Source: Leucoraja ocellata (lineage: Eukaryota). From it: 64,000 nt of DNA. The first letter of the stretch is position 1. The number at the start of each line of letters is the position of its first letter. The translations under genes were made by a program, and so were the position numbers. The notes under the pieces are model-generated. The model saw only the letters and a list, made by a program, of their open reading frames with translations. It ran no database searches and had not been told where the DNA came from. This document shows positions 1 to 64,000 of this stretch, one piece after another. Location: the NCBI GenBank assembly GCA_036785375.1, contig JAWMAR010000392.1, forward strand, positions 1,054,001 through 1,118,000. Direction: 5' to 3'.

Positions 1-990
1 GAATTCTGGGCTTACCCGCCAGAAACACGGTTATGTGCCATGATCCTATTATCCTACATAGACACAACCAAACTATTCGAGGGAGATGAAAAGCCTTGTG
101 GGTCAGTCATAAAAAACCTTATGGTCGGGTGACGAGCCATTTCGAGATGGCTCAAGCAGGTGCTAAAAGCTGCTGGGATAAAAACTAACATGTACAAAGT
201 TCATTCCACCAGGGCAGCATCCACGTCGACGGCTAAAAGAATGGACGTGCCTATAGACCACATCCTGGCTACAGCAGGATGATGGGGGGAAAGACCGTTC
301 AGAAATTTTATATTAAGTGTTGGCAAAACCTGTTTTAATTGCAGGAAAGATTTTACAGACTGCAAATATTTAATTTAAGCCCAGGGGAACAATTTAATTT
401 CTTTGTTGTTATTGTTAAAAAATACCATTGTGTTTTTCTACAAACAGATTCATTGGTTGATTACGATAACACACTTCCTCCCTCAAAGACTTCGGCAGTG
501 ATGTAGTAATAACTGTTACACGGTTTGAAATCACAGAGCTTTGAAATCTTCACGGAATCACTCACGTGACTCCGAAGTAAAATAGTAAGATTAAACGAGA
601 ACTTACCAGTTTGAAGTTTGATCTGTATTTTATGAGGAGTTACGATAAGGGATTACGTGTCCTCCGCTCCCACCCTCAATAACCATATAACCATATAACC
701 ATATAACAATTACAGCACGGAAACAGGCCATCTCGACCCTTCTAGTCCATGCCGAACACATAATCTCCCCTAGTCCCATATAATATGGGTCAAATTCATA
801 AACTGATGTCTCCTCATCTTTACTATGTTTGCTTCAATAACTGTGTCTGTATGTGATTCCACACCACTGCTTTGAAGTATGCCGCGCATGCGTGCTGAAC
901 GGGTTCTTCACGTAATCCCTCATCGTAACTCCTCATAAAATACAGATCAAACTTCAAACTGGTAAGTTCTCGTTTAATCTTACTATTTTA
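1..990 (+). mobile_element. 3' end of DIRS1-like tyrosine-recombinase retrotransposon (degenerate)
   Basis: 1-310 translates with frameshift/stop to ...ISRWLKQVLKAAGI...HSTRAASTS...ILATAG*..., the YR C-terminus. An 82-bp inverted pair at 578-659 / 909-990 (1 mismatch) fits the ICR / terminal repeat layout. Confidence 0.8.
680..781 (-). mobile_element. CR1 LINE 3' tail fragment inserted in the DIRS terminal region
   Basis: (TAACCATA)n tail plus the 3'UTR shared with other CR1 copies in the window. Confidence 0.8.
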
Positions 991-1294
991 GATGATTAAC
1001 CATGATCATATTAAATGGCAGTGCTGGCTTGAAAGGCCAAATGGCTTACCCCTCACCTATTTTTCTATGTTTCTATCCATCTATCACCCATTCACACACC
1101 AGTTCTATGTTATTCCACCCTACACACCAGGAGCAATTTACAGAGGGCCAATGTCTTCGGGATGAGGGAGGAAACTGGAGCACCCTGAGGAAACCAACGT
1201 GGTCTCAGGTGGGACATGCTAACTCCACACAGACAGCATCTGGGGTCAGGATTGATCCCGGGTCTCTGGCGCTGCAAGGTCGCAGCTCTACTCT

Positions 1295-1571
1295 AAGGGA
1301 CAGATGTTTAGGGGTAATATGAGGGGGAACTTCTTTACGCAGAGAGTGGTAGCGGTGTGGAATGAGCTTCCAGTGGAAGTGGTGGAGGCAGGTTCATTGG
1401 TATCATTTAAAAATAAATTGGATAGGCATATGGATGAGAAGGGAATGGAGGGTTATGGTATGAGTGCAGGCAGGTGGGACTAAAGGGAAAAAAATTTGTT
1501 CGGCACGGACTTGTAGGGCCGAGATGGCCTGTTTTCGTGCTGTAATTGTTATATGGTTATATGGTTATATG
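1295..1571 (+). mobile_element. CR1 LINE 3' fragment (family A, (TATGGTTA)n tail)
   Basis: Encodes ...GNFFTQRVVAVWNELP..., followed by the 3'UTR and tail. Confidence 0.85.
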
Positions 1572-2290
1572 ATTAACACGCGACAAATGCTCTTTACTGT
1601 ACCCAGATATACATGATAATAAATCAAGTTAATTCACTAAAGGTTCATTGAACGCGTTGCCAAGGGTAGTGGTGGCGACAGATACCATAGTGTACTTTAT
1701 GCATCTTTTAGATAGGCACATAAATATGCAGCAAATGTAGCAATATGTGTGAGCAGAGATAAGTTTATCATTGACACGATGTGTGGCATAAACATACTGG
1801 GCCTGTTGCTGTGCAACCATTTACAATGCATCAATGTTTAATTATTCCAGCACATTCTTGTAATTTAACTATTTTTACAAACAATTCTGCTTTGTTTTTG
1901 CCCTTATATCATTTTATTAGGCATTCAATTTAAACAACTTTTAAAACATGGCCCCTGTACAGGAACGATATTGCAACTAATACACATCAGAAACGCTACA
2001 AAATAAGTTTATATATTTTAAGACATTTCACTGTTTCTTTAAGCGGTCTATTTGAACTTTCTTAAATCGTTTTTTATCGGATTCCAATGTTGTATGCATG
2101 CTTTATCGTCACATGGTACAGGTCAGAGTGAAATTCTTTGCTTGCATCTGCGCCAGGTTCACCTTTGTTTTTCACCCCCCTCCCCATGCCAGGTCCACTT
2201 TGTACAGACAACTTTGTACAAAAGTTAGAGTAGACAAAAATGCTGGAGAAACTCAGTAGGCGAGGCAGCTTCTATGGAGCAAAGGAAATA

Positions 2291-2646
2291 CATTTACAGA
2301 GTTGATGTGGACAAGCTTTTCCCTTTGAGAATAGGGAAGATTCAAACAAGAGGACATGACTTCAGAATTAAGGGACATAAGTTTAGGGGTAATATGAGGG
2401 GGAACTTCTTTACTCAGAGAGTGGTGGCGGTGTGGAATGAGCTCCCAGTGGAAGTGGTGGAGGCAGGTTCATTGGTATCATTTAAAAATAAATTGGATAG
2501 GCATATGGATGAGAAGGGAATGGAGGGTTATGGTATGAGTGCAGGCAGGTGGGACTAAGGGGAAAAAAATTTGTTCGGCACGGACTTGTAGGGCCGAGAT
2601 GGCCTGTTTCCGTGCTGTTATTGTTTTATGGTTATATGGTTATATG
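2291..2646 (+). mobile_element. CR1 family A 3' fragment inserted in a PLE terminal repeat
   Basis: ORF 2274..2558. Flanked by a GAAATA duplication; the PLE repeat resumes at 2647. Confidence 0.85.
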
Positions 2647-2924
2647 AAATAGACAACGTTTCTGGCCGAAACCTTTCTTCATGACAAAAGTTACATCCTT
2701 TATCTTTCACCTTGCACTGTAGGCAGCTTAATACATTCCAAACTTGTGCCCAACCCGGGCGTGTTAGCCCCAGAAGCAGTTCTTTAATCACATATTACAG
2801 TATATACACTAAATCATGGATCCATACTCTGTAATGGTTCGATTGTAATCATGTATTGTCTTTCTGCTGACTGGCTAGCACGCAACAAAGGGTTTTCCCG
2901 GTGCATGTGACAGGAATAATGGTT

Positions 2925-3190
2925 AATGTAAATGCTGGACTTTAGGAGGAGCGGAACACCCCTGTCCGCTGTCTCCATCAATGGTGGGGATGTGCAGTTT
3001 CCCAGGGAGTACAAATACTTTGGAGTTCACCTGGACAGTAAACGGGACTGGTCCAGGAACGCTGAGGCTCTATACAAGAAGGGACAGAGCCGGCTGCACA
3101 TTTTAAGAAGGCTCCACTCCTTCAAAGGCTGCAGTAAGATGCGGCAGGTGTTCTACCAATCGGTGGTAGCCACTGCTTTCTTCTTCTCAG
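2925..3190 (+). mobile_element. Rex1/Babar LINE fragment
   Basis: YKYFGVHLDSKRDWSRN...KKGQSRLHILRRL...FYQSVVA is typical of the Rex1 post-RT region. Confidence 0.7.
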
Positions 3191-3639
3191 TGTGGAGAAG
3201 GGTCTCAACCCGAAACGTCACCCATTCCTTCTCTCCAGAGATGCTGCCTGTCCCGCAGTTTCTCCAGCATTTTGTGTCGATCTTCGGTTTAAACCAGCGT
3301 CTGCAATTTCTTCCTACACGCAACCACATTCCTCGGTTGTTATAGCTTACAGCACTAAAGCTGGATATGTTTAATCAGTCTCCAGACCGGACACCTTCAT
3401 TACACCCTCCACAGTTGTTGCCTGACCAGCCAGGCATTTGCTGCCCTTTCGAGCTTTATTCACAGCCTACTTCGAGAGTTCCTCTGTCATATTCCACTGG
3501 GGTAGTCTACACCCAACGGTGAGAACATTGAACATTGACACAAAATGCTGGAGTATCTCAACGTACAGGCAGCATCTCTGGAGAGAAGGAATGGGTGCCG
3601 TTTCAGGTCAAGACCATCTTTTACTCAAGACATTGAATT

Positions 3640-3955
3640 AGTTTAGTCTAGTTTAAAGATACAGCACGGAAACAGGCCCTTCTGCCCATCAAGACCGCAC
3701 TGACCAGTGATTCCCTCACTCTAACACTATCCTACACACACTAGGGACAATTTACAATTTTACTGAAGCCAATTAACCTGCAAACCTGCACGTCTTTGGA
3801 ATGTGGGAGGAAACCGGAGCACCCGGAGAAAACCCACGAGGTCACGGGGAGAACGTACAAACTGCTTACAGAAGTGTAAGGAGCACCTTTGGTCATGATC
3901 GAACCCGGGTCTCTGGTGCTGTAAGGCAGCAATTCTACCATTGCACCACCGTGCC
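3640..3955 (-). mobile_element. tRNA-derived V-SINE (HE1-like)
   Basis: GGCACGGTGG A-box, GGTTCGATC B-box, V-domain core, CR1-like tail ending (CTAAA)n. Further copies at ~1080-1292, 5180-5835, 8807-9060, 11422-11723, 11908-12400, 33125-33390, 53430-53705, 56725-56880, 58745-58985 and 62965-63295. Confidence 0.8.
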
Positions 3956-4489
3956 ATGAGAAAAATTGAATTCTTTACTGAAGATAGACACAAAAGGCTG
4001 GTGTAACTCAGCGGGTCAGGCAGCATCTCTGGATGCTCATCAGGCAACGTCCTGACCCGAAACGTCACCTCTTCCTTATCTCCAGAGATGCTGCCTGTCC
4101 CACTGAGTTACTCCAGCTTTTTGTGTCTATCTTCGGTCTAAACCAGCATCTGCAGTTCCTTCCTACACATAGAACTCTTCAATGTCAGGTAATCAACAAC
4201 TCCCCTCTCCTTTGTTCTCTCTCTCCCCCCCCCCCACCCTCCCCCTTTACCTTGTACCCCATCTGTACTCACCCATTTCTCCCTTCCCATTTACATTTTG
4301 TCCTCCAGCTTCACAATTTGAAACTCTCCTATTCTTATCTCAAACCTTTTGTCTTTTCACCGCTGGACTTTGTCCAACCATCCACCTACCAAACCCCTCC
4401 CACCTCCCTGTATCCAGCTATCACTCGTCAATATTTGTCCTGCCTCTATTCTCTTCCATCTTTCTCCCCCCACCTCCCCCACCACATAC

Positions 4490-4523
4490 AGTCTGATGAA
4501 GGGTCCCGACCCGAAACGTCACT
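4490..4523 (+). ncRNA. Minimal type-I hammerhead ribozyme motif in a PLE terminal repeat
   Basis: agt-CTGATGA-a-GGGTC cc GACCC-GAAAC-GTC-act: conserved core, helix II hairpin, GUC cleavage triplet, 3-bp helix I. Confidence 0.7.
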
Positions 4524-4687
4524 TATCCATGTTCTCCAGAGATGCAGCCTGGCCCGCTGAGTTACTCCAGCACTTTGCATCTTTTTCTGAAAGGCCTGGG
4601 TTGTGACATTTCTCCTTGTGTCCATCTTCTCCTGTTGGCGCTGTTAGCTGATCCAATGTCCCAACAAAATGCTGCTGTCCCGGCCCT

Positions 4688-4822
4688 TCACCTGCGTTGC
4701 ACTCTCTGTGGCACAGCGTAGATAATGCCTGCGTCCTGATTATCTGATGTTGCTGGCCTGTTGGCCTTAGGAAGCTGGAGAAGGCAGTATGTGGTCTCAA
4801 CCGGTGAATCTAATTCCAGGGC
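4688..4822 (-). CDS. Exon 5 (terminal coding exon) with tyrosine signalling motifs
   Basis: Acceptor ctctccctgttcttcacag| in phase 0. Reads ALELDSPVETTYCLLQLPKANRPATSDNQDAGIIYAVPQRVQRR*. TTYCLL fits TxYxxL (ITSM) and IYAVP fits YxxP. Confidence 0.75.
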   Translation of the reverse strand, partial: ALELDSPVETTYCLLQLPKANRPATSDNQDAGIIYAVPQRVQRR

Positions 4823-5334
4823 CTGTGAAGAACAGGGAGAGGACCATTTATGGGATGCAATATTCGAGTTGATGCAAGAAAGTATGTAGCTGGGCAACAA
4901 GTGGTTAATGGAGGAAGACTACGTTTTCAGATACTTTGAGAGGAAAGTTGGAATGTGGAACATGGAATAGTACAACACAGGAACAGGCTCTTCAGCCCAG
5001 TGTCTACGCTGAACATGAAGCCAAAATAAACTAGTTTCAACTGCCTGCACATGGAGTTATAGTGTCATAGTATGAAAACAGTCCCTTCAGCCCAACTAGC
5101 CCATGCCAACCAGCATGCCCCATCTACACATGTCCCATCTGCCTCAATCCTTCTAAACCTATCCTATCGAGGTAACTTTGTGGCAGCACAATGGAGCAGT
5201 GATAGAGTTGCTGCCTTACAGCACCAGAGACCCGGGTTCGATCCTGACTATGGGTGCTGTCTGTACGGAGTGTGTACGTGGGTTTTCTCCAAGATCTTCG
5301 GTTTTCTCCCACACTGCAAAGATGTACAGGTTTA

Positions 5335-5716
5335 TAACCATATAACCATATAACAATTACAGCACGGAAACAGGCCATCTCGGCCCTACAAGTCCGTGCC
5401 GAACAACTTTTTTTCCCCTTAGTCCCACCTGCCTGCACTCATACCATAACCCTCCATTCCCTTCTCATCCATATGCCTATCCAATTTATTTTTAAATGAT
5501 ACCAATGAACCTGCCTCCACCACTTCCACTGGAAGCTCATTCCACACCGCTACCACTCTCTGAGTAAAGAAGTTCCCCCTCATATTACCCCTAAACTTAT
5601 GTCCCTTAATTCTGAAGTTGTGTCCTCTTGTTTGAATCTTCCCTATTCTCAAAGGGAAAAGCTTGTCCACATCAACTCTGTCTATCCCTCTCATCATTTT
5701 AAAGACCTCTAAAAAC
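5335..5716 (-). mobile_element. Young CR1-A insertion in a V-SINE, TSD GTTTA
   Basis: ORF 5419..5697. The empty site is visible in the duplicated copy at ~13347-13365. Confidence 0.85.
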
Positions 5717-5844
5717 GTTTAGCCCCAGATAGTGTGTGTGGGATAGTTTTAATATGCGGGGATTGCAGTTGGGTACGGACTGGACTGAAGGGCCTGTTTC
5801 TGCGCTGTATTTCATAACAAAAAACTAAACTAAACTATCCAAAT

Positions 5845-6602
5845 AGTACATGGTAAATGGTAGGGAATTGAAGAATGTAGGTGAACAGAGGGATCTGGGA
5901 ATAACTGTGCACAGTTCCCTGAAAGTGGAATCTCATGTAGATAGGGTGGTAAAGAAAGCTTTTGGTGTGCTGGCCTTTATAAATCAGAGCATTGAGTATA
6001 GAAGTTGGGATGTAATGTTAAAATTGTACAAGGCATTGGTGAGGCCAATTCTGGAGTATGGTGTACAATTTTGGTCGCCTAATTATAGGAAGGATGTCAA
6101 CAAAATAGAGAGAGTACAGAGGAGATTTACTAGAATGTTGCCTGGGTTTCAGCAACTAAGTTACAGAGAAAGGTTGAACAAGTTAGGGCTTTATTCTTTG
6201 GAGCGCAGAAGGTTAAGGGGGGACTTGATAGAGGTTTTTAAAATGATGAGAGGGATAGACAGAGTTGACGTGGAAAAGCTTTTCCCACTGAGAGTAGGGA
6301 AGATTCAAACAAGGGGACATGACATGAGAATTAAGGGACTGATGTTTAGGGGTAACATGAGGGGGAACTTCTTTACTCACAGAGTGGTAGCTGTGTGGAA
6401 TGAGCTTCCAGTGAAGGTGGTGGAGGCAGGTTCGTTTTTATCATTTAAAAATAAATTGGATAGTTATATGGATGGGAAGGGAATGGAGGGTTATGGTCTG
6501 AGCGCAGGTATATGGGACTAGGGGAGATTATGTGTTTGGCACGGACTAGAAGGGTCGAGATGGCCTGTTTCCGTGCTGTAATTGTTATATGGTTATATGG
6601 TT
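5845..6602 (+). mobile_element. Young CR1-A insertion, TSD AAAT
   Basis: Uninterrupted 223-aa ORF2 C-terminus (5850..6521). Empty site ctatccaaatgcttttc at ~13475-13491. Confidence 0.9.
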
Positions 6603-6897
6603 AAATGCTTTTCAACGCTGTGATAGTACCTGCCTCATCTACCTCCTGTCTACAACTCATTCTATATACCTACCACCCTAGGTGTGAAAGTTGTCCCTCA
6701 GGATCTTTCCCCCCTCATCTTTAACCCGTGTCCTCTGGCTCTTGATATCCCAACTCTGGGTAAAAGACCGTACATTTATCTCTTCATGATCTGATGCACT
6801 TCTATAACATCATCTCTTATCCTGCTGCAATCCAATCCTGCTCAACCTCTCCCCACAACTCAGGCCCATGATTCCTGGCAACGTAAATATTCTCTGT

Positions 6898-7110
6898 GGT
6901 ACACAAAAATGCTGGAGAAACTCAGCGGGTGCAGCAGCATCTATGGAGCGAAGGAAATAGGCAATGTTTCGGGCCGAAACCCTTCTTCAGACTGCGGTTT
7001 CGGCCCGAAACGTTGCCCATTTCCTTCGCTCCATAGATGCGGCTGCACCTGCTGAGTTTCTCCAGCATTTTTGTGTACCTTCGATTTTCCAGCATCTGCA
7101 GTTCCTTCTT
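6898..7110. repeat. Palindromic (inverted) PLE terminal-repeat pair
   Basis: ggtacacaaaaatgctggagaaactcagc...gctgagtttctccagcatttttgtgtacc with ~85-bp arms. Similar structures at ~3980-4165, 9283-9465, 12123-12266, 13775-13956, 16160-16342, 19000-19145, 19907-20088, 21998-22184, 30160-30348 and 63330-63462. Confidence 0.8.
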
Positions 7111-7699
7111 AAATAAATTTTCTCTGCACCCATTTCTGCTTATTCATAATCATAATCGTAATTTATTAGCCAAGTATGTTTTGCAACATACGAGGGATTT
7201 GATTTGCCGTACAGTCATACCAAAAAACAGCAACAAGACACAAGAGGCTGCTGTCGTGTGGCGCCATCTGGTGGGGATCAACCCCAATAACAGGTCGACC
7301 AAAACTGAACACAACACTCCAAATGTGTTCTCAAGGAACATAACTTTCAAACTTCTATGTGTAGGAAGGAACTGCAGATGCTGGTTTAAACCAAACATAG
7401 ACACACAAAGCTGGAGTAACTCAGCGGGACAGGCAGCATCTCTGGAGAGAAGGAACGGGTGGAATAAATATATTCCTGTGAAATGTCAAGTGCTGCATCT
7501 CAGTAGCTCACAGCTCCACAGCTTCCTGTAAATGGCAACACAGGTAGACAAAGTAGTAAAGGAGGGGTATGGTATGCTTGCCTGCGTTGCACGAGCCATT
7601 ACGTATAAGAGTTGGGTCGTGCAGATTTGCATAATGCACCTTTATAGGACATTGGTTGATCTGCATTTGTAGTATTGCGTGCAGTTCTGGTCACCCCGT

Positions 7700-8337
7700 A
7701 CAGATATATTTTGGTGTTGCTCGTTCTTCACTGGCTCGTCTCCAGTTGGTTCAGAATGCTGCTGCTCGCCTTTTAACAGGGACTCAAAAGAGGGAGCACA
7801 TATCACCAATTCTAGCCTCCCTACACTGCCTCCCGGTGCACTTTCGGGTTCATTTTAAGATACTGTTATTTGTTTTTAAATCTCTGAATGGGCTCGCCCC
7901 GCCTTACCTCTCTGAGCTGCTCCACCCATACGCTCCTGCCCAGTCCCTCAGGTCAGCTGGTCAGCTGCTCCTGGAGGTACCGAGGTCTAGTCGGAGGCTC
8001 AGAGGGGATAGAGCCTTCTCTGTTGCTGCTCCGGCACTCTGGAACACCCTGCCGTTGCACATCAGACAGGCCCCCTCACTGTCCATCTTCAAATCCAGTG
8101 TTAAAACGCATTTTTACTCCCTGGCTTTTGACCATGCCTGAGGCTTTGCTTCTGTTTGTGGTGTTTTTGATGTTTCTTTATTTTACATGTCTTTTCCTAC
8201 TATTTCTTTTGATTGTTATTTTTGGTGTGTGTTAACTTTTTTGTCAATGATTAGTGATGTACAGCACTTTGTTGCAGCTATGTTTGTTTTTAAAGTGCTC
8301 TATAAATAAAATTATTATTATTGTTATTATTATTATA
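7700..8337 (+). mobile_element. L2 LINE 3' fragment (duplicate at 14579-15215)
   Basis: LQLVQNAAARLLTG...HISPILASLH(C/W)LPV...GLAPPYLSELL, then AATAAA and a (TAT)n tail. Confidence 0.85.
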
Positions 8338-8636
8338 TAATGTGGAGGCTTTGGAAAGGGCACAGAAGAGGTTTACCAGAACCAGCCTGAATTAGTGGGT
8401 AATGGCTATGAGTGTGTCATCCGTTTGAAGAAGAGTCTCGACCCAAAACGCCACCCATTCCTTCCCTCCAGAGATTCAAGATTCAAGAGAGTTTATTGTC
8501 ATGTGTCCCATATACTCCCTTTGCCTTCCAGATGCTAACATGTTTGGCCAAGGATGAGGGGTCATTTGGCACAATTGATGAAGCAGATTTTATTTTGCGA
8601 ATGATTTCTCCTCCCTCCAACCCACTGCCCACTTAC

Positions 8637-8716
8637 CTTGTTCAAGTCTTGCCGTGAAACTCTGTTAAACGCAACAAATCCTTCCGCGGCGTCCGACTTT
8701 CTCCTTCGATAATAAA
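8637..8716 (-). CDS. Exon 4, copy e
   Basis: Intact AG/GT; variant first codon, (I)YYRRRK... Confidence 0.55.
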
Positions 8717-10032
8717 CTGACATAAAACAATGAGATAGCAACAGGATTTCTAATTGTGCATTATCCAGAGTCTTACCAATTTGTAGCCATTAAATGAAGG
8801 AAGCAGGGCAGCACGGTGGTGCAGCGGTAGAGATACTGCCCTACAGCCCCAGGGACCTGGGTTCGATCCTGACTGCGGGTGCTGTCTGTACGGAATTTGT
8901 ATGTTCGCCCCGTGACCTGCACGGGTTTTCTCCAAGATCTTTGGTTTCCTCCCACACTCCAAAGATGGACAGGTTTGTAGGTTAATTGGCTTGGTATAAA
9001 TGTAAATTGTCCCGAGTGTGTGTAGGATAGTGGGAACATGATCAAAGTGGACTCAGTGGGCTCTAGGTGTGAAAGTTATCCCTCAGGATCTTTCCCCCCC
9101 TCATCTTTAACCCGTGTCCTCTGGCTCTTGATATCCCTACTCTGGGTAAAAGACGGTACATTTATCTCTTCATGGTCTGATGCACTTCTATAACATCATC
9201 TCTTATCCTGCTGCAATCCAAGCCTGCTCAACCTCTCCCCACAACTCAGGCCCATGAGTCCTGGCAAAGTAAATTTTCTCTGTGGTACACAAAAATGCTG
9301 GAGAAACTCAGCGGGTGCAGCAGCATCTATGGAGCGAAGGAAATAGGCAATGTTTCGGGCCGAAACCCTTCTTCAGACTGCGGTTTCGGCCCGAAATGTT
9401 GCCCATTTCCTTCGCTCCATAGATGCTGCTGCACCCGCTGAGTTTCTCCAGCATTTTTGTGTACCTTCGATTTTCCAGCATCTGCAGTTCCTTCTTAAAT
9501 AAATTTTCTCTGCACCCTTTTCTGCTTATTCATAATCATAATCGTAATTTATTAGCCAAATATGTTTTGCAACATACAAGGGATTTGATTTGCCGTACAG
9601 TCATACCAAAAAAAGGCAGCAAGACACACAAGAGGCTGCTGTCGTGTGGCGCCATCTGGTGGGGATCAACCCCAATAACAGGTCGACCAAAACTGAACAC
9701 AACACTCCAAATGTGTTCTCAAGGAACATAACTTTCAAACTTCTATGTGTAGGAAGGAACTGCAGATGCTGGTTTAAACCAAACATAGACACACAAAGCT
9801 GGAGTAACTCAGCGGGACAGGCAGCATCTCTGGAGAGAAGGAACGGGTGGAATAAATTTATTCCTGTGAAATGTCAAGTGCTGCATCTCAGTAACTCACA
9901 GCTCCACAGCTTCCTGTAAATGGCAACACAGGTAGACAAAGTAGTAAAGGAGGGGTATGGTATGCTTGCCTGCATTGCACGAGCCATTACGTATAAGAGT
10001 TGGGTCGTGCAGATTTGCATAATGCAGCTTTA

Positions 10033-10886
10033 CTAGGGGCGCTGCACTGGCAGCAGCCTCTACCTACAGCCTGTCTGTCATTTCCATCTTTTTTATTATT
10101 TTTAGTTAGTCTAAAGTCTGTTTTAGGAGGAAACTTTAACTTTTCTATGTGGGGGAGGGGGGCAGGGTAAGGGGGAAACCGTCTCCAAGTCTCTTCCTAG
10201 CGGGGACGCGACTATTTCTCCGAGTCGCGTCCTCGCCCCCACCTCGCGGCCTACCAGCTGGATCGGAGCGGCCTTTCCTGCCGGGGACCGGGATCCGGAC
10301 CAGGGCTGCTACAGTGGCGGCGCAGCGCTGGAGTCACCGCGGAGCGGGCGATACCTACCTGGGTCGCCGTTTGGACCTCCGGAGCGTTGGGCCGTTGCTC
10401 CAACATCGTGGAGCTCCGGTGCGGAGAGCTTCCAACGCGGGCGGCGCTGAACGGCATCGTGGAGTCCTGGGGCGCCTTGCAGAGGGCCTACAGCAGCAGT
10501 CTCCACCCGGCGCGGCCTGCGGACTTTGGAAGCCGCCGACTCCGGTAGGAGGGGGCCGACTCTGTGTCCATGCCACTGAGGACGTCCCGCAGCCCCGACG
10601 TCGGACTGGTATCATCCCGGCGAGCGGTCCTGGTCATCGGGCCGCCAGTAGCTGCAACTGCGGAGGGCTTGGGGAGACCCTGACCACGGGGAGCAGTGGA
10701 GGAAGAAGACTGACTTTGGTGCCTTCCCACACAGTGGGAAACTTTGATTCTGCTGTGTGGGGATGTTTTGTGTTAAATTCTATAGTGTGTTGAGTCCTGT
10801 TTATTTTTTTTGTATGGCTGTATGGGAATTCATTTCACTGTGCCATCTGGCACATGTGACAATTAAAATCTATCTATCTATCTATC
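10033..10886 (+). mobile_element. GC-rich non-autonomous retroposon with LINE-like 3' stem-loop and (TCTA)n tail (duplicate at 16910-17763)
   Basis: TTTA TSD relative to the empty site gcagctttatagg in the sister subunit. 3' hairpin gtgccatctggcac. Confidence 0.65.
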
Positions 10887-11251
10887 TTTATAGGACATTG
10901 GTTGATCTGCATTTGTAGTATTGCATGCAGTTCTGGTCACCCCTTACAGGTAGAATGTGGAGGCTTTGGAAAGGGCACAGAAGAGGTTTACCAGAACCAG
11001 CCTGAATTAGTGGGTAATGGCTATGAGTGTGTCATCCGTTTGAAGAAGAGTCTCGACCCAAAACGCCACCCATTCCTTCCCTCCAGAGATTCAAGATTCA
11101 AGAGAGTTTATTGTCATGTGTCCCATATACTCCCTTTGCCTTCCAGATGCTAACATGTTTGGCTAAGGAAGAGGGGTCATTTGACACAATTGATGAAGCA
11201 GATTTTATTTTGCAAATGATTTCTCCTCCCTCCAACCCACTGCCCACTTAC

Positions 11252-11331
11252 CTTGTTCAAGTCTTGCCGTGAAACTCTGTTAAACGCAACAAATCCTTCC
11301 GCGGCGTCCGACTTTCTCCTTCGATAATAAT
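11252..11331 (-). CDS. Exon 4, copy d
   Basis: Intact AG/GT; the peptide is visible within ORF 11177..11359. Confidence 0.55.
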
Positions 11332-12411
11332 CTGACATAAAACAATGAGATAGCAACATGATTTCTAATTGTGCATTATCCAGAGTCTTACCAATTTGTA
11401 GCCATTAAATGAAGGAAGCAGGGCAGCACGGTGGTGCAGCGGTAGAGATACTGCCCTACAGCCCCAGAGACCTGGGTTCGATCCTGACTGCGGGTGCTGA
11501 CTGTACGGAATTTGTATGTTCGCCCCGTGACCTGCACGGGTTTTCTCCAAGATCTTTGTTTCCTCCCACACTCCAAAGATGGACAGGTTTGTAGGTTAAT
11601 TGACTTGGTATAAATGTAAATTGTCCCTAGTGTGTGTAGGATAGTGGGAACATGATCAATGTGGACTCAGTGGGCCAAAGGGCCTGTTTCCGTGCTGTAT
11701 CTCTAAACTAAACTAAAACTAAACACAATACTTTAATGCTGGATTAATATGTTGCACATATAGAGCTTTTTTTATAGTAGATTTATAGTGGATATTGGTC
11801 ACTAATTTAGCCTCAGGGGTGCATAAAGAAATGGGGCCAGAGATGGATGAAGTGAAAGTGTGAGCCATTTGACAATTGGCAGCCAAAACGTGGTGAAATT
11901 CTCCAGATGCGGCACGGTGGCGCAGCGGTAGAGTTGCTGCCTCACAGCACCAGAGACGCAGGTTCGATCCTGACTACGGGTGCTGTCTGTTCGGAGTTTG
12001 TACGTTCTCCCCGTAACCTACGTGGGTTTTCTCCGAGATCTTCGGTTTCTTCCTACACTCCAATGACGAGCAGGTTTGTAGGCTAAATGTTCAAGCAGGA
12101 ACTGCAGATGCTGGAAGATCGAAGGTACACAAAAATGCTGGAGAAACTCAGCGGGTGCAGCAGCATCTATGGAGCGAAGGAAATAGGCGACGTTTCGGGC
12201 CAAAACCCTTCCTTCGCTCCATAGATGCTGCTGCACCCGCTGAGTTTCTCCAGCATTTTTGTGTACCCAGGTTTGTAGGCTAATTGGGTTGGTCAAATTA
12301 TAAAATTGCCCCTCCTGTGTGTAGGATAGTATTAGTGTGTGGGGATCGCTGGTCGTAGCGGGCTCGGTGCCGAAGAGCTTATCTCTAAGCTAAACTAAGC
12401 AGAGACCAGTC

Positions 12412-13349
12412 CATAGAGACAGAAACATAGAAATTAGGTGCAGGAGTAGGCCATTCGGCCCTTCGAGCCTGCACCGCCATTCAATATGATCATGGCTGAT
12501 CATCCAACTCAGTATCCCGTACCTGCCTTCTCTCCATACCCCCTGATCCCCTTAGCCACAAGGGCCACATCTAACTCCCTCTTAAATATAGCCAATGAAC
12601 TGGCCTCAACTACCCTCTGTGGCAGAGAATTCCAGAGATTCACCACTCTCTGTGTGAAAAAAGTTCTTCTCATCTCGGTTTTAAAGGATTTCCCCCTTAT
12701 CCTTAAGCTGTGACCCCTTGTCCTGGACTTCCCTAACATCGGGAACAATCTTCCTGCATCTAGCCTGTCCTTAAGAATTTTGTAAGTTTCTATAAGATCC
12801 CCTCTCAATCTCCTAAATTCTAGAGAGTATAAACCAAGTCTATCCAGTCTTTCTTCATAAGACAGTCCTGACATCCCAGGAATCAGTCTGGTGAACCTTC
12901 TCTGCACTCCCTCTATGGCAATAATGTCCTTCCTCAGATTTGGAGACCAAAACTGCACGCAATACTCCAGGTGTGGTCTCACCAAGACCCTGTACAACTG
13001 CAGTAGAACCTCCCTGCTCCTATACTCAAATCCTCTTGCTATGAAAGCCAACATACCATTCGCTTTCTTTACTGCCTGCTGCACCTGCATGCCTACCTTC
13101 AATGACTGGTGTACCATGACACCCAGGTCTCGCTGCATCTCCCCCTTTCCCAATCGGCCACCATCTAGCCTGTCCAACCCCTTAAGAATTTTGTAAGTTT
13201 CTATAAGATCCCCTCTCAATCTCCTAAATTCTAGAGAGTATAAACCAAGTCTATCCAGTCTTTCTTCATAAGACAGTCCTGACATCCCAGGAATCAGTCT
13301 AGTGAACCGTCTCTGCACTCCCTCTATGGCAATAATGTCCTTCCTCAGA
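12412..13349 (-). mobile_element. CR1 family B ((TTTCTATG)n tail), internally rearranged
   Basis: ORF 12509..13318 contains the QRRFTRLIPG...LDRLD segment twice. Confidence 0.85.
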
Positions 13350-15514
13350 TGTACAGGTTTAGCCCCAGATAGTGTGTGTGGGATAGTTTTAATGTGCAGG
13401 GATTGCAGTTGGGTACGGACTGGACTGAAGGGCCTGTTTCTGCGCTGTATTTCATAACAAAAAACTAAACTAAACTATCCAAATGCTTTTCAACGCTGTG
13501 ATAGTACCTGGCCTCATCTACCTCCTGTCTACAACTCATTCCGTATACCTACCACCCTAGGTGTGAAAGTTGTCCCTCAGGATCTTTCCCCCCTCATCTT
13601 TAACCCGTGTCCTCTGGCTCTTGATATCCCAACTCTGGGTAAAAGACTACATTTATCTCTTCATGATCTGATGCACTTCTATAACATCACCTCTTATCCT
13701 GCTGCAATCCAAGCCTGTTCAACCTCTCCCCACAACTCAGGCCCATGATTCCTGGCAACGTAAATTTTCTCTGTGGTACACAAAAATGCTGGAGAAACTC
13801 AGCGGGTGCAGCAGCATCTATGGAGCGAAGGAAATAGGCAACGTTTCGGGCCGAAACCCTTCTTCAGACTGTGGTTTCGGCCCGAAACGTTGCCCATTTC
13901 CTTCGCTCCAAAGATGCTGCTGCACCCGCTGAGTTTCTCCAGCATTTTTGTGTACCTTCGATTTTCCAGCATCTGCAGTTCCTTCTTAAATAAATTTTCT
14001 CTGCACCCTTTTCTGCTTATTCATAATCATAATCGTAATTTATTAGCCAAGTATGTTTTGCAACATACAAGGGATTTGATTTGCCGTACAGTCATACCAA
14101 AAACAGCAACAAGACACACAAGAGGCTGCTGTCGTGTGGCGCCATCTGATGGGGATCAACCCCAATAACAGGTCGACCAAAACTGAACACAACACTCCAA
14201 ATGTGTTCTCAAGGAACATAACTTTCCAACTTCTATTTGTAGGAAGGAACTGCAGATGCTGGTTTAAACCAAACATAGACACACAAAGCTGGAGTAACTC
14301 AGCGGGACAGGCAGCATCTCTGGAGAGAAGGAACGGGTGGAATATATTTATTCCTGTGAAATGTCAAGTGCTGCATCTCAGTAGCTCACAGCTCCACAGC
14401 TTCCTGTAAATGGCAACACAGGTAGACAAAGTAGTAAAGGAGGGGTGTGGTATGCTTGCCTGCGTTGCACGAGCCATTACGTATAAGAGTTGGGTCGTTC
14501 AGATTTGCATAATGCAGCTTTATAGGACATTGGTTGATCTGCATTTGTAGTATTGCGTGCAGTTCTGGTCACCCCTTACAGATATATTTTGGTGTTGCTC
14601 GTTCTTCACTGGCTCGTCTCCAGTTGGTTCAGAATGCTGCTGCTCGCCTTTTAACAGGGACTCGAAAGAGGGAGCACATATCGCCAATTCTGGCCTCCCT
14701 ACACTGGCTCCCGGTGCACTTTCGGGTTCATTTTAAGATACTGTTATTTGTTTTTAAATCTCTGAATGGGCTCGCCCCGCCTTACCTCTCTGAGCTGCTC
14801 CACCCATACGCTCCTGCCCGGTCTCTCAGGTCAGCTGGTCAGCTGCTCCTGGAGGTACCGAGGTCTAGTCGGAGGCTCAGAGGGGATAGAGCCTTCTCTG
14901 TTGCTGCTCCGGCACTCTGGAACACCCTGCCGTTGCACATCAGACAGGCCCCCTCACTGTCCATCTTCAAATCCAGTGTTAAAACGCATTTTTACTCCCT
15001 GGCTTTTGACCATGCCTGAGGCTTTGCTTCTGTTTGTGGTGTTTTTGATGTTTCTTTATTTTACTTGTCTTTTCCTACTATTTCTTTTGATTGTTATTTT
15101 TGGTGTGTGTTAACTTTTTTGTCAATGATTAGTGATGTACAGCACTTTGTTGCAGCTATGTTTGTTTTTAAAGTGCTCTATAAATAAAATTATTATTATT
15201 GTTATTATTATTATATAATGTGGAGGCTTTGGAAAGGGCACAGAAGAGGTTTACCAGAACCAGCCTGAATTAGTGGGTAATGGCTATGAGTGTGTCATCC
15301 GTTTGAAGAAGAGTCTCGACCCAAAACGCCACCCATTCCTTCCCTCCAGAGATTCAAGATTCAAGAGAGTTTATTGTCATGTGTCCCATATACTCCCTTT
15401 GCCTTCCAGATGCTAACATGTTTGGCCAAGGATGAGGGGTCATTTGGCACAATTGATGAAGCAGATTTTATTTTGCGAATGATTTCTCCTCCCTCCAACC
15501 CACTGCCCACTTAC

Positions 15515-15594
15515 CTTGTTCAAGTCTTGCCGTGAAACTCTGTTAAACTCAACAAATCCTTCCGCGGCGTCCGACTTTCTCCTTCGATAATAAA
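15515..15594 (-). CDS. Exon 4, copy c
   Basis: Intact AG/GT; variant reading (I)YYRRRKSDAAEGFVEFNRVSRQDLNK. Confidence 0.55.
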
Positions 15595-18128
15595 CTGACA
15601 TAAAACAATGAGATAGCAACAGGATTTCTAATTGTGCATTATCCAGAGTCTTACCAATTTGTAGCCATTAAATGATGGAAGCAGGGCAGCACGGTGGTGC
15701 AGCGGTAGAGATACTGCCCTACAGCCCCAGGGACCTGGGTTCGATCCTGACTGCGGGTGCTGTCTGTACGGAATTTGTATGTTCGCCCCGTGACCTGCAC
15801 GGGTTTTCTCCAAGATCTTTGGTTTCCTCCCACACTCCAAAGATGGACAGGTTTGTAGGTTAATTGGCTTGGTATAAATGTAAATTGTCCCGAGTGTGTG
15901 TAGGATAGTGGGAACATGATCAAAGTGGACTCAGTGGGCTCTAGGTGTGAAAGTTATCCCTCAGGATCTTTCCCCCCTCATCTTTAACCCGTGTCCTCTG
16001 GCTCTTGATATCCCTACTCTGGGTAAAAGACGGTACATTTATCTCTTCATGGTCTGATGCACTTCTATAACATCATCTCTTATCCTGCTGCAATCCAAGC
16101 CTGCTCAACCTCTCCCCACAACTCAGGCCCATGAGTCCTGGCAAAGTAAATTTTCTCTGTGGTACACAAAAATGCTGGAGAAACTCAGCGGGTGCAGCAG
16201 CATCTATGGAGCGAAGGAAATAGGCAATGTTTCGGGCCGAAACCCTTCTTCAGACTGCGGTTTCGGCCCGAAATGTTGCCCATTTCCTTCGCTCCATAGA
16301 TGCTGCTGCACCCGCTGAGTTTCTCCAGCATTTTTGTGTACCTTCGATTTTCCAGCATCTGCAGTTCCTTCTTAAATAAATTTTCTCTGCACCCTTTTCT
16401 GCTTATTCATAATCATAATCGTAATTTATTAGCCAAATATGTTTTGCAACATACAAGGGATTTGATTTGCCGTACAGTCATACCAAAAAAAGGCAGCAAG
16501 ACACACAAGAGGCTGCTGTCGTGTGGCGCCATCTGGTGGGGATCAACCCCAATAACAGGTCGACCAAAACTGAACACAACACTCCAAATGTGTTCTCAAG
16601 GAACATAACTTTCAAACTTCTATGTGTAGGAAGGAACTGCAGATGCTGGTTTAAACCAAACATAGACACACAAAGCTGGAGTAACTCAGCGGGACAGGCA
16701 GCATCTCTGGAGAGAAGGAACGGGTGGAATAAATTTATTCCTGTGAAATGTCAAGTGCTGCATCTCAGTAACTCACAGCTCCACAGCTTCCTGTAAATGG
16801 CAACACAGGTAGACAAAGTAGTAAAGGAGGGGTATGGTATGCTTGCCTGCATTGCACGAGCCATTACGTATAAGAGTTGGGTCGTGCAGATTTGCATAAT
16901 GCAGCTTTACTAGGGGCGCTGCACTGGCAGCAGCCTCTACCTACAGCCTGTATGTCATTTCCATCTTTTTTATTATTTTTAGTTAGTCCAAAGTCTGTTT
17001 TAGGGGGAAACTTTTACTTTTCTATGTGGGGGAGGGGGGCAGGGTAAGGGGGAAACCGTTTCTCAGCCTCTTCCTAGCGGGGACGCGACTATTTCTCCGA
17101 GTCGCGTCCTCGCCCCCCATCTCGCGGCCTACCAGCTGGATCGGAGCGGCCTTTCCTGCCGGGGACCGGGATCCGGACCAGGGCTGCTACAGTGGCGGCG
17201 CAGCGCTGGAGTCACCGCGGAGCGGGCGATACCTACCTGGGTCGCCGTTTGGACCTCCGGAGCGTTGGGCCGTTGCTCCAACATCGTGGAGCTCCGGTGC
17301 GGAGAGCTTCCAACGCGGCGGCGCTGAACGGCATCGTGGAGTCCTGGGGCGCCTTGTAGAGGGCCTACAGCAGCAGTCTCCACCCGGCGCGGCCTGCGGA
17401 CTTTGGAAGCCGCCGACTCCGGTAGGAGGGGGCCGACTCTGTGTCCATGCCACTGAGGACGTCCCGCAGCCCCGACGTCGGACTGGTATCATCCCGGCGT
17501 GCGGTCCTGGACATCGGGCCGCCAGTAGCTGCAACTGCGGAGGGCTTGGGGAGACCCTGACCACGGGGAGCAGTGGAGGAAGAAGACTGACTTTGGTGCC
17601 TTCCCACACAGTGGGAAACTTTGATTCTGCTGTGTGGGGATGTTTTGTGTTAAATTCTATAGTGTGTTGAGTCCTGTTTATTTTTTTTGTATGGCTGTAT
17701 GGGAATTCATTTCACTGTGCCATCTGGCACATGTGACAATTAAAATCTATCTATCTATCTATCTTTATAGGACATTGGTTGATCTGCATTTGTAGTATTG
17801 CATGCAGTTCTGGTCACCCCTTACAGGTAGAATGTGGAGGCTTTGGAAAGGGCACAGAAGAGGTTTACCAGAACCAGCCTGAATTAGTGGGTAATGGCTA
17901 TGAGTGTGTCATCCGTTTGAAGAAGAGTCTCGACCCAAAACGCCACCCATTCCTTCCCTCCAGAGATTCAAGATTCAAGAGAGTTTATTGTCATGTGTCC
18001 CATATACTCCCTTTGCCTTCCAGATGCTAACATGTTTGGCTAAGGAAGAGGGGTCATTTGACACAATTGATGAAGCAGATTTTATTTTGCAAATGATTTC
18101 TCCTCCCTCCAACCCACTGCCCACTTAC

Positions 18129-18208
18129 CTTGTTCAAGTCTTGCCGTGAAACTCTGTTAAACGCAACAAATCCTTCCGCGGCGTCCGACTTTCTCCTTCG
18201 ATAATAAT
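18129..18208 (-). CDS. Exon 4, copy b
   Basis: Same 80-nt exon with intact AG/GT, inside the tandem duplication. Confidence 0.55.
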
Positions 18209-21128
18209 CTGACATAAAACAATGAGATAGCAACAGGATTTCTAATTGTGCATTATCCAGAGTCTTACCAATTTGTAGCCATTAAATGAAGGAAGCAGGG
18301 CAGCACGGTGGTGCAGCGGTAGAGATACTGCCCTACAGCCCCAGAGACCTGGGATCGATCCTGACTGCGGGTGCTGACTGTACGGAATTTGTATGTTCGC
18401 CCCGTGACCTGCACGGGTTTTCTCCAAGATCTTTGTTTCCTCCCACACTCCAAAGATGGACAGGTTTGTAGGTTAATTGACTTGGTATAAATGTAAATTG
18501 TCCCTAGTGTGTGTAGGATAGTGGGAACATGATCAATGTGGACTCAGTGGGCCAAAGGGCCTGTTTCCGTGCTGTATCTCTAAACTAAACTAAAACTAAA
18601 CACAATACTTTAATGCTGGATTAATATGTTGCACATATAGAGCTTTTTTTATAGTAGATTTATAGTGGATATTGGTCACTAATTTAGCCTCAGGGGTGCA
18701 TAAAGAAATGGGGCCAGAGATGGATGAAGTGAAAGTGTGAGCCATTTGACAATTGGCAGCCAAAACGTGGTGAAATTCTCCAGAAGCGGCACGGTGGCGC
18801 AGCGGTAGAGTTGCTGCCTCACAGCACCAGAGACGCAGGTTCGATCCTGACTACGGGTGCTGTCTGTTCGGAGTTTGTACGTTCTCCCCGTAACCTACGT
18901 GGGTTTTCTCCGAGATCTTCGGTTTCTTCCTACACTCCAATGACGAGCAGGTTTGTAGGCTAAGTGTTCAAGCAGGAACTGCAGATGCTGGAAGATCGAA
19001 GGTACACAAAAATGCTGGAGAAACTCAGCGGGTGCAGCAGCATCTATGGAGCGAAGGAAATAGGCGACGTTTCGGGCCAAAACCCTTCCTTCACTCCATA
19101 GATGCTGCTGCACCCGCTGAGTTTCTCCAGCATTTTTGTGTACCCAGGTTTGTAGGCTAATTGGGTTGGTAAAATTATAAAATTGCCCCTCGTGTGTGTA
19201 GGATAGTATTAGTGTGCGGGGATCCCTGCTCGTAGCGGGCTCGGTGTGCCGAAGAGCTTATCTCTAAGCTAAACTAAGCAGAGACCAGTCCATAGAAACA
19301 GAAACATAGAAATTAGGTGCAGGAGTAGGCCATTCGGCCCTTCGAGCCTGCACCGCAATTCAATATGATCATGGCTGATCATCCAACTCAGTATCCCGTA
19401 CCTGCCTTCTCTCCATACCCCCTGATCCCCTTAGCCACAAGGGCCACATCTAACTCCCTCTTAAATATAGCCAATGAACTGGCCTCAACTACCCTCTGTG
19501 GCAGAGAGTTCCACAGATTCACCACTCTCTGTGTGAAAAAAGTTCTTCTCATCTCGGTTTTAAAGGATTTCCCCCTTATCCTTAAGCTGTGACCCCTTGT
19601 CCTGGACTTCCCTAACATCGGGAACAATCTTCCTGCATCTAGCCTGTCCAACCCCTTAAGAATTTTGTATGTTTCTATACCTACCACCCTAGGTGTGAAA
19701 GTTGTCCCTCAGGATCTTTCCCCCCTCATCTTTAACCCGTGTCCTCTGGCTCTTGATATCCCAACTCTGGGTAAAAGACTACATTTATCTCTTCATGATC
19801 TGATGCACTTCTATAACATCACCTCTTATCCTGCTGCAATCCAAGCCTGCTCAACCTCTCCCCACAACTCAGGCCCATGATTCCTGGCAACGTAAATATT
19901 CTCTGTGGTACACAAAAATGCTGGAGAAACTCAGCGGGTGCAGCAGCATCTATGGAGCGCAGGAAATAGGCAACGTTTCGGGCCGAAACCCTTCTTCAGA
20001 CGGCGGTTTCGGCTCGAAATGTTGCCCATTTCCTTCGCTCCTTAGATGCTGCTGCACCCGCTGAGTTTCTCCAGCATTTTTGTGTACCTTCGATTTTCCA
20101 GCATCTGCAGTTCCTTCTTAAATAAATTTTCTCTGCACCCTTTTCTGCTTATTCATAATCATAATCGTAATTTATTAGCCAAGTATGTTTTGCAACATAC
20201 GAGGGATTTGATTTGCCGTACAGTCATACCTAATATCTTGGCCTCCACAACGTCTGTGGCAATGAGTTCCACAGATTCACCACCCTGACTAAATGAATTA
20301 AGCAGTTTCTTACTCAACCATCTCATCTTCCCATCACCCACACTCTCCTCCCATCAGGTTCTCCCCCGCCCCTCTCCTCATTGCCATCTGCCCACCCAAC
20401 GTCTCTCCTTTGGTGAGAGGAATGGGTGACGATTTGGAACGAGACCCTTCTTCAGACCCCCATTCCTTCAATCCTGCCTGTCAGAGTTACTCCAGCGTTT
20501 TGTGTCTATCTTTGGCTTAAACCAGTATCTGCAGTTCCTTCCTACACCTTTCTCTTCTTTGGTCCCAGACACCACCATCCCTTCCCTTCCCATCTGATCC
20601 CATCATCTGCAACCCCTGGTCACCTCCATCATTCACATCCCACCCACCATTGTTATCACCATCCCTCTTTAACCCAGTTCAACTATATCCAGCAATCCAT
20701 CCCCTCCTCAACCTGGATCCACTGACCAGGTGCCACCTCTTTCCACCCCCCCACACCCTACTGGTTTTCCCCTCCCCACCCTGATAGTCCAGAGGAAAGG
20801 TCCCAACCCGAAATGTCGACTGTCCATTTCCTTCTCCTGATACTGCCTGACACGCTGAGTTCCTGCAGCTTCGGCACAAAATGCTGGAGCAACTCAGTGG
20901 GTCAGGCAGCATCTCTGGAGACAAGGAAGAGGTGACTATGTTTCGGGTTGAGACCCTTCTTCAGAAGCTCCAGCAGCTCAAATGTATACAACCAGAATCA
21001 CATTCACTCCCTTTGCCTTCCAGATGCTAACATGTTTGGCTAAGGAAGAGGGGTCATTTGACACAATTGATGAAACAGATTTTATTTTGCGAATGACTTC
21101 TCCTCCCTCCAACCCACTGCCCACTTAC

Positions 21129-21208
21129 CTTGTTCAAGTCTTGCCGTGAAACTCTGTTAAACGCAACAAATCCTTCTGCGGCGTCCGACTTTCTCCTTCG
21201 ATAATAAT
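21129..21208 (-). CDS. Exon 4, copy a (juxtamembrane cytoplasmic exon)
   Basis: Acceptor ttgttttatgtcag| and donor AAG|GTAAGT, 80 nt, phase 1 to 0. Reads (N)YYRRRKSDAAEGFVAFNRVSRQDLNK, with a basic stop-transfer cluster. Confidence 0.75.
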
Positions 21209-22330
21209 CTGACATAAAACAATGAGATAGCAACAGGTTTTCTAATTATGCATTATCCAGAGTCTTACCAATTAGTAGCCATTAAATGATGGAAGCAGGG
21301 CAGCACGGTGGTGCAGCGGTAGAGATACTGCCCTACAGCGCCAGGGACCTGGGTTCGATCCTGACTGCGGGTGCTGTCTGTACGGAATTTGTATGTTCGC
21401 CCTTGACCTGCATGGGTTTTCTCCAAGATCTTTGTTTCCTCCCACACTCCAAAGATGGACAGGTTTGTAGGTTAATTGGCTTGGTATAAATGTAAATTGT
21501 CCCTAGTGTGTGTAGGATAGTGGGAACATGATCAATGTGGACTCAGTGGGCCGAAGGGCCTGTTTCTGTGCTGTATCTCTAAACTAAACTAAAACTAAAC
21601 ACAATACATGAATGCTGGATTAATATGTTGCACATATAGAGTTTATTCTAGGTTTATGGAGGATATTGGTCACTAATTTAGTCCCAGGGGTGGATAAAGT
21701 AATGAAGGGGCCAGAGATGGATGAAGTGAAAGTGTGAGCCATTTGACAATTGGCAGCCAAAACGTGGTGAAATTCTCCAGATGCGGCACGGTAACACAGC
21801 GGTAGAGTTGCTGCCTTACAGCACCAGAGACGCAGGTTCGATCCTGACTACGGGTGCTGTCTGTTCGGAGTTTGTACATTCTCCCCGTAACCTACATGGG
21901 TTTTCTCCGAGATCTTCGGTTTCTTCCTACACTCCAATGACGAGCAGGTTTGTAGGCTAAATGTTCAAGCAGGAACTGCAGATGCTGGAAGATGGAAGGT
22001 ACACAAAAATGCTGGAGAAACTCAGCGGGTGCAGCAGCATCTATGGAGCGAAGGAAATAGGTGACGTTTCGGGCCGAAATCCTTCTTTAGTCTGAAGAAG
22101 GGTTTCGGCCCGAAACGTCGCCTATTTCCTTCGCTCCATAGATGCTGCTGCACCCGCTGAGTTTCTCCAGCATTTTTGTGTACCCAGGTTTGTAGGCTAA
22201 TTGGGTTGGTCAAATTATAAAATTGCCCCTCCTGTGTGTAGGATAGTATTAGTGTGCGGGGATCGCTGGTCGGAGAGGGCTCGGTGTGCCGAAGAGCTTA
22301 TCTCTAAGCTAAACTAAGCAGAGACCAGTC

Positions 22331-23592
22331 CATAGAGACAGAAACATAGAAATTAGGTGCAGGAGTAGGCCATTCGGCCCTTCGAGCCTGCACCGCCATT
22401 CAATATGATCATGGCTGATCATCCAACTCAGTATCCCGTACCTGCCTTCTCTCCATACCCCCTGATCCCCTTAGCCACAAGGGCCACATCTAACTCCCTC
22501 TTAAATATAGCCAATGAACTGGCCTTAACTACCCTCTGTGGCAGAGTTCCAGAGATTCACCACTCTCTGTGTGAAAAAAGTTCTTCTCATCTCGGTTTTA
22601 AAGGATTTCCCCCTTATCCTTAAGCTGTGACCCCTTGTCCTGGACTTCCCTAACATTGGGAACAATCTTCCTGCATCTAGCCTGTCCAACCCCTTAAGAA
22701 TTTTGTAAGTTTCTATAAGATCCCCTCTCAATCTCCTAAATTCTAGAGAGTATAAACCAAGTCTATCCAGTCTTTCTTCATAAGACAGTCCTGACATCCC
22801 AGGAATCAGTCTGGTGAACCGTCTCTGCCCTCCCTCTATGGCAATAATGTCCTTCCTCAGATTTGGAGACCAAAACTGTACGCAATACTCCAGGTGTGGT
22901 CTCACCAAGACCCTGTACAACTGCAGTAGAACCTCCCTGCTCCTATTTTCAAATCCTTTTGCAATGAAAGCTAACATACCATTCGCTTTGTTTACTGCCT
23001 GCTGCACCTGCATGCCTACCTTCAATGACTGGTGTACCATGACACCCAGGTCTCGCTGCACCTCCCCCTTTCCCAATCGGCCACCATTTAGATAATAGTC
23101 TGCTTTCCCATTTTTGCCACCAAAATGGATAACCTCACATTGATCCACATTATACTGCATCTGCCAAACATTTGCCCACTCACCCAGCCTATCCAAGTCA
23201 CCTTGCAGTCTCCTAGCATCCTCCTCACAGCTAACACTGCCCCCCAGCTTAGTGTCATCCGCAAACTTGGAGATATTGCCTTCAATTCCCTCATCTAGAT
23301 CATTAATATATATTGTAAATAGCTGGGGTCCCAGCACTGAGCCTTGCGGTACCCCACTAGTCACTGCCTGCCATTGTGAAAAGGACCCGTTTACTCCTAC
23401 TCTTTGCTTCCTGTTTGCCAGCCAGTTCTCTATCCACATCAATACTGAACCCCCAATGCCGTGTGCTTTAAGTTTGTATACTAATCTCTTATGTGGGACC
23501 TTGTCGAAAGCCTTCTGGAAATCCAGATACACCACATCCACTGGTTCTCCCCTATCCACGCTACTAGTTACATCCTCGAAAAATTCTATAAG
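22331..23592 (-). mobile_element. CR1 family B, RT to 3' end
   Basis: ORF 22525..23559: YLDFQKAFDKV, GVPQGSVLGP, FADD. Confidence 0.9.
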
Positions 23593-23821
23593 AGTCCAGT
23601 ATAGTCATCAAGTTTTCCATGTCTGTTGGGTCTTACCTTTCAAAAAAACTTGTTTATGCAATAAAGCTGGAGTTACTCAGCGGGACAAGCAGCATCTCAT
23701 GAGAAAAGGAATAGGTGACGTTTCATTCTTCAGACTGAAAATGGCAGGAAAGAGACATGAGATATATAGACAATGGTGTAGAGATATAGAACAAATGAAT
23801 GAAAAATATGCATACAAATAA

Positions 23822-24327
23822 TGTACAGGGAGTACAGAGAAGGTTCACCAGACTGATTCCTGGGATGTCAGGACTTTCATATGATGAAAGACTGGATAGA
23901 CTCGGCTTGTACTCGCTAGAATTTAGAAGATTGAGGGGGGATCTTATAGAAACTTACAAAATTCTTAAGGGGTTGGACAGGCTAGATGCAGGAAGATTGT
24001 TCCCGATGTTGGGGAAGTCCAGAACAAGGGGTCGCAGTTTAAGGGTAAGGGGGAAATCTTTTAGGACCGAGATGAGGAAAACATTTTTCACACAGGGAGT
24101 GGTGAATCTCTGGAATTCTCTGCCGCAGAAGGTAGTTGATGCCAGTTCATTGGCTATATTTAAGAGGGAGTTAGATGTGGCCCTTGTGGCTGAAGGGATC
24201 AGGGGGTATGGAGAGAAGGCAGGTACAGGATACTGAGTTGGATGATCAGCCATGATCATATTGAATGGTGGTGCAGGCTCGAAGGGCCGATTGGCCTACT
24301 CCTGCACCTATTTTCTATGTTTCTATG
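23822..24327 (+). mobile_element. CR1 family B 3' fragment nested in a PLE remnant (~23660-24615)
   Basis: ORF 23799..24236. PLE-like sequence lies on both sides, with a degenerate GIY-YIG C-terminal region at ~24430-24615 on the minus strand. Confidence 0.8.
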
Positions 24328-24674
24328 TAACAATGAAAAAGGAAATAGGTCATTGTTAGGTGTAGCGAGGTGAGAATATAAAGCTGATGTGACTTGGGTG
24401 GGGGAGGGATGGAGAGAGAGGGAAGACCGGGGTTACTTAAAGTTAGAGAAATCAATGTTCACACCCCTGGGGTGTAAGCTGCACATGCAAAATATGTGAA
24501 GCTGGTCCTCTAATTTGTATTTAGCCTCATTCAAACAATGGAGACCTAAGACAGAAAGGGCATTGTGGGAATTGGAAGGGGAATTAAAGTGTTTAGCAAC
24601 CGGGAGATCAGCTAAGCTTCACACAACTTTGAATTTAAACACCATTGAAAATAAATTCTTTGCTCCAGACTCTC

Positions 24675-24708
24675 AGTCTGAAGAAGGGTCTCGACCTGAA
24701 ACGTCACC
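24675..24708 (+). ncRNA. Minimal hammerhead ribozyme motif (PLE)
   Basis: gt-CTGAAGA-a-GGGTC tc GACCT-GAAAC-GTC-ac. Confidence 0.6.
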
Positions 24709-24921
24709 AATTGCTTCTCTCCAGAGATGCTGCCTGTCCCACTGAGTTACTCCCGCTCTTTGTGTCTATCGTCATTCTAAACCAGCGTCTACAGTTCCTT
24801 CCTACACAGTGCTGGTGCAAGCTGCCCTTGTCTCTCGGTATGTGAGACCATGACATCAGTAAACTTGTGATCTACCACTAGATGCTGACCGCCATTCACT
24901 GAGTCAGGAAGGGTCACTTAC

Positions 24922-25056
24922 TCCTGAGGCCTTTGGTCAGCAGTATGGTCAAGCCAATGGTGATTAGGACAAGGAAAAGGGATGCGGGTATAACTGTATC
25001 CATCAGCCTGTTCCGCCCAGATCCTGTTGTAGTCGCGGAAGTGGAGGTGACACTTT
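24922..25056 (-). CDS. Exon 3: Ser/Thr-rich stalk plus transmembrane helix
   Basis: Acceptor ttttattacag| and donor A|GTAAGT, 135 nt, phase 1 to 1. Reads (E)SVTSTSATTTGSGRNRLMDTVIPASLFLVLITIGLTILLTKGLR. Confidence 0.8.
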
Positions 25057-25699
25057 CTGTAATAAAACAGTTGGGTTATTGCAGTAAACTAGATCAGAAG
25101 GGACCACTTCCTCAATGAGGCAGCCAATATCACCAAAGACCCACACAACCCTGGCCACGCTCCCATCCCGCAGCGTGAGAACTGTGATGGGATAGACTGA
25201 GACTGACTCCCTTCCCTCTCCCTTCCCAATCTTTGCACATCCTCAATCCTTTCCACTCCCCACTTTAATTTCATGTATTTTGTGTTGACAGATCAATCTC
25301 CCTACTATCAAGTTCAATCGTATGGTATCAGATGGTATTCGGCTTTTGTTATGGTCAGCTAGTTTAATTTAGTTTATTACTGTCACGTGTATGGAGGTAC
25401 TTGTTTGTTACCTGATATCCAGTCAAAGAAAAGACTTAAACTTGATTACAATCAATCCGTCCACAGTGTACAGATAAAGGATAAAGGAATCCACATTTAG
25501 TGCAAGATAGGGTTTAATTAAAGATATACACAAAATGCTGGGGTAACTCAGCGGATCAGGCAGCATCTCTGGAGAGAAGGAATAGATGACATTTCTAGTA
25601 GGAACCCTTCTTCATATTGCTATTATTTTCCCAAATACTGCAGTTGTGAACAGTGTGATTACATTAACGTGATTAGATGAATGAATTACAGAGTGCAAG

Positions 25700-26895
25700 T
25701 GTAACACAAAATCAACTCAAACACAGCATATAACCATATAACCATATAACAATTACAGCACGGAAACAGGCCACCTCGACCCTTCTAGTCCGTGCCAAAC
25801 ACATAATCTCCCCTAGTCCCATATACCTGCGCTCAGACCATAACCCTCCATTCCCTTCCCATCCATATAACTATCCAATTTATTTTTAAATGATAAAAAC
25901 GAACATGCCTCCACCACCTTCACTGGAAGCTCATTCCACACAGCTACCACTCTCTGAGTAAAGAAGTTCCCCCTCATGTTACCCCTAAACTTCAGTCCCT
26001 TAATTCTCATGTCATGTCCCCTTGTTTGAATCTTCCCTACTCTCAGTGGGAAAAGCTTTTCCACGTCAACTCTGTCTATCCCTCTCATCATTTTAAAAAC
26101 CTCTATCAAGTCCCCCCTTAACCTTCTGCGCTCCAAAGAATAAAGCCCTAACTTGTTCAACCTTTCTCTGTAACTTAGTTGCTGAAACCCAGGCAACATT
26201 CTAGTAAATCTCCTCTGTACTCTCTCTATTTTGTTGACATCCTTCTTATAATTAGGCGACCAAAATTGTACACCATACTCCAGAATTGGCCTCACCAATG
26301 CCTTGTACAATTTTAACATTACATCCCAACTTCTATACTCAAAGCATATGCCATTTAAAAATAAATGATTTAAAATACAGTAAAAAAAGAATATTACCAG
26401 TCCAAATGTATAAACATTTTATTTTTTAACAAGAATTAACAGAATTATGAACTAACAGAATTATGAATCTAACCCTATATCACACACAAAAACATCCCTC
26501 GCAACGTTGATTGCGCTGCGAGTCGGGTCGGGTAGGTCCCGGTTACTACAAAATCAACTCAAAACACTGCTTGTGAGCCATTTAAAAAGAAATGATTTAA
26601 AAATCATTAAAAAGGACAATTACCAGAGTCAAATATTATTATTGACAAGAATTAACAGATGTATGAACTGACAGAATTATGAATCTAACCCTATATCACA
26701 CACAAACTGTTCCCCGTAACGTTGATCACAGTGCGAGTGGGGTCGGTTCCGGTTACTAAAATGGGCGGGGGGGAATGCCCAGGATCCGCTCCGTGGCGTA
26801 CTACACGTCAGCCCAAAGATCTGCTATAAGGTCTTTGCGTCAGCCCATTGCATTTCGCATGAGTAGCCTATCTTGCTGCGCTATAGGGTCTTTGG
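25700..26895. repeat. Unclassified element with ~215-bp tandem dimer, ending GCTATAGGGTCTTTGG
   Basis: The unit caaaatcaactcaaa...gaatctaaccctatatcacacacaaa...ccggttacta occurs twice. A similar terminal motif occurs at ~45600. Confidence 0.5.
25732..26342 (-). mobile_element. CR1-A insertion, TSD AGCATAT
   Basis: ORF 25813..26319. AGCATAT at 25725-25731 and 26343-26349. Confidence 0.9.
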
Positions 26896-27050
26896 TGAGA
26901 ATGGAACAATGGTCTCCGGCGCTGTGAGGCAGCAACTCTACCGCTGCGCCGATGGGAGGGAAGGGGTTACTCTCACTTTAATTACATTGCTATTTGGACT
27001 TTCATGCTTTAATTGCCCCCTCTGTGTTTGAACGCTCCGCCGGTTCCTAC

Positions 27051-27320
27051 CTGTCTCTGTGTGGTGATTGTAGACCGTTAATGTCACGGTGTCTTTCACG
27101 CTGCTGTTTCCGCCGCTGTAAACCGATATCTCGTACACTCCGCTGTCACTGCGCCGTAAATCCCGCAGTAACAGGGACCCATTCACGGGGTAGAGTTGGA
27201 CTCGCCCCGTGTGGGATGGACTGGTCGTCCAGCGAATTGAACAGTTACAACCGGGTCGGTCAGTGTGTGGAGGGCAGGTTACACAGAAAAGCTGGAGAAA
27301 CTCAGCGGGTGCAGCAGCAT
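27051..27320 (-). CDS. Exon 2: Ig V-set domain (C-terminal half native; 5' boundary uncertain)
   Basis: Reads ...HTGRVQLYPVNGSLLLRDLRRSDSGVYEISVYSGGNSSVKDTVTLTVYNHHTET, with V-set D/E/F/G strand motifs (GRV, NGSLxLxxL, DSGxY, TLTV) and no F-strand Cys. Donor G|GTAGGA is phase 1 at 27051. The start at 27320 uses the acceptor tttccttcgctccatag inside a PLE repeat (270 nt, open frame). Confidence 0.7.
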
Positions 27321-27735
27321 CTATGGAGCGAAGGAAATAGGCAACGTTTCGGGCCGAAACCCTTCTTCAGACTGATCGGGGGTGGGGGTGGGTCGGGACA
27401 AGAAAGGGAAAAGGAGGAGTAGCCAGAAGGCTGGAGGGTGGGAGGAGACAGTAGGGGAGCTGAGGAAGGGGAGGAGACAGCAAGGACTAACAGAATTGGG
27501 AGAATTCGATGTTCATGCCCCGGGGGTGTAGACTCCCCAAACGGAATATGAGGTGCTGTTCCTCCAATTTCCGGTGCTGCTCGCTGTGGCCATGGAGGAG
27601 ACCCAGGACAGAGAGGTCGGAGGCGGAGTGGGAGGGGGAGTTGAAGTGCTGAGCCACCGGGAGGTCAGCTTGGTTATTGTGGACCGAGCGGAGGTGTTCG
27701 GCGATGCTCCCCTACTGTCTCCTCCCACCCTCCAG
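27278..27735 (-). mobile_element. Penelope-like element 3' fragment: GIY-YIG C-terminal region plus terminal repeat with hammerhead motif
   Basis: Minus-strand frame at ~27703-27495 reads AEHLRSVHNNQADLPVAQHFNSPSHSASDLSVLGLLHGHSEQHRKLEEQHLIFRLGSLHPRGMNIEFSQF. Hammerhead core CTGAAGA...GAAACGTT at 27370-27343. Confidence 0.85.
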
Positions 27736-27741
27736 AGGCCA

Positions 27742-28990
27742 TGGAACAGGCCATGTCGACCCTTCTAGTCCGTGCCGAACACATAATCTCCCCTAGTCCC
27801 ATATACCTGCGCTCAGACCATAACCCTCCATTCCCTTCCCATCCATATAACTATCCAATTTATTTTTAAATGATAAAAACGAACCTGCCTCCACCACCTT
27901 CACTGGAAGCTCATTCCACACAGCTACCACTCTCTGAGTAAAGAAGTTCCCCCTCATGTTACCCCTAAACTTCAGTCCCTTAATTCTCATGTCATGTCCC
28001 CTTGTTTGAATCTTCCCTACTCTCAGTGGGAAAAGCTTTTCCACGTCAACTCTGTCTATCCCTCTCATCATTTTAAAACCTCTATCAAGTCCCCCCTTAA
28101 CCTTCTGCGCTCCAAAGAATAAAGCCCTAACTTGTTCAACCTTTCTCTGTAACTTAGTTGCTGAAACCCAGGCAACATTCTAGTAAATCTCCTCTGTACT
28201 CTCTCTATTTTGTTGACATCCTTCCTATAATTAGGCGACCAAAATTGTACACCATACTCCAGAATTGGCCTCACCAATGCCTTGTACAATTTTAACATTA
28301 CATCCCAACTTCTATACTCAATGCTCTGATTTATAAAGGCCAGCACACCAAAAGCTTTCTTTACCACCCTATCTACATGAGATTCCACTTTCAGGGAACT
28401 GTGCACAGTTATTCCCAGATCCCTCTGTTCTCCTACATTCTTCAATTCCCTACCATTTACCATGTACGTCCTATTTTGATTTGTCCTGCCAAGATGTAGC
28501 ACCTCACACTTATCAGCATTAAACTCCATCTGCCATCTTTCAGCCCTCTCTTCCAACTGGCATAAATCTCTCTGTAGACTTTGAAACTCTACATCATTAC
28601 CCGCAACCCCACCTATCTTAGTATCATCTGCATACTTACTAATCCAATTTACCACACCATCATCCAGATCATTGATGTACATGACAAACAACAGTGGACC
28701 CAACACAGATCACTGTGGCACCCCACTAGTCACTGGCCTCCAACCTGACAAACAACTATCCACCATTACTCTCTGGCATCTCCCATTCAGCCACTGTTGA
28801 ATCCATCTTGCTACTCCACCATTAATACCCAACCATTGAACCTTCTTAACCAACCTTCCATGAGGAACCTTGTCAAAGGCCTTACTGAAGTCCATATACA
28901 CAACATCCACTGCGTTACCCTCATCAATTTCCTGTGTAACATCTTCAAAAAATTCAAGAAGATTAGTTAAACATGACCTTCCAGGCACAA
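27742..28990 (-). mobile_element. CR1-A, RT to 3' end, with stop and frameshift
   Basis: ORFs 28710..28988, 28068..28706 (YADD) and 27793..28071. Confidence 0.9.
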
Positions 28991-31900
28991 ATAACAGCGG
29001 CTCAGCGAACTACTGTACACATTGCTAATCGGGGGATTGTGCTGTGGTATGGCCATACTTTACTGAACTGTATTACAGATGAATTTCACTGTGCAAGTTG
29101 CACATGTAACAATAAAACACAATAGAATAATTGAAGAGGCCACGCACCCAACCAACTGGTTGATACATTTTAAGTTGAAGAAAATCTTGCAGTTGAAGAA
29201 AATTTGAAGAAAATAGTACAATTCACAACAATATGAACTTTGAAATGAGTTGCCCAATAATATCAAATGTAGAGTGAAAGTAGCACAGAAGACCATTCAG
29301 CCTTCCAGATCGTGCTGGCTCTTTATAGAATAACTCGCTGGTTCCACACAGCATTCTCCATACTTTTGTAATTATTTTTATTGGCATATTTCTCCACTTC
29401 CCTCTTAGGAACCACAGTGGAACCTACCCCCTCAACCCCAGACAACAGTATGTTCCAGATCTCAACTTTGTGCTTTATTAAACAAAAACATTATTCTACC
29501 CGGAGATTCTGCCTGTCCCGCTGAGTTACTCCAGCATTTTGTGTCTGTCTTCGGTGCAGACTGGTATCTGCAGTTCCTTCCTGCAAGTTTCACCTCATGT
29601 TGCTCTAAATAGACGGGAAAGGTTTGGAAGGGACAGCAAGCAAGTGGGAATAAGTAGTGAGGCAACGTGGTTAGTAGAGACGAGTTCAGCCGAAGGGTCT
29701 GATTCCGTGCTATATAACTATGACTATCACTCTACCCCTTTATTTCACACCCAAGACTTCCAATCCTCGATCGCTCCTTGAAGAAAACAGCCTCCTACCT
29801 CCAAACCTTTCATTATTTTATATATTTATTGTCAAATCAACCTCTCTTGCACAATAAAAGCTGTCCCAGCCCCTCTAATCCCACTTCATAACCATTTTCT
29901 CATTCTCTTTCATATTCTCCAAGTGTAGTATAGATTATTGGCAGTATGCCGAGGTACAATGTTTTTGTTGCGTGCTAATCAGTCAGTGGAAACACAATAC
30001 ATGGTTACAATCGAGTCATCCACGGTGTACAGATACAAGATAAAGGAAATACATTTAGTGCAAGATAAAGTCCAGTAAAGTCCGATCAAAGATAGCTCGA
30101 GGGTCTCCAATGAGGTGGATAACATCTCATGCGGGCTTGTAGGTTATTTTGTTTCTGTAGGTACACAAAAAAAGCTGTAGAAACTCAGCGGGTGCAGCAG
30201 CGTCTATGGAGCAAAGGAAATAGGCAACGTTTCAGGCAGAAACCCTTCTTCAGACTGAAGAAGGGTTTCGGCCCGAAACGTTGCCTATTTCCTTCGCTCC
30301 ATAGATGCTGCTGCACCCGCTGAGTTTCTCCAACCTTTTTGTGTACCTTCGATTTTCCAGCATCTGCAGTTCCTTCTTAAACATTTAGTTTCTGTACATT
30401 GCTACTAATGTGTAGGGAGTGGATGACGTGGATGTTTTCAAGAGAGAGTTAGATATGGCTCTTAGGACTGACGGAATCAAGGGACATGCGGAGAAAGCAG
30501 GAACAGGGTACTGATTCTGCATGATCAGCAGTGATCATATTGAATGGCGGTGCTGGCTCGAAGGGCCAAATGGCCTACTCCTGCACCTATTTTCTATGTT
30601 TCTATGAATAACACGTGTGCATGGGTGATCAATGGTCAGCGTGGGCTTGATGGGCTGAAGGGCCTGTTTCCATGCTATGTGAAGTCATAGAGTCATGCAG
30701 GATGGAAACAGGCCCCTCAGCCGAACCTGCCCTTGCGGACCAAAATGCCCCATCTACACTAGTCTTACATACCTGTACGTACGTTGTCCCATATCCCTCT
30801 AAACCTGTCTTATCCATCCTGTATCTGTAAATGTTTCTGGGTCCTCTCTATCGTGTTCATACCCTTTCTAAAATGGTCGATGAGAATTGAATATATCACT
30901 CCAGTTTGAGGTTAAACCGGTGTTTCACAAATAGTTCAGTGTGACTTCTCTGCTTCTAACGTTCTATGAATAAAACCCATGATTGCGTGTACCTTATTAA
31001 CTGCTTTCTCAATAGGTCTAGTCACGTACCATGACCTGTACACATGTAAAGAGTAAAGCAGCCACTTTGCACAGATGAGGTTCCCACAAAGAGAAAGCCG
31101 GTTTGATTCAACCATTTGTTTCAGTGGTAGCGGTGTGGAATGAGCTTCCAGTGGAAGTGGTGGAGGCAGGTTCATTGGTATCATTTAAAAATAAATTGGA
31201 TAGGCATATGGATGAGAAGGAAATGGAGGGTTATGGTATGAGTGCAGGCAGGTGGGACTAAGGGGGGAAAAAATTTGTTCGGCACGGACTTGTAGGGCCG
31301 AGATGGCCTGTTTCCGTGCTGTAATTGTTATATGGTTATATGGTTAACTGGTGACTCTGTACATTGTCTCAGTGTACTACTGCGATACACTTGTACTGTA
31401 GCTGAGATGCTGATCTAAGATGTATCTACGTGCTTATGTATAGTGATACTTGTACTGAACTGTACACAAAAATGAAATTCACTGAACCTCGAGTGTCAGG
31501 GGTTGTGGAGAGAAAGCAGGGGAAAGGGGTTGAGAGGGAGAGATAGATCAGCCATGATTGAATGGTAGTGTAGACTTGATGGGCCAAAAGGTCTAATTCT
31601 GCTCCTATCACTTGTGAACATGAGAGATATAAAGACCGTTGACCTATTGAGACATTTGGCCCACAATGTCCATGAAGAGTGTAACACCGGTCTAAACTAA
31701 TCTCTGTCTGCACATGATGACTATCCCCCTATTCCCAGCATATCCATGTGTCTATCTAAAAGCCTCCAAAACACCACTATCATATCTGCCTCCATCACCA
31801 CACCCCTGGCAGGGCCACCATCCTCTGTGTAGAAAGATAGAAACATAGGAACATAGAAAATAGATGCAGGAGTAGGCCATTCGACCCTTCGAGCCAGCAC

Positions 31901-32971
31901 CGCCATTCAATATGATCATGGCTGATCACCCAAAATCAATATCCCGTTCCTGTTTTCTCCCCATATCCCTTGATTCCATTAGCTCTAAGAGCTAAATCTA
32001 ACCCTCAATTGAAAGCATCCAGTGAATTGGCCTCCACTGCCTTCTGTGGCAGAGAATTCCACAGATTCACAACTCTCTGGGTGAAAATGTTTTTCCTCAT
32101 CTCGGTCCTAAATGGTCTACCCCTTATTCTTAAACTGTGTGACCCCTGGATCTGGATTCCCCCAACATCAGGAAAAACAACAGCCCCTTCAGCCCAACTT
32201 GCCCACACCGGCCAACATTGGCCAGCTACACTAACAGGCTAAGTGGGGCCTCGCATGGTGGCATAGATGGGCCGAGGAAAGAACACTGTTATATATAATC
32301 TTGTTCAAAACACTAAATGCTGGAGTGACTCAGCGGGGCAGGCAAAATCCAGAGAAGCATGGAGTCACAGAGTGATACATCGTGGAAACAGGTCCTTCGG
32401 CCAACCGAGTCCTCGCCAACCAGCCGACACACACTCAGGATAATTTTACAATTTACTGCAGACCTGAATTAATAAACAATTGATCTTGAATTAATCTCCA
32501 CCAGACGTTCCCCTAACACAAACCTGACCTGTTGGTAATCCCTTTGTGCAATTGTAACAATTTATAGTCATAGAGTGATACAGTGTGGAAACAGGTACTT
32601 CAGTCCAACTTGCCCACATGGTCAACTTGCCCCAGATGCACTAGTCCCACCTGCCCGCGTTTAGTCCATATCCTTCCAAACATGTCCTATCCATGTTCCT
32701 GTCTAACTGTTTATTAAACGATGGATATAGTCCCAGCCTCAACTACCTCCTCTGGCAGATTGTTCCATTCACCTGCCACCCTTTGTGCGAAAACGTTACC
32801 CCTCAGATTCCTATTAAATCTTTTCCCCTCACCTTAAATCTATGTTCCCTGGTCCTCGATTCACCAACTTCCCGATCTATTCCTCTCGTGATTTGATACA
32901 CTGTGGAGGATTCCTATGTGGAGCGAACTCGCATTACAACAAAGACAAATAAAACAATCTCACCGACTTAC

Positions 32972-33065
32972 CCGAGAGACAAACCCAAGTGGCGGCGAGG
33001 ATGAAAATGCCGGAGAAATCGTTTTCCCTGCGAGTTCTTCGCCGCGGTGTACGATTCTCGGACAT
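32972..33065 (-). CDS. Exon 1 (leader/signal peptide) of predicted CD2/SLAM-like Ig receptor
   Basis: ATG at 33065 reads MSENRTPRRRTRRENDFSGIFILAATWVCLS, followed by a G|GTAAGT consensus donor in phase 1. Basic n-region plus hydrophobic core, in a CpG-rich unique segment. Confidence 0.7.
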
Positions 33066-34078
33066 CACCAGTTCGAATGTGTCTTGCGGCGCTTCAGCGA
33101 GAGCGGGTACCAGTGACAAAAACACAGCGGCGCAGAGGTGGAGTTACTGCCTCACAGCGCTTGCAGCGCCAGAGCCCCGGGTTCGATCCCGACCTCGGGT
33201 GCTGTCTGTATGGAGTTTGCACGTTCTCCCCGTGACCCGCGCGGGGTTTCTCCTCGATCTTCGGTTTAAAATTGGTATGAATGTAAAATTGTCTCTAGTG
33301 TGTGTAGGATAGTGTTAGTGTGCTGGGCATCGCTGCTCGGTGCGGGCTCGATGGGCCGAAAGGTCTGTTTCCGCGCTGTACCGCTAAACTACAAAGTAAA
33401 TGAAACACAACTGCATCGGGGCCAACAATCGCAGAGGTAAAGCGAAACGTCTCCTCTGTCAGGCTTCAAGTCGAAATTGCAGGAGGTGCCAGTTCTTGTC
33501 GAGGAGCGGCTCTGGGAGGGGAGGTGTTTAATTTCGTGAGGCTCTCCATCTGAACAACTCGCGGGTGCAAACACTTACCACAGCAAACTGTGTACAGTGA
33601 CATTATGTGTCGATCTACGGTGTAAACCGGCTTCCGCAGTTCCTTCTTGCATAAAATCACGAGGGGAATAGATCGGAGAGAAGCACAAAGTCTCTTGCCC
33701 AGAATAGGTGAAGCGAGCAGCAGAGGGCATCGCTTTCCGGTGAAGGGGGAAAGATTTAATAGGAATCTGAGAGGTAACTTGCTCGACGGGCCGAATGGCC
33801 TACTCGTGCACCTATTTTTCTATGTTTCTGTCCTGGGCTTCCTTCAGTAGCAAAGTGAGGGTACAGCATATTTTGCGTTGGCAGCTTGCAACCCAGCGAA
33901 CATCAATGTCTCTAATTTCCAGTAACTCCTCCATACCCATCCCCCCCCCCCCCCCCCCCCCCATCCCCTACCGTAGTCAGCATTCTAGTTCCACTGTTCG
34001 CATCCTTGTACCCCTGTCAAGTTGCACATTTATCCGGCGACAGTGTGGGTTTCCTCCAGGTGCTCCAGCTTCCTCCCA

Positions 34079-34562
34079 CATTTACTAGAATGTTGCCTGG
34101 GTTTCAACAACTAAGTTACAGAGATAGGTTGAATAAGTTATGTCTTTATTCTCTGGAGCGCAGAAGGTTAAGGGGGGACCTGATAGAGGTCTTTAAAATG
34201 ATGAGAGGGCTAGACAGAGTTGATGTGGACAAGCTTTTCCCTTTGAGAATAGGGAAGATTCAAACAAGAGGACATGACTTCAGAATTAAGGGACAGAAGT
34301 TTAGGGGTAATATGAGGGGGAACTTCTTTACGCAGAGAGTGGTGGCGGTGTGGAATGAGCTCCCAGTGGAAGTGGTGGAGGCAGGTTCATTGGTATCATT
34401 TAAAAATAAATTGGATAGGCATATGGATGAGAAGGGAATGGAGGGTTATGGTACGAGTGCAGGCAGGTGGGACTAAGGGGGAAAAAATTTGTTCGGCATG
34501 GACTTGTAGGGCCGAGATGGCCTGTTTCCGTGCTGTAATTGTTATATGGTTATATGGTTATA
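34079..34562 (+). mobile_element. CR1-A 3' fragment inserted in a V-SINE
   Basis: ORF 34006..34476 plus tail. Confidence 0.85.
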
Positions 34563-35069
34563 TCCCAAAGTTTGCGGGGTTGTGGGTTAACTGGCTTCCC
34601 TAAGTGTGTAGGGAGTGGATGAGAACGTGAGATAACATTGAACTAGTGTGAATAGGTGATCGGTGGTCTGCATGGACTGGCTGGCCGAATGGCCTGTTTC
34701 CATGCTGTGTCTTTCAATAATCAATCGTTCTTTAAATCCTCATTTTCCTTTATTGATGTGCGTGAGAAATCCAGGGCATTGGAAAAACCAGCGAGGGTTT
34801 TTTAGAAACCTAGAAACAGGAAAATAGGTGCAGGAGTAGGCCATTCGGTCCTTCGAGCCAACACCGCCATTCAATATGATCATGGCTGATCATCCTAAAT
34901 CAGTACCCCGTTCCTACTTTCTCCCCATATCCCTTGATTCCATTAACACTAAGAGCTAAATCTAACTTGAAAACATCCAGTGAATTGGCCTCCACTGCCT
35001 TCTGTGGCAGAAAATGCCACAGATTCACAACTCTCTGGGCGTTAATGTTTTTCCTCATCTCAGTCCTTA

Positions 35070-35657
35070 ATAACCATATAACCATATAACCATATAACCA
35101 TATAACAATTACAGCACGGAAACAGGCCATCTCGACCCTTCTAGTCCGTGCCGAACACATAATCTCCCCTACTGCCATATACCTGCGCTCAGACCATAAC
35201 CCTCCATTCCCTTCCCATCCATATAACTATCCAATTTACTTTTAAATGATAAAAACGAACCTGCCTCCACCACCTTCACTGGAAGCTCATTCCACACAGC
35301 TACCACTCTCTGAGTAAAGAAGCTCCCCCTCATGTTACCCCTAAACTTCAGTCCCTTAATTCACATGTCATGCCCCCTTGTTTGAATCTTCCCTACTCTC
35401 AGTGGGAAAAGCTTTTCCACGTTAACTCTGTCTATCCCTCTCATCATTTTAAAAACCTCTATCAAGTCCCCCCTTAACCTTCTGCGCTCCAAAGAATAAA
35501 GCCCTAACTTGTTCAACCTTTCTCTGTAACTTAGTTGCTGAAACCCAGGCAACATTCTAGTAATTCTCCTCTGTACTCTCTCTATTTTGTTGACATCCTT
35601 CCTATAATTAGGCGACCAAAATTGTACACCATACTCCAGAATTGGCCTCACCAATGC
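35070..35657 (-). mobile_element. CR1-A 3' fragment
   Basis: ORF 35361..35654 and (TAACCATA)n tail. Confidence 0.85.
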
Positions 35658-36769
35658 CTACCCATTATTGGCCTACCCATTATTCCTAAATCCCAGGGCA
35701 TTTGAAAAACCAGTGTTTTTTTTTGGCTTGAGATAGTTTTGAAACGATGGTCCAACAGGAGAAGGTGCAGGAGATGTGAGGTTCATCTGCCTTGCCCCAT
35801 GGTGAATGCTCTGCCTATAATGACCCTCAATGTATATGCTCCACGACATTTCCAGGAACAGCTCCATGTAAACCAATACAGCTCAGTGGTCCCAGCATTT
35901 CATGTCTATCTTCAGTTTAAACCAGCATCCACAGTTCCTTCAACACAGGTGTGTATGTTAATTGGCTTTGGTAAAATTGTACATTGTCCCCAGTGTGTAG
36001 GATAGTCAATAACCAATAGTACTTTATTTAGTGCTAGCGTACACGGTGACTGCTGGTCGGCATGTACTCGGTGGGCCGAAGGGCCTGTTTCAGCAATGTA
36101 TCTCTAAACTAAACTAATCCTAACTATAAAACACACTGTAACCTGAGCAGCTCAACCAAGCAGCTGAAAGGTTATTTTTGACATGCAGACTGCTCTTGAA
36201 GTTGGACACACAATGCTGGAGTTACTCAGTGGGACAGGCAGCATCTCTGGAGAGAAGGAATGGGTGACGTTTCGGGTCGAGTCCCTTCTTCAGACCCACA
36301 TTATTACACACCTTGCATTTTACCAAGGTCCTCATTTGAAGGGAAACCCTCTCTCCTGACTCTCAGTCTGAGTAAGGGTCTCGACCTGACACGTCACCCA
36401 TTCCTTCTCTCCAGAGATGCTGCCTGCCCCGCTGAGTTACTCCAGCATTTTGTGTCTATCTTTGGTGTAAATCAACATCTGCAGTTCCTTGCTACACTGC
36501 TCTTGAAGCTGTTCTATGTGCTGCTGCACCACAAACCACCAGCATCTCGCTGTTCTGCTTTGCGTGACCTACACTTGATGTGTGAAAGCCCCACTCACCT
36601 CACTGCCATTGGATCACGTGCAGGACAACTCAGTCAGCATGGAGCAGCACATTAGAGTCATAGAGTGATACAGTGTGGAAACAGGCACTTCGGCCCAACT
36701 TGCCCACACCGCAGTAATGTCATCAACACATCTCAGTCAGTCGCCCATTGCATTGAAGTCTGGAAAGTA

Positions 36770-37310
36770 GAGAGTAGACAGTAGACAGTGGACAATAGGT
36801 GCAGGAGTAGAGGCCATTCGGTCCTTTCAGCCAGCACCGCCATTCAATGTGATCATGGCTGATCATCCCCAATCAGTACCGCGTTCATGCCTTCTCCCCA
36901 TTTCCCCGGACTCTGCTATCTTCAAGAGCCCTATCTAGCTCTTTCTTGAAAGTATCCAGTGAAACGGCCTCCACCGCCCTCTGAGGCAGAGAATCCCACA
37001 GACTCACAACTCTCTGTGACAAAAAGTGTTTACTCGTCTTTGTTCTAAATGGCTTACCACTTATTCTAAAACTATGGCCCCTGGTTCTGGACTCCCCCAA
37101 CATCGGGAACATGTTTCCTGCCTCTAGTGTGTCCAAACACCTACTAATCTTATATGTTTCAATAAGATCCCCTCTCATCCTTCTAAATTCCAGAGTATAC
37201 AAGCCCAACCGCTCCATTCTCTCAGCATATGACAGTCCCTCCATCCCGGGAATTAACCTGGTGAACCTACGCTGCACTCCCTCAATTGCAAGAATGTCCT
37301 TTCTCAAATT
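36770..37310 (-). mobile_element. CR1 3' fragment (separate subfamily, (GTCTACT)n-like tail)
   Basis: C-terminal part of ORF 36885..38036: LRKDILAIEGVQRRFTRLIPGM... Confidence 0.8.
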
Positions 37311-37584
37311 ACATGGCCGTCTGAAGGGGGGGTGCGTTGGGGTCCCACAGAGTAAGAAAAAATACCGAGGGAAATTTTTTTTTTTAATCGGAAAATAAAA
37401 ATCGGAAAAAGAATTTGGCTCGCGGGATAAGGGAGTGCCCATTTCTCCGGGCCCGGGGGGGGGGGACTGAATCTGAACCCAGCGGCTGTAACCCCAACAC
37501 CAGATGCCGCTGCGGTGGGGCCAGCTCCCCTTGCCTCCCCGCCTCCCCCTGCCGCCAGGGCCCAAGCCATCTTCCCCCCACACC

Positions 37585-38062
37585 AGCCCCGCTGGGCCCA
37601 CCCCACCCCTGCTGGCCCACGCCACCCCCACTGGGCCCAAGCTACCCCCGCTGGCCCACGCCACCCCCGCTGGGCCCACGCCACCCCCGCTGGGCCCACG
37701 CCACCCCCGCTGGCCCACACCACCCTCGCTGGGCCCAAGTCGCCCAAGCTGGGCCACGCCACCCCCGCTGGGCCCACACCAGCCACGCTGGGCCCAAGCC
37801 ACCCATGCTGGGCCCACGCCATGCCCACTGGGCACAAGCCACCCCCGCTGGGCCCACACCACCCTAACTGGGCCCACGCCACCCCCGCTGGGCCCACGCC
37901 ACCCCCACTGGGCCCACGCCACCCCCGCTGAGCCCACACCACCCCCGCTGAGCCCAAGCCTCTCCCGCTTGGCCCACACCACCCCTGCTGACCCCATTGG
38001 GCCCACGCCACCCCCGCTGACCCCCACTGGGCCCACGCCACCCCAGCTGGGCCCACGCCACC
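37585..38062. repeat. GC-rich minisatellite, ~20-21-bp unit CCCCGCTGGGCCCACGCCACC
   Basis: About 22 tandem degenerate units, producing spurious long ORFs in most frames. Confidence 0.9.
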
Positions 38063-38444
38063 TTCATCTTCGTCCCCCCATCCCCACCAGAAAGAGGGGG
38101 GGGATGTGGGAGGGGGAGAGAGAGAGGGAAGAGGGAAAGGGGGATTATCTTTAGTGAGATTGCAAAATTAAGGTAGATTTTAGAGCTATTATATTTTCTC
38201 CTCCATATGAATAATTTTAAACAATATCAAATAATATCAAACAATTGGAACTGCTTTCTATTCCTTGAAACTAATACTGAAAAATATGAATTCCATAGTT
38301 TGTGACATAAATACACATTTTAATGGGATCATTATATACAGATGTAACATTTCCCTTTTGAGATCGGGGGGTGGGGGGTGGGGGGGGGCAAATATGCGTC
38401 AAGCCGATAGCCTAATCGTTAAAGAGTTAAAAGATAGCCTAATC

Positions 38445-39440
38445 GATAAAGAGCTGAGAAGAGGAATCGGAGTTGCCAAGGAAAGGTACTCTGAGAAGTT
38501 GAGGAGCAACTTCTCAGCTAGCGACACTTCTTGAGTTTGGAAGGGAATGCAAGAAATCACCAGCTATAAGAGGAAAGCCCCCCGCTCTTTGGACAATCGT
38601 CAGCTGACGAACTACCTGAATGAGTTTTACTGCAGGTTTGAAAATCATAAACGTAACCCTGGTACCCCCTCTCCAACAAACACAGCCAGACCCCAGTCTG
38701 CAAAGAATGGACCCTGCACCCTCTCCTTCCCATTCACCACCTCACATCTACTTAAGGCAAGACTCCAGTAATGAAAAGAGTGGACCCTTTCCCACCGCTA
38801 CCAACACTTCACACCCAATTACTCATTTTTAACCAGTCCCTGCAAAGATGCACTGTCCCTGCCTGATTCGAAGTCTCCACTATTGTCCCTATACCCAAAA
38901 AGATAAGGATTACTGGTCTTAATGACTACAGGCTTGTCACACTGACCTCTGTAGTGATGGAGACCGTTGAAAGGCTTGTACTGGCCAAGCTGAAAAATAT
39001 CACAATCCCTCTGCTGGACCCTCTGCATTTTGCATATTGGGCCAATAGATCTGTGGATGATGCATTCAATCTGGGCCTACACTTCATCCTCCAGCACCTA
39101 GACCACCAGGGGGCCTATGCGAGGATTTAGTTTGTTGATTTCAGCTCTGCATTCAACACCATTGTGCCAGAGCTACTACGCTCCAAACTTTCTGAGTTGA
39201 CTGTGCCTGAACCCCTCTGTCGGTGGATCACCAGCTTCCTGACAGACAGGAAGCAGCATGTGAGACGGGAAAGCATATCTCGGACCCGCAAACGCTCAGC
39301 ATAGGAGCACCGCAAGATGCGTAATCTCCCCTCTCCTCTACTCTCGCCACACCAATGACTGCACCTCCACAGACACCTCTGTCAAGCTTCTCAAGTTTGC
39401 GGACGACACAACCCTGATTGGACTGATCCAGGATGGGGAT
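38445..39440 (+). mobile_element. Rex1/Babar LINE RT fragment (degenerate)
   Basis: [45 protein letters not shown]. Confidence 0.85.
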
Positions 39441-39751
39441 CTCTGTACTCTTTTCAATTTGACATCTTTCCTATAACATGGTGCCCAGAACTGAACACAA
39501 CATTCTAAATGCGGTCTCACCAACGTCTTATACAACTGCAACATGACCTCACAACTTCTATACTCAATACTCTGACTGATGAAGGCCAAAGTGCCAAAAT
39601 TAGTTTTGAACACCTGCGACACGACCTTCAAGGAACCATGCAACCATCAACCATTCCTCTGCCCACCTGGCTAATTGATCCAGATCCTGCTGCAATCTTT
39701 CACAACCATCTTCACTATATGCAAAACCACTCATATCTGTATCATCAACAA

Positions 39752-40502
39752 ACCATATAACCATATAACCATATAACCATTACAGCACGGAAACAGGCCA
39801 TCTCGGCCCTACAAGTCCATGCCGAACAAATTTTTTTTTCCCCTTAGTCTCACCTGCCTGCACTCATACCATAACCCTCCATTCCCTTCTCATCCATATG
39901 CCTATCCAATTTATTTTTAAATTATACCAATGAACCTGCCTCCACCACTTCCACTGGGAGCTCATTCCACACCGCCACCACTCTCTGCGTAAAGAAGTTC
40001 CCCCTCATATTACCCCTAAACTTCTGTCCCTTAATTCTGAAGTCATGTCCTCTTGTTTGAATCTTCCCTATTCTCAAAGGGAAAAGCTTGTCCACATCAA
40101 CTCTGTCTATCCCTCTCATCATTTTAAAGACCTCTATCAGGTCCCCCCTTAACCTTCTGCGCTCCAGAGAATAAAGACCTAACTTATTCAACCTATCTCT
40201 GTTAGTTGTTGAAACCCAGGCAACATTCTAGTAAATCTCCTCTGTACTCTCTCTATTTTGTTGACATCCTTCCTATAATTGGGCGACCAAAATTGTACAC
40301 CATACTCCAGATTTGGTCTCACCAATGCCTTGTACAATTTTAACATTACATCCCAGCTTCTATACTCAATGCTCTGATTTATAAAGGCCAGCACACCAAA
40401 AGCTTTCTTTACCACCCTATCTATATGAGATTCCACCTTCAAGGAACTATGCACGGTTATACCCAGATCCCTCTGTTCAACTGTATTCTTCAATTCCCTA
40501 CC
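39752..40502 (-). mobile_element. CR1-A fragment
   Basis: ORFs 40188..40493 and 39922..40191. Confidence 0.85.
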
Positions 40503-40569
40503 AAAACTTGCTAATCTTGCCCTGTTCTGTGACGTTTCACAGAGTGCTGGAGTAACTCAGCGGGTCAGG

Positions 40570-41957
40570 CTGAGTATGGAGGTTGGGAGGTCATGTTGCA
40601 GTTGCATAAGAAGGTGTTGAGGCCGTATTCAGAGTATTGTATTCAGTTCTGGGCACCATGTTATCGGAAAGATGTCCTCAAACTGGAAAGGGTACAGTGG
40701 AGATTTACGAGGATGTTGCCAGCACTAGAGGGCCAGAGCTACAGCATAGCGAGAGGTTGAGTAGGCTGGGACTCTATTTCATGGAGCACAGGAGGATGAG
40801 GGATGATCTAATAGAGGTGTATAAAATCATGATTTGAATAGCTATGGTTGAGTCTTTTGCCCAGAGTAGGTGAATCGAAGAGCAGAGGACATAAGTTTAA
40901 GCTGAACGGCAAAAGATTTAATAAGAATCTGAGGGGTATGTTTTTTCACACAAAGGGTGGTAGGTGTATGGAACAAGCTGCCAGAGGAGGTAGTTGAGGC
41001 GGGGACTAGCACAACATTTAAGAAACAGTTAGACAGGTACATGGATAGGACAGGTTTGGAGGGATATGGATCAAACGTGGGATGTGGAGATAGGACATGC
41101 AGGGCCGAAGGGCCTGTTTCTCCACTGTATGGCAGATGCAGCATAATGTGGATAAATGTGAGGTTATCCACTTTGGTGGCAAAAACATGAAAGTATACTA
41201 TTATCTAAATGGTGGCCGATTAGGAAAAGGGGAGATGCAACGAGACCTGGGTGTCATGGTACACCAGTCATTGAAAGTGGGCATGCAGGTGCAGCAGGCA
41301 GTGAAGAAAGTGAATGGTATGTTAGCATTCATAGCAAAAGGATTTGAGTATAGGAGCAGGGAGGTTCTACTGCAGTTGTACAGGGTCTTGGTGAGACCAC
41401 GCCTGGAGCATTGCGTACCGTTTGGTCTCCAAATCTGAGGAAATACATTCTTGCCATAGAGGGAGTACAGAGAAGGTTCACCAGACTGATATCTGGGATG
41501 TCGGGACTTTCATATAAAGAAAGACTGGATAGACTCGGCTTGTACTTGTTAGAATTTAGGAGATTGAGGGGGGATCTTATAGAAACTTACAAAATTCTTA
41601 AGGGGTTGGACAGGCTAGATGCAGGAAGATTGTTCCCGATGTTGGGGAAGTCCAGGACAAGGGGTCACAGTTTAAGGATAAAGGGGAAATCCTTCAGGAT
41701 CGAGATGAGAAAAACCTTTTTCACACAGAGAGTGGTGAATCTCTGGAATTCTCTGCCACAGAAGATAGTTGAGGCCAGTTCATTGGCTATATTTAAGACG
41801 GAGTTAGTTGTGGCCCTTGTGGCTAAAGGGATCAGGGGGTATGGAGAGAAGGCAGGTACAGGATACTGAGTTTGAAGATCAGCCAAGATCATATTGAATG
41901 GCGGTGCAGGCTCGAAGGGCAGAATGGCCAACTCCTGCACCTATTTTCTATGTTTCT
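40570..41957 (+). mobile_element. Older CR1 fragment followed by a CR1-B fragment
   Basis: ORFs 40957..41190, 41097..41438 and 41411..41869. Confidence 0.8.
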
Positions 41958-43262
41958 TTGTATCACTATTGCTCTATCTATCTTTCCCTCTCAAACACAT
42001 TCTCCTGCCTTCTCCCCGTTACCTCTGACCCCCGTATCAATCAAGAATCTATCAATCTCCTCCTGAAAAATGTCCATATTCTCCGCAGATGCTGCCTGTC
42101 CCACTGAGTTACTCCAGCACTTTGTGTCTATTTTCCCTTCACCCACCTGCCCAAGCCCACTCTCCCCCCTCCTTTCCTATTGTCCTTTCCACCCATAAAC
42201 CTCTCTCTGCCTTTACATTTCACTCCTCTTTCAATTAAGAAAAGGGGAGATGCAACGAGGCCTGGGTGTCATGGTACACCAGTCATTGAAAGTAGGCATG
42301 CAGGTGCAGCAGGCAGTGAAGAAAGCGAATTGTATGTTAGCATTCATAGCAAAATAATTTGAGTCTAGGAGCAGGGAGGTTCCTATTTTGACTACTCCTG
42401 CACCTATTTTCTATGTTTCTATGTTTCTAAATCTGCTTTACTTATCTACATGCATTTTCCTTCTTAACACTAACATAGAATGATGCAGTGTGGAAACAGG
42501 CCCTTCAGCCCAACTTACCCACACCGACCGACATGTCCCATCTAAACTAGTCCCACTCACACGCGTTTGGCCCATATCCATCTAAATCTGTCCTATCCAT
42601 GTACGTGTCCAAATGTCTCTTAAACATTTTGATAGTCCCAGTCTTAACTACCTCCATACACCCAGCACCCTTTGTGTGAAAAGGCTACCTCTCAGATTCT
42701 TGTTAATTTCTGAAATATTGGTCATAAATTTGGTGCAAAAATGCTCCAAAATAAGGCTCAGAATGCATCAGAGAGCTTTTAAAACCCCAGAGCTTGGCAT
42801 TGAGGTAGTTCACGCTTCGTGCTCATGATGTGTGCAGCGCGCACACTATTTCACATTAAATTTTTGTAATCCTGTCATGCCACCCCCCTTTTTGAAAGCT
42901 TCGTACGGGCCTGAATTACAGGACTAAAACTGCACACAAGACTCCAGGTGTGGTCTCATTAGGGCTCTGTACAACTGCAGAAGGATGTATTTGCTCCTAT
43001 TCTCAACTCCTCTTCATGCCATTGGCTTTCTTCACTGCCTGCTGTACCTGCATGCTTACATTCATTGACTGATTAACAAGGTCCCCCAGATCCCTTTGTA
43101 CTTCCCCTTTTCCCAACTTGACACCATTTAGATAGTAAACTGCCTTCCTGTTTTGCTACCAAAGTGGATAACCTCACATTTATCCTCATTAAACTGCATC
43201 TGCCATGCATCTGCCCACTCACCCAACCTATCCAAGTCATCCTGCATTCTCATAGCAATGCT

Positions 43263-43774
43263 ATAGGGTGATTTCACCAAAGGTCAAATGAGCGTAGATC
43301 CCCCCTCACGTGACCGAAAATTTTAACTGGAGGACATATGTCAGATCGGTACATGTTAGTGAATGGGGAAACACGCACTTTCCCACCCGTTAAAAACATG
43401 GAAAACGGCCGATTTTTGAGCTGAAATTTTCTGTGCTAGTCGGGGTGACCGTGAAGCACAGCGACCTAAATTTTCAGGCAAAAAAAAAGATAGAAAGTAA
43501 GGTAATTACAAGAGGGAACTGAAGGTAGAAAACAGCGGAAGTGAACAGCTGACATTTGCCGTGGAGATTTTAAGATCCAAAATATCGGGAATTATCGCGT
43601 TTGCTCGCTGAATTTCATCAAAAGTAAAGCATTATTAACTTACTTTTGATGAAATTCAGCGAGCAAACGCGATTCACTAACATGTACCGATCTGACATAT
43701 GTCCTCCAGTTAAAATTTTCGGTCACGTGAGGGGGGGATCTATGCTCATTTGACCTTTGGTGAAATCACCCTAT
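43263..43774. mobile_element. MITE-like non-autonomous element with ~102-bp TIRs and an internal 34-bp perfect hairpin
   Basis: 43263-43364 is the reverse complement of 43672-43774. Hairpin arms at 43594-43627 and 43640-43673. Confidence 0.8.
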
Positions 43775-44014
43775 TGGAGAAACAATCTTTGCTCTGGGTT
43801 GGCGTCATGTTTCCTGCACGATTTTGCAACTTCCTGTCATCATAAAGACACTGACTAAATGTTCCGCCTCTGAATCAAATCACCCCCCGCATCAACAGTT
43901 TATGAACGGGGGAGATAATAGCTATTTACACTGAGGCTGGAAACTATAATCTATCATGACCTGGTTCTGAAGGAAGCCAAGGCCAGGTCTGAGTGAGATC
44001 ACCACAGGGGATAT

Positions 44015-45052
44015 CGAATCATGAGAGGAATAGAATCAGTGGATGCACAGAATCTCCTGCCCAGAGTAGGGGAATCAACGACCAGAGGACATATGTTCAA
44101 AGTGAAGGGGGAAAGATTTAATAGGAATCTGAGGGGTAACTTTCTCACACAAAGGATGGTGGGTGAATGGAACAAGCTGCCAGACTGGATATACTTGGTT
44201 TATACTCTCTAGAATTTAGAAGATTGAGAGGGGATCTTATAGAAACTTACAAAATTCTTAAGGGGTTGGACAGGCTAGATGCAGGAAGATTGTTCCCGAT
44301 GTTAGGGAAGTCCAGGACAAGGGGTCACAGCTTAAGGATAAAGGGGAAATCCTTTAAAACCGAGATGAGAAGAACTTTTTTCACACAGAGAGTGGTGAAT
44401 CTCTGGAACTCTCTGCCACAGAGGGTAGTTGAGGCCAGTTCATTGGCTATATTTAAGAGGGAGTTAGATGTGGCCCTTGTGGCTAAGGGGATCAGGGGGT
44501 ATGGAGAGAAGGCAGGTACGGGATACTGAGTTGGATGATCAGTCATGATCATATTGAATGGCGGTGCAGGCTCGAAGGGCCGAATGGCCTACTCCTGCAC
44601 CTAATTTCTATGTTTCTATGTTTCTAGGAGGTAACTGAGGCAGGGATAACACCAATGTTTAAGAAACAGCAAGACAGTTACATGGATAGGGCAAGTTTGG
44701 AGGGATATGGACCAAACACAGTCAGGTGGGACTAGTGTAGCTGGGACATGATGGCCAGTGTGGGCTGAAAGGCCTGTTTCCACACTGTATCTCTATGACA
44801 TTATTCTATAACATCACCACACTTCACCCTGGTGTTGTAGATTGAACATCGAACAAGTGAAGGTGGTGGAGGCAGGTTCGTTTTTATCATTTAAAAATAA
44901 ATTGGATAGTTACATGGATGGGAAGGAAATGGAGGGTTATGGTCTGAGCGCAGGTATATGGGACTAGGGGAGATTATGTGTTCGGCACGGACTAGAAGGG
45001 TCGAGATGGCCTGTTTCCGTGCTGTAATTGTTATATGGTTATTATATGGTTA
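44015..45052 (+). mobile_element. Nested CR1 fragments (CR1-B 44181-44625 inside an older CR1; CR1-A tail 44855-45052)
   Basis: ORF 44167..44529. The host sequence ...gctgccag / gaggtaactgagg resumes after the insert. Confidence 0.8.
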
Positions 45053-46384
45053 ATACACATAGACACAAAACACTGGAGTAACTCAGTGGGACAGGCAACA
45101 TCTCTGGAGAAAAAGAAAGGGTGACGTTTCAGGTCGAGACCCTCCGTCAGACTAGTTAGGTATAAGATATAGATGGTGATGTGGAGTGTTAAGGAATAAG
45201 GAAGATATGCAAAAATGTAACGCTGATAAAAGAAAAAGGCCATTGTCAGCTGTTTGTTGGGTGAAAATGAGAAGCTAGTGTTTCTTGGGTGGGGGAGGGA
45301 TAGAGAGAGAGGGGGAATGCCAGGGTTACATGAAGTTGGAGTAATCAATATCATACCACTGCCCAAGCAAAATTGAAGTTAGATAAAAATGCTGGAGAAA
45401 CTCAGCGGGTGCGGCAGCATCTGTGGAGCGAAGGAATAGGTTACATTTCGGGTCGAGACCCTTCTTCAGACATGAGATACTGTGCCTGCAATTTGCATTC
45501 AGCCTCATTCTGACAATGAACCGTTAAGTGCCTGAGAACAGGTTTACCAAACACACAGTGACAAGGAGCAGCTGCTGAGCTCAAAGCTGCTGAGCATCTG
45601 CTATAGGATCTTTGGTTGCAACTGATAACAACCCAGGCACAATGTGATTCCTTCATAATGCTCGTGGTGCTTGGTACATTCCAATCGCCCTATATAGATA
45701 AGCAAGCCTATTTCAGCTGTGTGTTCTGTGTGAAAGTTGTTCATTGAATGCCCAATGTCTTTGTCTGATCGCTATGTTCAGTCCTTAGTCTTTTAGTTGC
45801 ACCTCCATAGTGTCTTTCATCATGTTCCTTCCCCAACTCACAGTAAGGGTCGAATGGCCTACTCCTGCACCTAATTTCTATGTTTCTATGTTTCTATGAT
45901 CACTGGTCAGCACAGACTCAGTCGAAACCCACGCAGGTTACGGGGAGAACGCACAAACTCCGTACACTAGTACCATCCTACACAATTTTGCCAAAGCCAA
46001 TTAACCTGCAAATCTATAGTCGGGATTGAACCTGGGTCTCTGGTCTGTGAGGCAGCAACTCTACCGCTGTGCCACTGTTTCGCCCAGCACTGTGCATTTA
46101 TATAAAGTCTTTACCAGTGGACCTGAAGAAGGCATCCATTGTCATCAAAGATCCACACCACCCTGGCCACACACTAACCTCACTGCTACCCTCAGGAAAA
46201 AGGTACTGGAGCCCAAAAACTGACCCCCACATTTAAAACCAGCTTCTTCCCTTTCAGACAGAAACATACAGAGTAACTGCAGGAGTAGGCCATTCAGCCC
46301 TTCGAGCCAGCACCGCCATTCAATATGATCATGGCTGATCATCCAGAATCTGTACCTGGTTCCTGCTTTCTCCCCATATCCCTT

Positions 46385-46882
46385 AATTCAGATTCAGATT
46401 CAGATTCAGATTCAATTTTAATTGTCATTGTCAGTGTACAGTACAGAGACAATGAAATGCATTTAGCATCTCCCTGGAAGAGCGACATAGCAAACGATTT
46501 GAATAAATAATAATAAGTGTCCGGGGGGGGGTGGTGATTGGCAGTCACCGAGGTACGTTGTTGAGTAGAGTGACAGCCGCCGGAAAGAAGCTGTTCCTTG
46601 ACCTGCTGGTTCGGCAACGGAGAGACCTGTAGCGCCTCCCGGATGGTAGGAGGGTAAACAGTCCATGGTTGGGGTGAGAGCAGTCCTTGGCGATGTTGAG
46701 CGCCCTCCGCAGACAGCGCTTGCTTTGGACAGACTCAATGGAGGGGAGCGAGGAACCGGTGATGCGTTGGGCAATTTTCACCACCCTCTGCAATGCCTTC
46801 CGGTCGGAGACAGAGCAGTTGCCATACCATACTGTGATGCAGTTGGTAAGGATGCTCTCGATGGTGCAGCGGTAGAAGTTCA
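46385..46882 (-). mobile_element. Rex1/Babar 3' end with (TGAATC)n tail (related copies at 58540-58745 and 61603-62140)
   Basis: NFYRCTIESILTNCITVWYG...HP...LLPSGRRYRS...NSFFP. Confidence 0.85.
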
Positions 46883-48227
46883 CCATTCCATTAGCCTAAT
46901 GGCTAAATCTGACTCTCTCTTGAAAACATCCAGTGAATTGGCCTCCACTGCCTTCTGTGGCAGATAATTCCACAGATTCACAACTTTCTGGGTAAAAAAG
47001 CTTTTCCTCATCTCAGTCCTAAATGGCCGACCCCTTATTCTTAGATTATGACCCCTGATTCTGGACTCCCCCCAACATCGGGAACATTTCTCCTGCATCT
47101 ATCCTGTCCAATCCCTTAATAATTTTAAATGTTTCTCAAAGATGCCCTCTCATCCGTCTGAATTCCAGTGAATGTAAGCCGAGTTGATCCATTCGTTCAT
47201 CATATGTCAGTCCCACCATCCCAGGAATTAATCTGGTGAACCTATGCTGCACTCCCTCAGGAGTGTACTCAGGGGCTTTTGACCTTCTCTCACTTTTGAC
47301 CCTCAGGCTCTTGAATAACCCTGCAGGTTGTTGAGATTGAACCCCGGTCTCCAGCGCTGTAAGGTAGCAACTCTACCACTGTGCCACAGTGATGTTTGAT
47401 GGCCAGCATGGACTTGATGGGTTGAAGAGCCTGTTCCAATGCTGTTTGGACATCTTAGGGAGATTCTTCCATGGTTTTTGTTTTTGTATGTTTCAGTCTG
47501 AATGAAGTTTATTTTTTGGAAGATAAAACACTGGCTAACATTGGTCGAATGATTGAACTGAGAAGTGGTCATTGCAAGAAGATGTACCGTGTGACCTGCG
47601 ACCCACTTCATGTAGAAACACACCATTTGCTTCATGTACAGCCCATTGTTCTGCTTATCAGTCTGCGGCTTTCTTTGCTGCAGAGCAGGACTAACAGCAG
47701 TATCCTTTGCTCTGTGGTTTAATAATCAGGAAGTCATATTTCAAAGAAACAGAGCGTCGAGCCGCCAACTCTCCACCATCTGGATTAGCAAGTGAACAAA
47801 CTTGTGCAAGAATCAAGAGTTAAGTCAAGAGTGTTTTATTGTCATATGTGCCAGATAGAACAATGAAATTCTTACTTGCAGCAGCACAGCAGAGTACGTA
47901 TGGAAACATATCGTAGGAAGGAACTGCAGATGCTGGCTCAAACCGAAGATAGACACAAAAAGCTGGAATAACTCAGGGGGACGGGCAGCATCTGTAGAGG
48001 GAAGGAACGGGTGACGTTTTGGGTCGAGACCATTCTATAAACTGTAAACATTGCACACTGTAAACAATATAATAAACTGAAAAAAAAAAATCAGTATGTG
48101 CACATGAACTCAGTTTAGTTTATTGTCTCGTGTACCGAGGTACAGTGAAAAGCACTTGTTGCGTGCTAACCAGTTGGCAGAAAGACAATACATGATTACA
48201 ATCGATCCATTTACAGTGGACAGATAC

Positions 48228-49030
48228 ATAACCATATAACCATATAACCATATAACAATTACAGCACGGAAACAGGCCATCTCGGCCCTACAAGTCCGTG
48301 CCGAACAACTTTTTTCCCTTAGTCCCACCTGCACTGCACTCATACCATAACCCTCCATTCCCTTCTCATCCATATGCCTATCCAATTTATTTTTAAATGA
48401 TACCAATGAACCTGCCTCCACCACTTCCACTGGAAGCTCATTCCACACCGCTACCACTCTCTGAGTAAAGAAGTTCCCCCTCATGTTACCCCTAAACTTC
48501 TGTCCCTTAATTCTGAAGTCATGTCCTCTTGTTTGAAACTTCCCTATTCTCAAAGGGAAAATCTTGTCCACATCAGCTCTGTCTATCCCTCTCATCATTT
48601 TAAAGACCTCTATCAAGTCCCCCCTTAACCCTCTGCGCTCCAGAGAATAAAGACCTAACTTATTCAACCTATCTCTGTAACTTAGTTGTTGAAACCCAGG
48701 CAACATTCTAGTAAATCTCCTCTGTACTCTCTCTATTTTGTTGACATCCTTCGTATAATTGGGCGACCAAAATTGTACACCATACTCCAGATTTGGTCTC
48801 ACCAATGCCTTGTACAATTTTAACATTACATCCCAGCTTCTATACTCAATGCTCTGATTTATAAAGGCTAGCATACCAAAAGCTTTCTTTACCACCCTAT
48901 CTATATGAGATTCCACCTTCAAGGAACTATGCACGGTTATTCCCAGATCCCTCTGTTCAACTGTATTCTTCAATTCCTACCATTTACCATGTACGTCCTA
49001 TTTTGATTTGTCCTGCCAAGGTGTAGCACC
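48228..49030 (-). mobile_element. CR1-A fragment
   Basis: ORF 48110..48973. Confidence 0.85.
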
Positions 49031-49678
49031 TTGTAGCTGTTGCCTGACAACAGCTGGGAAGTAACTGTCCTTGAATCTAGAGGTGTGCATTTTCACACTT
49101 CTGTACCTTTTGCCTGATGGGAGAGGGGAGTAGAGGAAATAGCTAGGGTGAGACCCATCCTTGATCATGCTGCTGGCCTTGTTAAGGCAGAATGAAGTGT
49201 AGATGGAGTTAATAGAGGGGAGGTTGGTTTGTGTAATGGTCTGGGATGCGTACACGATTTGCTGCAATTTCTTGCGGTCTTGCTGAGTTACTCCAGCTTT
49301 TTGTGTCTAGCTTTAGTTTAAACCAGCTTCTGCATTTCCTTCTTAAACACATTTCCTCTGCTCTTTGGGCCTGGCACCAGTGAACTTATCACTCTCCAAC
49401 ATCACAACTTCCTTCCTTATCCCACATATTCATTTAAACAGTTTATTTATGATGAAGTACCTTTATTGACTCTGCAAAGAGAAAATGGGAAATAAATTTA
49501 CTTTGCTTTAGAGATACAGTGGTGTGGCTGGAACACGCAGATCAGTTTTGTATTAAACGCCTACTATGTTCTGTGTGCTGAAGCAAAGCAAGAATTTCAT
49601 TGTCCTATCAGGGACACATGACAATAAATTCACTTGACACTTGAAATGTCCAGCCAGGAATAATACAGACACAAGGTT

Positions 49679-50737
49679 TAACCATATAACCATATAACAA
49701 TTACCGCACGGAAACAGGCCATCTCGACCCTTCTAGTCCGTGCCGAACACATAATCTCCCCTAGTCCCATATACCTGCGCTCAGGCCATAACCCTCCATT
49801 CCCTTCCCATCCATATAACTATCCAATTTATTTTTAAATGATAAAAATGAACCTGCCTCCACCACCTTCACTGGAAGCTCATTCCACACAGCTACCACTC
49901 TCTGAGTAAAGAAGTTCCCCCTCATGCTACCCCTAAACTTCAGTCCCTTAATTCTCATGTCATGTCCCCTTGTTTGAATCTTCCCTACTCTCAGTGGGAA
50001 AAGCTTGTCCACGTCAACTCTGTCTATCCCTCTCATCATTTTAAAAACCTCTATCAAGTCCCCCCTTAACCTTCTGCGCTCCAAAGAATAAAGCCCTAAC
50101 TTGTTCAACCTTTCTCTGTAACTTGGATTGGTTTGTGCAAGCAATTGTCGTTTCTTCTTCATAGAAACATAGAAATTAGGTGCAGGAGTAGACCATTCGG
50201 CCCTTCGAGCCTGCACCGCCATTCAATATGATCATAGCTGATCATCCAACTCAGTATCCCGTACCTGCCTTCTCTCCATACCCCCTGATCCCCTTAGCCA
50301 CAAGGGCCACATCTAACTCCCTCTTAAATATAGCCAATGAACTGGCCTCAACTACCCTCTGTGGCAGAGAGTTCCAGAGATTCACCACTCTCTGTGTGAA
50401 AAAAGTTCTTCTCATCTCGGTTTTAAAGGATTTCCCCTTTATCCTTAAGCTGTGACCCCTTGTCCTGGACTTCCCTAACATCGGGAACAATCTTCCTGCA
50501 TCTAGCCTGTCCAACCCCTTAAGAATTTTGTAAGTTTCTATAAGATCCCCTCTCAATCTCCTAAATTCTAGAGAGTATAAACCAAGTCTATCCAGTCTTT
50601 CTTCATAAGACAGTCCTGACATCCCAGGAATTAGTCTGGTGAACCGTCTCTGCACTCCCTCTATGGCAATAATGTCCTTCCTCAGATTTGGAGACCAAAA
50701 CTGTACGCAATACTCCAGGTGTGGTCTCACCAAGACA
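49679..50737 (-). mobile_element. Adjacent CR1-A (49679-50124) and CR1-B (50160-50737) 3' fragments
   Basis: ORFs 49761..50222 and 50251..50733. Confidence 0.85.
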
Positions 50738-50739
50738 CT

Positions 50740-53430
50740 GTACCCGGGATGGCGGATTCCCCTGCCGGTAAATTTGAGCTACCTGTACTGGCTCGCTCAG
50801 GTCCAAATGGGCCTGCTTCAGTCAAGCCACCGACACAGTTTCTTACCAGCCACCCATGTCCAAAACAAACATGGTGTACCCGTGCCACTGCACCCGAAAT
50901 GGACCGTCATATGGGCGCTGCAAGGGTGACCTGTGGGCGTCGCGGTGCAGAAAGACGTAAGAACTGTTCGCGAGCGACGCTGGCACGTGGAATGGCACCA
51001 CCCCATGACGAGACGTCGGGACGGGCGACAGGGTGCCGACCTGCTCCCACAAGCGCACCAGCACAGATGATGGCAACTCCCGGGACCTATCAGCGGCCAG
51101 GATCAATCCCCCGGGAACGCTGTGCAGAGCACCATAAACCAACTCCACCGAGGATGATGACAAATGCTCCTTCGGGGCTGTCCAAATTCCCAGCAGGACC
51201 CACGGCGACTCGTCCATCCATTCAGGGCCCGTGAGGTGAGGCGAGTCTTCAAGGCATCCGTGAATGGCGTTGGAAGCGCTCCACCAACCCTGGGGATGGT
51301 ACGCTGTCGAATGGTGGAGCTGAGTCCCCAGCAGGCGAGCCATTGCGGACCACAGTTTGTATGTGAACTGGGCACCCCAGTAACCATATAAACCATATAA
51401 CCATATAACAATTACAGCACGGAAACAGGCCATCTCGACCCTTCTAGTCCGTGCTGAACACATAATCTCCCCTAGTCCCATATACCTGCGCTCAGACCAT
51501 AACCCTCCATTCCCTTCTCATCCATACAACTATCCAATTTATTTTTAAATGATAAAAACGAACCTGCCTCCACCACCTTCACTGGAAGCTCATTCCACAC
51601 AGCCACCACTCTCTGAGTAAAGAAGTTCCCCCTCATATTACCCCCAAACTTCAGTCCCTTAATTCTCAAGTCATGTCCTCTTGTTTGAATCTTCCGTATT
51701 CTCCAAGGGAAAAGCTTTTCCACGTCAACTCTGTCTATCCCTCTCATCATTTTAAAAACCTCTATCAAGTCCCCCCTTAACCTTCTGCGCTCCAAAGAAT
51801 AAAGCCCTAACTTGTTCAACCTTTCTCTGTAACTTAGTTGCTGAAACCCAGGCAACATTCTAGTAAATCTCCTCTGTACTCTCTCTATTTTGTTGACATC
51901 CTTCCTATAATTAGGCGACCAAAATTGTACACCATACTCCAGAATTGGTGCTTCATCCTCTCCAAAGTCTCCACATCGTGCTATGGGGCGAGCAGAACTG
52001 CAGACAATACCCAAATGCAGCCAAACCAAGTACTATGAGGCCACATAAAAATGCTGGAGAAACTCAGCAGGTGCAGCAGCATCTATGGAGCGAAGGAAGG
52101 CGGTAGGAAGTGATGTCCAGCGGCACCCCTGAAGCGGGCAATCCAATTGGCCACGAGGGCACGGGCGCATGACTTGGCAGAAGTGTTCACGAGTGGGATG
52201 GCCACCGGTAACCACGTAAAATTATCCCCCACCGTCAGCACGTGCAAACCCCCCGCGATGGAGGCAGCGGCCGCACGATGTCCATGTGCATGTGGTCGAA
52301 GCAACAGCAAGGCACTGCGAACTCCTGAACAGGCGCCCGGACGTGCCGATGCACCTTGGAAGTTTGGCACCGAATACACGCCCGGGCCCAGCGACTGACG
52401 TGCTTCCGCAGCCCGTGCCACGTGAATCCCGCGGCCACCATCGCCACAGTGGCCCGGATACACGGGTGGGACAACCCATGGATGACGTAAAAAATGCGAT
52501 GGCTCCAGGCCGCCAGAACAAAAGGTCATGGCTGCACCTCGAGCACCAAACCCGAGATTGTGGTACGATATTAACCATATAACCATATAACAATTACAGC
52601 ACGGAAACAGGCCATCTCGGCCCTACAAGTCCATGCCGAACAAATTTTTTTCCCCTTAGTCCCACCTGCCTGCACTCGTACCATACCCCTCCATTCCCTT
52701 CTCATCCATATGCCTATCCAATTTATTTTTAAATGACACCAATGAACCTGCCTCCACCACTTCCACTGGGAGCTCATTCCACATCGCCACCACTCTCTGC
52801 ATAAAGAAGTTCCCCCTCATATTACCCCTAAACTTCTGTCCCTTAATTCTGAAGTCATGTCCTCTTGTTTGAGTCTTCCCTATTCTCAAAGGGAAAAGCT
52901 TGTCCACATCAACTCTGTCTATCTCTCTCATCATTTTAAAGACCTCTATCAGGTCCCCCCTTAACCTTCTGCGCTCCAGAGAATAAAGACCTAACTTATT
53001 CAACCTATCTGTAACTTAGTTGTTGAAACCCAGGCAACATTCTAGTAAATCTCCTCTGTACTCTCTCTATTTTGTTGACATCCTTCCTATAATTGGGCGA
53101 CCAAAATTGTACACCATACTCCAGATTTGGTCTCACCAATGCCTTGTACAATTTTAACATTACATCCCAGCTTCTATACTCAATGCTCTGATTTATAAAG
53201 GCTAGCATACCAAAAGCTTTCTTTACCACCCTATCTATATGAGATTCCACCTTCAAGGAACTATGCACGGTTATACCCAGATCCCTCTGTTCAACTGTAT
53301 TCTTCAATTCCCTACCATTTACCATGTAATATTCCATGATTCCATTTACCATGATATTCCGGCATCTCCTCGTCCGCCAGCTGTGCTGCAGCCAAGGTGG
53401 AGTAGTCTACCCTGGGGGCCACATCAAGAA
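50740..53430 (-). mobile_element. Degenerate Gypsy LTR-retrotransposon integrase region, split by CR1 insertions (51382-51948, 52572-53330)
   Basis: VDYSTLAAAQLAD; HHCC zinc finger SHP...W...CIRCQTSKVHRH; DHMHMDIV; GAQFT...STAYHPQ; PWVLLG; PYDGPFRV. Confidence 0.85.
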
Positions 53431-54610
53431 CGGCCCTTCAGCCCACTGAGTCCACTCCAACCAACGACCATCCCCTACACTAACACTATCCTACACACTA
53501 GGGACAATTCCCAATTTTACCGAAGCCAATAAACCTACAAACCTGCACATCTTTTGAGTGTGGGAGTAACCTGGAGCATCCTGAGAAAACCCACGTGGTC
53601 ACAGGGAGAACGTGCAAACTCCGTACAGACAGCACCCATGGCCAGGATTAAACCCCGGGACTCTGACGCTGTAAGGCAGCAGCTCTACCGCTGTGCCACT
53701 GCGCTGCCCCGATATTGATAGGACCAAAATTAATAAAAAATAAAATATATCAGGTGTGCATGCAAGAATATTGACTTGCTTTATACTTTAAACTTTAGAG
53801 ATACAATGTGGAAACAAGCCCTCCATGCCGACCAGTATTCACCCTGTTGCTGTTGAACAAGTGCAGTTGTAAACGTAACATGGGTTCCTTTTTGATTGTG
53901 GGAGCAAACAGATGTGCCTCAAGGAATTACAGATGTGCGTGCAAGAATGAATCATTATTACAGATGTGTCGTGAGAAGGAGAGAGATCCAGTGGGGCATG
54001 TGTAGGAAGGAACTGCAGATGCTGGTTTACACCAAAAATCGGCACAAAATGCTGGAGTAACTCAGTGGGACAGGCAGCATCTCTGGAGAGAAGGAATGGG
54101 TGACGTTTCGGGTCAAGATGCTTCTGCAGATTCAGAGTCAGGGGAGAGGGAGACACAGAGATAAGGAAGTGCAAGGTGTGAAAACACTACATTAAAGGGG
54201 ATGGAGATCAAGGGTAATGTGGAATAGTTCATTGTTAGCTCACAGAAGGTGACAACAAAGCAGACAGAGATAACATTTAATCAGGGAGACAGTCAGACTG
54301 GTCGGAGAAAGAGGAAGGGGGAGGAGGAATGGAGTGAGGTATAGTGTTTAACTGGAGGACGTGGATAGGTAATGTTTCAGATCTAGACACATCTGAGGAA
54401 AGGTCCCACATTGAAACCTCGCTTGTCCCTGCCCCCCCAGAGATGCTACCCGGGCTACTGAGTTATTGCGGCACTTCAATGTGGTTTTTGAAAAATCAGC
54501 ATCTGCAGTTCCTTGCGTTTCTCCATAGTCCTTTACTGGAGGACATGGAGAAGTGACGTTTCAGGTCAAGATCCATCTGAGGAAAGGTACCACACTGAAA
54601 CATCACCTAT

Positions 54611-55030
54611 CAACAAGTTAGGTCTTCATTCTTTGGAGCGCAGAAGGTTAAGGGGGGACTTGATAGAGGTTTTTAAAATGATGAGAGGGATAGACAGAGT
54701 TGACGTGGAAAAGCTTTTCCCACTGAGAGTAGGGAAGATTCAAACAAGGGGACATGACATGAGAATTAAGGGGACTGAAGTTTAGGGGTAACATGAGGGG
54801 GAACTTCTTTACTCAGAGAGTGGTAGCTGTATGGAATGAGCTTCCAGTGAAGGTGGTGGAGGCAGGTTCGTTTTCATCATTTAAAAATAAAATTGGGTAG
54901 TTATATGGATGGGAAGGGAATGGAGGGTTATGGTCTGAGCGCAGGTATATGGGACTAGGGGAGATTATGTGTTCGGCACGGACTAGAAGGGTCGAGATGG
55001 CCTGTTTCCGTGCTGTAATTGTTATATGGT
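54611..55030 (+). mobile_element. CR1-A 3' fragment flanked by a ~130-bp direct duplication
   Basis: 54482-54611 is nearly repeated at 55034-55164. Confidence 0.8.
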
Positions 55031-55294
55031 AATGTGTTTTTTTAAAAATCAGCATCTGCAGTTCCTTGCGTTTCTATATAGTCCTTTGCTGGAGGACATG
55101 GAGAAGTGACGTTTCAGGTCAAGACCCATCTGAGGAAAGGTACCACACTGAAACATCACCTATCCCTGTCCTCCAGAGATGCTGTCTGACCTGCCGAGTA
55201 ACTCCAGCAATTAGTGTGTTCTTTTTAATATCAGCATCTGCAGTTGTTTGTGTTTCCACGTAGACCTTCATTGGTTTGGTGGTTTTCTAAATGA

Positions 55295-55490
55295 CAAGTT
55301 CTGTGTGTGGTCTTGATAGAAGAGGGTTGTCGATGGAAACATTGAATGCAGAGTCAATGACATAATGGACCAATACAGTGGAGGTGTGAAAACAATACAC
55401 CGTAGGTGTGAAAACTCTATAGGTGTGAAAATGCGCTGCTTTCTACAGTATATGGCTGCAGTACATTCAGTTTCTGGCTTCACACCATGA
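55295..55490. promoter_or_regulatory. Candidate T-box site cluster
   Basis: AGGTGTGAAA at 55382, 55404 and 55421; TTCACACC at 55479; TGTGGT at ~55306; all in unique-looking sequence. Confidence 0.35.
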
Positions 55491-55959
55491 CCTTTAGATG
55501 AAGTGATAAGCTGTCTGTCTACTAAAGCTTCCAAAGCTGAGAAACCGAGACCTCGATCTCTGTCTGTAAAGCTGTACATGACCATCAAAGGTTCACAAGT
55601 GTGACAATTGGTGATTAACTTTGTCGTCTGCTTTGCTTTGTACTGTAAGTGAAACATCGGTTCGTTAACTTCTGAATAAACCCACTCACAGGTTGATTCT
55701 TCAACAACATAAATACAGTACGGTCGACCTTTGTCTCATAGAAACATAGAAACATAGAAAGAAAGAAAATAGGTGTAGGAGGAGGCCATTCGGCACTTCG
55801 AGCCAGCACCGCCATTCATTGTGATCATGGCTCGACCTGAAATGTCGCCCTTTCCTTCTCTGCCCGACCCACTGAGTTACCCATTCCAGCATTTTGTGTC
55901 TATCTACAGTGTAAACCCACATCTGCAGTCCCTTACTACCAGGTTCTACATCTTTGGAA

Positions 55960-56722
55960 TTAGATTAGATTCGATTAGATTCCTTTATTGTCATTCAGAC
56001 CTTTCGGTCTGAACGAAATTACGTTGCCTGTAGTCATACACAGAACCAATAATAACAAAACATACAATAAACACAAATTAAACATCCACCACAGTGAGTT
56101 CACCAAGCACATCCTCACTGTGATGGAGGCAAAGTCTTAGTCTCCGTCTCTTCCCTCCTTGTTCTCCCTCTGCGCTGAGGCGATCGATCCAGGCCGGAGA
56201 TGCCGCCCTCCAGTCCAGGGGACCTCCGTGGTGATGTCGCCACTGCCGAAAGCCGGAACGCCGTCTCCGCTCCGAGACGGCCCGCCACAGCATCAGCTCC
56301 GGGTAGCCACCCCAGCTCCAGGCCGCTGCCCCAGCTCCGGGTCCCGCAGTCTCCGCTCCGAGCCCCGCTGCATTAGCTCCAGGCCGCCGCCGAAAGCCAG
56401 AACGCCTCACCAGCAAGTCGGGCCACCGCTGCCTCAGCCCCGAAGACGGCCAGCCTCTCGTTGGTGAGTCCGGGCTGGCTCTGCCTCCGGAGCCTCGGGG
56501 TCGGTCGCAGGCTGGAGGCCGCCAGCTCCGCCATTAGGCCTCAGCGCAGACGGAGGCAGAGAAGGGGGATACGACACGAAAAAGTCGCATTCCCCTGAAG
56601 GAAGAGACAGAGAACATGTTTCACCCCCTCTAACACAACCCAACAAACTAAAACTTAACCAAAACAAGACAAAAAACAGCAGAAAAAAGTAAAGACTGCA
56701 GCCGTTAACAGCGCCGCCACTT
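55960..56722 (-). mobile_element. GC-rich non-autonomous retroposon with LINE-like 3' stem-loop and (AATCT)n tail
   Basis: 3' end cagaccgaaaggtctgaatgacaataaaggaatctaatc; overall architecture resembles 10033-10886. Confidence 0.6.
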
Positions 56723-57129
56723 CCAGAATGTGGGAAGGAACTGAAGATCTCGGAGAAAACCCATGCGGCCACAGGGAGAATGTTCAGACTCAATATAGAC
56801 TGCACCCGTAGTCGGGATTGAACCCGGGTCCCTGGTGCTACATGCGCTGTAAGGCAGCAACTCTACCATTGCGCTATGGTGACTGTCCAGATATTAGGGT
56901 AGGAAGGTTTAAGAGGGATGTGGACCAAATGGAGGTAAACGGGACTAGCCCAAGATGCCAAGTTGGCCGGCATGGACAAAGTTCAAGTGAGTTTATTGTC
57001 ATGTGTCCCTGTATAGGACAATGAAAATCTTGCTTTGCACACAGAACCAAGTGGTCTGAAGAGCCTGTTTCCATTCTGTACAGCTTGATTAACCCATTAA
57101 TCCTTTTCACCCAGTCTGCCTGACATGCA

Positions 57130-58064
57130 ACACTTCTTCTGCAGTTGTACAGGGCTCTGGTGAGACCACATCTGGAGTATTGTGTACAGTTTTGGTCTCC
57201 TACTTTGAGGAAGGACATCCTTGTGATTCAGGCAGTGCAGCGTAGGTTCACAACATTGATCCCTGGGATGGCGGGACTGTCATATGAGGAAAGATTGAAA
57301 AGACTAGGCTTGTATTCACTGAAGTTTAGAAGGATGAGGGGCGAATCTTATAGAAACATATGAAATTATAAAAGAACTGGACAAGCTAGATGCAGAAAAA
57401 ATGTTCCCAATGTTGGGCGAGTCCAGAACCAGGGGCCACAGTCTTAGAATAAAGGGGAGGTCATTTAAGGCCTGGTGAGAGGCGAGAAAAAATGTTTTCA
57501 CCCAGAGAGTTGTGAATTTGTGGAATTCCCTGCCTCAGAGGGCAGTGGGGGCCAAATCACTGGATGGATTTAAGAGAGAGTTAGATAGAGCTCTAAGGGC
57601 TAGTGGAATCAACGGATATGGAGAGAAGGCAGGCACGGGTTATTGATAGGGGACGATCAGCCATGATCACAATGAATGGCGGTGCTGGCTCGAAGGGCCG
57701 ATGGAAGATCTTGCGGCCGATTTTAAGCCGCGCCGGGCGATGAAAGGCCCCGAGAACGAGCCGATTCAAGCTCCACTCTGGGATCTTTGCTCCACCAGTA
57801 CATCCTCCTCCTCCAATCACTGCGCTCTGAGGCAGGGAATTCCACAAATTCACAACTCTCTGGGTGAAAACGTTTTTTCGCACCTCTCACCAGGTCTTAA
57901 ATGACCTCCCCTTTATTCTAATACTGTGGCCCCTGGTTCTGGACTCGCCCAACATTGGGAACATTTTTTCTGCATCTAGCTTGTCCAGTCCTTTTATAAT
58001 TTTATATGTTTCTATAAGATTCGCCCCTCATCGTCCTAAACTCCAGTGAATACAAGCCTAGTCT
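57130..58064. mobile_element. CR1 fragment (+, 57130-57700) with an inverted duplicate of its own interior (-, 57818-58064)
   Basis: Both arms share the motifs ggggcgaatc and cctggtgagagg. Confidence 0.8.
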
Positions 58065-59059
58065 GAAATTCTTGAAATTCACCGAGTTTCAAAATCCCGA
58101 TTACAAAACATGGGGGAGGATTGTCCCATACTTTTCAAAACATGGATGGGACGAGCCGCCCTGGGACCTCCCCCCCCCCTCCACCCCCCACCCACCCCAG
58201 GATTTCTGCCTATGTGCCTGCAGATGCCTCTTTCATGCTTGGGTAACACAAACCGCTAGATGCAGACAAAGTGTTTCAGACTTTAGAGATACAGCGCGGC
58301 AACAGCCCCTTGGCCTGTGTGTACGGAGTTTGTATGTTTTCCCCATGACCACGTGGTTTTTTCTCCACAGATGCTGTCTGAACCGCTGAATAACTCCAGC
58401 TTTTTGTGTCTACTCTCTTCACAATCCTCTCTTCACAAGCTTAGTTTGGCTTAGTTTAGTTTAGAGAAACAGGCACTTCAGCCCTCCGAGTCGGCATCGA
58501 ACAGTAATCACCATATACACCAACACTACCTTACACACAGATTCAGATTCAGATTCAGATTCAATTCAGATTCAGATTCAATTTTAATTGTCATTGTCAG
58601 TGTACAGTACAGAGACAACGAAATGCATTTAGCATCTCCCTTGAAGAGCGACATAGCAAACGATTTGAATAAAAAATAATAAGTGTCCGGGGGGGGGGGG
58701 GGGGGGGGGTGGTGATTGGCAGTCACCGAGGTACATTGTTGAGTAGGGACAATTTACAATTGTAAATTGTAAATTCACGAGGGACAATTTACAATTTTAC
58801 CAAAGCCAATAAACCTACACACCTGCGTGGTTTTGGAGTGTGGGAGGAAACCGGAGCACCCGGAGAAAACCCACATGGTCACAGGAAGAAGGTACAAACT
58901 CCTAACAGACAGCACCCGTAGTCAGGATCGAACCCGGGTCTCTGACACTGTGAGGCAACAAATCTACTGCTGCTCCACTGTGCTGCACTAATTCTGGAAC
59001 CAATATAGAAGAGACAAGGGACAACAGATGCTGGAATCTTGAAACACATGTACTGGAGG

Positions 59060-60944
59060 AACATAGAAACATAGAACATAGAAAATAGGTGCAGGAGTAG
59101 GCCATTCGGCCCTTCGAGCCTGCACCGCCATTCAACATGATCATGGCTGATCATCCAACACGGTATCCTGTACCTGCCTTATCTCCATACCCCCTGATCC
59201 CTTTAGCCACAAGGGCCACATCTAACTCCCTCTTAAATATAGCCAATGAACTGTGGCCTCAACTACCTTCTGTGGCAGAGAATTCCAGAGATTCACCACT
59301 CTCTGTGTGAAAAAAGTTTTTCTCAACTCGGTCCTAAAGGATTTCCCCCTTATCCTTAAGCTGTGACCCCTTGTCCTGGACTTCTCCAACATCAGGAACA
59401 ATCTTCCTGCATCTAGCCTGTCCAACCCCTTCAGAATCTTGTAAGTTTCTATAAGATCCCCCCTCAATCTCCTAAATTCTAGCGAGTTCAAGCCGAGTCT
59501 ATCCAGTCTTTCTTCATATGAAAGACCTGACATCCCAGGAATCAGTCTGGTGAACCTTCTCTGTACTCCTTCTACGGCAATAACGTCCTTCCTCAAATTT
59601 GGAGACCAAAACTGTACACAATACTGCAGGTGTGGTCTCACCAAGACCCTGTACAACTGCAGTAGAAACTCCCTGCTCCTATACTCAAATCCTTTTGCTA
59701 TGAATGCTACCATACCATTCGCTTTCTTCACTGCCTGCTGCACCTGCATGCCTACTTTCAATGACTGGTGTACCATGACACCCAGGTCTCGTTGCATCTC
59801 ACCTTTTCCTAACCGGCCACATATAATTGTCTGCTTTCCTGTTTTTGCCACCAAAGTGGATAACCTCACATTTACCCACGTTATACTGCATCTGCCATGC
59901 ATTTGCCCACTCACCCAGCCTATCCAAGTCACCTTGCAGCCTCGTAGCATCCTCCTCACAGCTAACACTGCCCCCCAGCTTAGTGTCATCCGCAAACTCG
60001 GAGATGTTGCATTCAATTCCCTCGTCCAAATCATTAATATATATTGTAAATAGCTGGGGTGCCAGCACTGAGCCTTGCGGTACCCCACTAGTCACTGCCT
60101 GCCATTCTGAAAAAGACCTGTTTCCTCCTACTTTTTACTTCCTGTTTGCCAGCCAGTTATCTATCCACATCAATACTGAACCCCCAATGCCATGTGCTTT
60201 ACGTTTGTATACTAATCTCTTATGTGGGACCTTGTCGAAAGCCTTCTGTAAGTCCAGATACACCACATCCACTGGTTCTCTCCTATCCACGCTACTAGTT
60301 ACATCCTCGAAAAATTCTATAAGATTCGTCAGACATGATTTACCTTTCGTAAATCCATGCTGACTTTGTCCAATGATTTCACCACTTTCCAAATGTGCTG
60401 CTATCCCATCTTTAATAACTGACTCTAGCAGTTTCCCCACCACCGATGTTAGACTAACTGGTCTGTAATTCCCCGTTTTCACTCTCCCTCCCTTTTTAAA
60501 AAGTGGGGTTTAAAAACATTAGCTACCCTCCAATCCTCAGGAACTACTCCAGAATCTAAAGAGTTTTGAAAAATTATCACTAATGCATCCACTATTTCTG
60601 GAGCTACTTCCTTAAGTACTCTGGGATGCAGCCTCTCTGGCCCTGGGGATTTATCGGCCTTTAATCCATTCAATTTACCTAACACCACTTCCCGGCTAAC
60701 CTGGATTTCACTCAGTTCCTCCATCTCCTTTGATCTGCGGTCCCCTGCTATTTCCAGCAAATTATTTATGTCTTCCTTAGTGAAGACGGAACCAAAGTAG
60801 TTATTCAATTGGTTCGCCATGTCCTTGTTCCCCGTGATCAATTCACCTGTTTCTGACTGCAAGGGACCTACATTTGTTTTAACTAATCTCTTTCTGTTCA
60901 CATATCTATAAAAACCTTTGCAGTCAGTTTTAATGTTCCCTGCC
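59060..60944 (-). mobile_element. CR1-B, ~1.9-kb 5'-truncated copy with frameshifts
   Basis: ORFs 60479..60982, 60135..60482 (NYRPVSLTS, QHGF), 59799..60095 (FADD) and 59222..60088. Confidence 0.9.
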
Positions 60945-61177
60945 ATACACAGTGGGTCAGGCAGCAACTGGGGTGCTTGCATTGCATCCCATGCCTATCC
61001 CATACGCAAGCAATACTTGGCATGGTACCTCCATTGCAGCATGCATTGCAACCCAATACAAGGCTGTCTGGGTGTTTATTACTATTTCCGTCACAACGGT
61101 CAATTTTGTAATTATCTACAATTAGGTAACTAACTAATTATATGCTTTAATTTCAGGTCATCCAAGTAAGATGTTTT

Positions 61178-61590
61178 ATATTCAAACCTTGCAGCAGAGG
61201 CAGAGGAGAGAGGTTGGAGGGTAAGGGTGAGTTCAGTGGAGGTGGGGTGCAGGGGCTTTGTAGCCAGTTCCACCGCAAGGCTCCTGAGGGAAGTAGGAGT
61301 CAAAGGGCAGGCACAAAGGAGGGCAATAAAAAAACTTGCCAATGCCGCTGAACGGAGCAGTCACTGGCTGTGGCTGAAGAGGAAAGATGCTGTCTGGGCT
61401 GCCACGTGACCATCTAGTGGCTAACAATAAGACACACACCCGTGTCTGATCAACCTACGGTGGGCCTGCCTCAACTAAGGGTGTCTTGTGATAAAAGGCC
61501 GAAGCACCCAGTGATGTTGAGGTACACAACTAAAGATGTGTCTGATTGGTAGCAAATTCACCTAGTGGTCATATCGAAGAATGTCAATAG
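61178..61590 (+). mobile_element. 3' end of a HERO-like (restriction-like endonuclease) non-LTR retrotransposon
   Basis: YSNLAAEAEERGWRVRVSSVEVGCRGFVASSTARLL...AAERSSHWLWLKRK...* matches the RLE C-terminal VEVGCRGF/WLW signature. Confidence 0.7.
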
Positions 61591-62139
61591 TAATGAAATC
61601 TTAGATTCAGATTCAGATTCAGATTCAGATTCAATTTTAATTGACATTGTCAGTGTACAGTACAGAGACAACAAAATGCATTTAGCATCTCCCTGGAAGA
61701 GCGACATAGCAAATGATTTGAATAAATAATAATAAGTGTCCGGGAGGGGGGTGGTGATTGGCAGTCACCGAGGTACGTTGTTGAGTAGAGTGACAGCCGC
61801 CGGGAAGAAGCTGTTCCTCGACCTGCTGGTTCGGCAACGGAGAGACCTGTAGCGCCTCCCGGATGGTGGGAGGGTAAACAGTCCATGGTTGGGTTGAGAG
61901 CAGCCCTTGGCGATGCTGAGCGCCCTCTGCAGACAACGCTTGCTTTGGACAGACCCAATGGAGGGGAGCGAGGAACCGGTGATGCGTGGGCAATTTTCAC
62001 CACCCACTGCAATGCCTTCCGGTCGGAGACAGAGCAGTCGCCATACCATACTGTGATGCAGTTGGTAAGGATGCTCTCGATGGTGCAGCGGTAGAAGTTC
62101 ACCAGGATCTGAGGAGACAGATGGACCTTCTTCAGTCTT

Positions 62140-62965
62140 AGAGTATTGTGTTCAGTTTTGGTTGCCATGTTATAGGAAAGATGTTGTCAAGCTGGAAAGA
62201 TGCAGAGTGGATTTACAAGGATGATCGTAAGTGATTGAAGTAGAATTAGGCCATTGGGCCCATCAGGTCTACACCACCATTTAAACATGGCAGATCTATC
62301 TCTCCTTAACCCCATTTTCCTGCCTTCTCCCCGTAACCCCTGACACAAGTACTAAGCAAGAATCCATTTATCCTTGCCTTAAAAATATCCATTGACTTGG
62401 CTTAAACAGCCTTCTGTGGCAAAGAATTCCACAGATTCACCATTCTGACTATAGAAATTCCTCATCATCTCCTTCTGAAAGGAACGTCCTTCTATAACCT
62501 TTGGTCCAAGACTCTCCAACTAGTGGAAACATCCAGTCCACATCCACTCCACATCTCGGCCTTTCAAGGTTCGGTGTGTCTACCATTCAGTAAGTAATGT
62601 TGACGGGACTCGAGGACCCGAGCTATAGGGAGAGATTGAGTAGGATGGGTCTCTATTCCTTGGAGCGCAGGAGAATGAGGGATGATCTTATAGAGGTGTA
62701 TAAAATCATGAGAGGAATAGATCTGGGAGACGCATAGAGTCGCTTGCCCAGAGTATGGTAATCAAAAAACCAGAGGACATATGTTTAAGATGAAGGGGAA
62801 ATGTTTTAATAGGAATCTGAGGGGTAACATTTTCACACAGGGGGTGGCCGGTGTATGGAACAAGCTGCCAGAGGAGGTAATTGAGGCTGGGACTATCTCA
62901 ACATTAAAGAAACTGTTAGACATGCACATGGATAGGACAGGTTTGGAGGCATGTGGGCCAAATGG
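62140..62965 (+). mobile_element. Older CR1 fragments with a nested antisense CR1 tail
   Basis: ORF 62781..62987: RGNIFTQGVAGVWNKLP. Confidence 0.7.
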
Positions 62966-63844
62966 CGACACGGCGACGCAGCTGTAGAGTTGCTGTCTTA
63001 CAGCGCTTGCAGCGTCCGAGACCCAGGTTCGATCCCGACTACGGGTACTGTCTGTACGTAGTTTGTACATGCTCCTTATGACCTGCGTGGGTTTTCTCCG
63101 AGATCTTCGAATACCTCCCACACTCCAAAGAGGAACAAGTATGTAGGTAAATGGGCTTGGTGAATGCAAAACTTGTAAAAAAGAAAAATGTCCCGAGTGT
63201 GTGTAGGATCGTATTAATATGCAGGGACCAGTGGTCGGCAGGACCTGCTGGGCCGAAGGGCCTAGTTTCCGCTAAACTAAGCTAAACTAAACTAAGCTCA
63301 AGAAGGAACTGCAGTTGTTGGGAAATCGAAGGTAGACAAAGGTGCTGGAGAAACTCAGCGGGTGCGGCAGCATCTCTGGAGCGAAGAGAATAGACAACGT
63401 TGCCTATTTCCTTCGCTCCATAGATGCTGCCGCACCCGCTGAGTTTCTCCAGCACTTTTGTCAAAACTAAATGCTGGCAGGTGGGACGAGTGTAGATGGG
63501 ACAAGTTGGGTGGTGTGGGCAGGTTGGGCCTGTTTGTGCCTGTTTTCACATTGTGCATGTCTGACTGTAACAGAAAGTGGTGCACTTTGTCCAACATGTC
63601 GTGGTTACTGACCACCACATCGAAAGGATAAACAGGAAGCGCTTCCTCAGTAAGGTAGTTATCATCAAAGATCCACACCACCCACAGGCTCATCACACTG
63701 CTACCAATAGGTGTTAAGGTACAGGAGCCTCAGAACTGTGACCACTAAGTACAAGAATAGCATCTTCCACCAACCACCGTGAAACATCTTGAACGGCCCT
63801 GCAAAACCCTAACCGCAATGCTACCTCTGCAACAAACTGTCGGG

Positions 63845-64000
63845 CAACACCACAGTTCTGGTCAAGAGAGCCCAGCAGCGACTTCACCCTCTCCGAAGAC
63901 TACGTAAAGCAGGCCTCCCCACCACACACCTACGGACTTTTTATAGGGGGACTGTCGAGAGCACACTGACCTACGGCATCACTTCCTGGTTCGGGAGCTG
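63845..64000 (+). mobile_element. Rex1/Babar fragment running off the window end
   Basis: NTTVLVKRAQQRLHPLRRLRKAGLP...FYRGTVESTLTYGITSWFGS. Confidence 0.8.

Follow-up and report, generated by a model that had tools for sequence, protein, structure and literature searches.

Structure of the locus

The window (the whole stretch of Leucoraja ocellata DNA that was analysed, 64,000 nt, on scaffold C392) carries on its minus strand the five exons of a gene for a single-V, immunoglobulin-type receptor, together with a retroelement that has entered the second of these exons. The features are listed below by window position; fractions give identical residues.

32972..33065, minus strand: exon 1, leader, 31 codons plus 1 nt, phase 1; 28/31 to the leader of Amblyraja LOC116990023
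27745..28992, minus strand: fragment in intron 1, presumably of a CR1-type LINE from its RT-like frames, with its 3' end cut at the start of the insert
27276..27744, minus strand: 3' end of a young Penelope-like retroelement (copies compared), replacing the V-exon acceptor and 58 codons
27320-27051, minus strand: proposed exon 2, chimeric, with a repeat-derived 5' part and a V-exon remnant
27278..27320, minus strand: repeat-derived part of exon 2, in frame, about 14 codons (about 43 nt); cryptic acceptor AG at 27322-27321
27051..27277, minus strand: V-exon remnant, 75 codons, natural donor retained; 67/75 to Amblyraja LOC116990025
24922..25056, minus strand: exon 3, S/T stalk and uncharged transmembrane (TM) segment; 41/45 to Amblyraja, single match in the assembly
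21129..21208, minus strand: exon 4 copy 1, 80 nt, phase 1 to 0; 25/27 to Amblyraja
18129..18208, minus strand: exon 4 copy 2, by sequence match
15515..15594, minus strand: exon 4 copy 3, by sequence match
11252..11331, minus strand: exon 4 copy 4, by sequence match
8637..8716, minus strand: exon 4 copy 5, by sequence match
6603..19679, no strand: tandem segmental duplication, 6.2 kb, 98.8% (6603-12794 versus 13481-19679), from self-comparison of the window
4688..4822, minus strand: exon 5, tail with TTYCLL (family ITIM position), IIYAVP and stop; 35/44 to Amblyraja

The exon arithmetic of the first-pass annotation was correct: all ends are AG/GT, and the join is 714 nt long and encodes 237 amino acids (aa) with one terminal stop, without any stop or frameshift within the exons. 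The TM segment (KD 2.6 at aa 143 to 161, no central charge), YYRRRK, TTYCLL, and IIYAVP that it described were all found. Identity to thorny skate (Amblyraja) proteins was 80 to 93% for exons 1, 3, 4, and 5 and, within exon 2, for its final 75 codons. These matches are not due to chance and, as far as sequence can tell, the gene is a true skate immune-receptor gene.

Exon 2, which had been read as a full V exon, is something else, its acceptor and first ~43 nt being the tail of the Penelope-like element; the receptor proposed as intact is, in this copy, one with a V exon beheaded by a retroelement. Positions 27320 to 27278 and the acceptor sit in a repeat with up to 39 self-matches in the window, and homology to the intact V exon of a paralogue (L002) starts at 27277. 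Orthologues have 58 extra codons ahead of the remnant, and the V exon is whole both in them and in the paralogue; a pattern for the N-terminal half was matched by 29/33 elasmobranch proteins, with the stretch visible by eye in 3/4 of the misses. The element has replaced strands A, A', B, C, and most of C', including the core Trp, and the remnant spans the first conserved Cys followed by strands C'', D, E, F, and G. A Pfam V-set profile, suggested earlier as a check, did match at positions 66 to 109 of 109, but its score of 24.6 bits lay below the cut-off of 26.

The insert consists of the 3' end of the element (27704-27276), preceded on the 5' side by 30 nt in inverted orientation (27706-27735), and shows CT microhomology at the junction; inversion and microhomology look like genuine retrotransposition. 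It was 99.1 to 99.5% identical to other copies (in L075 to L077; best 150 scored of 135,546 first-look candidates) of what is a high-copy element with 5'-truncated copies and inverted segments. In the 397-aa frame of a longer copy (L076), GIY-YIG scored 17.8 bits (E = 0.004), below the cut-off of 22.6, and Pfam called no RT domain; we take YIDD and CxxC motifs in the element copy to be Penelope-like features. The cryptic acceptor is pyrimidine-rich, being equalled or exceeded by 8/417 AGs of intron 1 (itself counted), and the acceptor motif of exon 2 occurs nine times on the intron sense strand, exon 2's own included.

The five exon 4 copies, four of them carried by the tandem segmental duplication, differ from one another by 0 to 3 nt and are the only matches to exon 4 in the assembly. 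With no copy in the join a stop is reached at aa 174, and with two to five copies at aa 217, in each case before both tyrosine motifs, which are retained solely when exactly one copy is included. Exon pieces are spread across 750 kb of the scaffold in both orientations. A duplicate of exon 1 (98%, C392:861.7k) ends 4.5 kb ahead of a 200-N gap, and an intact unassembled copy may therefore exist; an orphan duplicate of exon 5 (99%, C392:401.6k) has neither an upstream exon 4 nor a gap within 40 kb. The window copy differs from these two duplicates at six coding positions (6/6 non-synonymous), of which about 5/6 look derived on its side when compared with Amblyraja and Rhinoraja, the numbers being small.

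Domain and tail features of the family

The proposed architecture (leader, N-type V domain, stalk, TM segment, and a tail with two tyrosines, in a cartilaginous fish) was borne out by skate, ray, and shark orthologues, which RefSeq lists as "uncharacterized":

Amblyraja LOC116990025, Rhinoraja LOC144602877, Pristis LOC127586104
Carcharodon LOC121291131, Scyliorhinus LOC119975690, Mustelus LOC144496850

These automatic models, which bear no family name, share with the window gene the leader-V-stalk-TM-tail order, both tyrosine motifs, and an MHC chromosome (60 to 93% per exon in skates); they differ in having a whole V exon, whereas the window copy is 58 codons short and has five exon 4 copies. 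F-strand position 132 was V, I, L, or M in 53/53 sequences, and Cys occurred at B-strand positions 49 to 53 in at most 3/53; the absence of a B-F disulfide is a feature of the family, the window copy itself having no B strand. The description of a V domain without the F-strand Cys was right for this disulfide, but a C'/C'' Cys pair is conserved (47/53 and 48/53). That there is no C2 domain was confirmed: five orthologues have V-set alone ahead of the TM segment, and a tblastn search of the window with five orthologues revealed no additional Ig exon. TTYCLL, previously called an ITSM, departs from the TxYxx(V/I) definition given in PMC12151841. At the first tail motif, 14/16 elasmobranch orthologues have an ITIM, 2/16 have TxYxxL, and 0/16 have TxYxx[VI], a fit to which is present in bird, turtle, and platypus relatives. 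The second motif in elasmobranchs (+3 = A/P/S/V) is neither ITIM nor ITSM.

Genomic location, spread, and paired forms

Exons of BRD2 and beta-2-microglobulin (B2M) are on the same scaffold; BRD2 is 133 kb from the gene, and the sequence separating it from the window is free of N gaps. In white shark, catshark, and sawfish the orthologues are on the MHC chromosomes, 1 to 3 Mb from NOTCH4; the white shark orthologue is at 94.8 Mb versus 108.5 Mb for UrIg, and a gene labelled SLAMF is 20 Mb away from it. CD2-like V and C exons are present at C392 898-1016k, and no match gave them a name. A search for the LIPE family gave no match, with controls blank too; the orthologues sit among MHC genes.

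A restriction to chondrichthyans, as first suggested, was contradicted by relatives in gar, amphibians, turtles, alligator, birds, and platypus, so that the range runs from chimaera to birds and platypus, with full-length leader-V-TM-tail models in chicken (Gallus LOC771657), Anas, Anser, and Phasianus. The relatives fall into forms with an ITIM tail and forms whose tail is short and whose TM segment has an arginine, a split that is likely a paired-receptor pattern of inhibitory and activating receptors, as read from their sequences. An ITIM in a long tail was found in 14/16 orthologues, and the TM segment has no central charge. A tyrosine motif was present in 2/17 members with a TM Arg versus 23/44 without, a post hoc count in that the rule was set after the sequences had been viewed, and one made on related rows. 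Two Leucoraja genes of the LOC129716097 type on the scaffold, with V exons 91 to 94% identical (DNA), have an Arg at the TM edge and a short tail without motifs; both are frameshifted in this assembly. By analogy, an intact member is predicted to act as an inhibitory receptor on leukocytes, in which the long C'-C'' hairpin, probably disulfide-tied, may offer a binding surface for a putative ligand and the ITIM-type tail may recruit SHP-1/SHP-2, while neighbouring partners with a near-identical V exon, TM arginine, and short tail are predicted to signal through FcR-gamma.

Discussion

CD2/SLAM receptors are defined by an N-terminal V domain without a B-F disulfide and a membrane-proximal C2 domain. 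The skate family is like them in its V domain without the canonical disulfide, the D-strand RV..P.NGSL.L, DSG.Y.V, and the tyrosine tail, but has no C2 domain and differs in the Cys pair of its long C'-C'' hairpin, its elasmobranch ITIM, and its MHC position. With CEACAMs it shares the disulfide-less N-type V and the logic of paired receptors, and CEACAM-type N domains were the best, yet weak, PDB sequence matches (E ~1e-5 to 1e-2). The CEACAM locus is defined by its place between LIPE and BCL3 (PMC5112662, PMC13278318), and no complete gene is reported in chicken or duck (PMC13278318), whereas the skate-type family has members in both (tetrapod branch). Its putative activators also differ in having a TM Arg instead of an ITAM tail. 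By the tests applied here, namely the missing C2 domain, the ITIM in 14/16 orthologues, and the C'-C'' Cys pair, the gene belongs to neither CD2/SLAM nor CEACAM. Several members carry the automatic name "HEPACAM-like," and N domains of the HEPACAM, HEPACAM2, and VSTM5 type presumably resemble the family in the A'-B motif GTVG.S.LL.VSY and the absence of a B-F disulfide. HEPACAM itself contains a C2 domain and is not known to carry an ITIM, and no true HEPACAM was among the relatives recovered by the searches. Among receptors of the LILR, KIR, NKp46, and GPVI type, ITIM inhibitors stand beside short-tail members with an outer-edge TM Arg and near-identical ectodomains. The skate family shares this pairing, but those receptors have C2-type domains and lie in the leukocyte receptor complex, whereas the skate family has a single N-type V and lies in the MHC. 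NKp30, UrIg, and Xenopus XMIV are likewise non-rearranging V-domain genes of the MHC; of these, NKp30 and UrIg belong to the VJ type and have the canonical B-F disulfide, which the skate family lacks (positions checked, n = 53). UrIg is described as VJ-C1 in PMC10751288.

Orthology holds for all five exons, and we consider it probable that the locus represents, in the skate, a shark and ray receptor with MHC linkage, a single V domain, and tyrosine motifs, in which a very young Penelope-like insertion has produced a likely recent null or hypomorphic allele, because 58 V-exon codons and the acceptor were lost to the insertion. The product of the window copy would be half an Ig domain: exon 1 could be spliced to the element's cryptic acceptor to yield a 237-aa half-domain protein, or in-frame skipping of exon 2 could yield 147 aa, and ligand binding is expected of neither. 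AlphaFold gave ten strands for the Mustelus orthologue, of which C' (74-85) and C'' (92-100) are long, and six for the window exon 2 product; the mean pLDDT of 77 of the half-domain model (alignment-driven) speaks against a null allele. The frame is open through the chimeric exon and both conserved cysteines are kept, as functional exonisation would also have it. Such use of the element's acceptor, in which either product would act without ligand as an inhibitory adaptor or as a decoy, is favoured by the canonical sites, the rarely equalled cryptic acceptor, the undamaged TM segment and tail, and the modelling of repeat-derived residues as a partial C' strand (pLDDT 61 to 63); we nevertheless judge it improbable, since half of the sandwich is gone (including a Trp conserved in 52/53), the insertion is too young to show selection, the few coding differences from the duplicates are all non-synonymous and mostly derived, and inclusion of more than one exon 4 copy loses the motifs.

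It is unlikely, too, that the damage affects a single haplotype only or reflects an assembly artefact, with an intact copy in the species on the other haplotype or in a scaffold gap. The very young insertion within the MHC region, the gap adjoining the exon 1 duplicate, the scatter of exon pieces in both orientations, and homopolymer-type frameshifts in the sister genes, possibly sequencing errors, speak in its favour; it is countered by the retrotransposition-like signature, the single exon 3 match, the confinement of exon 4 to the window, the exon 5 duplicate without exon 4 or a nearby gap, and a 376-nt contig of run X19 on 26924-27299 with zero differences, of which just 22 nt are inside the repeat (below the 31-nt rule) and whose run may be the source sample. 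For this allele, the haplotype version of the alternative is compatible with the explanation that we favour. The original proposal, an intact lineage-specific CD2/SLAM-like receptor with a SAP/SHP switch through an ITSM, could draw on the N-type V without a B-F disulfide, the weak matches to CEACAM, CD2, and CD48 N domains, the CD2-like exons 70 to 190 kb away, and the genuine TxYxx[IV] motifs that relatives in birds, turtles, and platypus carry. For the window copy it is already largely refuted, and we hold it very improbable overall: the V exon is broken, there is no C2 domain, no elasmobranch orthologue has a strict ITSM at the first motif, relatives occur throughout gnathostomes, and the adjacent CD2-like V exons score 25 to 29 bits on the family profile versus 108 to 348 for members.

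The main interest lies in the family, the window copy being a damaged member; MHC location and paired-receptor pattern are additions to the earlier reading, which lacked both. An apparently unnamed family, from sharks to platypus, likely comprises paired inhibitory and activating receptors. The MHC gene content of cartilaginous fish serves to reconstruct the ancestral immune complex, and we know of no well-defined inhibitory/activating NK-type receptor pairs in these fish. A conserved V-type paired family 1 to 3 Mb from NOTCH4 in three elasmobranchs is a concrete candidate receptor system. We suggest only tentatively that this was a pan-gnathostome paired single-V family (ITIM/ITSM inhibitors and TM-arginine activators, in which a disulfide across the C'-C'' hairpin takes the place of the canonical one), located in the MHC of sharks and rays, kept to birds and platypus and lost in therians, of whose inhibitory skate member the window holds a segregating knock-out allele. 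On this tentative reading, the MHC linkage would mark the family as a candidate for an ancestral NK-type receptor system that senses MHC or beta-2-microglobulin. With members in chicken and duck, the family is within reach of laboratory work. Genes of the family are listed without a label in the supplement of a current MHC survey (PMC10751288).

In itself, the window copy shows cleanly how a replacement by a retroelement, here a very recent one, can leave the chimeric frame open, and such a frame can pass for an intact gene with gene readers.

Gene model

The gene in the window is a damaged member of a real, apparently unnamed, MHC-linked family of putatively paired receptors. Its exon positions in the first-pass annotation, on the minus strand and with AG/GT ends, were confirmed, and the 714 nt and 237 aa given there were reproduced with any single copy of the 80-nt exon 4. 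The exons are parts of a real gene, because identity to thorny-skate proteins is high (leader, 28/31; V remnant, 67/75; stalk-TM, 41/45; exon 4, 25/27; tail, 35/44).

Exon 4 copies in the window, from sequence matches
starts 21208, 18208, 15594, 11331 and 8716, minus strand: exon 4, five copies

Four of these five copies sit within a 6.2-kb tandem duplication (98.8% identity). Because exon 4 changes phase, translation without it stops at aa 174 and with two to five copies at aa 217, in both cases before both tyrosine motifs. Skipping of exon 2 preserves the frame and gives 147 aa. A GC-rich minisatellite (20-nt period, 24.5 copies) lies at window positions 37577-38062.

Retroelement sequence in exon 2

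Exon 2 is chimeric: the acceptor and the first 43 nt belong to a repeat with a depth of up to 39 self-hits in the window, and its homology to the intact paralogous V exon at locus L002, 13 kb to the right of the window, begins at 27277. Orthologues carry 58 extra codons ahead of the first cysteine kept in the window copy. The N-half pattern of the V domain was matched by 29 of 33 elasmobranch proteins, and the three misses inspected by eye, of four, show it. Of the V domain proposed earlier, a partial V-set remnant is present, with the Pfam V-set covering only profile positions 66-109 of 109. The AlphaFold model (53-row alignment, mean pLDDT 75.8) of the Mustelus orthologue has ten predicted strands, of which C' (74-85) and C'' (92-100) are long; that of the window product retains six, one of them repeat derived (pLDDT 61-63), and lacks strands A, A', B, and C as well as the Trp that 52 of 53 rows share. 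Its mean pLDDT of 77 is alignment driven and no sign of stability. The acceptor motif occurs nine times in the introns of the gene and is therefore no sign of selection; use of this repeat-derived, cryptic acceptor is plausible because the natural donor lies 270 nt downstream.

The repeat, at 27704-27276, represents the 3' end of an element in high copy number (the 150 scored of 135,546 first-look candidates have 97-100% protein identity) and shares 99.1-99.5% DNA identity with copies in three other loci. We call it Penelope-like because a longer copy has a 397-aa frame whose end matches GIY-YIG weakly (E 0.004, short of the cut-off). A 30-nt inverted piece lies at its 5' side, and there is CT microhomology at the 3' junction. 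From the sequence we infer that a real and very recent retrotransposition took place and removed target DNA; the loss would comprise at least the natural acceptor and 174 coding nt, rising to about 340 nt should the upstream LINE represent the insertion also present in L002. A contig from run X19, a run that may be the source sample, covers 26924-27299 without a difference, with only 22 nt reaching into the repeat, less than the 31-nt rule of the tool.

The window copy lacks half of the predicted ligand-binding domain, and we consider it rather likely that it is a recent null or hypomorphic allele, although its frame is open and TM and tail are intact. Possibly an intact copy exists unassembled, because an exon-1 duplicate stops 4.5 kb short of a 200-N gap, but in the assembly exon 3 has one match and exon 4 none beyond the five copies in the window. 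The six coding differences that separate the window gene from the exon-1 and exon-5 duplicates all change the amino acid, too few to judge. Orphan duplicates of exons 1 and 5 and several V-exon fragments are scattered in both orientations over C392, the contig that holds the window (861.7k [L037], 401.6k [L035], 797.3k, 1,129.5k, 1,132.0k, and 1,134.8k).

Tail motifs and family

The first tail motif, TTYCLL, had been annotated as an ITSM; it strictly fits neither definition in PMC12151841 [ITIM, (S/I/V/L)xYxx(I/V/L); ITSM, TxYxx(V/I)]. Among 16 elasmobranch orthologues this motif is an ITIM in 14, TxYxxL in 2, and an ITSM in none; the final residue of the second motif is A, P, S, or V. True TxYxx[IV] motifs, mostly with an ITIM-like motif after them, occur in bird, turtle, and platypus members. 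The tail exon is duplicated in Rhinoraja and Mobula members (among P0005, P0010, P0111, P0046, and P0004), V domains are in tandem in chicken (two) and a duck model (six), and in one Amblyraja model a retrotransposon RT frame stands in place of the leader, likely a mis-model.

Skates, rays, and sharks have relatives that share this layout, and more distant ones occur in chimaera, gar, tarpon, lungfish, coelacanth, amphibians, a lizard, turtles, alligator, birds, and platypus (names taken from 30 of 150 listed representatives), so that the supposed restriction to chondrichthyans does not hold. Profile-profile comparison of the elasmobranch alignment with a platypus protein gave 98.7% (E 3.6e-16), with both cysteines aligned. 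As had been noted for the F-strand Cys, the 53 aligned members lack the canonical cysteines of strands B and F; 47 and 48 of them retain the C' and C'' cysteines, respectively, a pair whose register across the modelled hairpin would fit a cross-strand disulfide. In a quick tree the window remnant belongs to a clade of skates (SH-aLRT 95) nested in an elasmobranch clade (97); a tetrapod clade (95) is separate, and the tree does not resolve how the two are linked. The sole therian row of one search (~8,000 candidates scored) was a PSG22-like protein (E 9e-10), and none occurred among 26 rows of a second word search (~8,000 candidates scored) or 30 named representatives; loss of the family in therians is suggested.

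The family resembles both CD2/SLAM and CEACAM in the N domain. The proposed CD2/SLAM membership was not borne out, tests for a C2 domain and an ITSM being negative. Complete CEACAM genes, positioned at LIPE-BCL3, are absent in chicken and duck according to PMC13278318 (for the position, also PMC5112662), whereas the present family has members in both. Fold searches returned generic IgV only. Our searches of open-access papers gave no description of the family; subscription papers on MHC-linked V genes, e.g., Xenopus XMIV, may cover part of it.

Paired-receptor pattern

A whole family V domain was present in 87 of the 150 representatives, 61 of which have a TM segment. A tyrosine motif occurred in 2/17 with Arg at the outer TM edge versus 23/44 without (Fisher P = 0.004), by a rule written after the sequences were seen and over rows related to one another; about nine further Arg-bearing, motif-less rows escaped the pattern and were counted as Arg negative. 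The same scaffold carries two Arg/short-tail genes (Leucoraja LOC129716097 type), at 790-800k and 1,123-1,136k.

Sister genes on C392
800.5k-790k (L022-L023, L003), minus strand: different leader, near-identical V exon, TM Arg, short tail
1,122.8k-1,136.3k (L010-L011, L002), plus strand: different leader, near-identical V exon, TM Arg, short tail

Their V exons are 91-94% identical to that of the window. Both genes are frameshifted in this assembly, partly at homopolymers, which may reflect decay or sequence errors. The V exon of L002, itself intact, contains an internal duplication of 11 codons, and the read-through of L002 corresponds to the secreted-looking Amblyraja model LOC116990023. A TM-edge Arg couples to FcR-gamma in LILRA, GPVI, and NKp46, and that of the short-tail members may do likewise. 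The intact gene would most likely be an inhibitory leukocyte receptor, whose N-type V domain with its extended hairpin would bind ligand and whose phosphorylated tail would recruit SHP, with the Arg-TM partners as putative balance.

A second subfamily (like Pristis LOC127585951) is represented on C392 by one partial V exon together with four copies of the terminal exon (106k, 499k, 590k, 688k, and 742k; L080, L083-L086) and on contig C849 by two whole V exons (322k and 395k; L008, L009). A separate CD2/SLAM-like cluster, unrelated to the window gene's family by profile score, has V exons at 897.9k, 925.1k, 987.2k, and 1,016k and C-type Ig exons at 993.5k and 995.5k of C392 (cluster loci also L055:5031-5405, L064:5857-6219, and L062:3515-3796).

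MHC position

C392 is part of the MHC region, because it carries BRD2-like and beta-2-microglobulin exons.

MHC marker exons on C392
L069:2099-9436 and L070:3855-4136 (~1,220-1,232k), minus strand: BRD2-like exons, from domain/PDB matches
L089:6617-6970, minus strand: beta-2-microglobulin exon, match E 1e-28

Between exon 1 and the BET gene exons (bromodomains, ET domain; best PDB match BRD2, E 6.7e-51) there are 133 kb free of N gaps, and the beta-2-microglobulin exon lies at 188 kb. In chicken the family member lies on a contig of 90.9 Mb, which we take to be chromosome 4 and not the MHC chromosome; MHC linkage may thus be limited to elasmobranchs. B2M-BRD2 linkage marks the elasmobranch MHC (PMC10751288). 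The gene lists there place orthologues, all unlabelled, in white shark (LOC121291131, chr19:94.8 Mb, between GABBR1/DHX16/NRM and NOTCH4 at 96.5 Mb), sawfish (LOC127586104, chr34:9.9 Mb, with NOTCH4 at 8.9 and BRD2 at 13.0; two more members at 11.3 and 11.5 Mb), and catshark (LOC119975690, 20.5 Mb; NOTCH4, 17.6); lungfish and chimaera members are absent from these lists.

GPCR-like single-exon frames at ~1,190k of C392 (L017), with similar copies, are probably the GPR139-like expansion of the sawfish MHC list (PMC10751288). A 1,258-aa single frame (L048:6097-9870, minus strand) has stonustoxin-type helical, thioredoxin-like, FN3, and GTPase domains; a stonustoxin-like gene adjoins BRD2 in the sawfish list (PMC10751288). 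Two tandem GNAT acetyltransferase frames (L095:6775-7689 and L096:4242-4889, minus strand) also lie on the MHC scaffold.

Follow-up and report, generated by a model that had tools for sequence, protein, structure and literature searches.

The DNA analysed here (the window, 64,000 nucleotides of Leucoraja ocellata) holds on its minus strand a skate gene for a single-IgV, transmembrane receptor with an ITIM-like tail, the exons and repeats of which are collected in Table 1. Its relatives are uncharacterised elasmobranch single-IgV receptors, namely Amblyraja LOC116990025, Rhinoraja LOC144602877, Pristis LOC127586104 and Mobula LOC134346691, and they share with it the leader, IgV, transmembrane, exon-4 and motif segments. 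Whereas a whole IgV domain is present in all 13 aligned relatives, the skate gene has half of one together with five copies of exon 4, an exon that occurs once in the annotated protein of 9/9 homologues having it, in a count where annotation would hide out-of-frame extras.

Table 1. Features of the receptor gene and its exon-4 array (window positions)
Feature	Position	Strand	Remarks
Exon 5, coding part	4688..4822	-	TTYCLL and IIYAVP motifs, stop; phase 0
Youngest duplication, first arm (copies a, b)	6603..12794		98.8% identical to second arm, offset 6878
Exon 4 copy a	8637..8716	-	reference; I at first residue
Exon 4 copy b	11252..11331	-	1 mismatch to a; N at first residue
Youngest duplication, second arm (copies c, d)	13481..19679		entered via LINE-to-SINE junction near 13350
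Exon 4 copy c	15515..15594	-	1 mismatch to a; I at first residue, A>E
Exon 4 copy d	18129..18208	-	1 mismatch to a; N at first residue
Exon 4 copy e	21129..21208	-	2 mismatches to a; N at first residue; first in transcript
Palindromic repeat element, intron before copy e	21964..22187
Exon 3, stalk and transmembrane helix	24922..25056	-	phase 1 to 1; 40/44 residues as in P0001
Exon 2 remnant, 3' half of IgV	27051..27279	-	acceptor and about 57 codons gone
SINE and LINE fragment at exon-2 break	27280..28990 (upper end approximate)		from sequence, RT-like frame
Exon 1, coding part (leader)	32972..33065	-	matches P0003 1-31 and P0004; phase-1 donor gtaagt

What remains of exon 2 corresponds to positions 66-109 of the 109 of Pfam V-set and is 89% identical to the Amblyraja protein. 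With five homologues as tblastn queries, coverage of this exon in the window was limited to the 3' half and the missing 5' half was not found there; in the assembly, all four matches to the missing half were paralogues or fragments. On the model of P0004, the lost part would comprise strands A, A', B, C and most of C', with the invariant W73. Since the IgV exon has neither acceptor nor 5' half, a folded ectodomain for signalling or decoy is likely absent; the first-pass annotation had assumed an intact inhibitory receptor and offered a decoy role, and both ideas lose their footing here. A 376-nt contig of short-read run X1 crosses the break with 0 differences, but it reaches 20 nt into the SINE, short of the 31 nt required for bridging, and the run may come from the very sample that was assembled. 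In X4 and X6, contigs continue beyond the break with different letters, and therefore an unbroken exon, orthologue or paralogue, exists there. In exons 1, 3, 4 and 5 the frames are open and the sites intact, with 35/44 to 25/26 residues as in Amblyraja, so any decay is recent. Exon 3 is single-copy in the assembly and no second gene there has exons 3 and 4; hence there is no back-up copy. An inversion carrying the lost half to 1129.5 kb of the host contig (C392) was rejected, the fragment there being 69 nt long and best matching the P0003 type; the retained orientation of exon 1 also argues against it.

On the same contig lie an orphan exon 1 at 861.7 kb and an orphan exon 5 at 401.6 kb, neither accompanied by partner exons within the surrounding 40 kb, as well as four IgV fragments; paralogues, orphan exons and fragments occur in both orientations. 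From the orphan exons and the four fragments it is evident that the copying of pieces in this region takes no account of reading frame. Both neighbouring paralogues are shifted by 1 bp in places, in several cases within a homopolymer; errors of the assembly may account for these shifts.

Aligned relatives have a V-set fold whose B and F strands both lack a conserved Cys. An N-terminal IgV domain without the B-F disulfide is a CEACAM trait, common also to CD2/SLAM and HepaCAM domains; the elasmobranch family is marked by an invariant C90/C101 pair. Against PDB sequences, 10 of 11 matches of P0004 were CEACAMs (N domains best), over about 40-60 residues, while a profile search ranked JAML first, fold matches included PD-L1, TIGIT and others at 15-21% identity, and Atlas rank 2 was the CEACAM19 cluster. 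HSL_N, sought as a LIPE synteny test, had no match anywhere in the assembly, and 0/10 Porin_3 matches, unsorted between VDAC and TOMM40, lay on the host contig. A search of mainly open-access papers found nothing on the gene family or locus. As for the tail, Rhinoraja and Mobula each have two in-frame copies of the motif segment. The skate motif TTYCLL, earlier labelled an ITSM, reads TxYxxL; at that site 5/7 homologues have an ITIM, 2/7 have TxYxxL and 0/7 a strict ITSM, defined as TxYxxV/I in PMC5112662.

Scanning all 80-nt windows on the plus strand with up to 20 mismatches gave exactly five copies of exon 4, and a whole-assembly search returned five candidates, all at these places. The host gene lies on the minus strand, and the transcript order is therefore e, d, c, b, a. 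An identical 25-nt acceptor (ending in ttttatgtcag) and AAG/gtaagt donor accompany all five copies, which bears out the first-pass description of intact sites, and the small variants that it listed (N/I at the first residue, A/E in copy c) are both present. The copies are 97.5-100% identical and at most two residues apart; copy e has one synonymous change and the most diverged flanks. Variable sites number 3/80 in the exon, two of the three changing a residue, and 22/468 in the flanks (five copies compared; low power). On this comparison the copies appear no better conserved than their flanks and give no signal of selection, at low power; neither diversification of the exons nor conservation above the introns was found across the five copies, again at low power.

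The copies are tandem, homologous, of equal length (80 nt) and of equal phase (1 to 0), and any one of them alone keeps exon 5 in frame (5/5 choices), as had been proposed. The expectation that a second copy, if spliced in, removes both tyrosine motifs also stands: 26/26 choices with at least two copies meet a stop inside the second. The two-copy product is predicted to retain a 51-aa tail and was thus wrongly called tail-less, and omission of every copy is predicted to leave 8 aa. In the two-copy transcript the stop lies 5 nt upstream of the last junction, and by the 50-nt rule such a transcript likely escapes NMD if exon 5 is the last exon; with at least three copies the stop lies 85-245 nt upstream of that junction, and NMD is predicted. 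The earlier suggestion of an NMD target hence keeps its ground, as a prediction, for three or more copies and loses it for two. The sequence contains nothing that would force mutually exclusive splicing, one of the outcomes suggested earlier: array introns measure 2534-4183 nt, every site is GT-AG, the splice sites are identical, and neither a steric block by a very short intron nor mixed U2/U12 sites occur among the array introns and sites. In-frame joins do exist from exon 1 to exon 3 (skipping exon 2) and from exon 1 to a cryptic acceptor that an acceptor scan placed at 27320, inside the SINE/LINE segment. As a separate observation, RNA runs X15-X20 showed shares of 0.05-0.17, which a 620-nt LINE piece in the query could explain.

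The copies sit in nested tandem duplications with a spacing of 2.6-4.3 kb and one block of 6.9 kb, and these blocks carry intron and transposon DNA besides exon 4. Three types (e, b/d and a/c) go back to an older round; they are 2-3.4% apart, with 11-16 substitutions between them in 548 nt, and the transposons and junctions next to them differ. The 6.9-kb round by which copies a and b were doubled is recent, the divergence at the exon block being 0.4%, so that merely 2/548 sites differ within the pairs a/c and b/d. Between the 6.9-kb arms there are 58 substitutions and 9 gaps, and these differences look like real mutations because 11/27 transitions fall at CpG. The palindromic element before copy e is complementary to elements at 19903, 16157, 13771, 9280 and 6894, one of which stands after each exon-4 copy. 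Its pairing with one downstream element is predicted to be 57-60 kcal/mol better than two local hairpins; each element alone is predicted to fold on itself at -156 to -181 kcal/mol. The repeat is a common one, with 14 copies, and inverted pairs number 584 across the window.

We consider it probable that the exon-4 copies are tolerated debris of local duplication in a decaying receptor gene, and not a selected switch. An IgV exon without acceptor and 5' half makes it likely that the gene is decaying and that the copies are tolerated. Nested tandem duplications of 2.6-6.9 kb would have carried the copies along as passengers. To judge from introns of kilobase length and from sites that are strong and identical, splicing would by default take in several copies, and the transcript would stop in the second and, with at least three copies, be degraded by NMD; any protein made would be without a foldable ectodomain, through the in-frame skip of exon 2 or, with half a domain, through the SINE acceptor. 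The pattern resembles birth-and-death Ig-superfamily clusters, where paralogues, orphan exons and fragments likewise lie together; nothing essential differs, the repeated unit merely containing a frame-shifting exon. In the CEACAM literature (PMC5112662), genes whose N exon has no splice acceptor are scored as pseudogenes. The layout also recalls CEACAM1, in which a short cytoplasmic exon (exon 7, 53 nt, not a multiple of three) likewise sets the frame of the tyrosine-motif exon and its skipping leaves a tail of 12-14 aa (PMC2490704). The CEACAM1 switch, however, consists in skipping one exon and is demonstrated on RNA, whereas the skate exon is multiplied, is known from genomic sequence and belongs to a gene with a broken IgV exon. 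A short tail would already have been obtainable by skipping the single ancestral exon 4, as in CEACAM1-S.

Five copies are secure for the assembly but not for the animal. Contig depth in short-read run X1 agrees better with three copies, or with a heterozygous animal, than with five. Depths were 23.8, 19.5 and 19.1 on duplicated blocks (the extent of the third contig being inferred from distances to the contig end) and 11.7, 13.9 and 10.3 on single-copy stretches, a baseline without the exon-5 contig, 3/5 differences of which match the distant orphan exon 5. The ratios of about 2.0, 1.6 and 1.6 stand beside predictions of 2.64, 2.48 and 2.38 for five copies, 1.66-1.78, 1.47 and 1.46-1.52 for three and 1 for one, although contig depth is no copy number and 24 of about 480,000 pieces stand behind the comparison. 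In the runs mapped on the whole array repeats dominated and few pieces were usable; in raw-read run X21 all 23 mapped reads fell on repeats. It is possible, if rather unlikely, that the animal is heterozygous for the youngest duplication, or that the assembly has over-expanded it, and that the usual allele has three copies. These ratios, nearer to the three-copy prediction, and the near-identity of a with c and b with d speak for it; the LINE-to-mid-SINE junction near 13350, which occurs once and is of a kind that an assembler would seldom invent, and the substitutions and gaps between the arms speak against it. Such an allele is compatible with the debris explanation and alters the count only. 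Very improbable, in our judgement, is an array that is wholly an assembly artefact in an animal with one exon 4: in X1, X2 and X4 one contig does lead unbroken from a flank that only copy e has to the exon, as a single-copy locus would give, but at 21097 and 21177 these contigs carry the letters of copies a-d, and their ends, at 21235 and 21207, fall just short of copy-distinguishing sites, and the artefact accounts neither for three copy types with their own transposons and junctions nor for a depth on duplicated blocks above the single-copy level.

That the array works as a regulated switch seems improbable, and no result supports the earlier idea that copy number tunes inhibitory signalling. 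Mutually exclusive clusters of the Dscam type or of FGFR2 IIIb/IIIc are likewise tandem arrays of homologous exons that agree in length and phase. For such clusters, PMC6071210 proposes that duplicated intronic docking/selector arms compete for one partner, and reports that NMD can remove double inclusion. A working or nascent cluster of this kind, in which a single upstream partner would be contested by the repeat arms and removal of multi-copy transcripts by NMD would tune the share of full tails, would draw on the same docking/selector layout, the predicted gain of pairing, the late stops of transcripts with at least three copies, and the use of a tail-exon duplication by Rhinoraja and Mobula. 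We nevertheless hold it unlikely: judging by the positions, looping alone would leave one copy in just 1/5 pairings, the pairing element is common and folds strongly on itself, the IgV exon is broken, and choosing among copies at most two residues apart adds nothing. Unlike the Dscam/FGFR2 clusters, moreover, the skate copies are undiversified, exons and flanks are conserved to the same degree, and the arms that could pair belong to a common repeat of transposon origin. Slightly more doubtful still is an exclusive cluster at its birth, with five transposon-derived arms competing for one and with polymorphic copy number and NMD setting the inhibitory-tail share; this reading would apply to alleles whose IgV exon is whole or replaced through the SINE acceptor. 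Alternatively, a membrane protein with half a domain or no ectodomain might be expressed, the array giving a product that has lost the motifs but has a distinct function. The in-frame joins of exon 1 and the 51-aa tail of a two-copy transcript likely to escape NMD agree with this, but a decoy needs the ligand-binding domain that is lost here and the copies bear no signal of selection, which leaves it improbable as well.

Read as debris, the locus is an instance of ordinary decay in a duplication-prone Ig-receptor cluster, and it cautions against taking intact splice sites as a mark of function where duplicates are very young. It also constitutes a natural test of how the spliceosome handles five identical frame-shifting exons. 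Of some value, furthermore, is the unnamed elasmobranch receptor group itself, with its ITIM-like tail and doubled motif segment in Rhinoraja and Mobula. If the cluster at birth were true after all, it would show how mutually exclusive splicing arises from transposon arms and how an inhibitory receptor could be tuned by the number of its exon copies.

The exon-4 array reported in the first-pass annotation is confirmed: five copies are present, their acceptors and donors are identical throughout, the sequence variants listed there are correct, and an assembly-wide search for exon 4 returned five candidates, all of them the array copies. We consider it probable that this array is debris left by segmental duplication in a receptor gene that was broken recently. 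The earlier proposal of a signalling-tail switch holds in its frame arithmetic and fails on the integrity of the receptor, exon 2 being without its acceptor and about 57 codons.

Exons of the host gene, exon-4 copies (transcript order e to a) and related pieces on contig JAWMAR010000392.1 (C392); L numbers denote further stretches of C392
Feature	Position	Strand or orientation	Remarks
Exon 1, leader	33065-32972	-	
Exon 2, IgV	lower end 27051	-	
Exon 3, stalk + TM	25056-24922	-	
Exon 4 copy e	low end 21129	-	80 nt; 2 letters different from copy a
Exon 4 copy d	low end 18129	-	80 nt; 1 letter different from copy a
Exon 4 copy c	low end 15515	-	80 nt; 1 letter different from copy a
Exon 4 copy b	low end 11252	-	80 nt; 1 letter different from copy a
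Exon 4 copy a	low end 8637	-	80 nt; reference copy, 0 letters different
Exon 5	4822-4688	-	
Orphan exon 1	L040 1710-1814 (C392:861.7 kb)	inverted	~2-kb duplicated segment
Orphan exon 5	L045 9580-9750 (C392:401.6 kb)	inverted	~2-kb duplicated segment
Paralogue, short-tailed Leucoraja LOC129716097 type	L021-L022 (C392:1122.8-1136.3 kb)		
Paralogue, short-tailed Leucoraja LOC129716097 type	L030-L031 (C392:790-800.6 kb)		

The alignment of five homologues to exon 2 begins only with the codon at position 27276, the missing part corresponding to residues 33-89 of the homologue P0004, and beyond the break at 27280 lie a SINE and then a LINE fragment. On a model of P0004, the loss comprises strands A, A', B, C and most of C', together with the invariant W73. 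With the 5' half of exon 2 from a paralogue as search query, all four candidate places lay elsewhere, none at the host gene. In run X1, a single short-read contig (376 nt, no differences) extends 20 nt across the break, short of the 31-nt bridging rule; it argues against a mis-join and is not independent evidence, as X1 may be the assembly's own sample. Contigs of runs X4 and X6 continue beyond 27277 with 33-151 differing letters, as expected of an unbroken exon, and could be paralogues. Two in-frame bypasses exist, namely skipping of exon 2 or use of a pyrimidine-rich, stop-free cryptic acceptor at 27320 in the antisense SINE (27280-27345), a possible exonisation; neither would be expected to yield a folded domain.

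All 32 inclusion choices for the exon-4 copies were modelled. Inclusion of none leaves a tail of 8 aa, and each of the five single-copy choices gives 71 aa with both tyrosine motifs, bearing out the claim that exactly one copy keeps the motif exon in frame. Two copies (10 choices) bring a stop within the second copy, 5 nt before the last junction, which removes both motifs as had been stated; the product, earlier called tail-less, retains 51 aa. Three, four and five copies (10, 5 and 1 choices) share this stop at 85, 165 and 245 nt before the last junction. The NMD rule places its limit 50-55 nt before that junction; given exon 5 as the last exon, only transcripts with at least three copies would be predicted targets, so the suggested NMD outcome would apply to these and not to two copies.

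Forced mutually exclusive splicing had been suggested as the alternative effect of the duplication. Steric and U2/U12 routes are among the mechanisms described in PMC6071210, and both are ruled out here because the array introns measure 2.5-4.2 kb and the splice sites are uniformly GT-AG; inclusion of several copies would be the default outcome. As with CEACAM1, where skipping of exon 7 gives a short-tail form (PMC2490704), a single-copy ancestor here could already have made a short tail by skipping. Since the ancestor had this option and the copies differ by at most two residues, the extra copies would add no useful new protein. The best case for the array acting as a splicing switch is a palindromic repeat before copy e, able to form a duplex with the related element that follows every copy, with a gain over local folding of 57-60 kcal/mol in a simple model; by predicted pairing, this layout resembles the docking/selector origin proposed in PMC6071210. 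However, only pairing behind copy b would leave a one-copy transcript, the element is a common repeat, and every copy of it folds strongly onto itself. We hold such a switch to be quite improbable.

The preferred reading, duplication debris, agrees with the make-up of the array, in which every exon-4 copy belongs to one of five repeat blocks, each ~550-730 nt long; the blocks are embedded in larger units carrying both shared and private transposons. Compared across 548 nt, a and c show 2 differing sites and so do b and d; between a/c and b/d there are 11-13, and copy e is separated from all the rest by 15-16. These differences indicate two rounds: an older one produced three copy types, and a duplication of 6.9 kb (6603-12794 and 13481-19679, 98.8%) recently doubled a and b. 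CpG transitions between these arms number 11/27, CpG being 6% of sites; the excess points to real mutations, and would fit paralogues as well as alleles. The exon (3 of 80 sites variable) is conserved no better than its flanks (22 of 468).

As to the copy number in the animal, X1 contigs on three duplicated blocks reach ~2.0, 1.6 and 1.6 times the depth of three single-copy stretches, against 2.4-2.6 expected for five copies, 1.5-1.8 for three and 1 for one, a weak comparison, drawn from 24 contig pieces and from contig depth, which does not equal copy number. X1 and X4 contigs stop shortly before copy-distinguishing sites, which, with the X1 depth, supports more than one copy; the depth leans towards three copies or a heterozygote. 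The existence of a molecule with five copies is suggested by the LINE-to-SINE junction near 13350, which occurs once. Elsewhere in the window are a GC-rich minisatellite (37577-38062; 24.5 copies of a 20-nt unit) and, at 43262-43773, a possible small DNA transposon, its apparent inverted flanking ends (CTATAGGGTGATTTCACCAAAGG) having been identified by eye.

The nearest relatives are unnamed proteins of skates, rays and sharks, led by Amblyraja LOC116990025 (89% over the exon-2 part), which points to a skate as the source of the window. The extracellular part is of the V-set class, and sequence matches in the PDB are weak, with CEACAM N domains in the majority. The receptor family seems to be without a name, and a firm one cannot be given. 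None appears in the accessible parts of literature including PMC5112662, PMC13278318, PMC4079198, PMC2490704 and PMC6071210. A CEA-like EST in little skate is reported in PMC4079198. The family lacks the usual B-F cysteines and has an invariant pair, C90/C101 (P0004 numbering), around the C'-C'' loop; this pair is also present in the unnamed pigeon protein P0013. The exon labelled ITSM in the first-pass annotation carries TxYxxL as its first tyrosine motif, and among seven relatives five have an ITIM and none a strict ITSM.

C392 also holds four IgV fragments and two frameshifted paralogues, one with an intact IgV exon and a shifted TM exon, the other with both shifted; these frameshifts, some in homopolymers, may in part be assembly errors. 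The orphan exons 1 and 5 have open frames in segments 94-97% identical, and the 40 kb examined around each contains none of the exons that should accompany it. Among the homologue models, P0001 (Amblyraja) starts with a reverse-transcriptase domain where the leader belongs and P0007 (Mobula) has a LINE-like insert within the tail, both likely annotation artefacts; the Mobula isoform P0009 is without the TM segment. With exon limits inferred from the window, Amblyraja, Pristis and two sharks have one tyrosine-motif segment, corresponding to exon 5 of the host gene, whereas Rhinoraja and the two Mobula species carry it as an in-frame duplicate (P0004, P0006-P0009). Motif number thus varies within the family, and it is this in-frame doubling in Rhinoraja and Mobula that exemplifies a useful duplication of the tail.

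Follow-up and report, generated by a model that had tools for sequence, protein, structure and literature searches.

Minimal hammerhead ribozymes occur in the terminal repeats of Penelope-like elements (PLEs), as reviewed in PMC6765202. A lone minimal PLE hammerhead showed no cleavage and dimers showed low cleavage (PMC4209133). In D. virilis one hammerhead variant has a 2-bp helix I, and the 5' border of helix I is where the Penelope intron stops, with the ribozyme differing before and after splicing (PMC4209133). A lizard PLE hammerhead showed no cleavage without the PLE protein and cut when the protein was added, and no RNA-seq ends were reported at its cut site (PMC11167929). The same source describes the Poseidon PLE of Anolis as ending at either of two 3' sites, a short tail apart. 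Finally, transcript data have documented retroelement exonisation in immune receptor genes whose normal isoform is still available (PMC10515820, PMC7617988).

Here we describe a receptor gene in a skate in which a PLE fragment abuts the surviving half of a V-set exon. A preliminary description of this DNA had suggested that exonisation of the repeat may rescue a damaged receptor, possibly with splicing in competition with ribozyme self-cleavage, and had named a pseudogene as the alternative. A broken gene fits best: we put at about 0.75 the probability that a recent PLE insertion has produced what is likely a loss-of-function allele in a decaying receptor cluster.

The receptor gene, its family and its cluster

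The window (G000:C392:1054001-1118000, the whole 64-kb stretch analysed, in a 3.4-Gb genome) carries a receptor gene on the minus strand whose nearest database relatives are skate proteins. Its exons are as follows.

33065-32972, minus strand: signal-peptide-like leader exon, 94 nt, with an ATG at 33065 and a phase-1 GT donor
27277-27051, minus strand: surviving 3' half of the V-set exon, which spans 75 codons and runs from the conserved Cys as far as the native GT donor
25056-24922, minus strand: stalk and transmembrane (TM) exon of 135 nt, with phase 1 at both ends and present once in the assembly
8637-21208, minus strand: 80-nt cytoplasmic exon in five tandem copies, phase 1 to 0
4822-4688, minus strand: terminal exon, which carries the conserved tyrosine motifs TTYCLL and IIYAVP and the stop codon

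The leader exon matches the N-termini of P0002 and P0006, and we take the tyrosine motifs of the tail to be ITIM-like. The copies of the cytoplasmic exon (21208-21129, 18208-18129, 15594-15515, 11331-11252 and 8716-8637) are 96-100% identical and lie in nested tandem duplications. As this exon starts in phase 1 and ends in phase 0, an mRNA with two copies would be thrown out of frame, so one copy is usable per mRNA; the array could be a real duplication or a mixing of haplotypes. The window also holds a tandem array of a 20-nt unit in at least 15 registers (37593-38030).

Proteins P0001-P0007, together with L002 1302-1727, form an uncharacterised receptor family common to sharks, rays and skates. 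Its members have one V domain, an extra cysteine pair and two tail tyrosine motifs, and they fall into two subtypes that differ in their leaders and TM exons. The uncharacterised elasmobranch proteins LOC116990025, LOC144602877, LOC127586104 and LOC144496850 are alike in having a single V domain, a TM segment and a tail with tyrosine motifs. The best PDB sequence matches of the V domain are CEACAM, JAML, CD48 and CD2. Like the N-terminal V domains of CEACAM and CD2, it is a V-set domain that lacks the usual F-strand cysteine (the Ig strand names are our presumed assignment); unlike them, the elasmobranch proteins have the extra cysteine pair and no C-type domain. The mammalian matches are weak and cover the C-terminal half only, and any placement in these families is tentative, by sequence similarity.

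The TM exon and the cytoplasmic exons of the window gene occur nowhere else in the assembly, and all of its exons other than the V exon are open. The window gene is therefore not a spare duplicate, and its status as the sole locus counts against reading it as a broken allele. In paralogue B (L002; leader at 1122788, whole V at 1131084, TM near 1136060) the TM exon is frameshifted relative to P0007, and in paralogue C (L003; leader at 800550, V at 796679, TM at 790322) the V exon is short of 1 nt through a deletion and the TM exon is split. These one-base frameshifts could be assembly errors; as assembled, all three receptor copies in the cluster look damaged. Isolated exons are also present:

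G000:C392:861650-861895: orphan leader copy, not followed by a V exon and part of an inverted duplication whose end is at window position 31346
G000:C392:401541-401821: orphan terminal exon, standing alone in the 340-420 kb interval of the contig

The pattern of the cluster looks like birth-and-death turnover. The inverted segmental duplication pairs window 31346-58566 with G000:C392:864625-832689, and its longer blocks are mostly 92-98% identical. The final 165 nt of the V exon (27215-27051) differ from paralogue B at 3 positions and the preceding part differs far more, a step in similarity that suggests recent gene conversion. Distant whole V exons, open and 35% identical to P0002, lie at G000:C849:322227-322601 and 395339-395707.

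The Penelope-like insertion and the lost half of the V exon

The intron side of the V remnant is made up of the following elements.

27745-28992, minus strand: high-copy LINE 3' fragment directly 5' of the PLE, with multi-copy HSPs and RT-like ORFs; presumably of CR1 type
27735-27278, minus strand: PLE fragment, 458 nt, abutting the 3' half of the V exon
27706-27735: inverted 30-nt segment at the 5' end of the PLE, the reverse complement of 27460-27431
27704-27278, minus strand: 5'-truncated PLE body, with the end of the GIY-YIG ORF (stop at 27489-27487), the 3' UTR and the terminal repeat

The fragment contains the final codons of the RT and GIY-YIG ORF. A sister copy, L108, has an open frame of 571 aa in which RVT_1 was found with E 7e-7, at the cut-off, and GIY-YIG with E 0.0035, below the cut-off. 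The family thus has the features of Penelope-like elements: a single ORF with RT followed by GIY-YIG (in L108) and a terminal repeat with a hammerhead and an optional 3' tail. From 2209 candidates genome-wide we scored 40 copies and compared the best 29 other loci, chosen as the closest; the window copy differs from these by 1-3 positions per 427 nt, and the stretch 27393-27278, which includes the candidate splice acceptor described below, is identical in 28 of the 29. Among the same 29 copies there are two 3' end sites about 36 nt apart, and the window copy ends at the one without a tail.

To judge from its sequence, the insertion is very young, ended normally and struck mid-exon, with the upstream half lost. 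The PLE inserted at its normal 3' end site as a 5'-truncated copy with a 30-nt inversion, and the deletion of the upstream half-exon would have arisen with the insertion or soon after it. A literature search returned no paper that combined a Penelope-like element with target site deletion, inversion and truncation.

As the preliminary description stated, the V exon has lost its 5' half and the PLE abuts the remainder; the half-exon is absent from the 64-kb window and the junction is real. Searches of 428 kb of flanking contig, together with genome-wide protein searches, found only the two paralogues and scattered fragments of the lost half. Candidates for a displaced half-exon at G000:C392:1134844, 1129487, 1133268 and 797276-797503 were diverged, broken or owned by a paralogue, and none continues the exon. 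This V exon is the gene's sole exon for the extracellular domain, and its native acceptor and first 58 codons are gone. The remnant retains 89% amino acid identity to residues 252-326 of P0001, and the conserved Cys is kept at the junction with the PLE. In an alignment of eight sequences, 15 of the 39 invariant columns, including the core tryptophan W39, fall in the lost half.

All seven database relatives (from three skate genera, sawfish, electric ray and shark; five taken from 824 candidates and two from 41 in a second search) have a whole V domain, and the PLE insertion is missing from the gene models of all seven. Run X9, which carries the organism label of run X1 and comes from another sample, holds a V sequence free of the PLE: one 311-nt contig alone covers the 3' half of V, with its letters 76-294 on 27277-27059 at 8 differences, and its first 75 letters are not PLE-like. 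A second X9 contig matches 25060-24939, where 10 of 122 nt differ (92% identity). The lengths of the pieces and the exon edges suggest that X9 contains RNA in which a spliced, PLE-free V is joined to a similar TM exon; given the 92% identity in TM, this may be a distant allele or lineage or another paralogue.

One explanation for these observations is that repeat-rich reads were misjoined in the assembly and that in reality the V exon is whole. The region of the contig is repeat-dense and segmentally duplicated, which is consistent with such an error, as is the PLE-free V of X9. However, the junction falls exactly at the 3' end site of the family and the 5' end of the element carries a private inversion. 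In addition, when 31 words were sampled, runs X1 and X2, which may derive from the source sample, contained fractions of 1.00 and 0.97 of them (of 361 words, 30 are specific to the junction, and the chance that the sample included none of these is 0.07). We therefore consider misassembly very unlikely. In run X3 the share of words was 0.77, where 0.63 is expected without the PLE allele and 0.92 with an intact allele.

Splice acceptors and predicted products

The PLE fragment contains several potential acceptors.

27371-27461, minus strand: three competing PLE acceptors from a scan of AGs, with first exon bases at 27459, 27430 and 27371
27321-27345, minus strand: candidate acceptor with AG at 27322-27321, pyrimidine fraction 0.81, PLE family consensus

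There are 25 AGs in 27760-27150, of which four are in phase. Two of these four open a stop-free exon, with pyrimidine fractions of 0.81 (27321) and 0.52, so that 27321 alone is in frame, open and preceded by a good pyrimidine tract. The resulting exon, 27320-27051, would be 270 nt long; read in phase 1 from the leader exon it has no stop, and it closes with the GT donor. The acceptors at 27459 (pyrimidine fraction 0.90) and 27430 (0.86) are out of frame, and that at 27371 (0.71) is in phase and runs immediately into TGA. A predicted 30-bp hairpin covers acceptor 27430 and borders 27459, and it may hide both. The claim that the PLE supplies the in-frame acceptor of the Ig exon therefore stands as far as the AG, its phase and the open 270-nt exon go, while the supplying itself is a prediction. 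The candidate acceptor is as good as the gene's own and it pairs with the native donor at normal exon length, and this counts against the broken-allele reading. In our judgement, the chance that AG 27321 is used in a sizeable share of transcripts falls somewhat short of even.

The frame match itself calls for little explanation. From AG 27321 to the end of the PLE exactly one of the three reading frames is stop-free, so an insertion at the PLE end site has a 1-in-3 chance of matching the frame, and the in-frame acceptor would be within chance, a one-in-three accident. Because the acceptor is the unchanged family consensus it shows no adaptation, and the V remnant is still open because the insertion is young and has had no time to decay. 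Of the marks of exonisation, an in-frame acceptor with a pyrimidine tract is present and a signature of selection (sequence change or conservation) is absent.

Three outcomes would be expected from transcripts of this allele. Those using AG 27321 would encode a predicted protein of 237 aa with half an Ig domain that is likely misfolded; those using the upstream PLE acceptors would meet a frameshift or an immediate stop and would likely decay; and those skipping the remnant would encode, in frame, a predicted protein of 147 aa with no Ig domain. The allele, with its leader, TM and tail exons intact, would then likely yield no working ligand-binding receptor.

Could the 237-aa chimera be functional? 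In this scenario the PLE AG would be the main acceptor and the half-Ig protein would be stable and signal through its tyrosine motifs. The choice of a single good in-frame acceptor out of 25 AGs, the retained Cys, the hairpin predicted over or beside the rival acceptors and the status of this locus as the only complete one in the assembly are consistent with such a role. On the other hand, 15 PLE-coded residues take the place of residues 194-251 of P0001 (58 residues) in the chimera, and half of the domain and the core Trp are lost. Matched to the Pfam V-set profile, the chimera covers only positions 66-109 of 109, below the cut-off, whereas P0002 and P0004 cover positions 3-109 and 3-108; it is without the complete set of V-set strands with a core tryptophan. 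Half of a V sandwich is not expected to fold normally. AlphaFold gave a pLDDT of 46.5 for the chimera and 50 for the intact control, both models being of low confidence, and Foldseek at E<=0.001 found no match for the chimera or for the control, which was itself poorly modelled, so that this comparison does not tell the two apart.

The transcript and gene model searches also failed to favor this scenario. No 32972-27320 joint was among those listed for four runs on 24800-33200, a repeat-swamped interval with 3228 further joints (the small-share metatranscriptome runs X16-X20 being excluded), and RNA runs X23 and X24 from a relative (about 5% of the reads of each) yielded a single read over the V remnant. 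Searched for in protein models, the PLE peptide gave six hits: two skate gene models with the peptide, one unnamed ORF, one short Logan ORF and two chance matches. Among these six, no gene model clearly starts the peptide at AG 27321; of the two skate models, P0013 takes in sequence upstream of the AG and P0009 is ambiguous. We consider a functional chimera unlikely, and the suggestion that exonisation rescues the receptor is not borne out, as the PLE peptide would replace 58 residues that include 15 of the 39 invariant columns.

Another possibility is that skipping of the remnant is itself the useful outcome, with the leader joined to TM to make a ligand-blind 147-aa membrane protein that is kept as a regulator. 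The phases at the two exon ends (1 and 1) would permit this, the frame is open to the normal stop, and the exons for the TM segment and the tail are undamaged and conserved. However, with so recent an insertion intact exons are no sign of selection, and the 32972-to-25056 joint was absent among the joints listed. This, too, is quite improbable, and we return to a likely loss-of-function allele as the best account of the locus.

The hammerhead motif and comparison with known systems

Upstream of the candidate acceptor, the terminal repeat contains one further feature.

27343-27370, minus strand: minimal type-I hammerhead motif, core CTGAAGA starting at 27370

The motif consists of the CUGAAGA core, an extra A, a 4-bp stem II with a UUCG loop, GAAA and a GUU cut site, with a palindromic ACGU in place of stem III and a stem I of 2 bp. 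It has what is expected of a minimal PLE hammerhead: the core, stem II, a palindrome for stem III and an NUH cut site. Cleavage is predicted at 27343|27342, leaving 22 nt before the exon; this agrees with the motif and the distance previously reported, and the accompanying remark that the core sits in the branch-point zone holds by distance and by nothing beyond it. Among 50 local cores, 45 have a 13-nt spacer, and in these the four positions of stem II pair in 40, 39, 40 and 37 cases; the core was part of the search pattern and the stem II pairs were not. Stem I amounts to 2 contiguous pairs, both in this motif and in each of the 34 cores of the young family, short of the metazoan norm of 4-5 bp. 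One copy, at G000:C392:1001059, has a 6-bp stem I.

An AG lies just before helix I in the window (27372-27371) and in 30 of the 50 local hammerhead cores, and in ORF-linked PLE copies it follows a pyrimidine-rich tract. It is possibly the PLE's own acceptor. Where copies of the PLE terminal repeat fold back on each other almost perfectly, the introns would contain long hairpins of about -150 to -170 kcal/mol (window 6900-7077, 9286-9463, 13777-13954, 16163-16340, 19909-20086, 30163-30345 and others), which are likely double-stranded RNA and editing substrates.

If the hammerhead cut the pre-mRNA, aided by a second copy or by the PLE protein, it could compete with splicing and act as a switch. 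The intact core and the pairing of stem II speak for this, as do the cleavage of the lizard PLE hammerhead in the presence of PLE protein (PMC11167929) and the youth and open ORFs of the skate PLE family. Several observations stand against it. Rfam gave 26 matches at E<=1, none of them to a hammerhead family; the hits were hairpin-type miRNA look-alikes that fell short of the gathering score. ViennaRNA gave stem II a probability of about 0.001 and stem I a probability of 0 in three folds, preferring an alternative structure. Of the seven other sense-strand cores in the gene, hairpins of -153 to -172 kcal/mol sequester six, and the remaining core is degenerate. Co-folding of two copies gave no hammerhead dimer, in an energy model that represents such dimers poorly. 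For X23 and X24 no pile-up of read ends at 27342-27343 was listed, at several-hundred-fold coverage over the relative's PLE copies, a weak indication in fragmented poly(A) data. As single motifs are inactive and dimers barely active in related elements (PMC4209133), a switch of this kind is very doubtful. Competition between splicing and self-cleavage, as raised earlier, is unlikely given the 2-bp stem I, the lack of stem III, the lack of a free partner and relatives that are inert alone; cutting assisted by the PLE protein is the loophole in this argument. The hammerhead is probably a passenger that would rarely cut the receptor RNA.

It could be speculated that the two activities are combined, with the PLE repeat a working acceptor and the hammerhead activated by PLE protein. 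The result would be a ribozyme-gated exon through which the immune system senses whether the transposon is active: with a quiet transposon the ligand-blind signalling form would be spliced, and with an active one the mRNA would be cut. We regard this as extremely improbable. The parts of the literature searched, PMC4079198 and 10.64898/2026.07.22.740005 among them, contained no report of the receptor locus or of a host exon gated by a PLE hammerhead, although elasmobranch hammerheads may be listed in supplements.

If the preferred reading of a recent, disabling insertion is correct, the locus would be a clean case of an active Penelope family disabling a conserved, uncharacterised receptor of sharks and skates, by a mechanism that is ordinary rather than surprising. 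It would be informative for the mechanics of PLE insertion (a normal 3' end, a 5' inversion and a neighboring deletion) and for the turnover of receptor genes in elasmobranchs. Were the acceptor used and the hammerhead to cut in cells, the importance would be far greater, as our literature searches brought up no ribozyme-gated host exon derived from a PLE.

These data place the locus beside three described systems. The skate motif resembles the minimal hammerheads of PMC4209133 in its type-I core, the extra base between positions 9 and 10.1, the G10.1-C11.1 pair, the palindrome that replaces stem III and the location in a terminal repeat; unlike them, it is a lone free copy in a host intron and is known from sequence alone. 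As in the exonised immune receptors of PMC10515820 and PMC7617988, a retroelement splice signal lies inside a receptor gene and may give a truncated or altered isoform; in contrast to these, the normal exon of the skate gene is destroyed, the signal is the family consensus and the acceptor is predicted. Like Poseidon (PMC11167929), the skate family has an ORF with RT and GIY-YIG, a hammerhead in the repeat and two 3' end sites, but it belongs to another subfamily and the window copy is a truncated 458-nt fragment with a 5' inversion and an adjacent deletion of host sequence.
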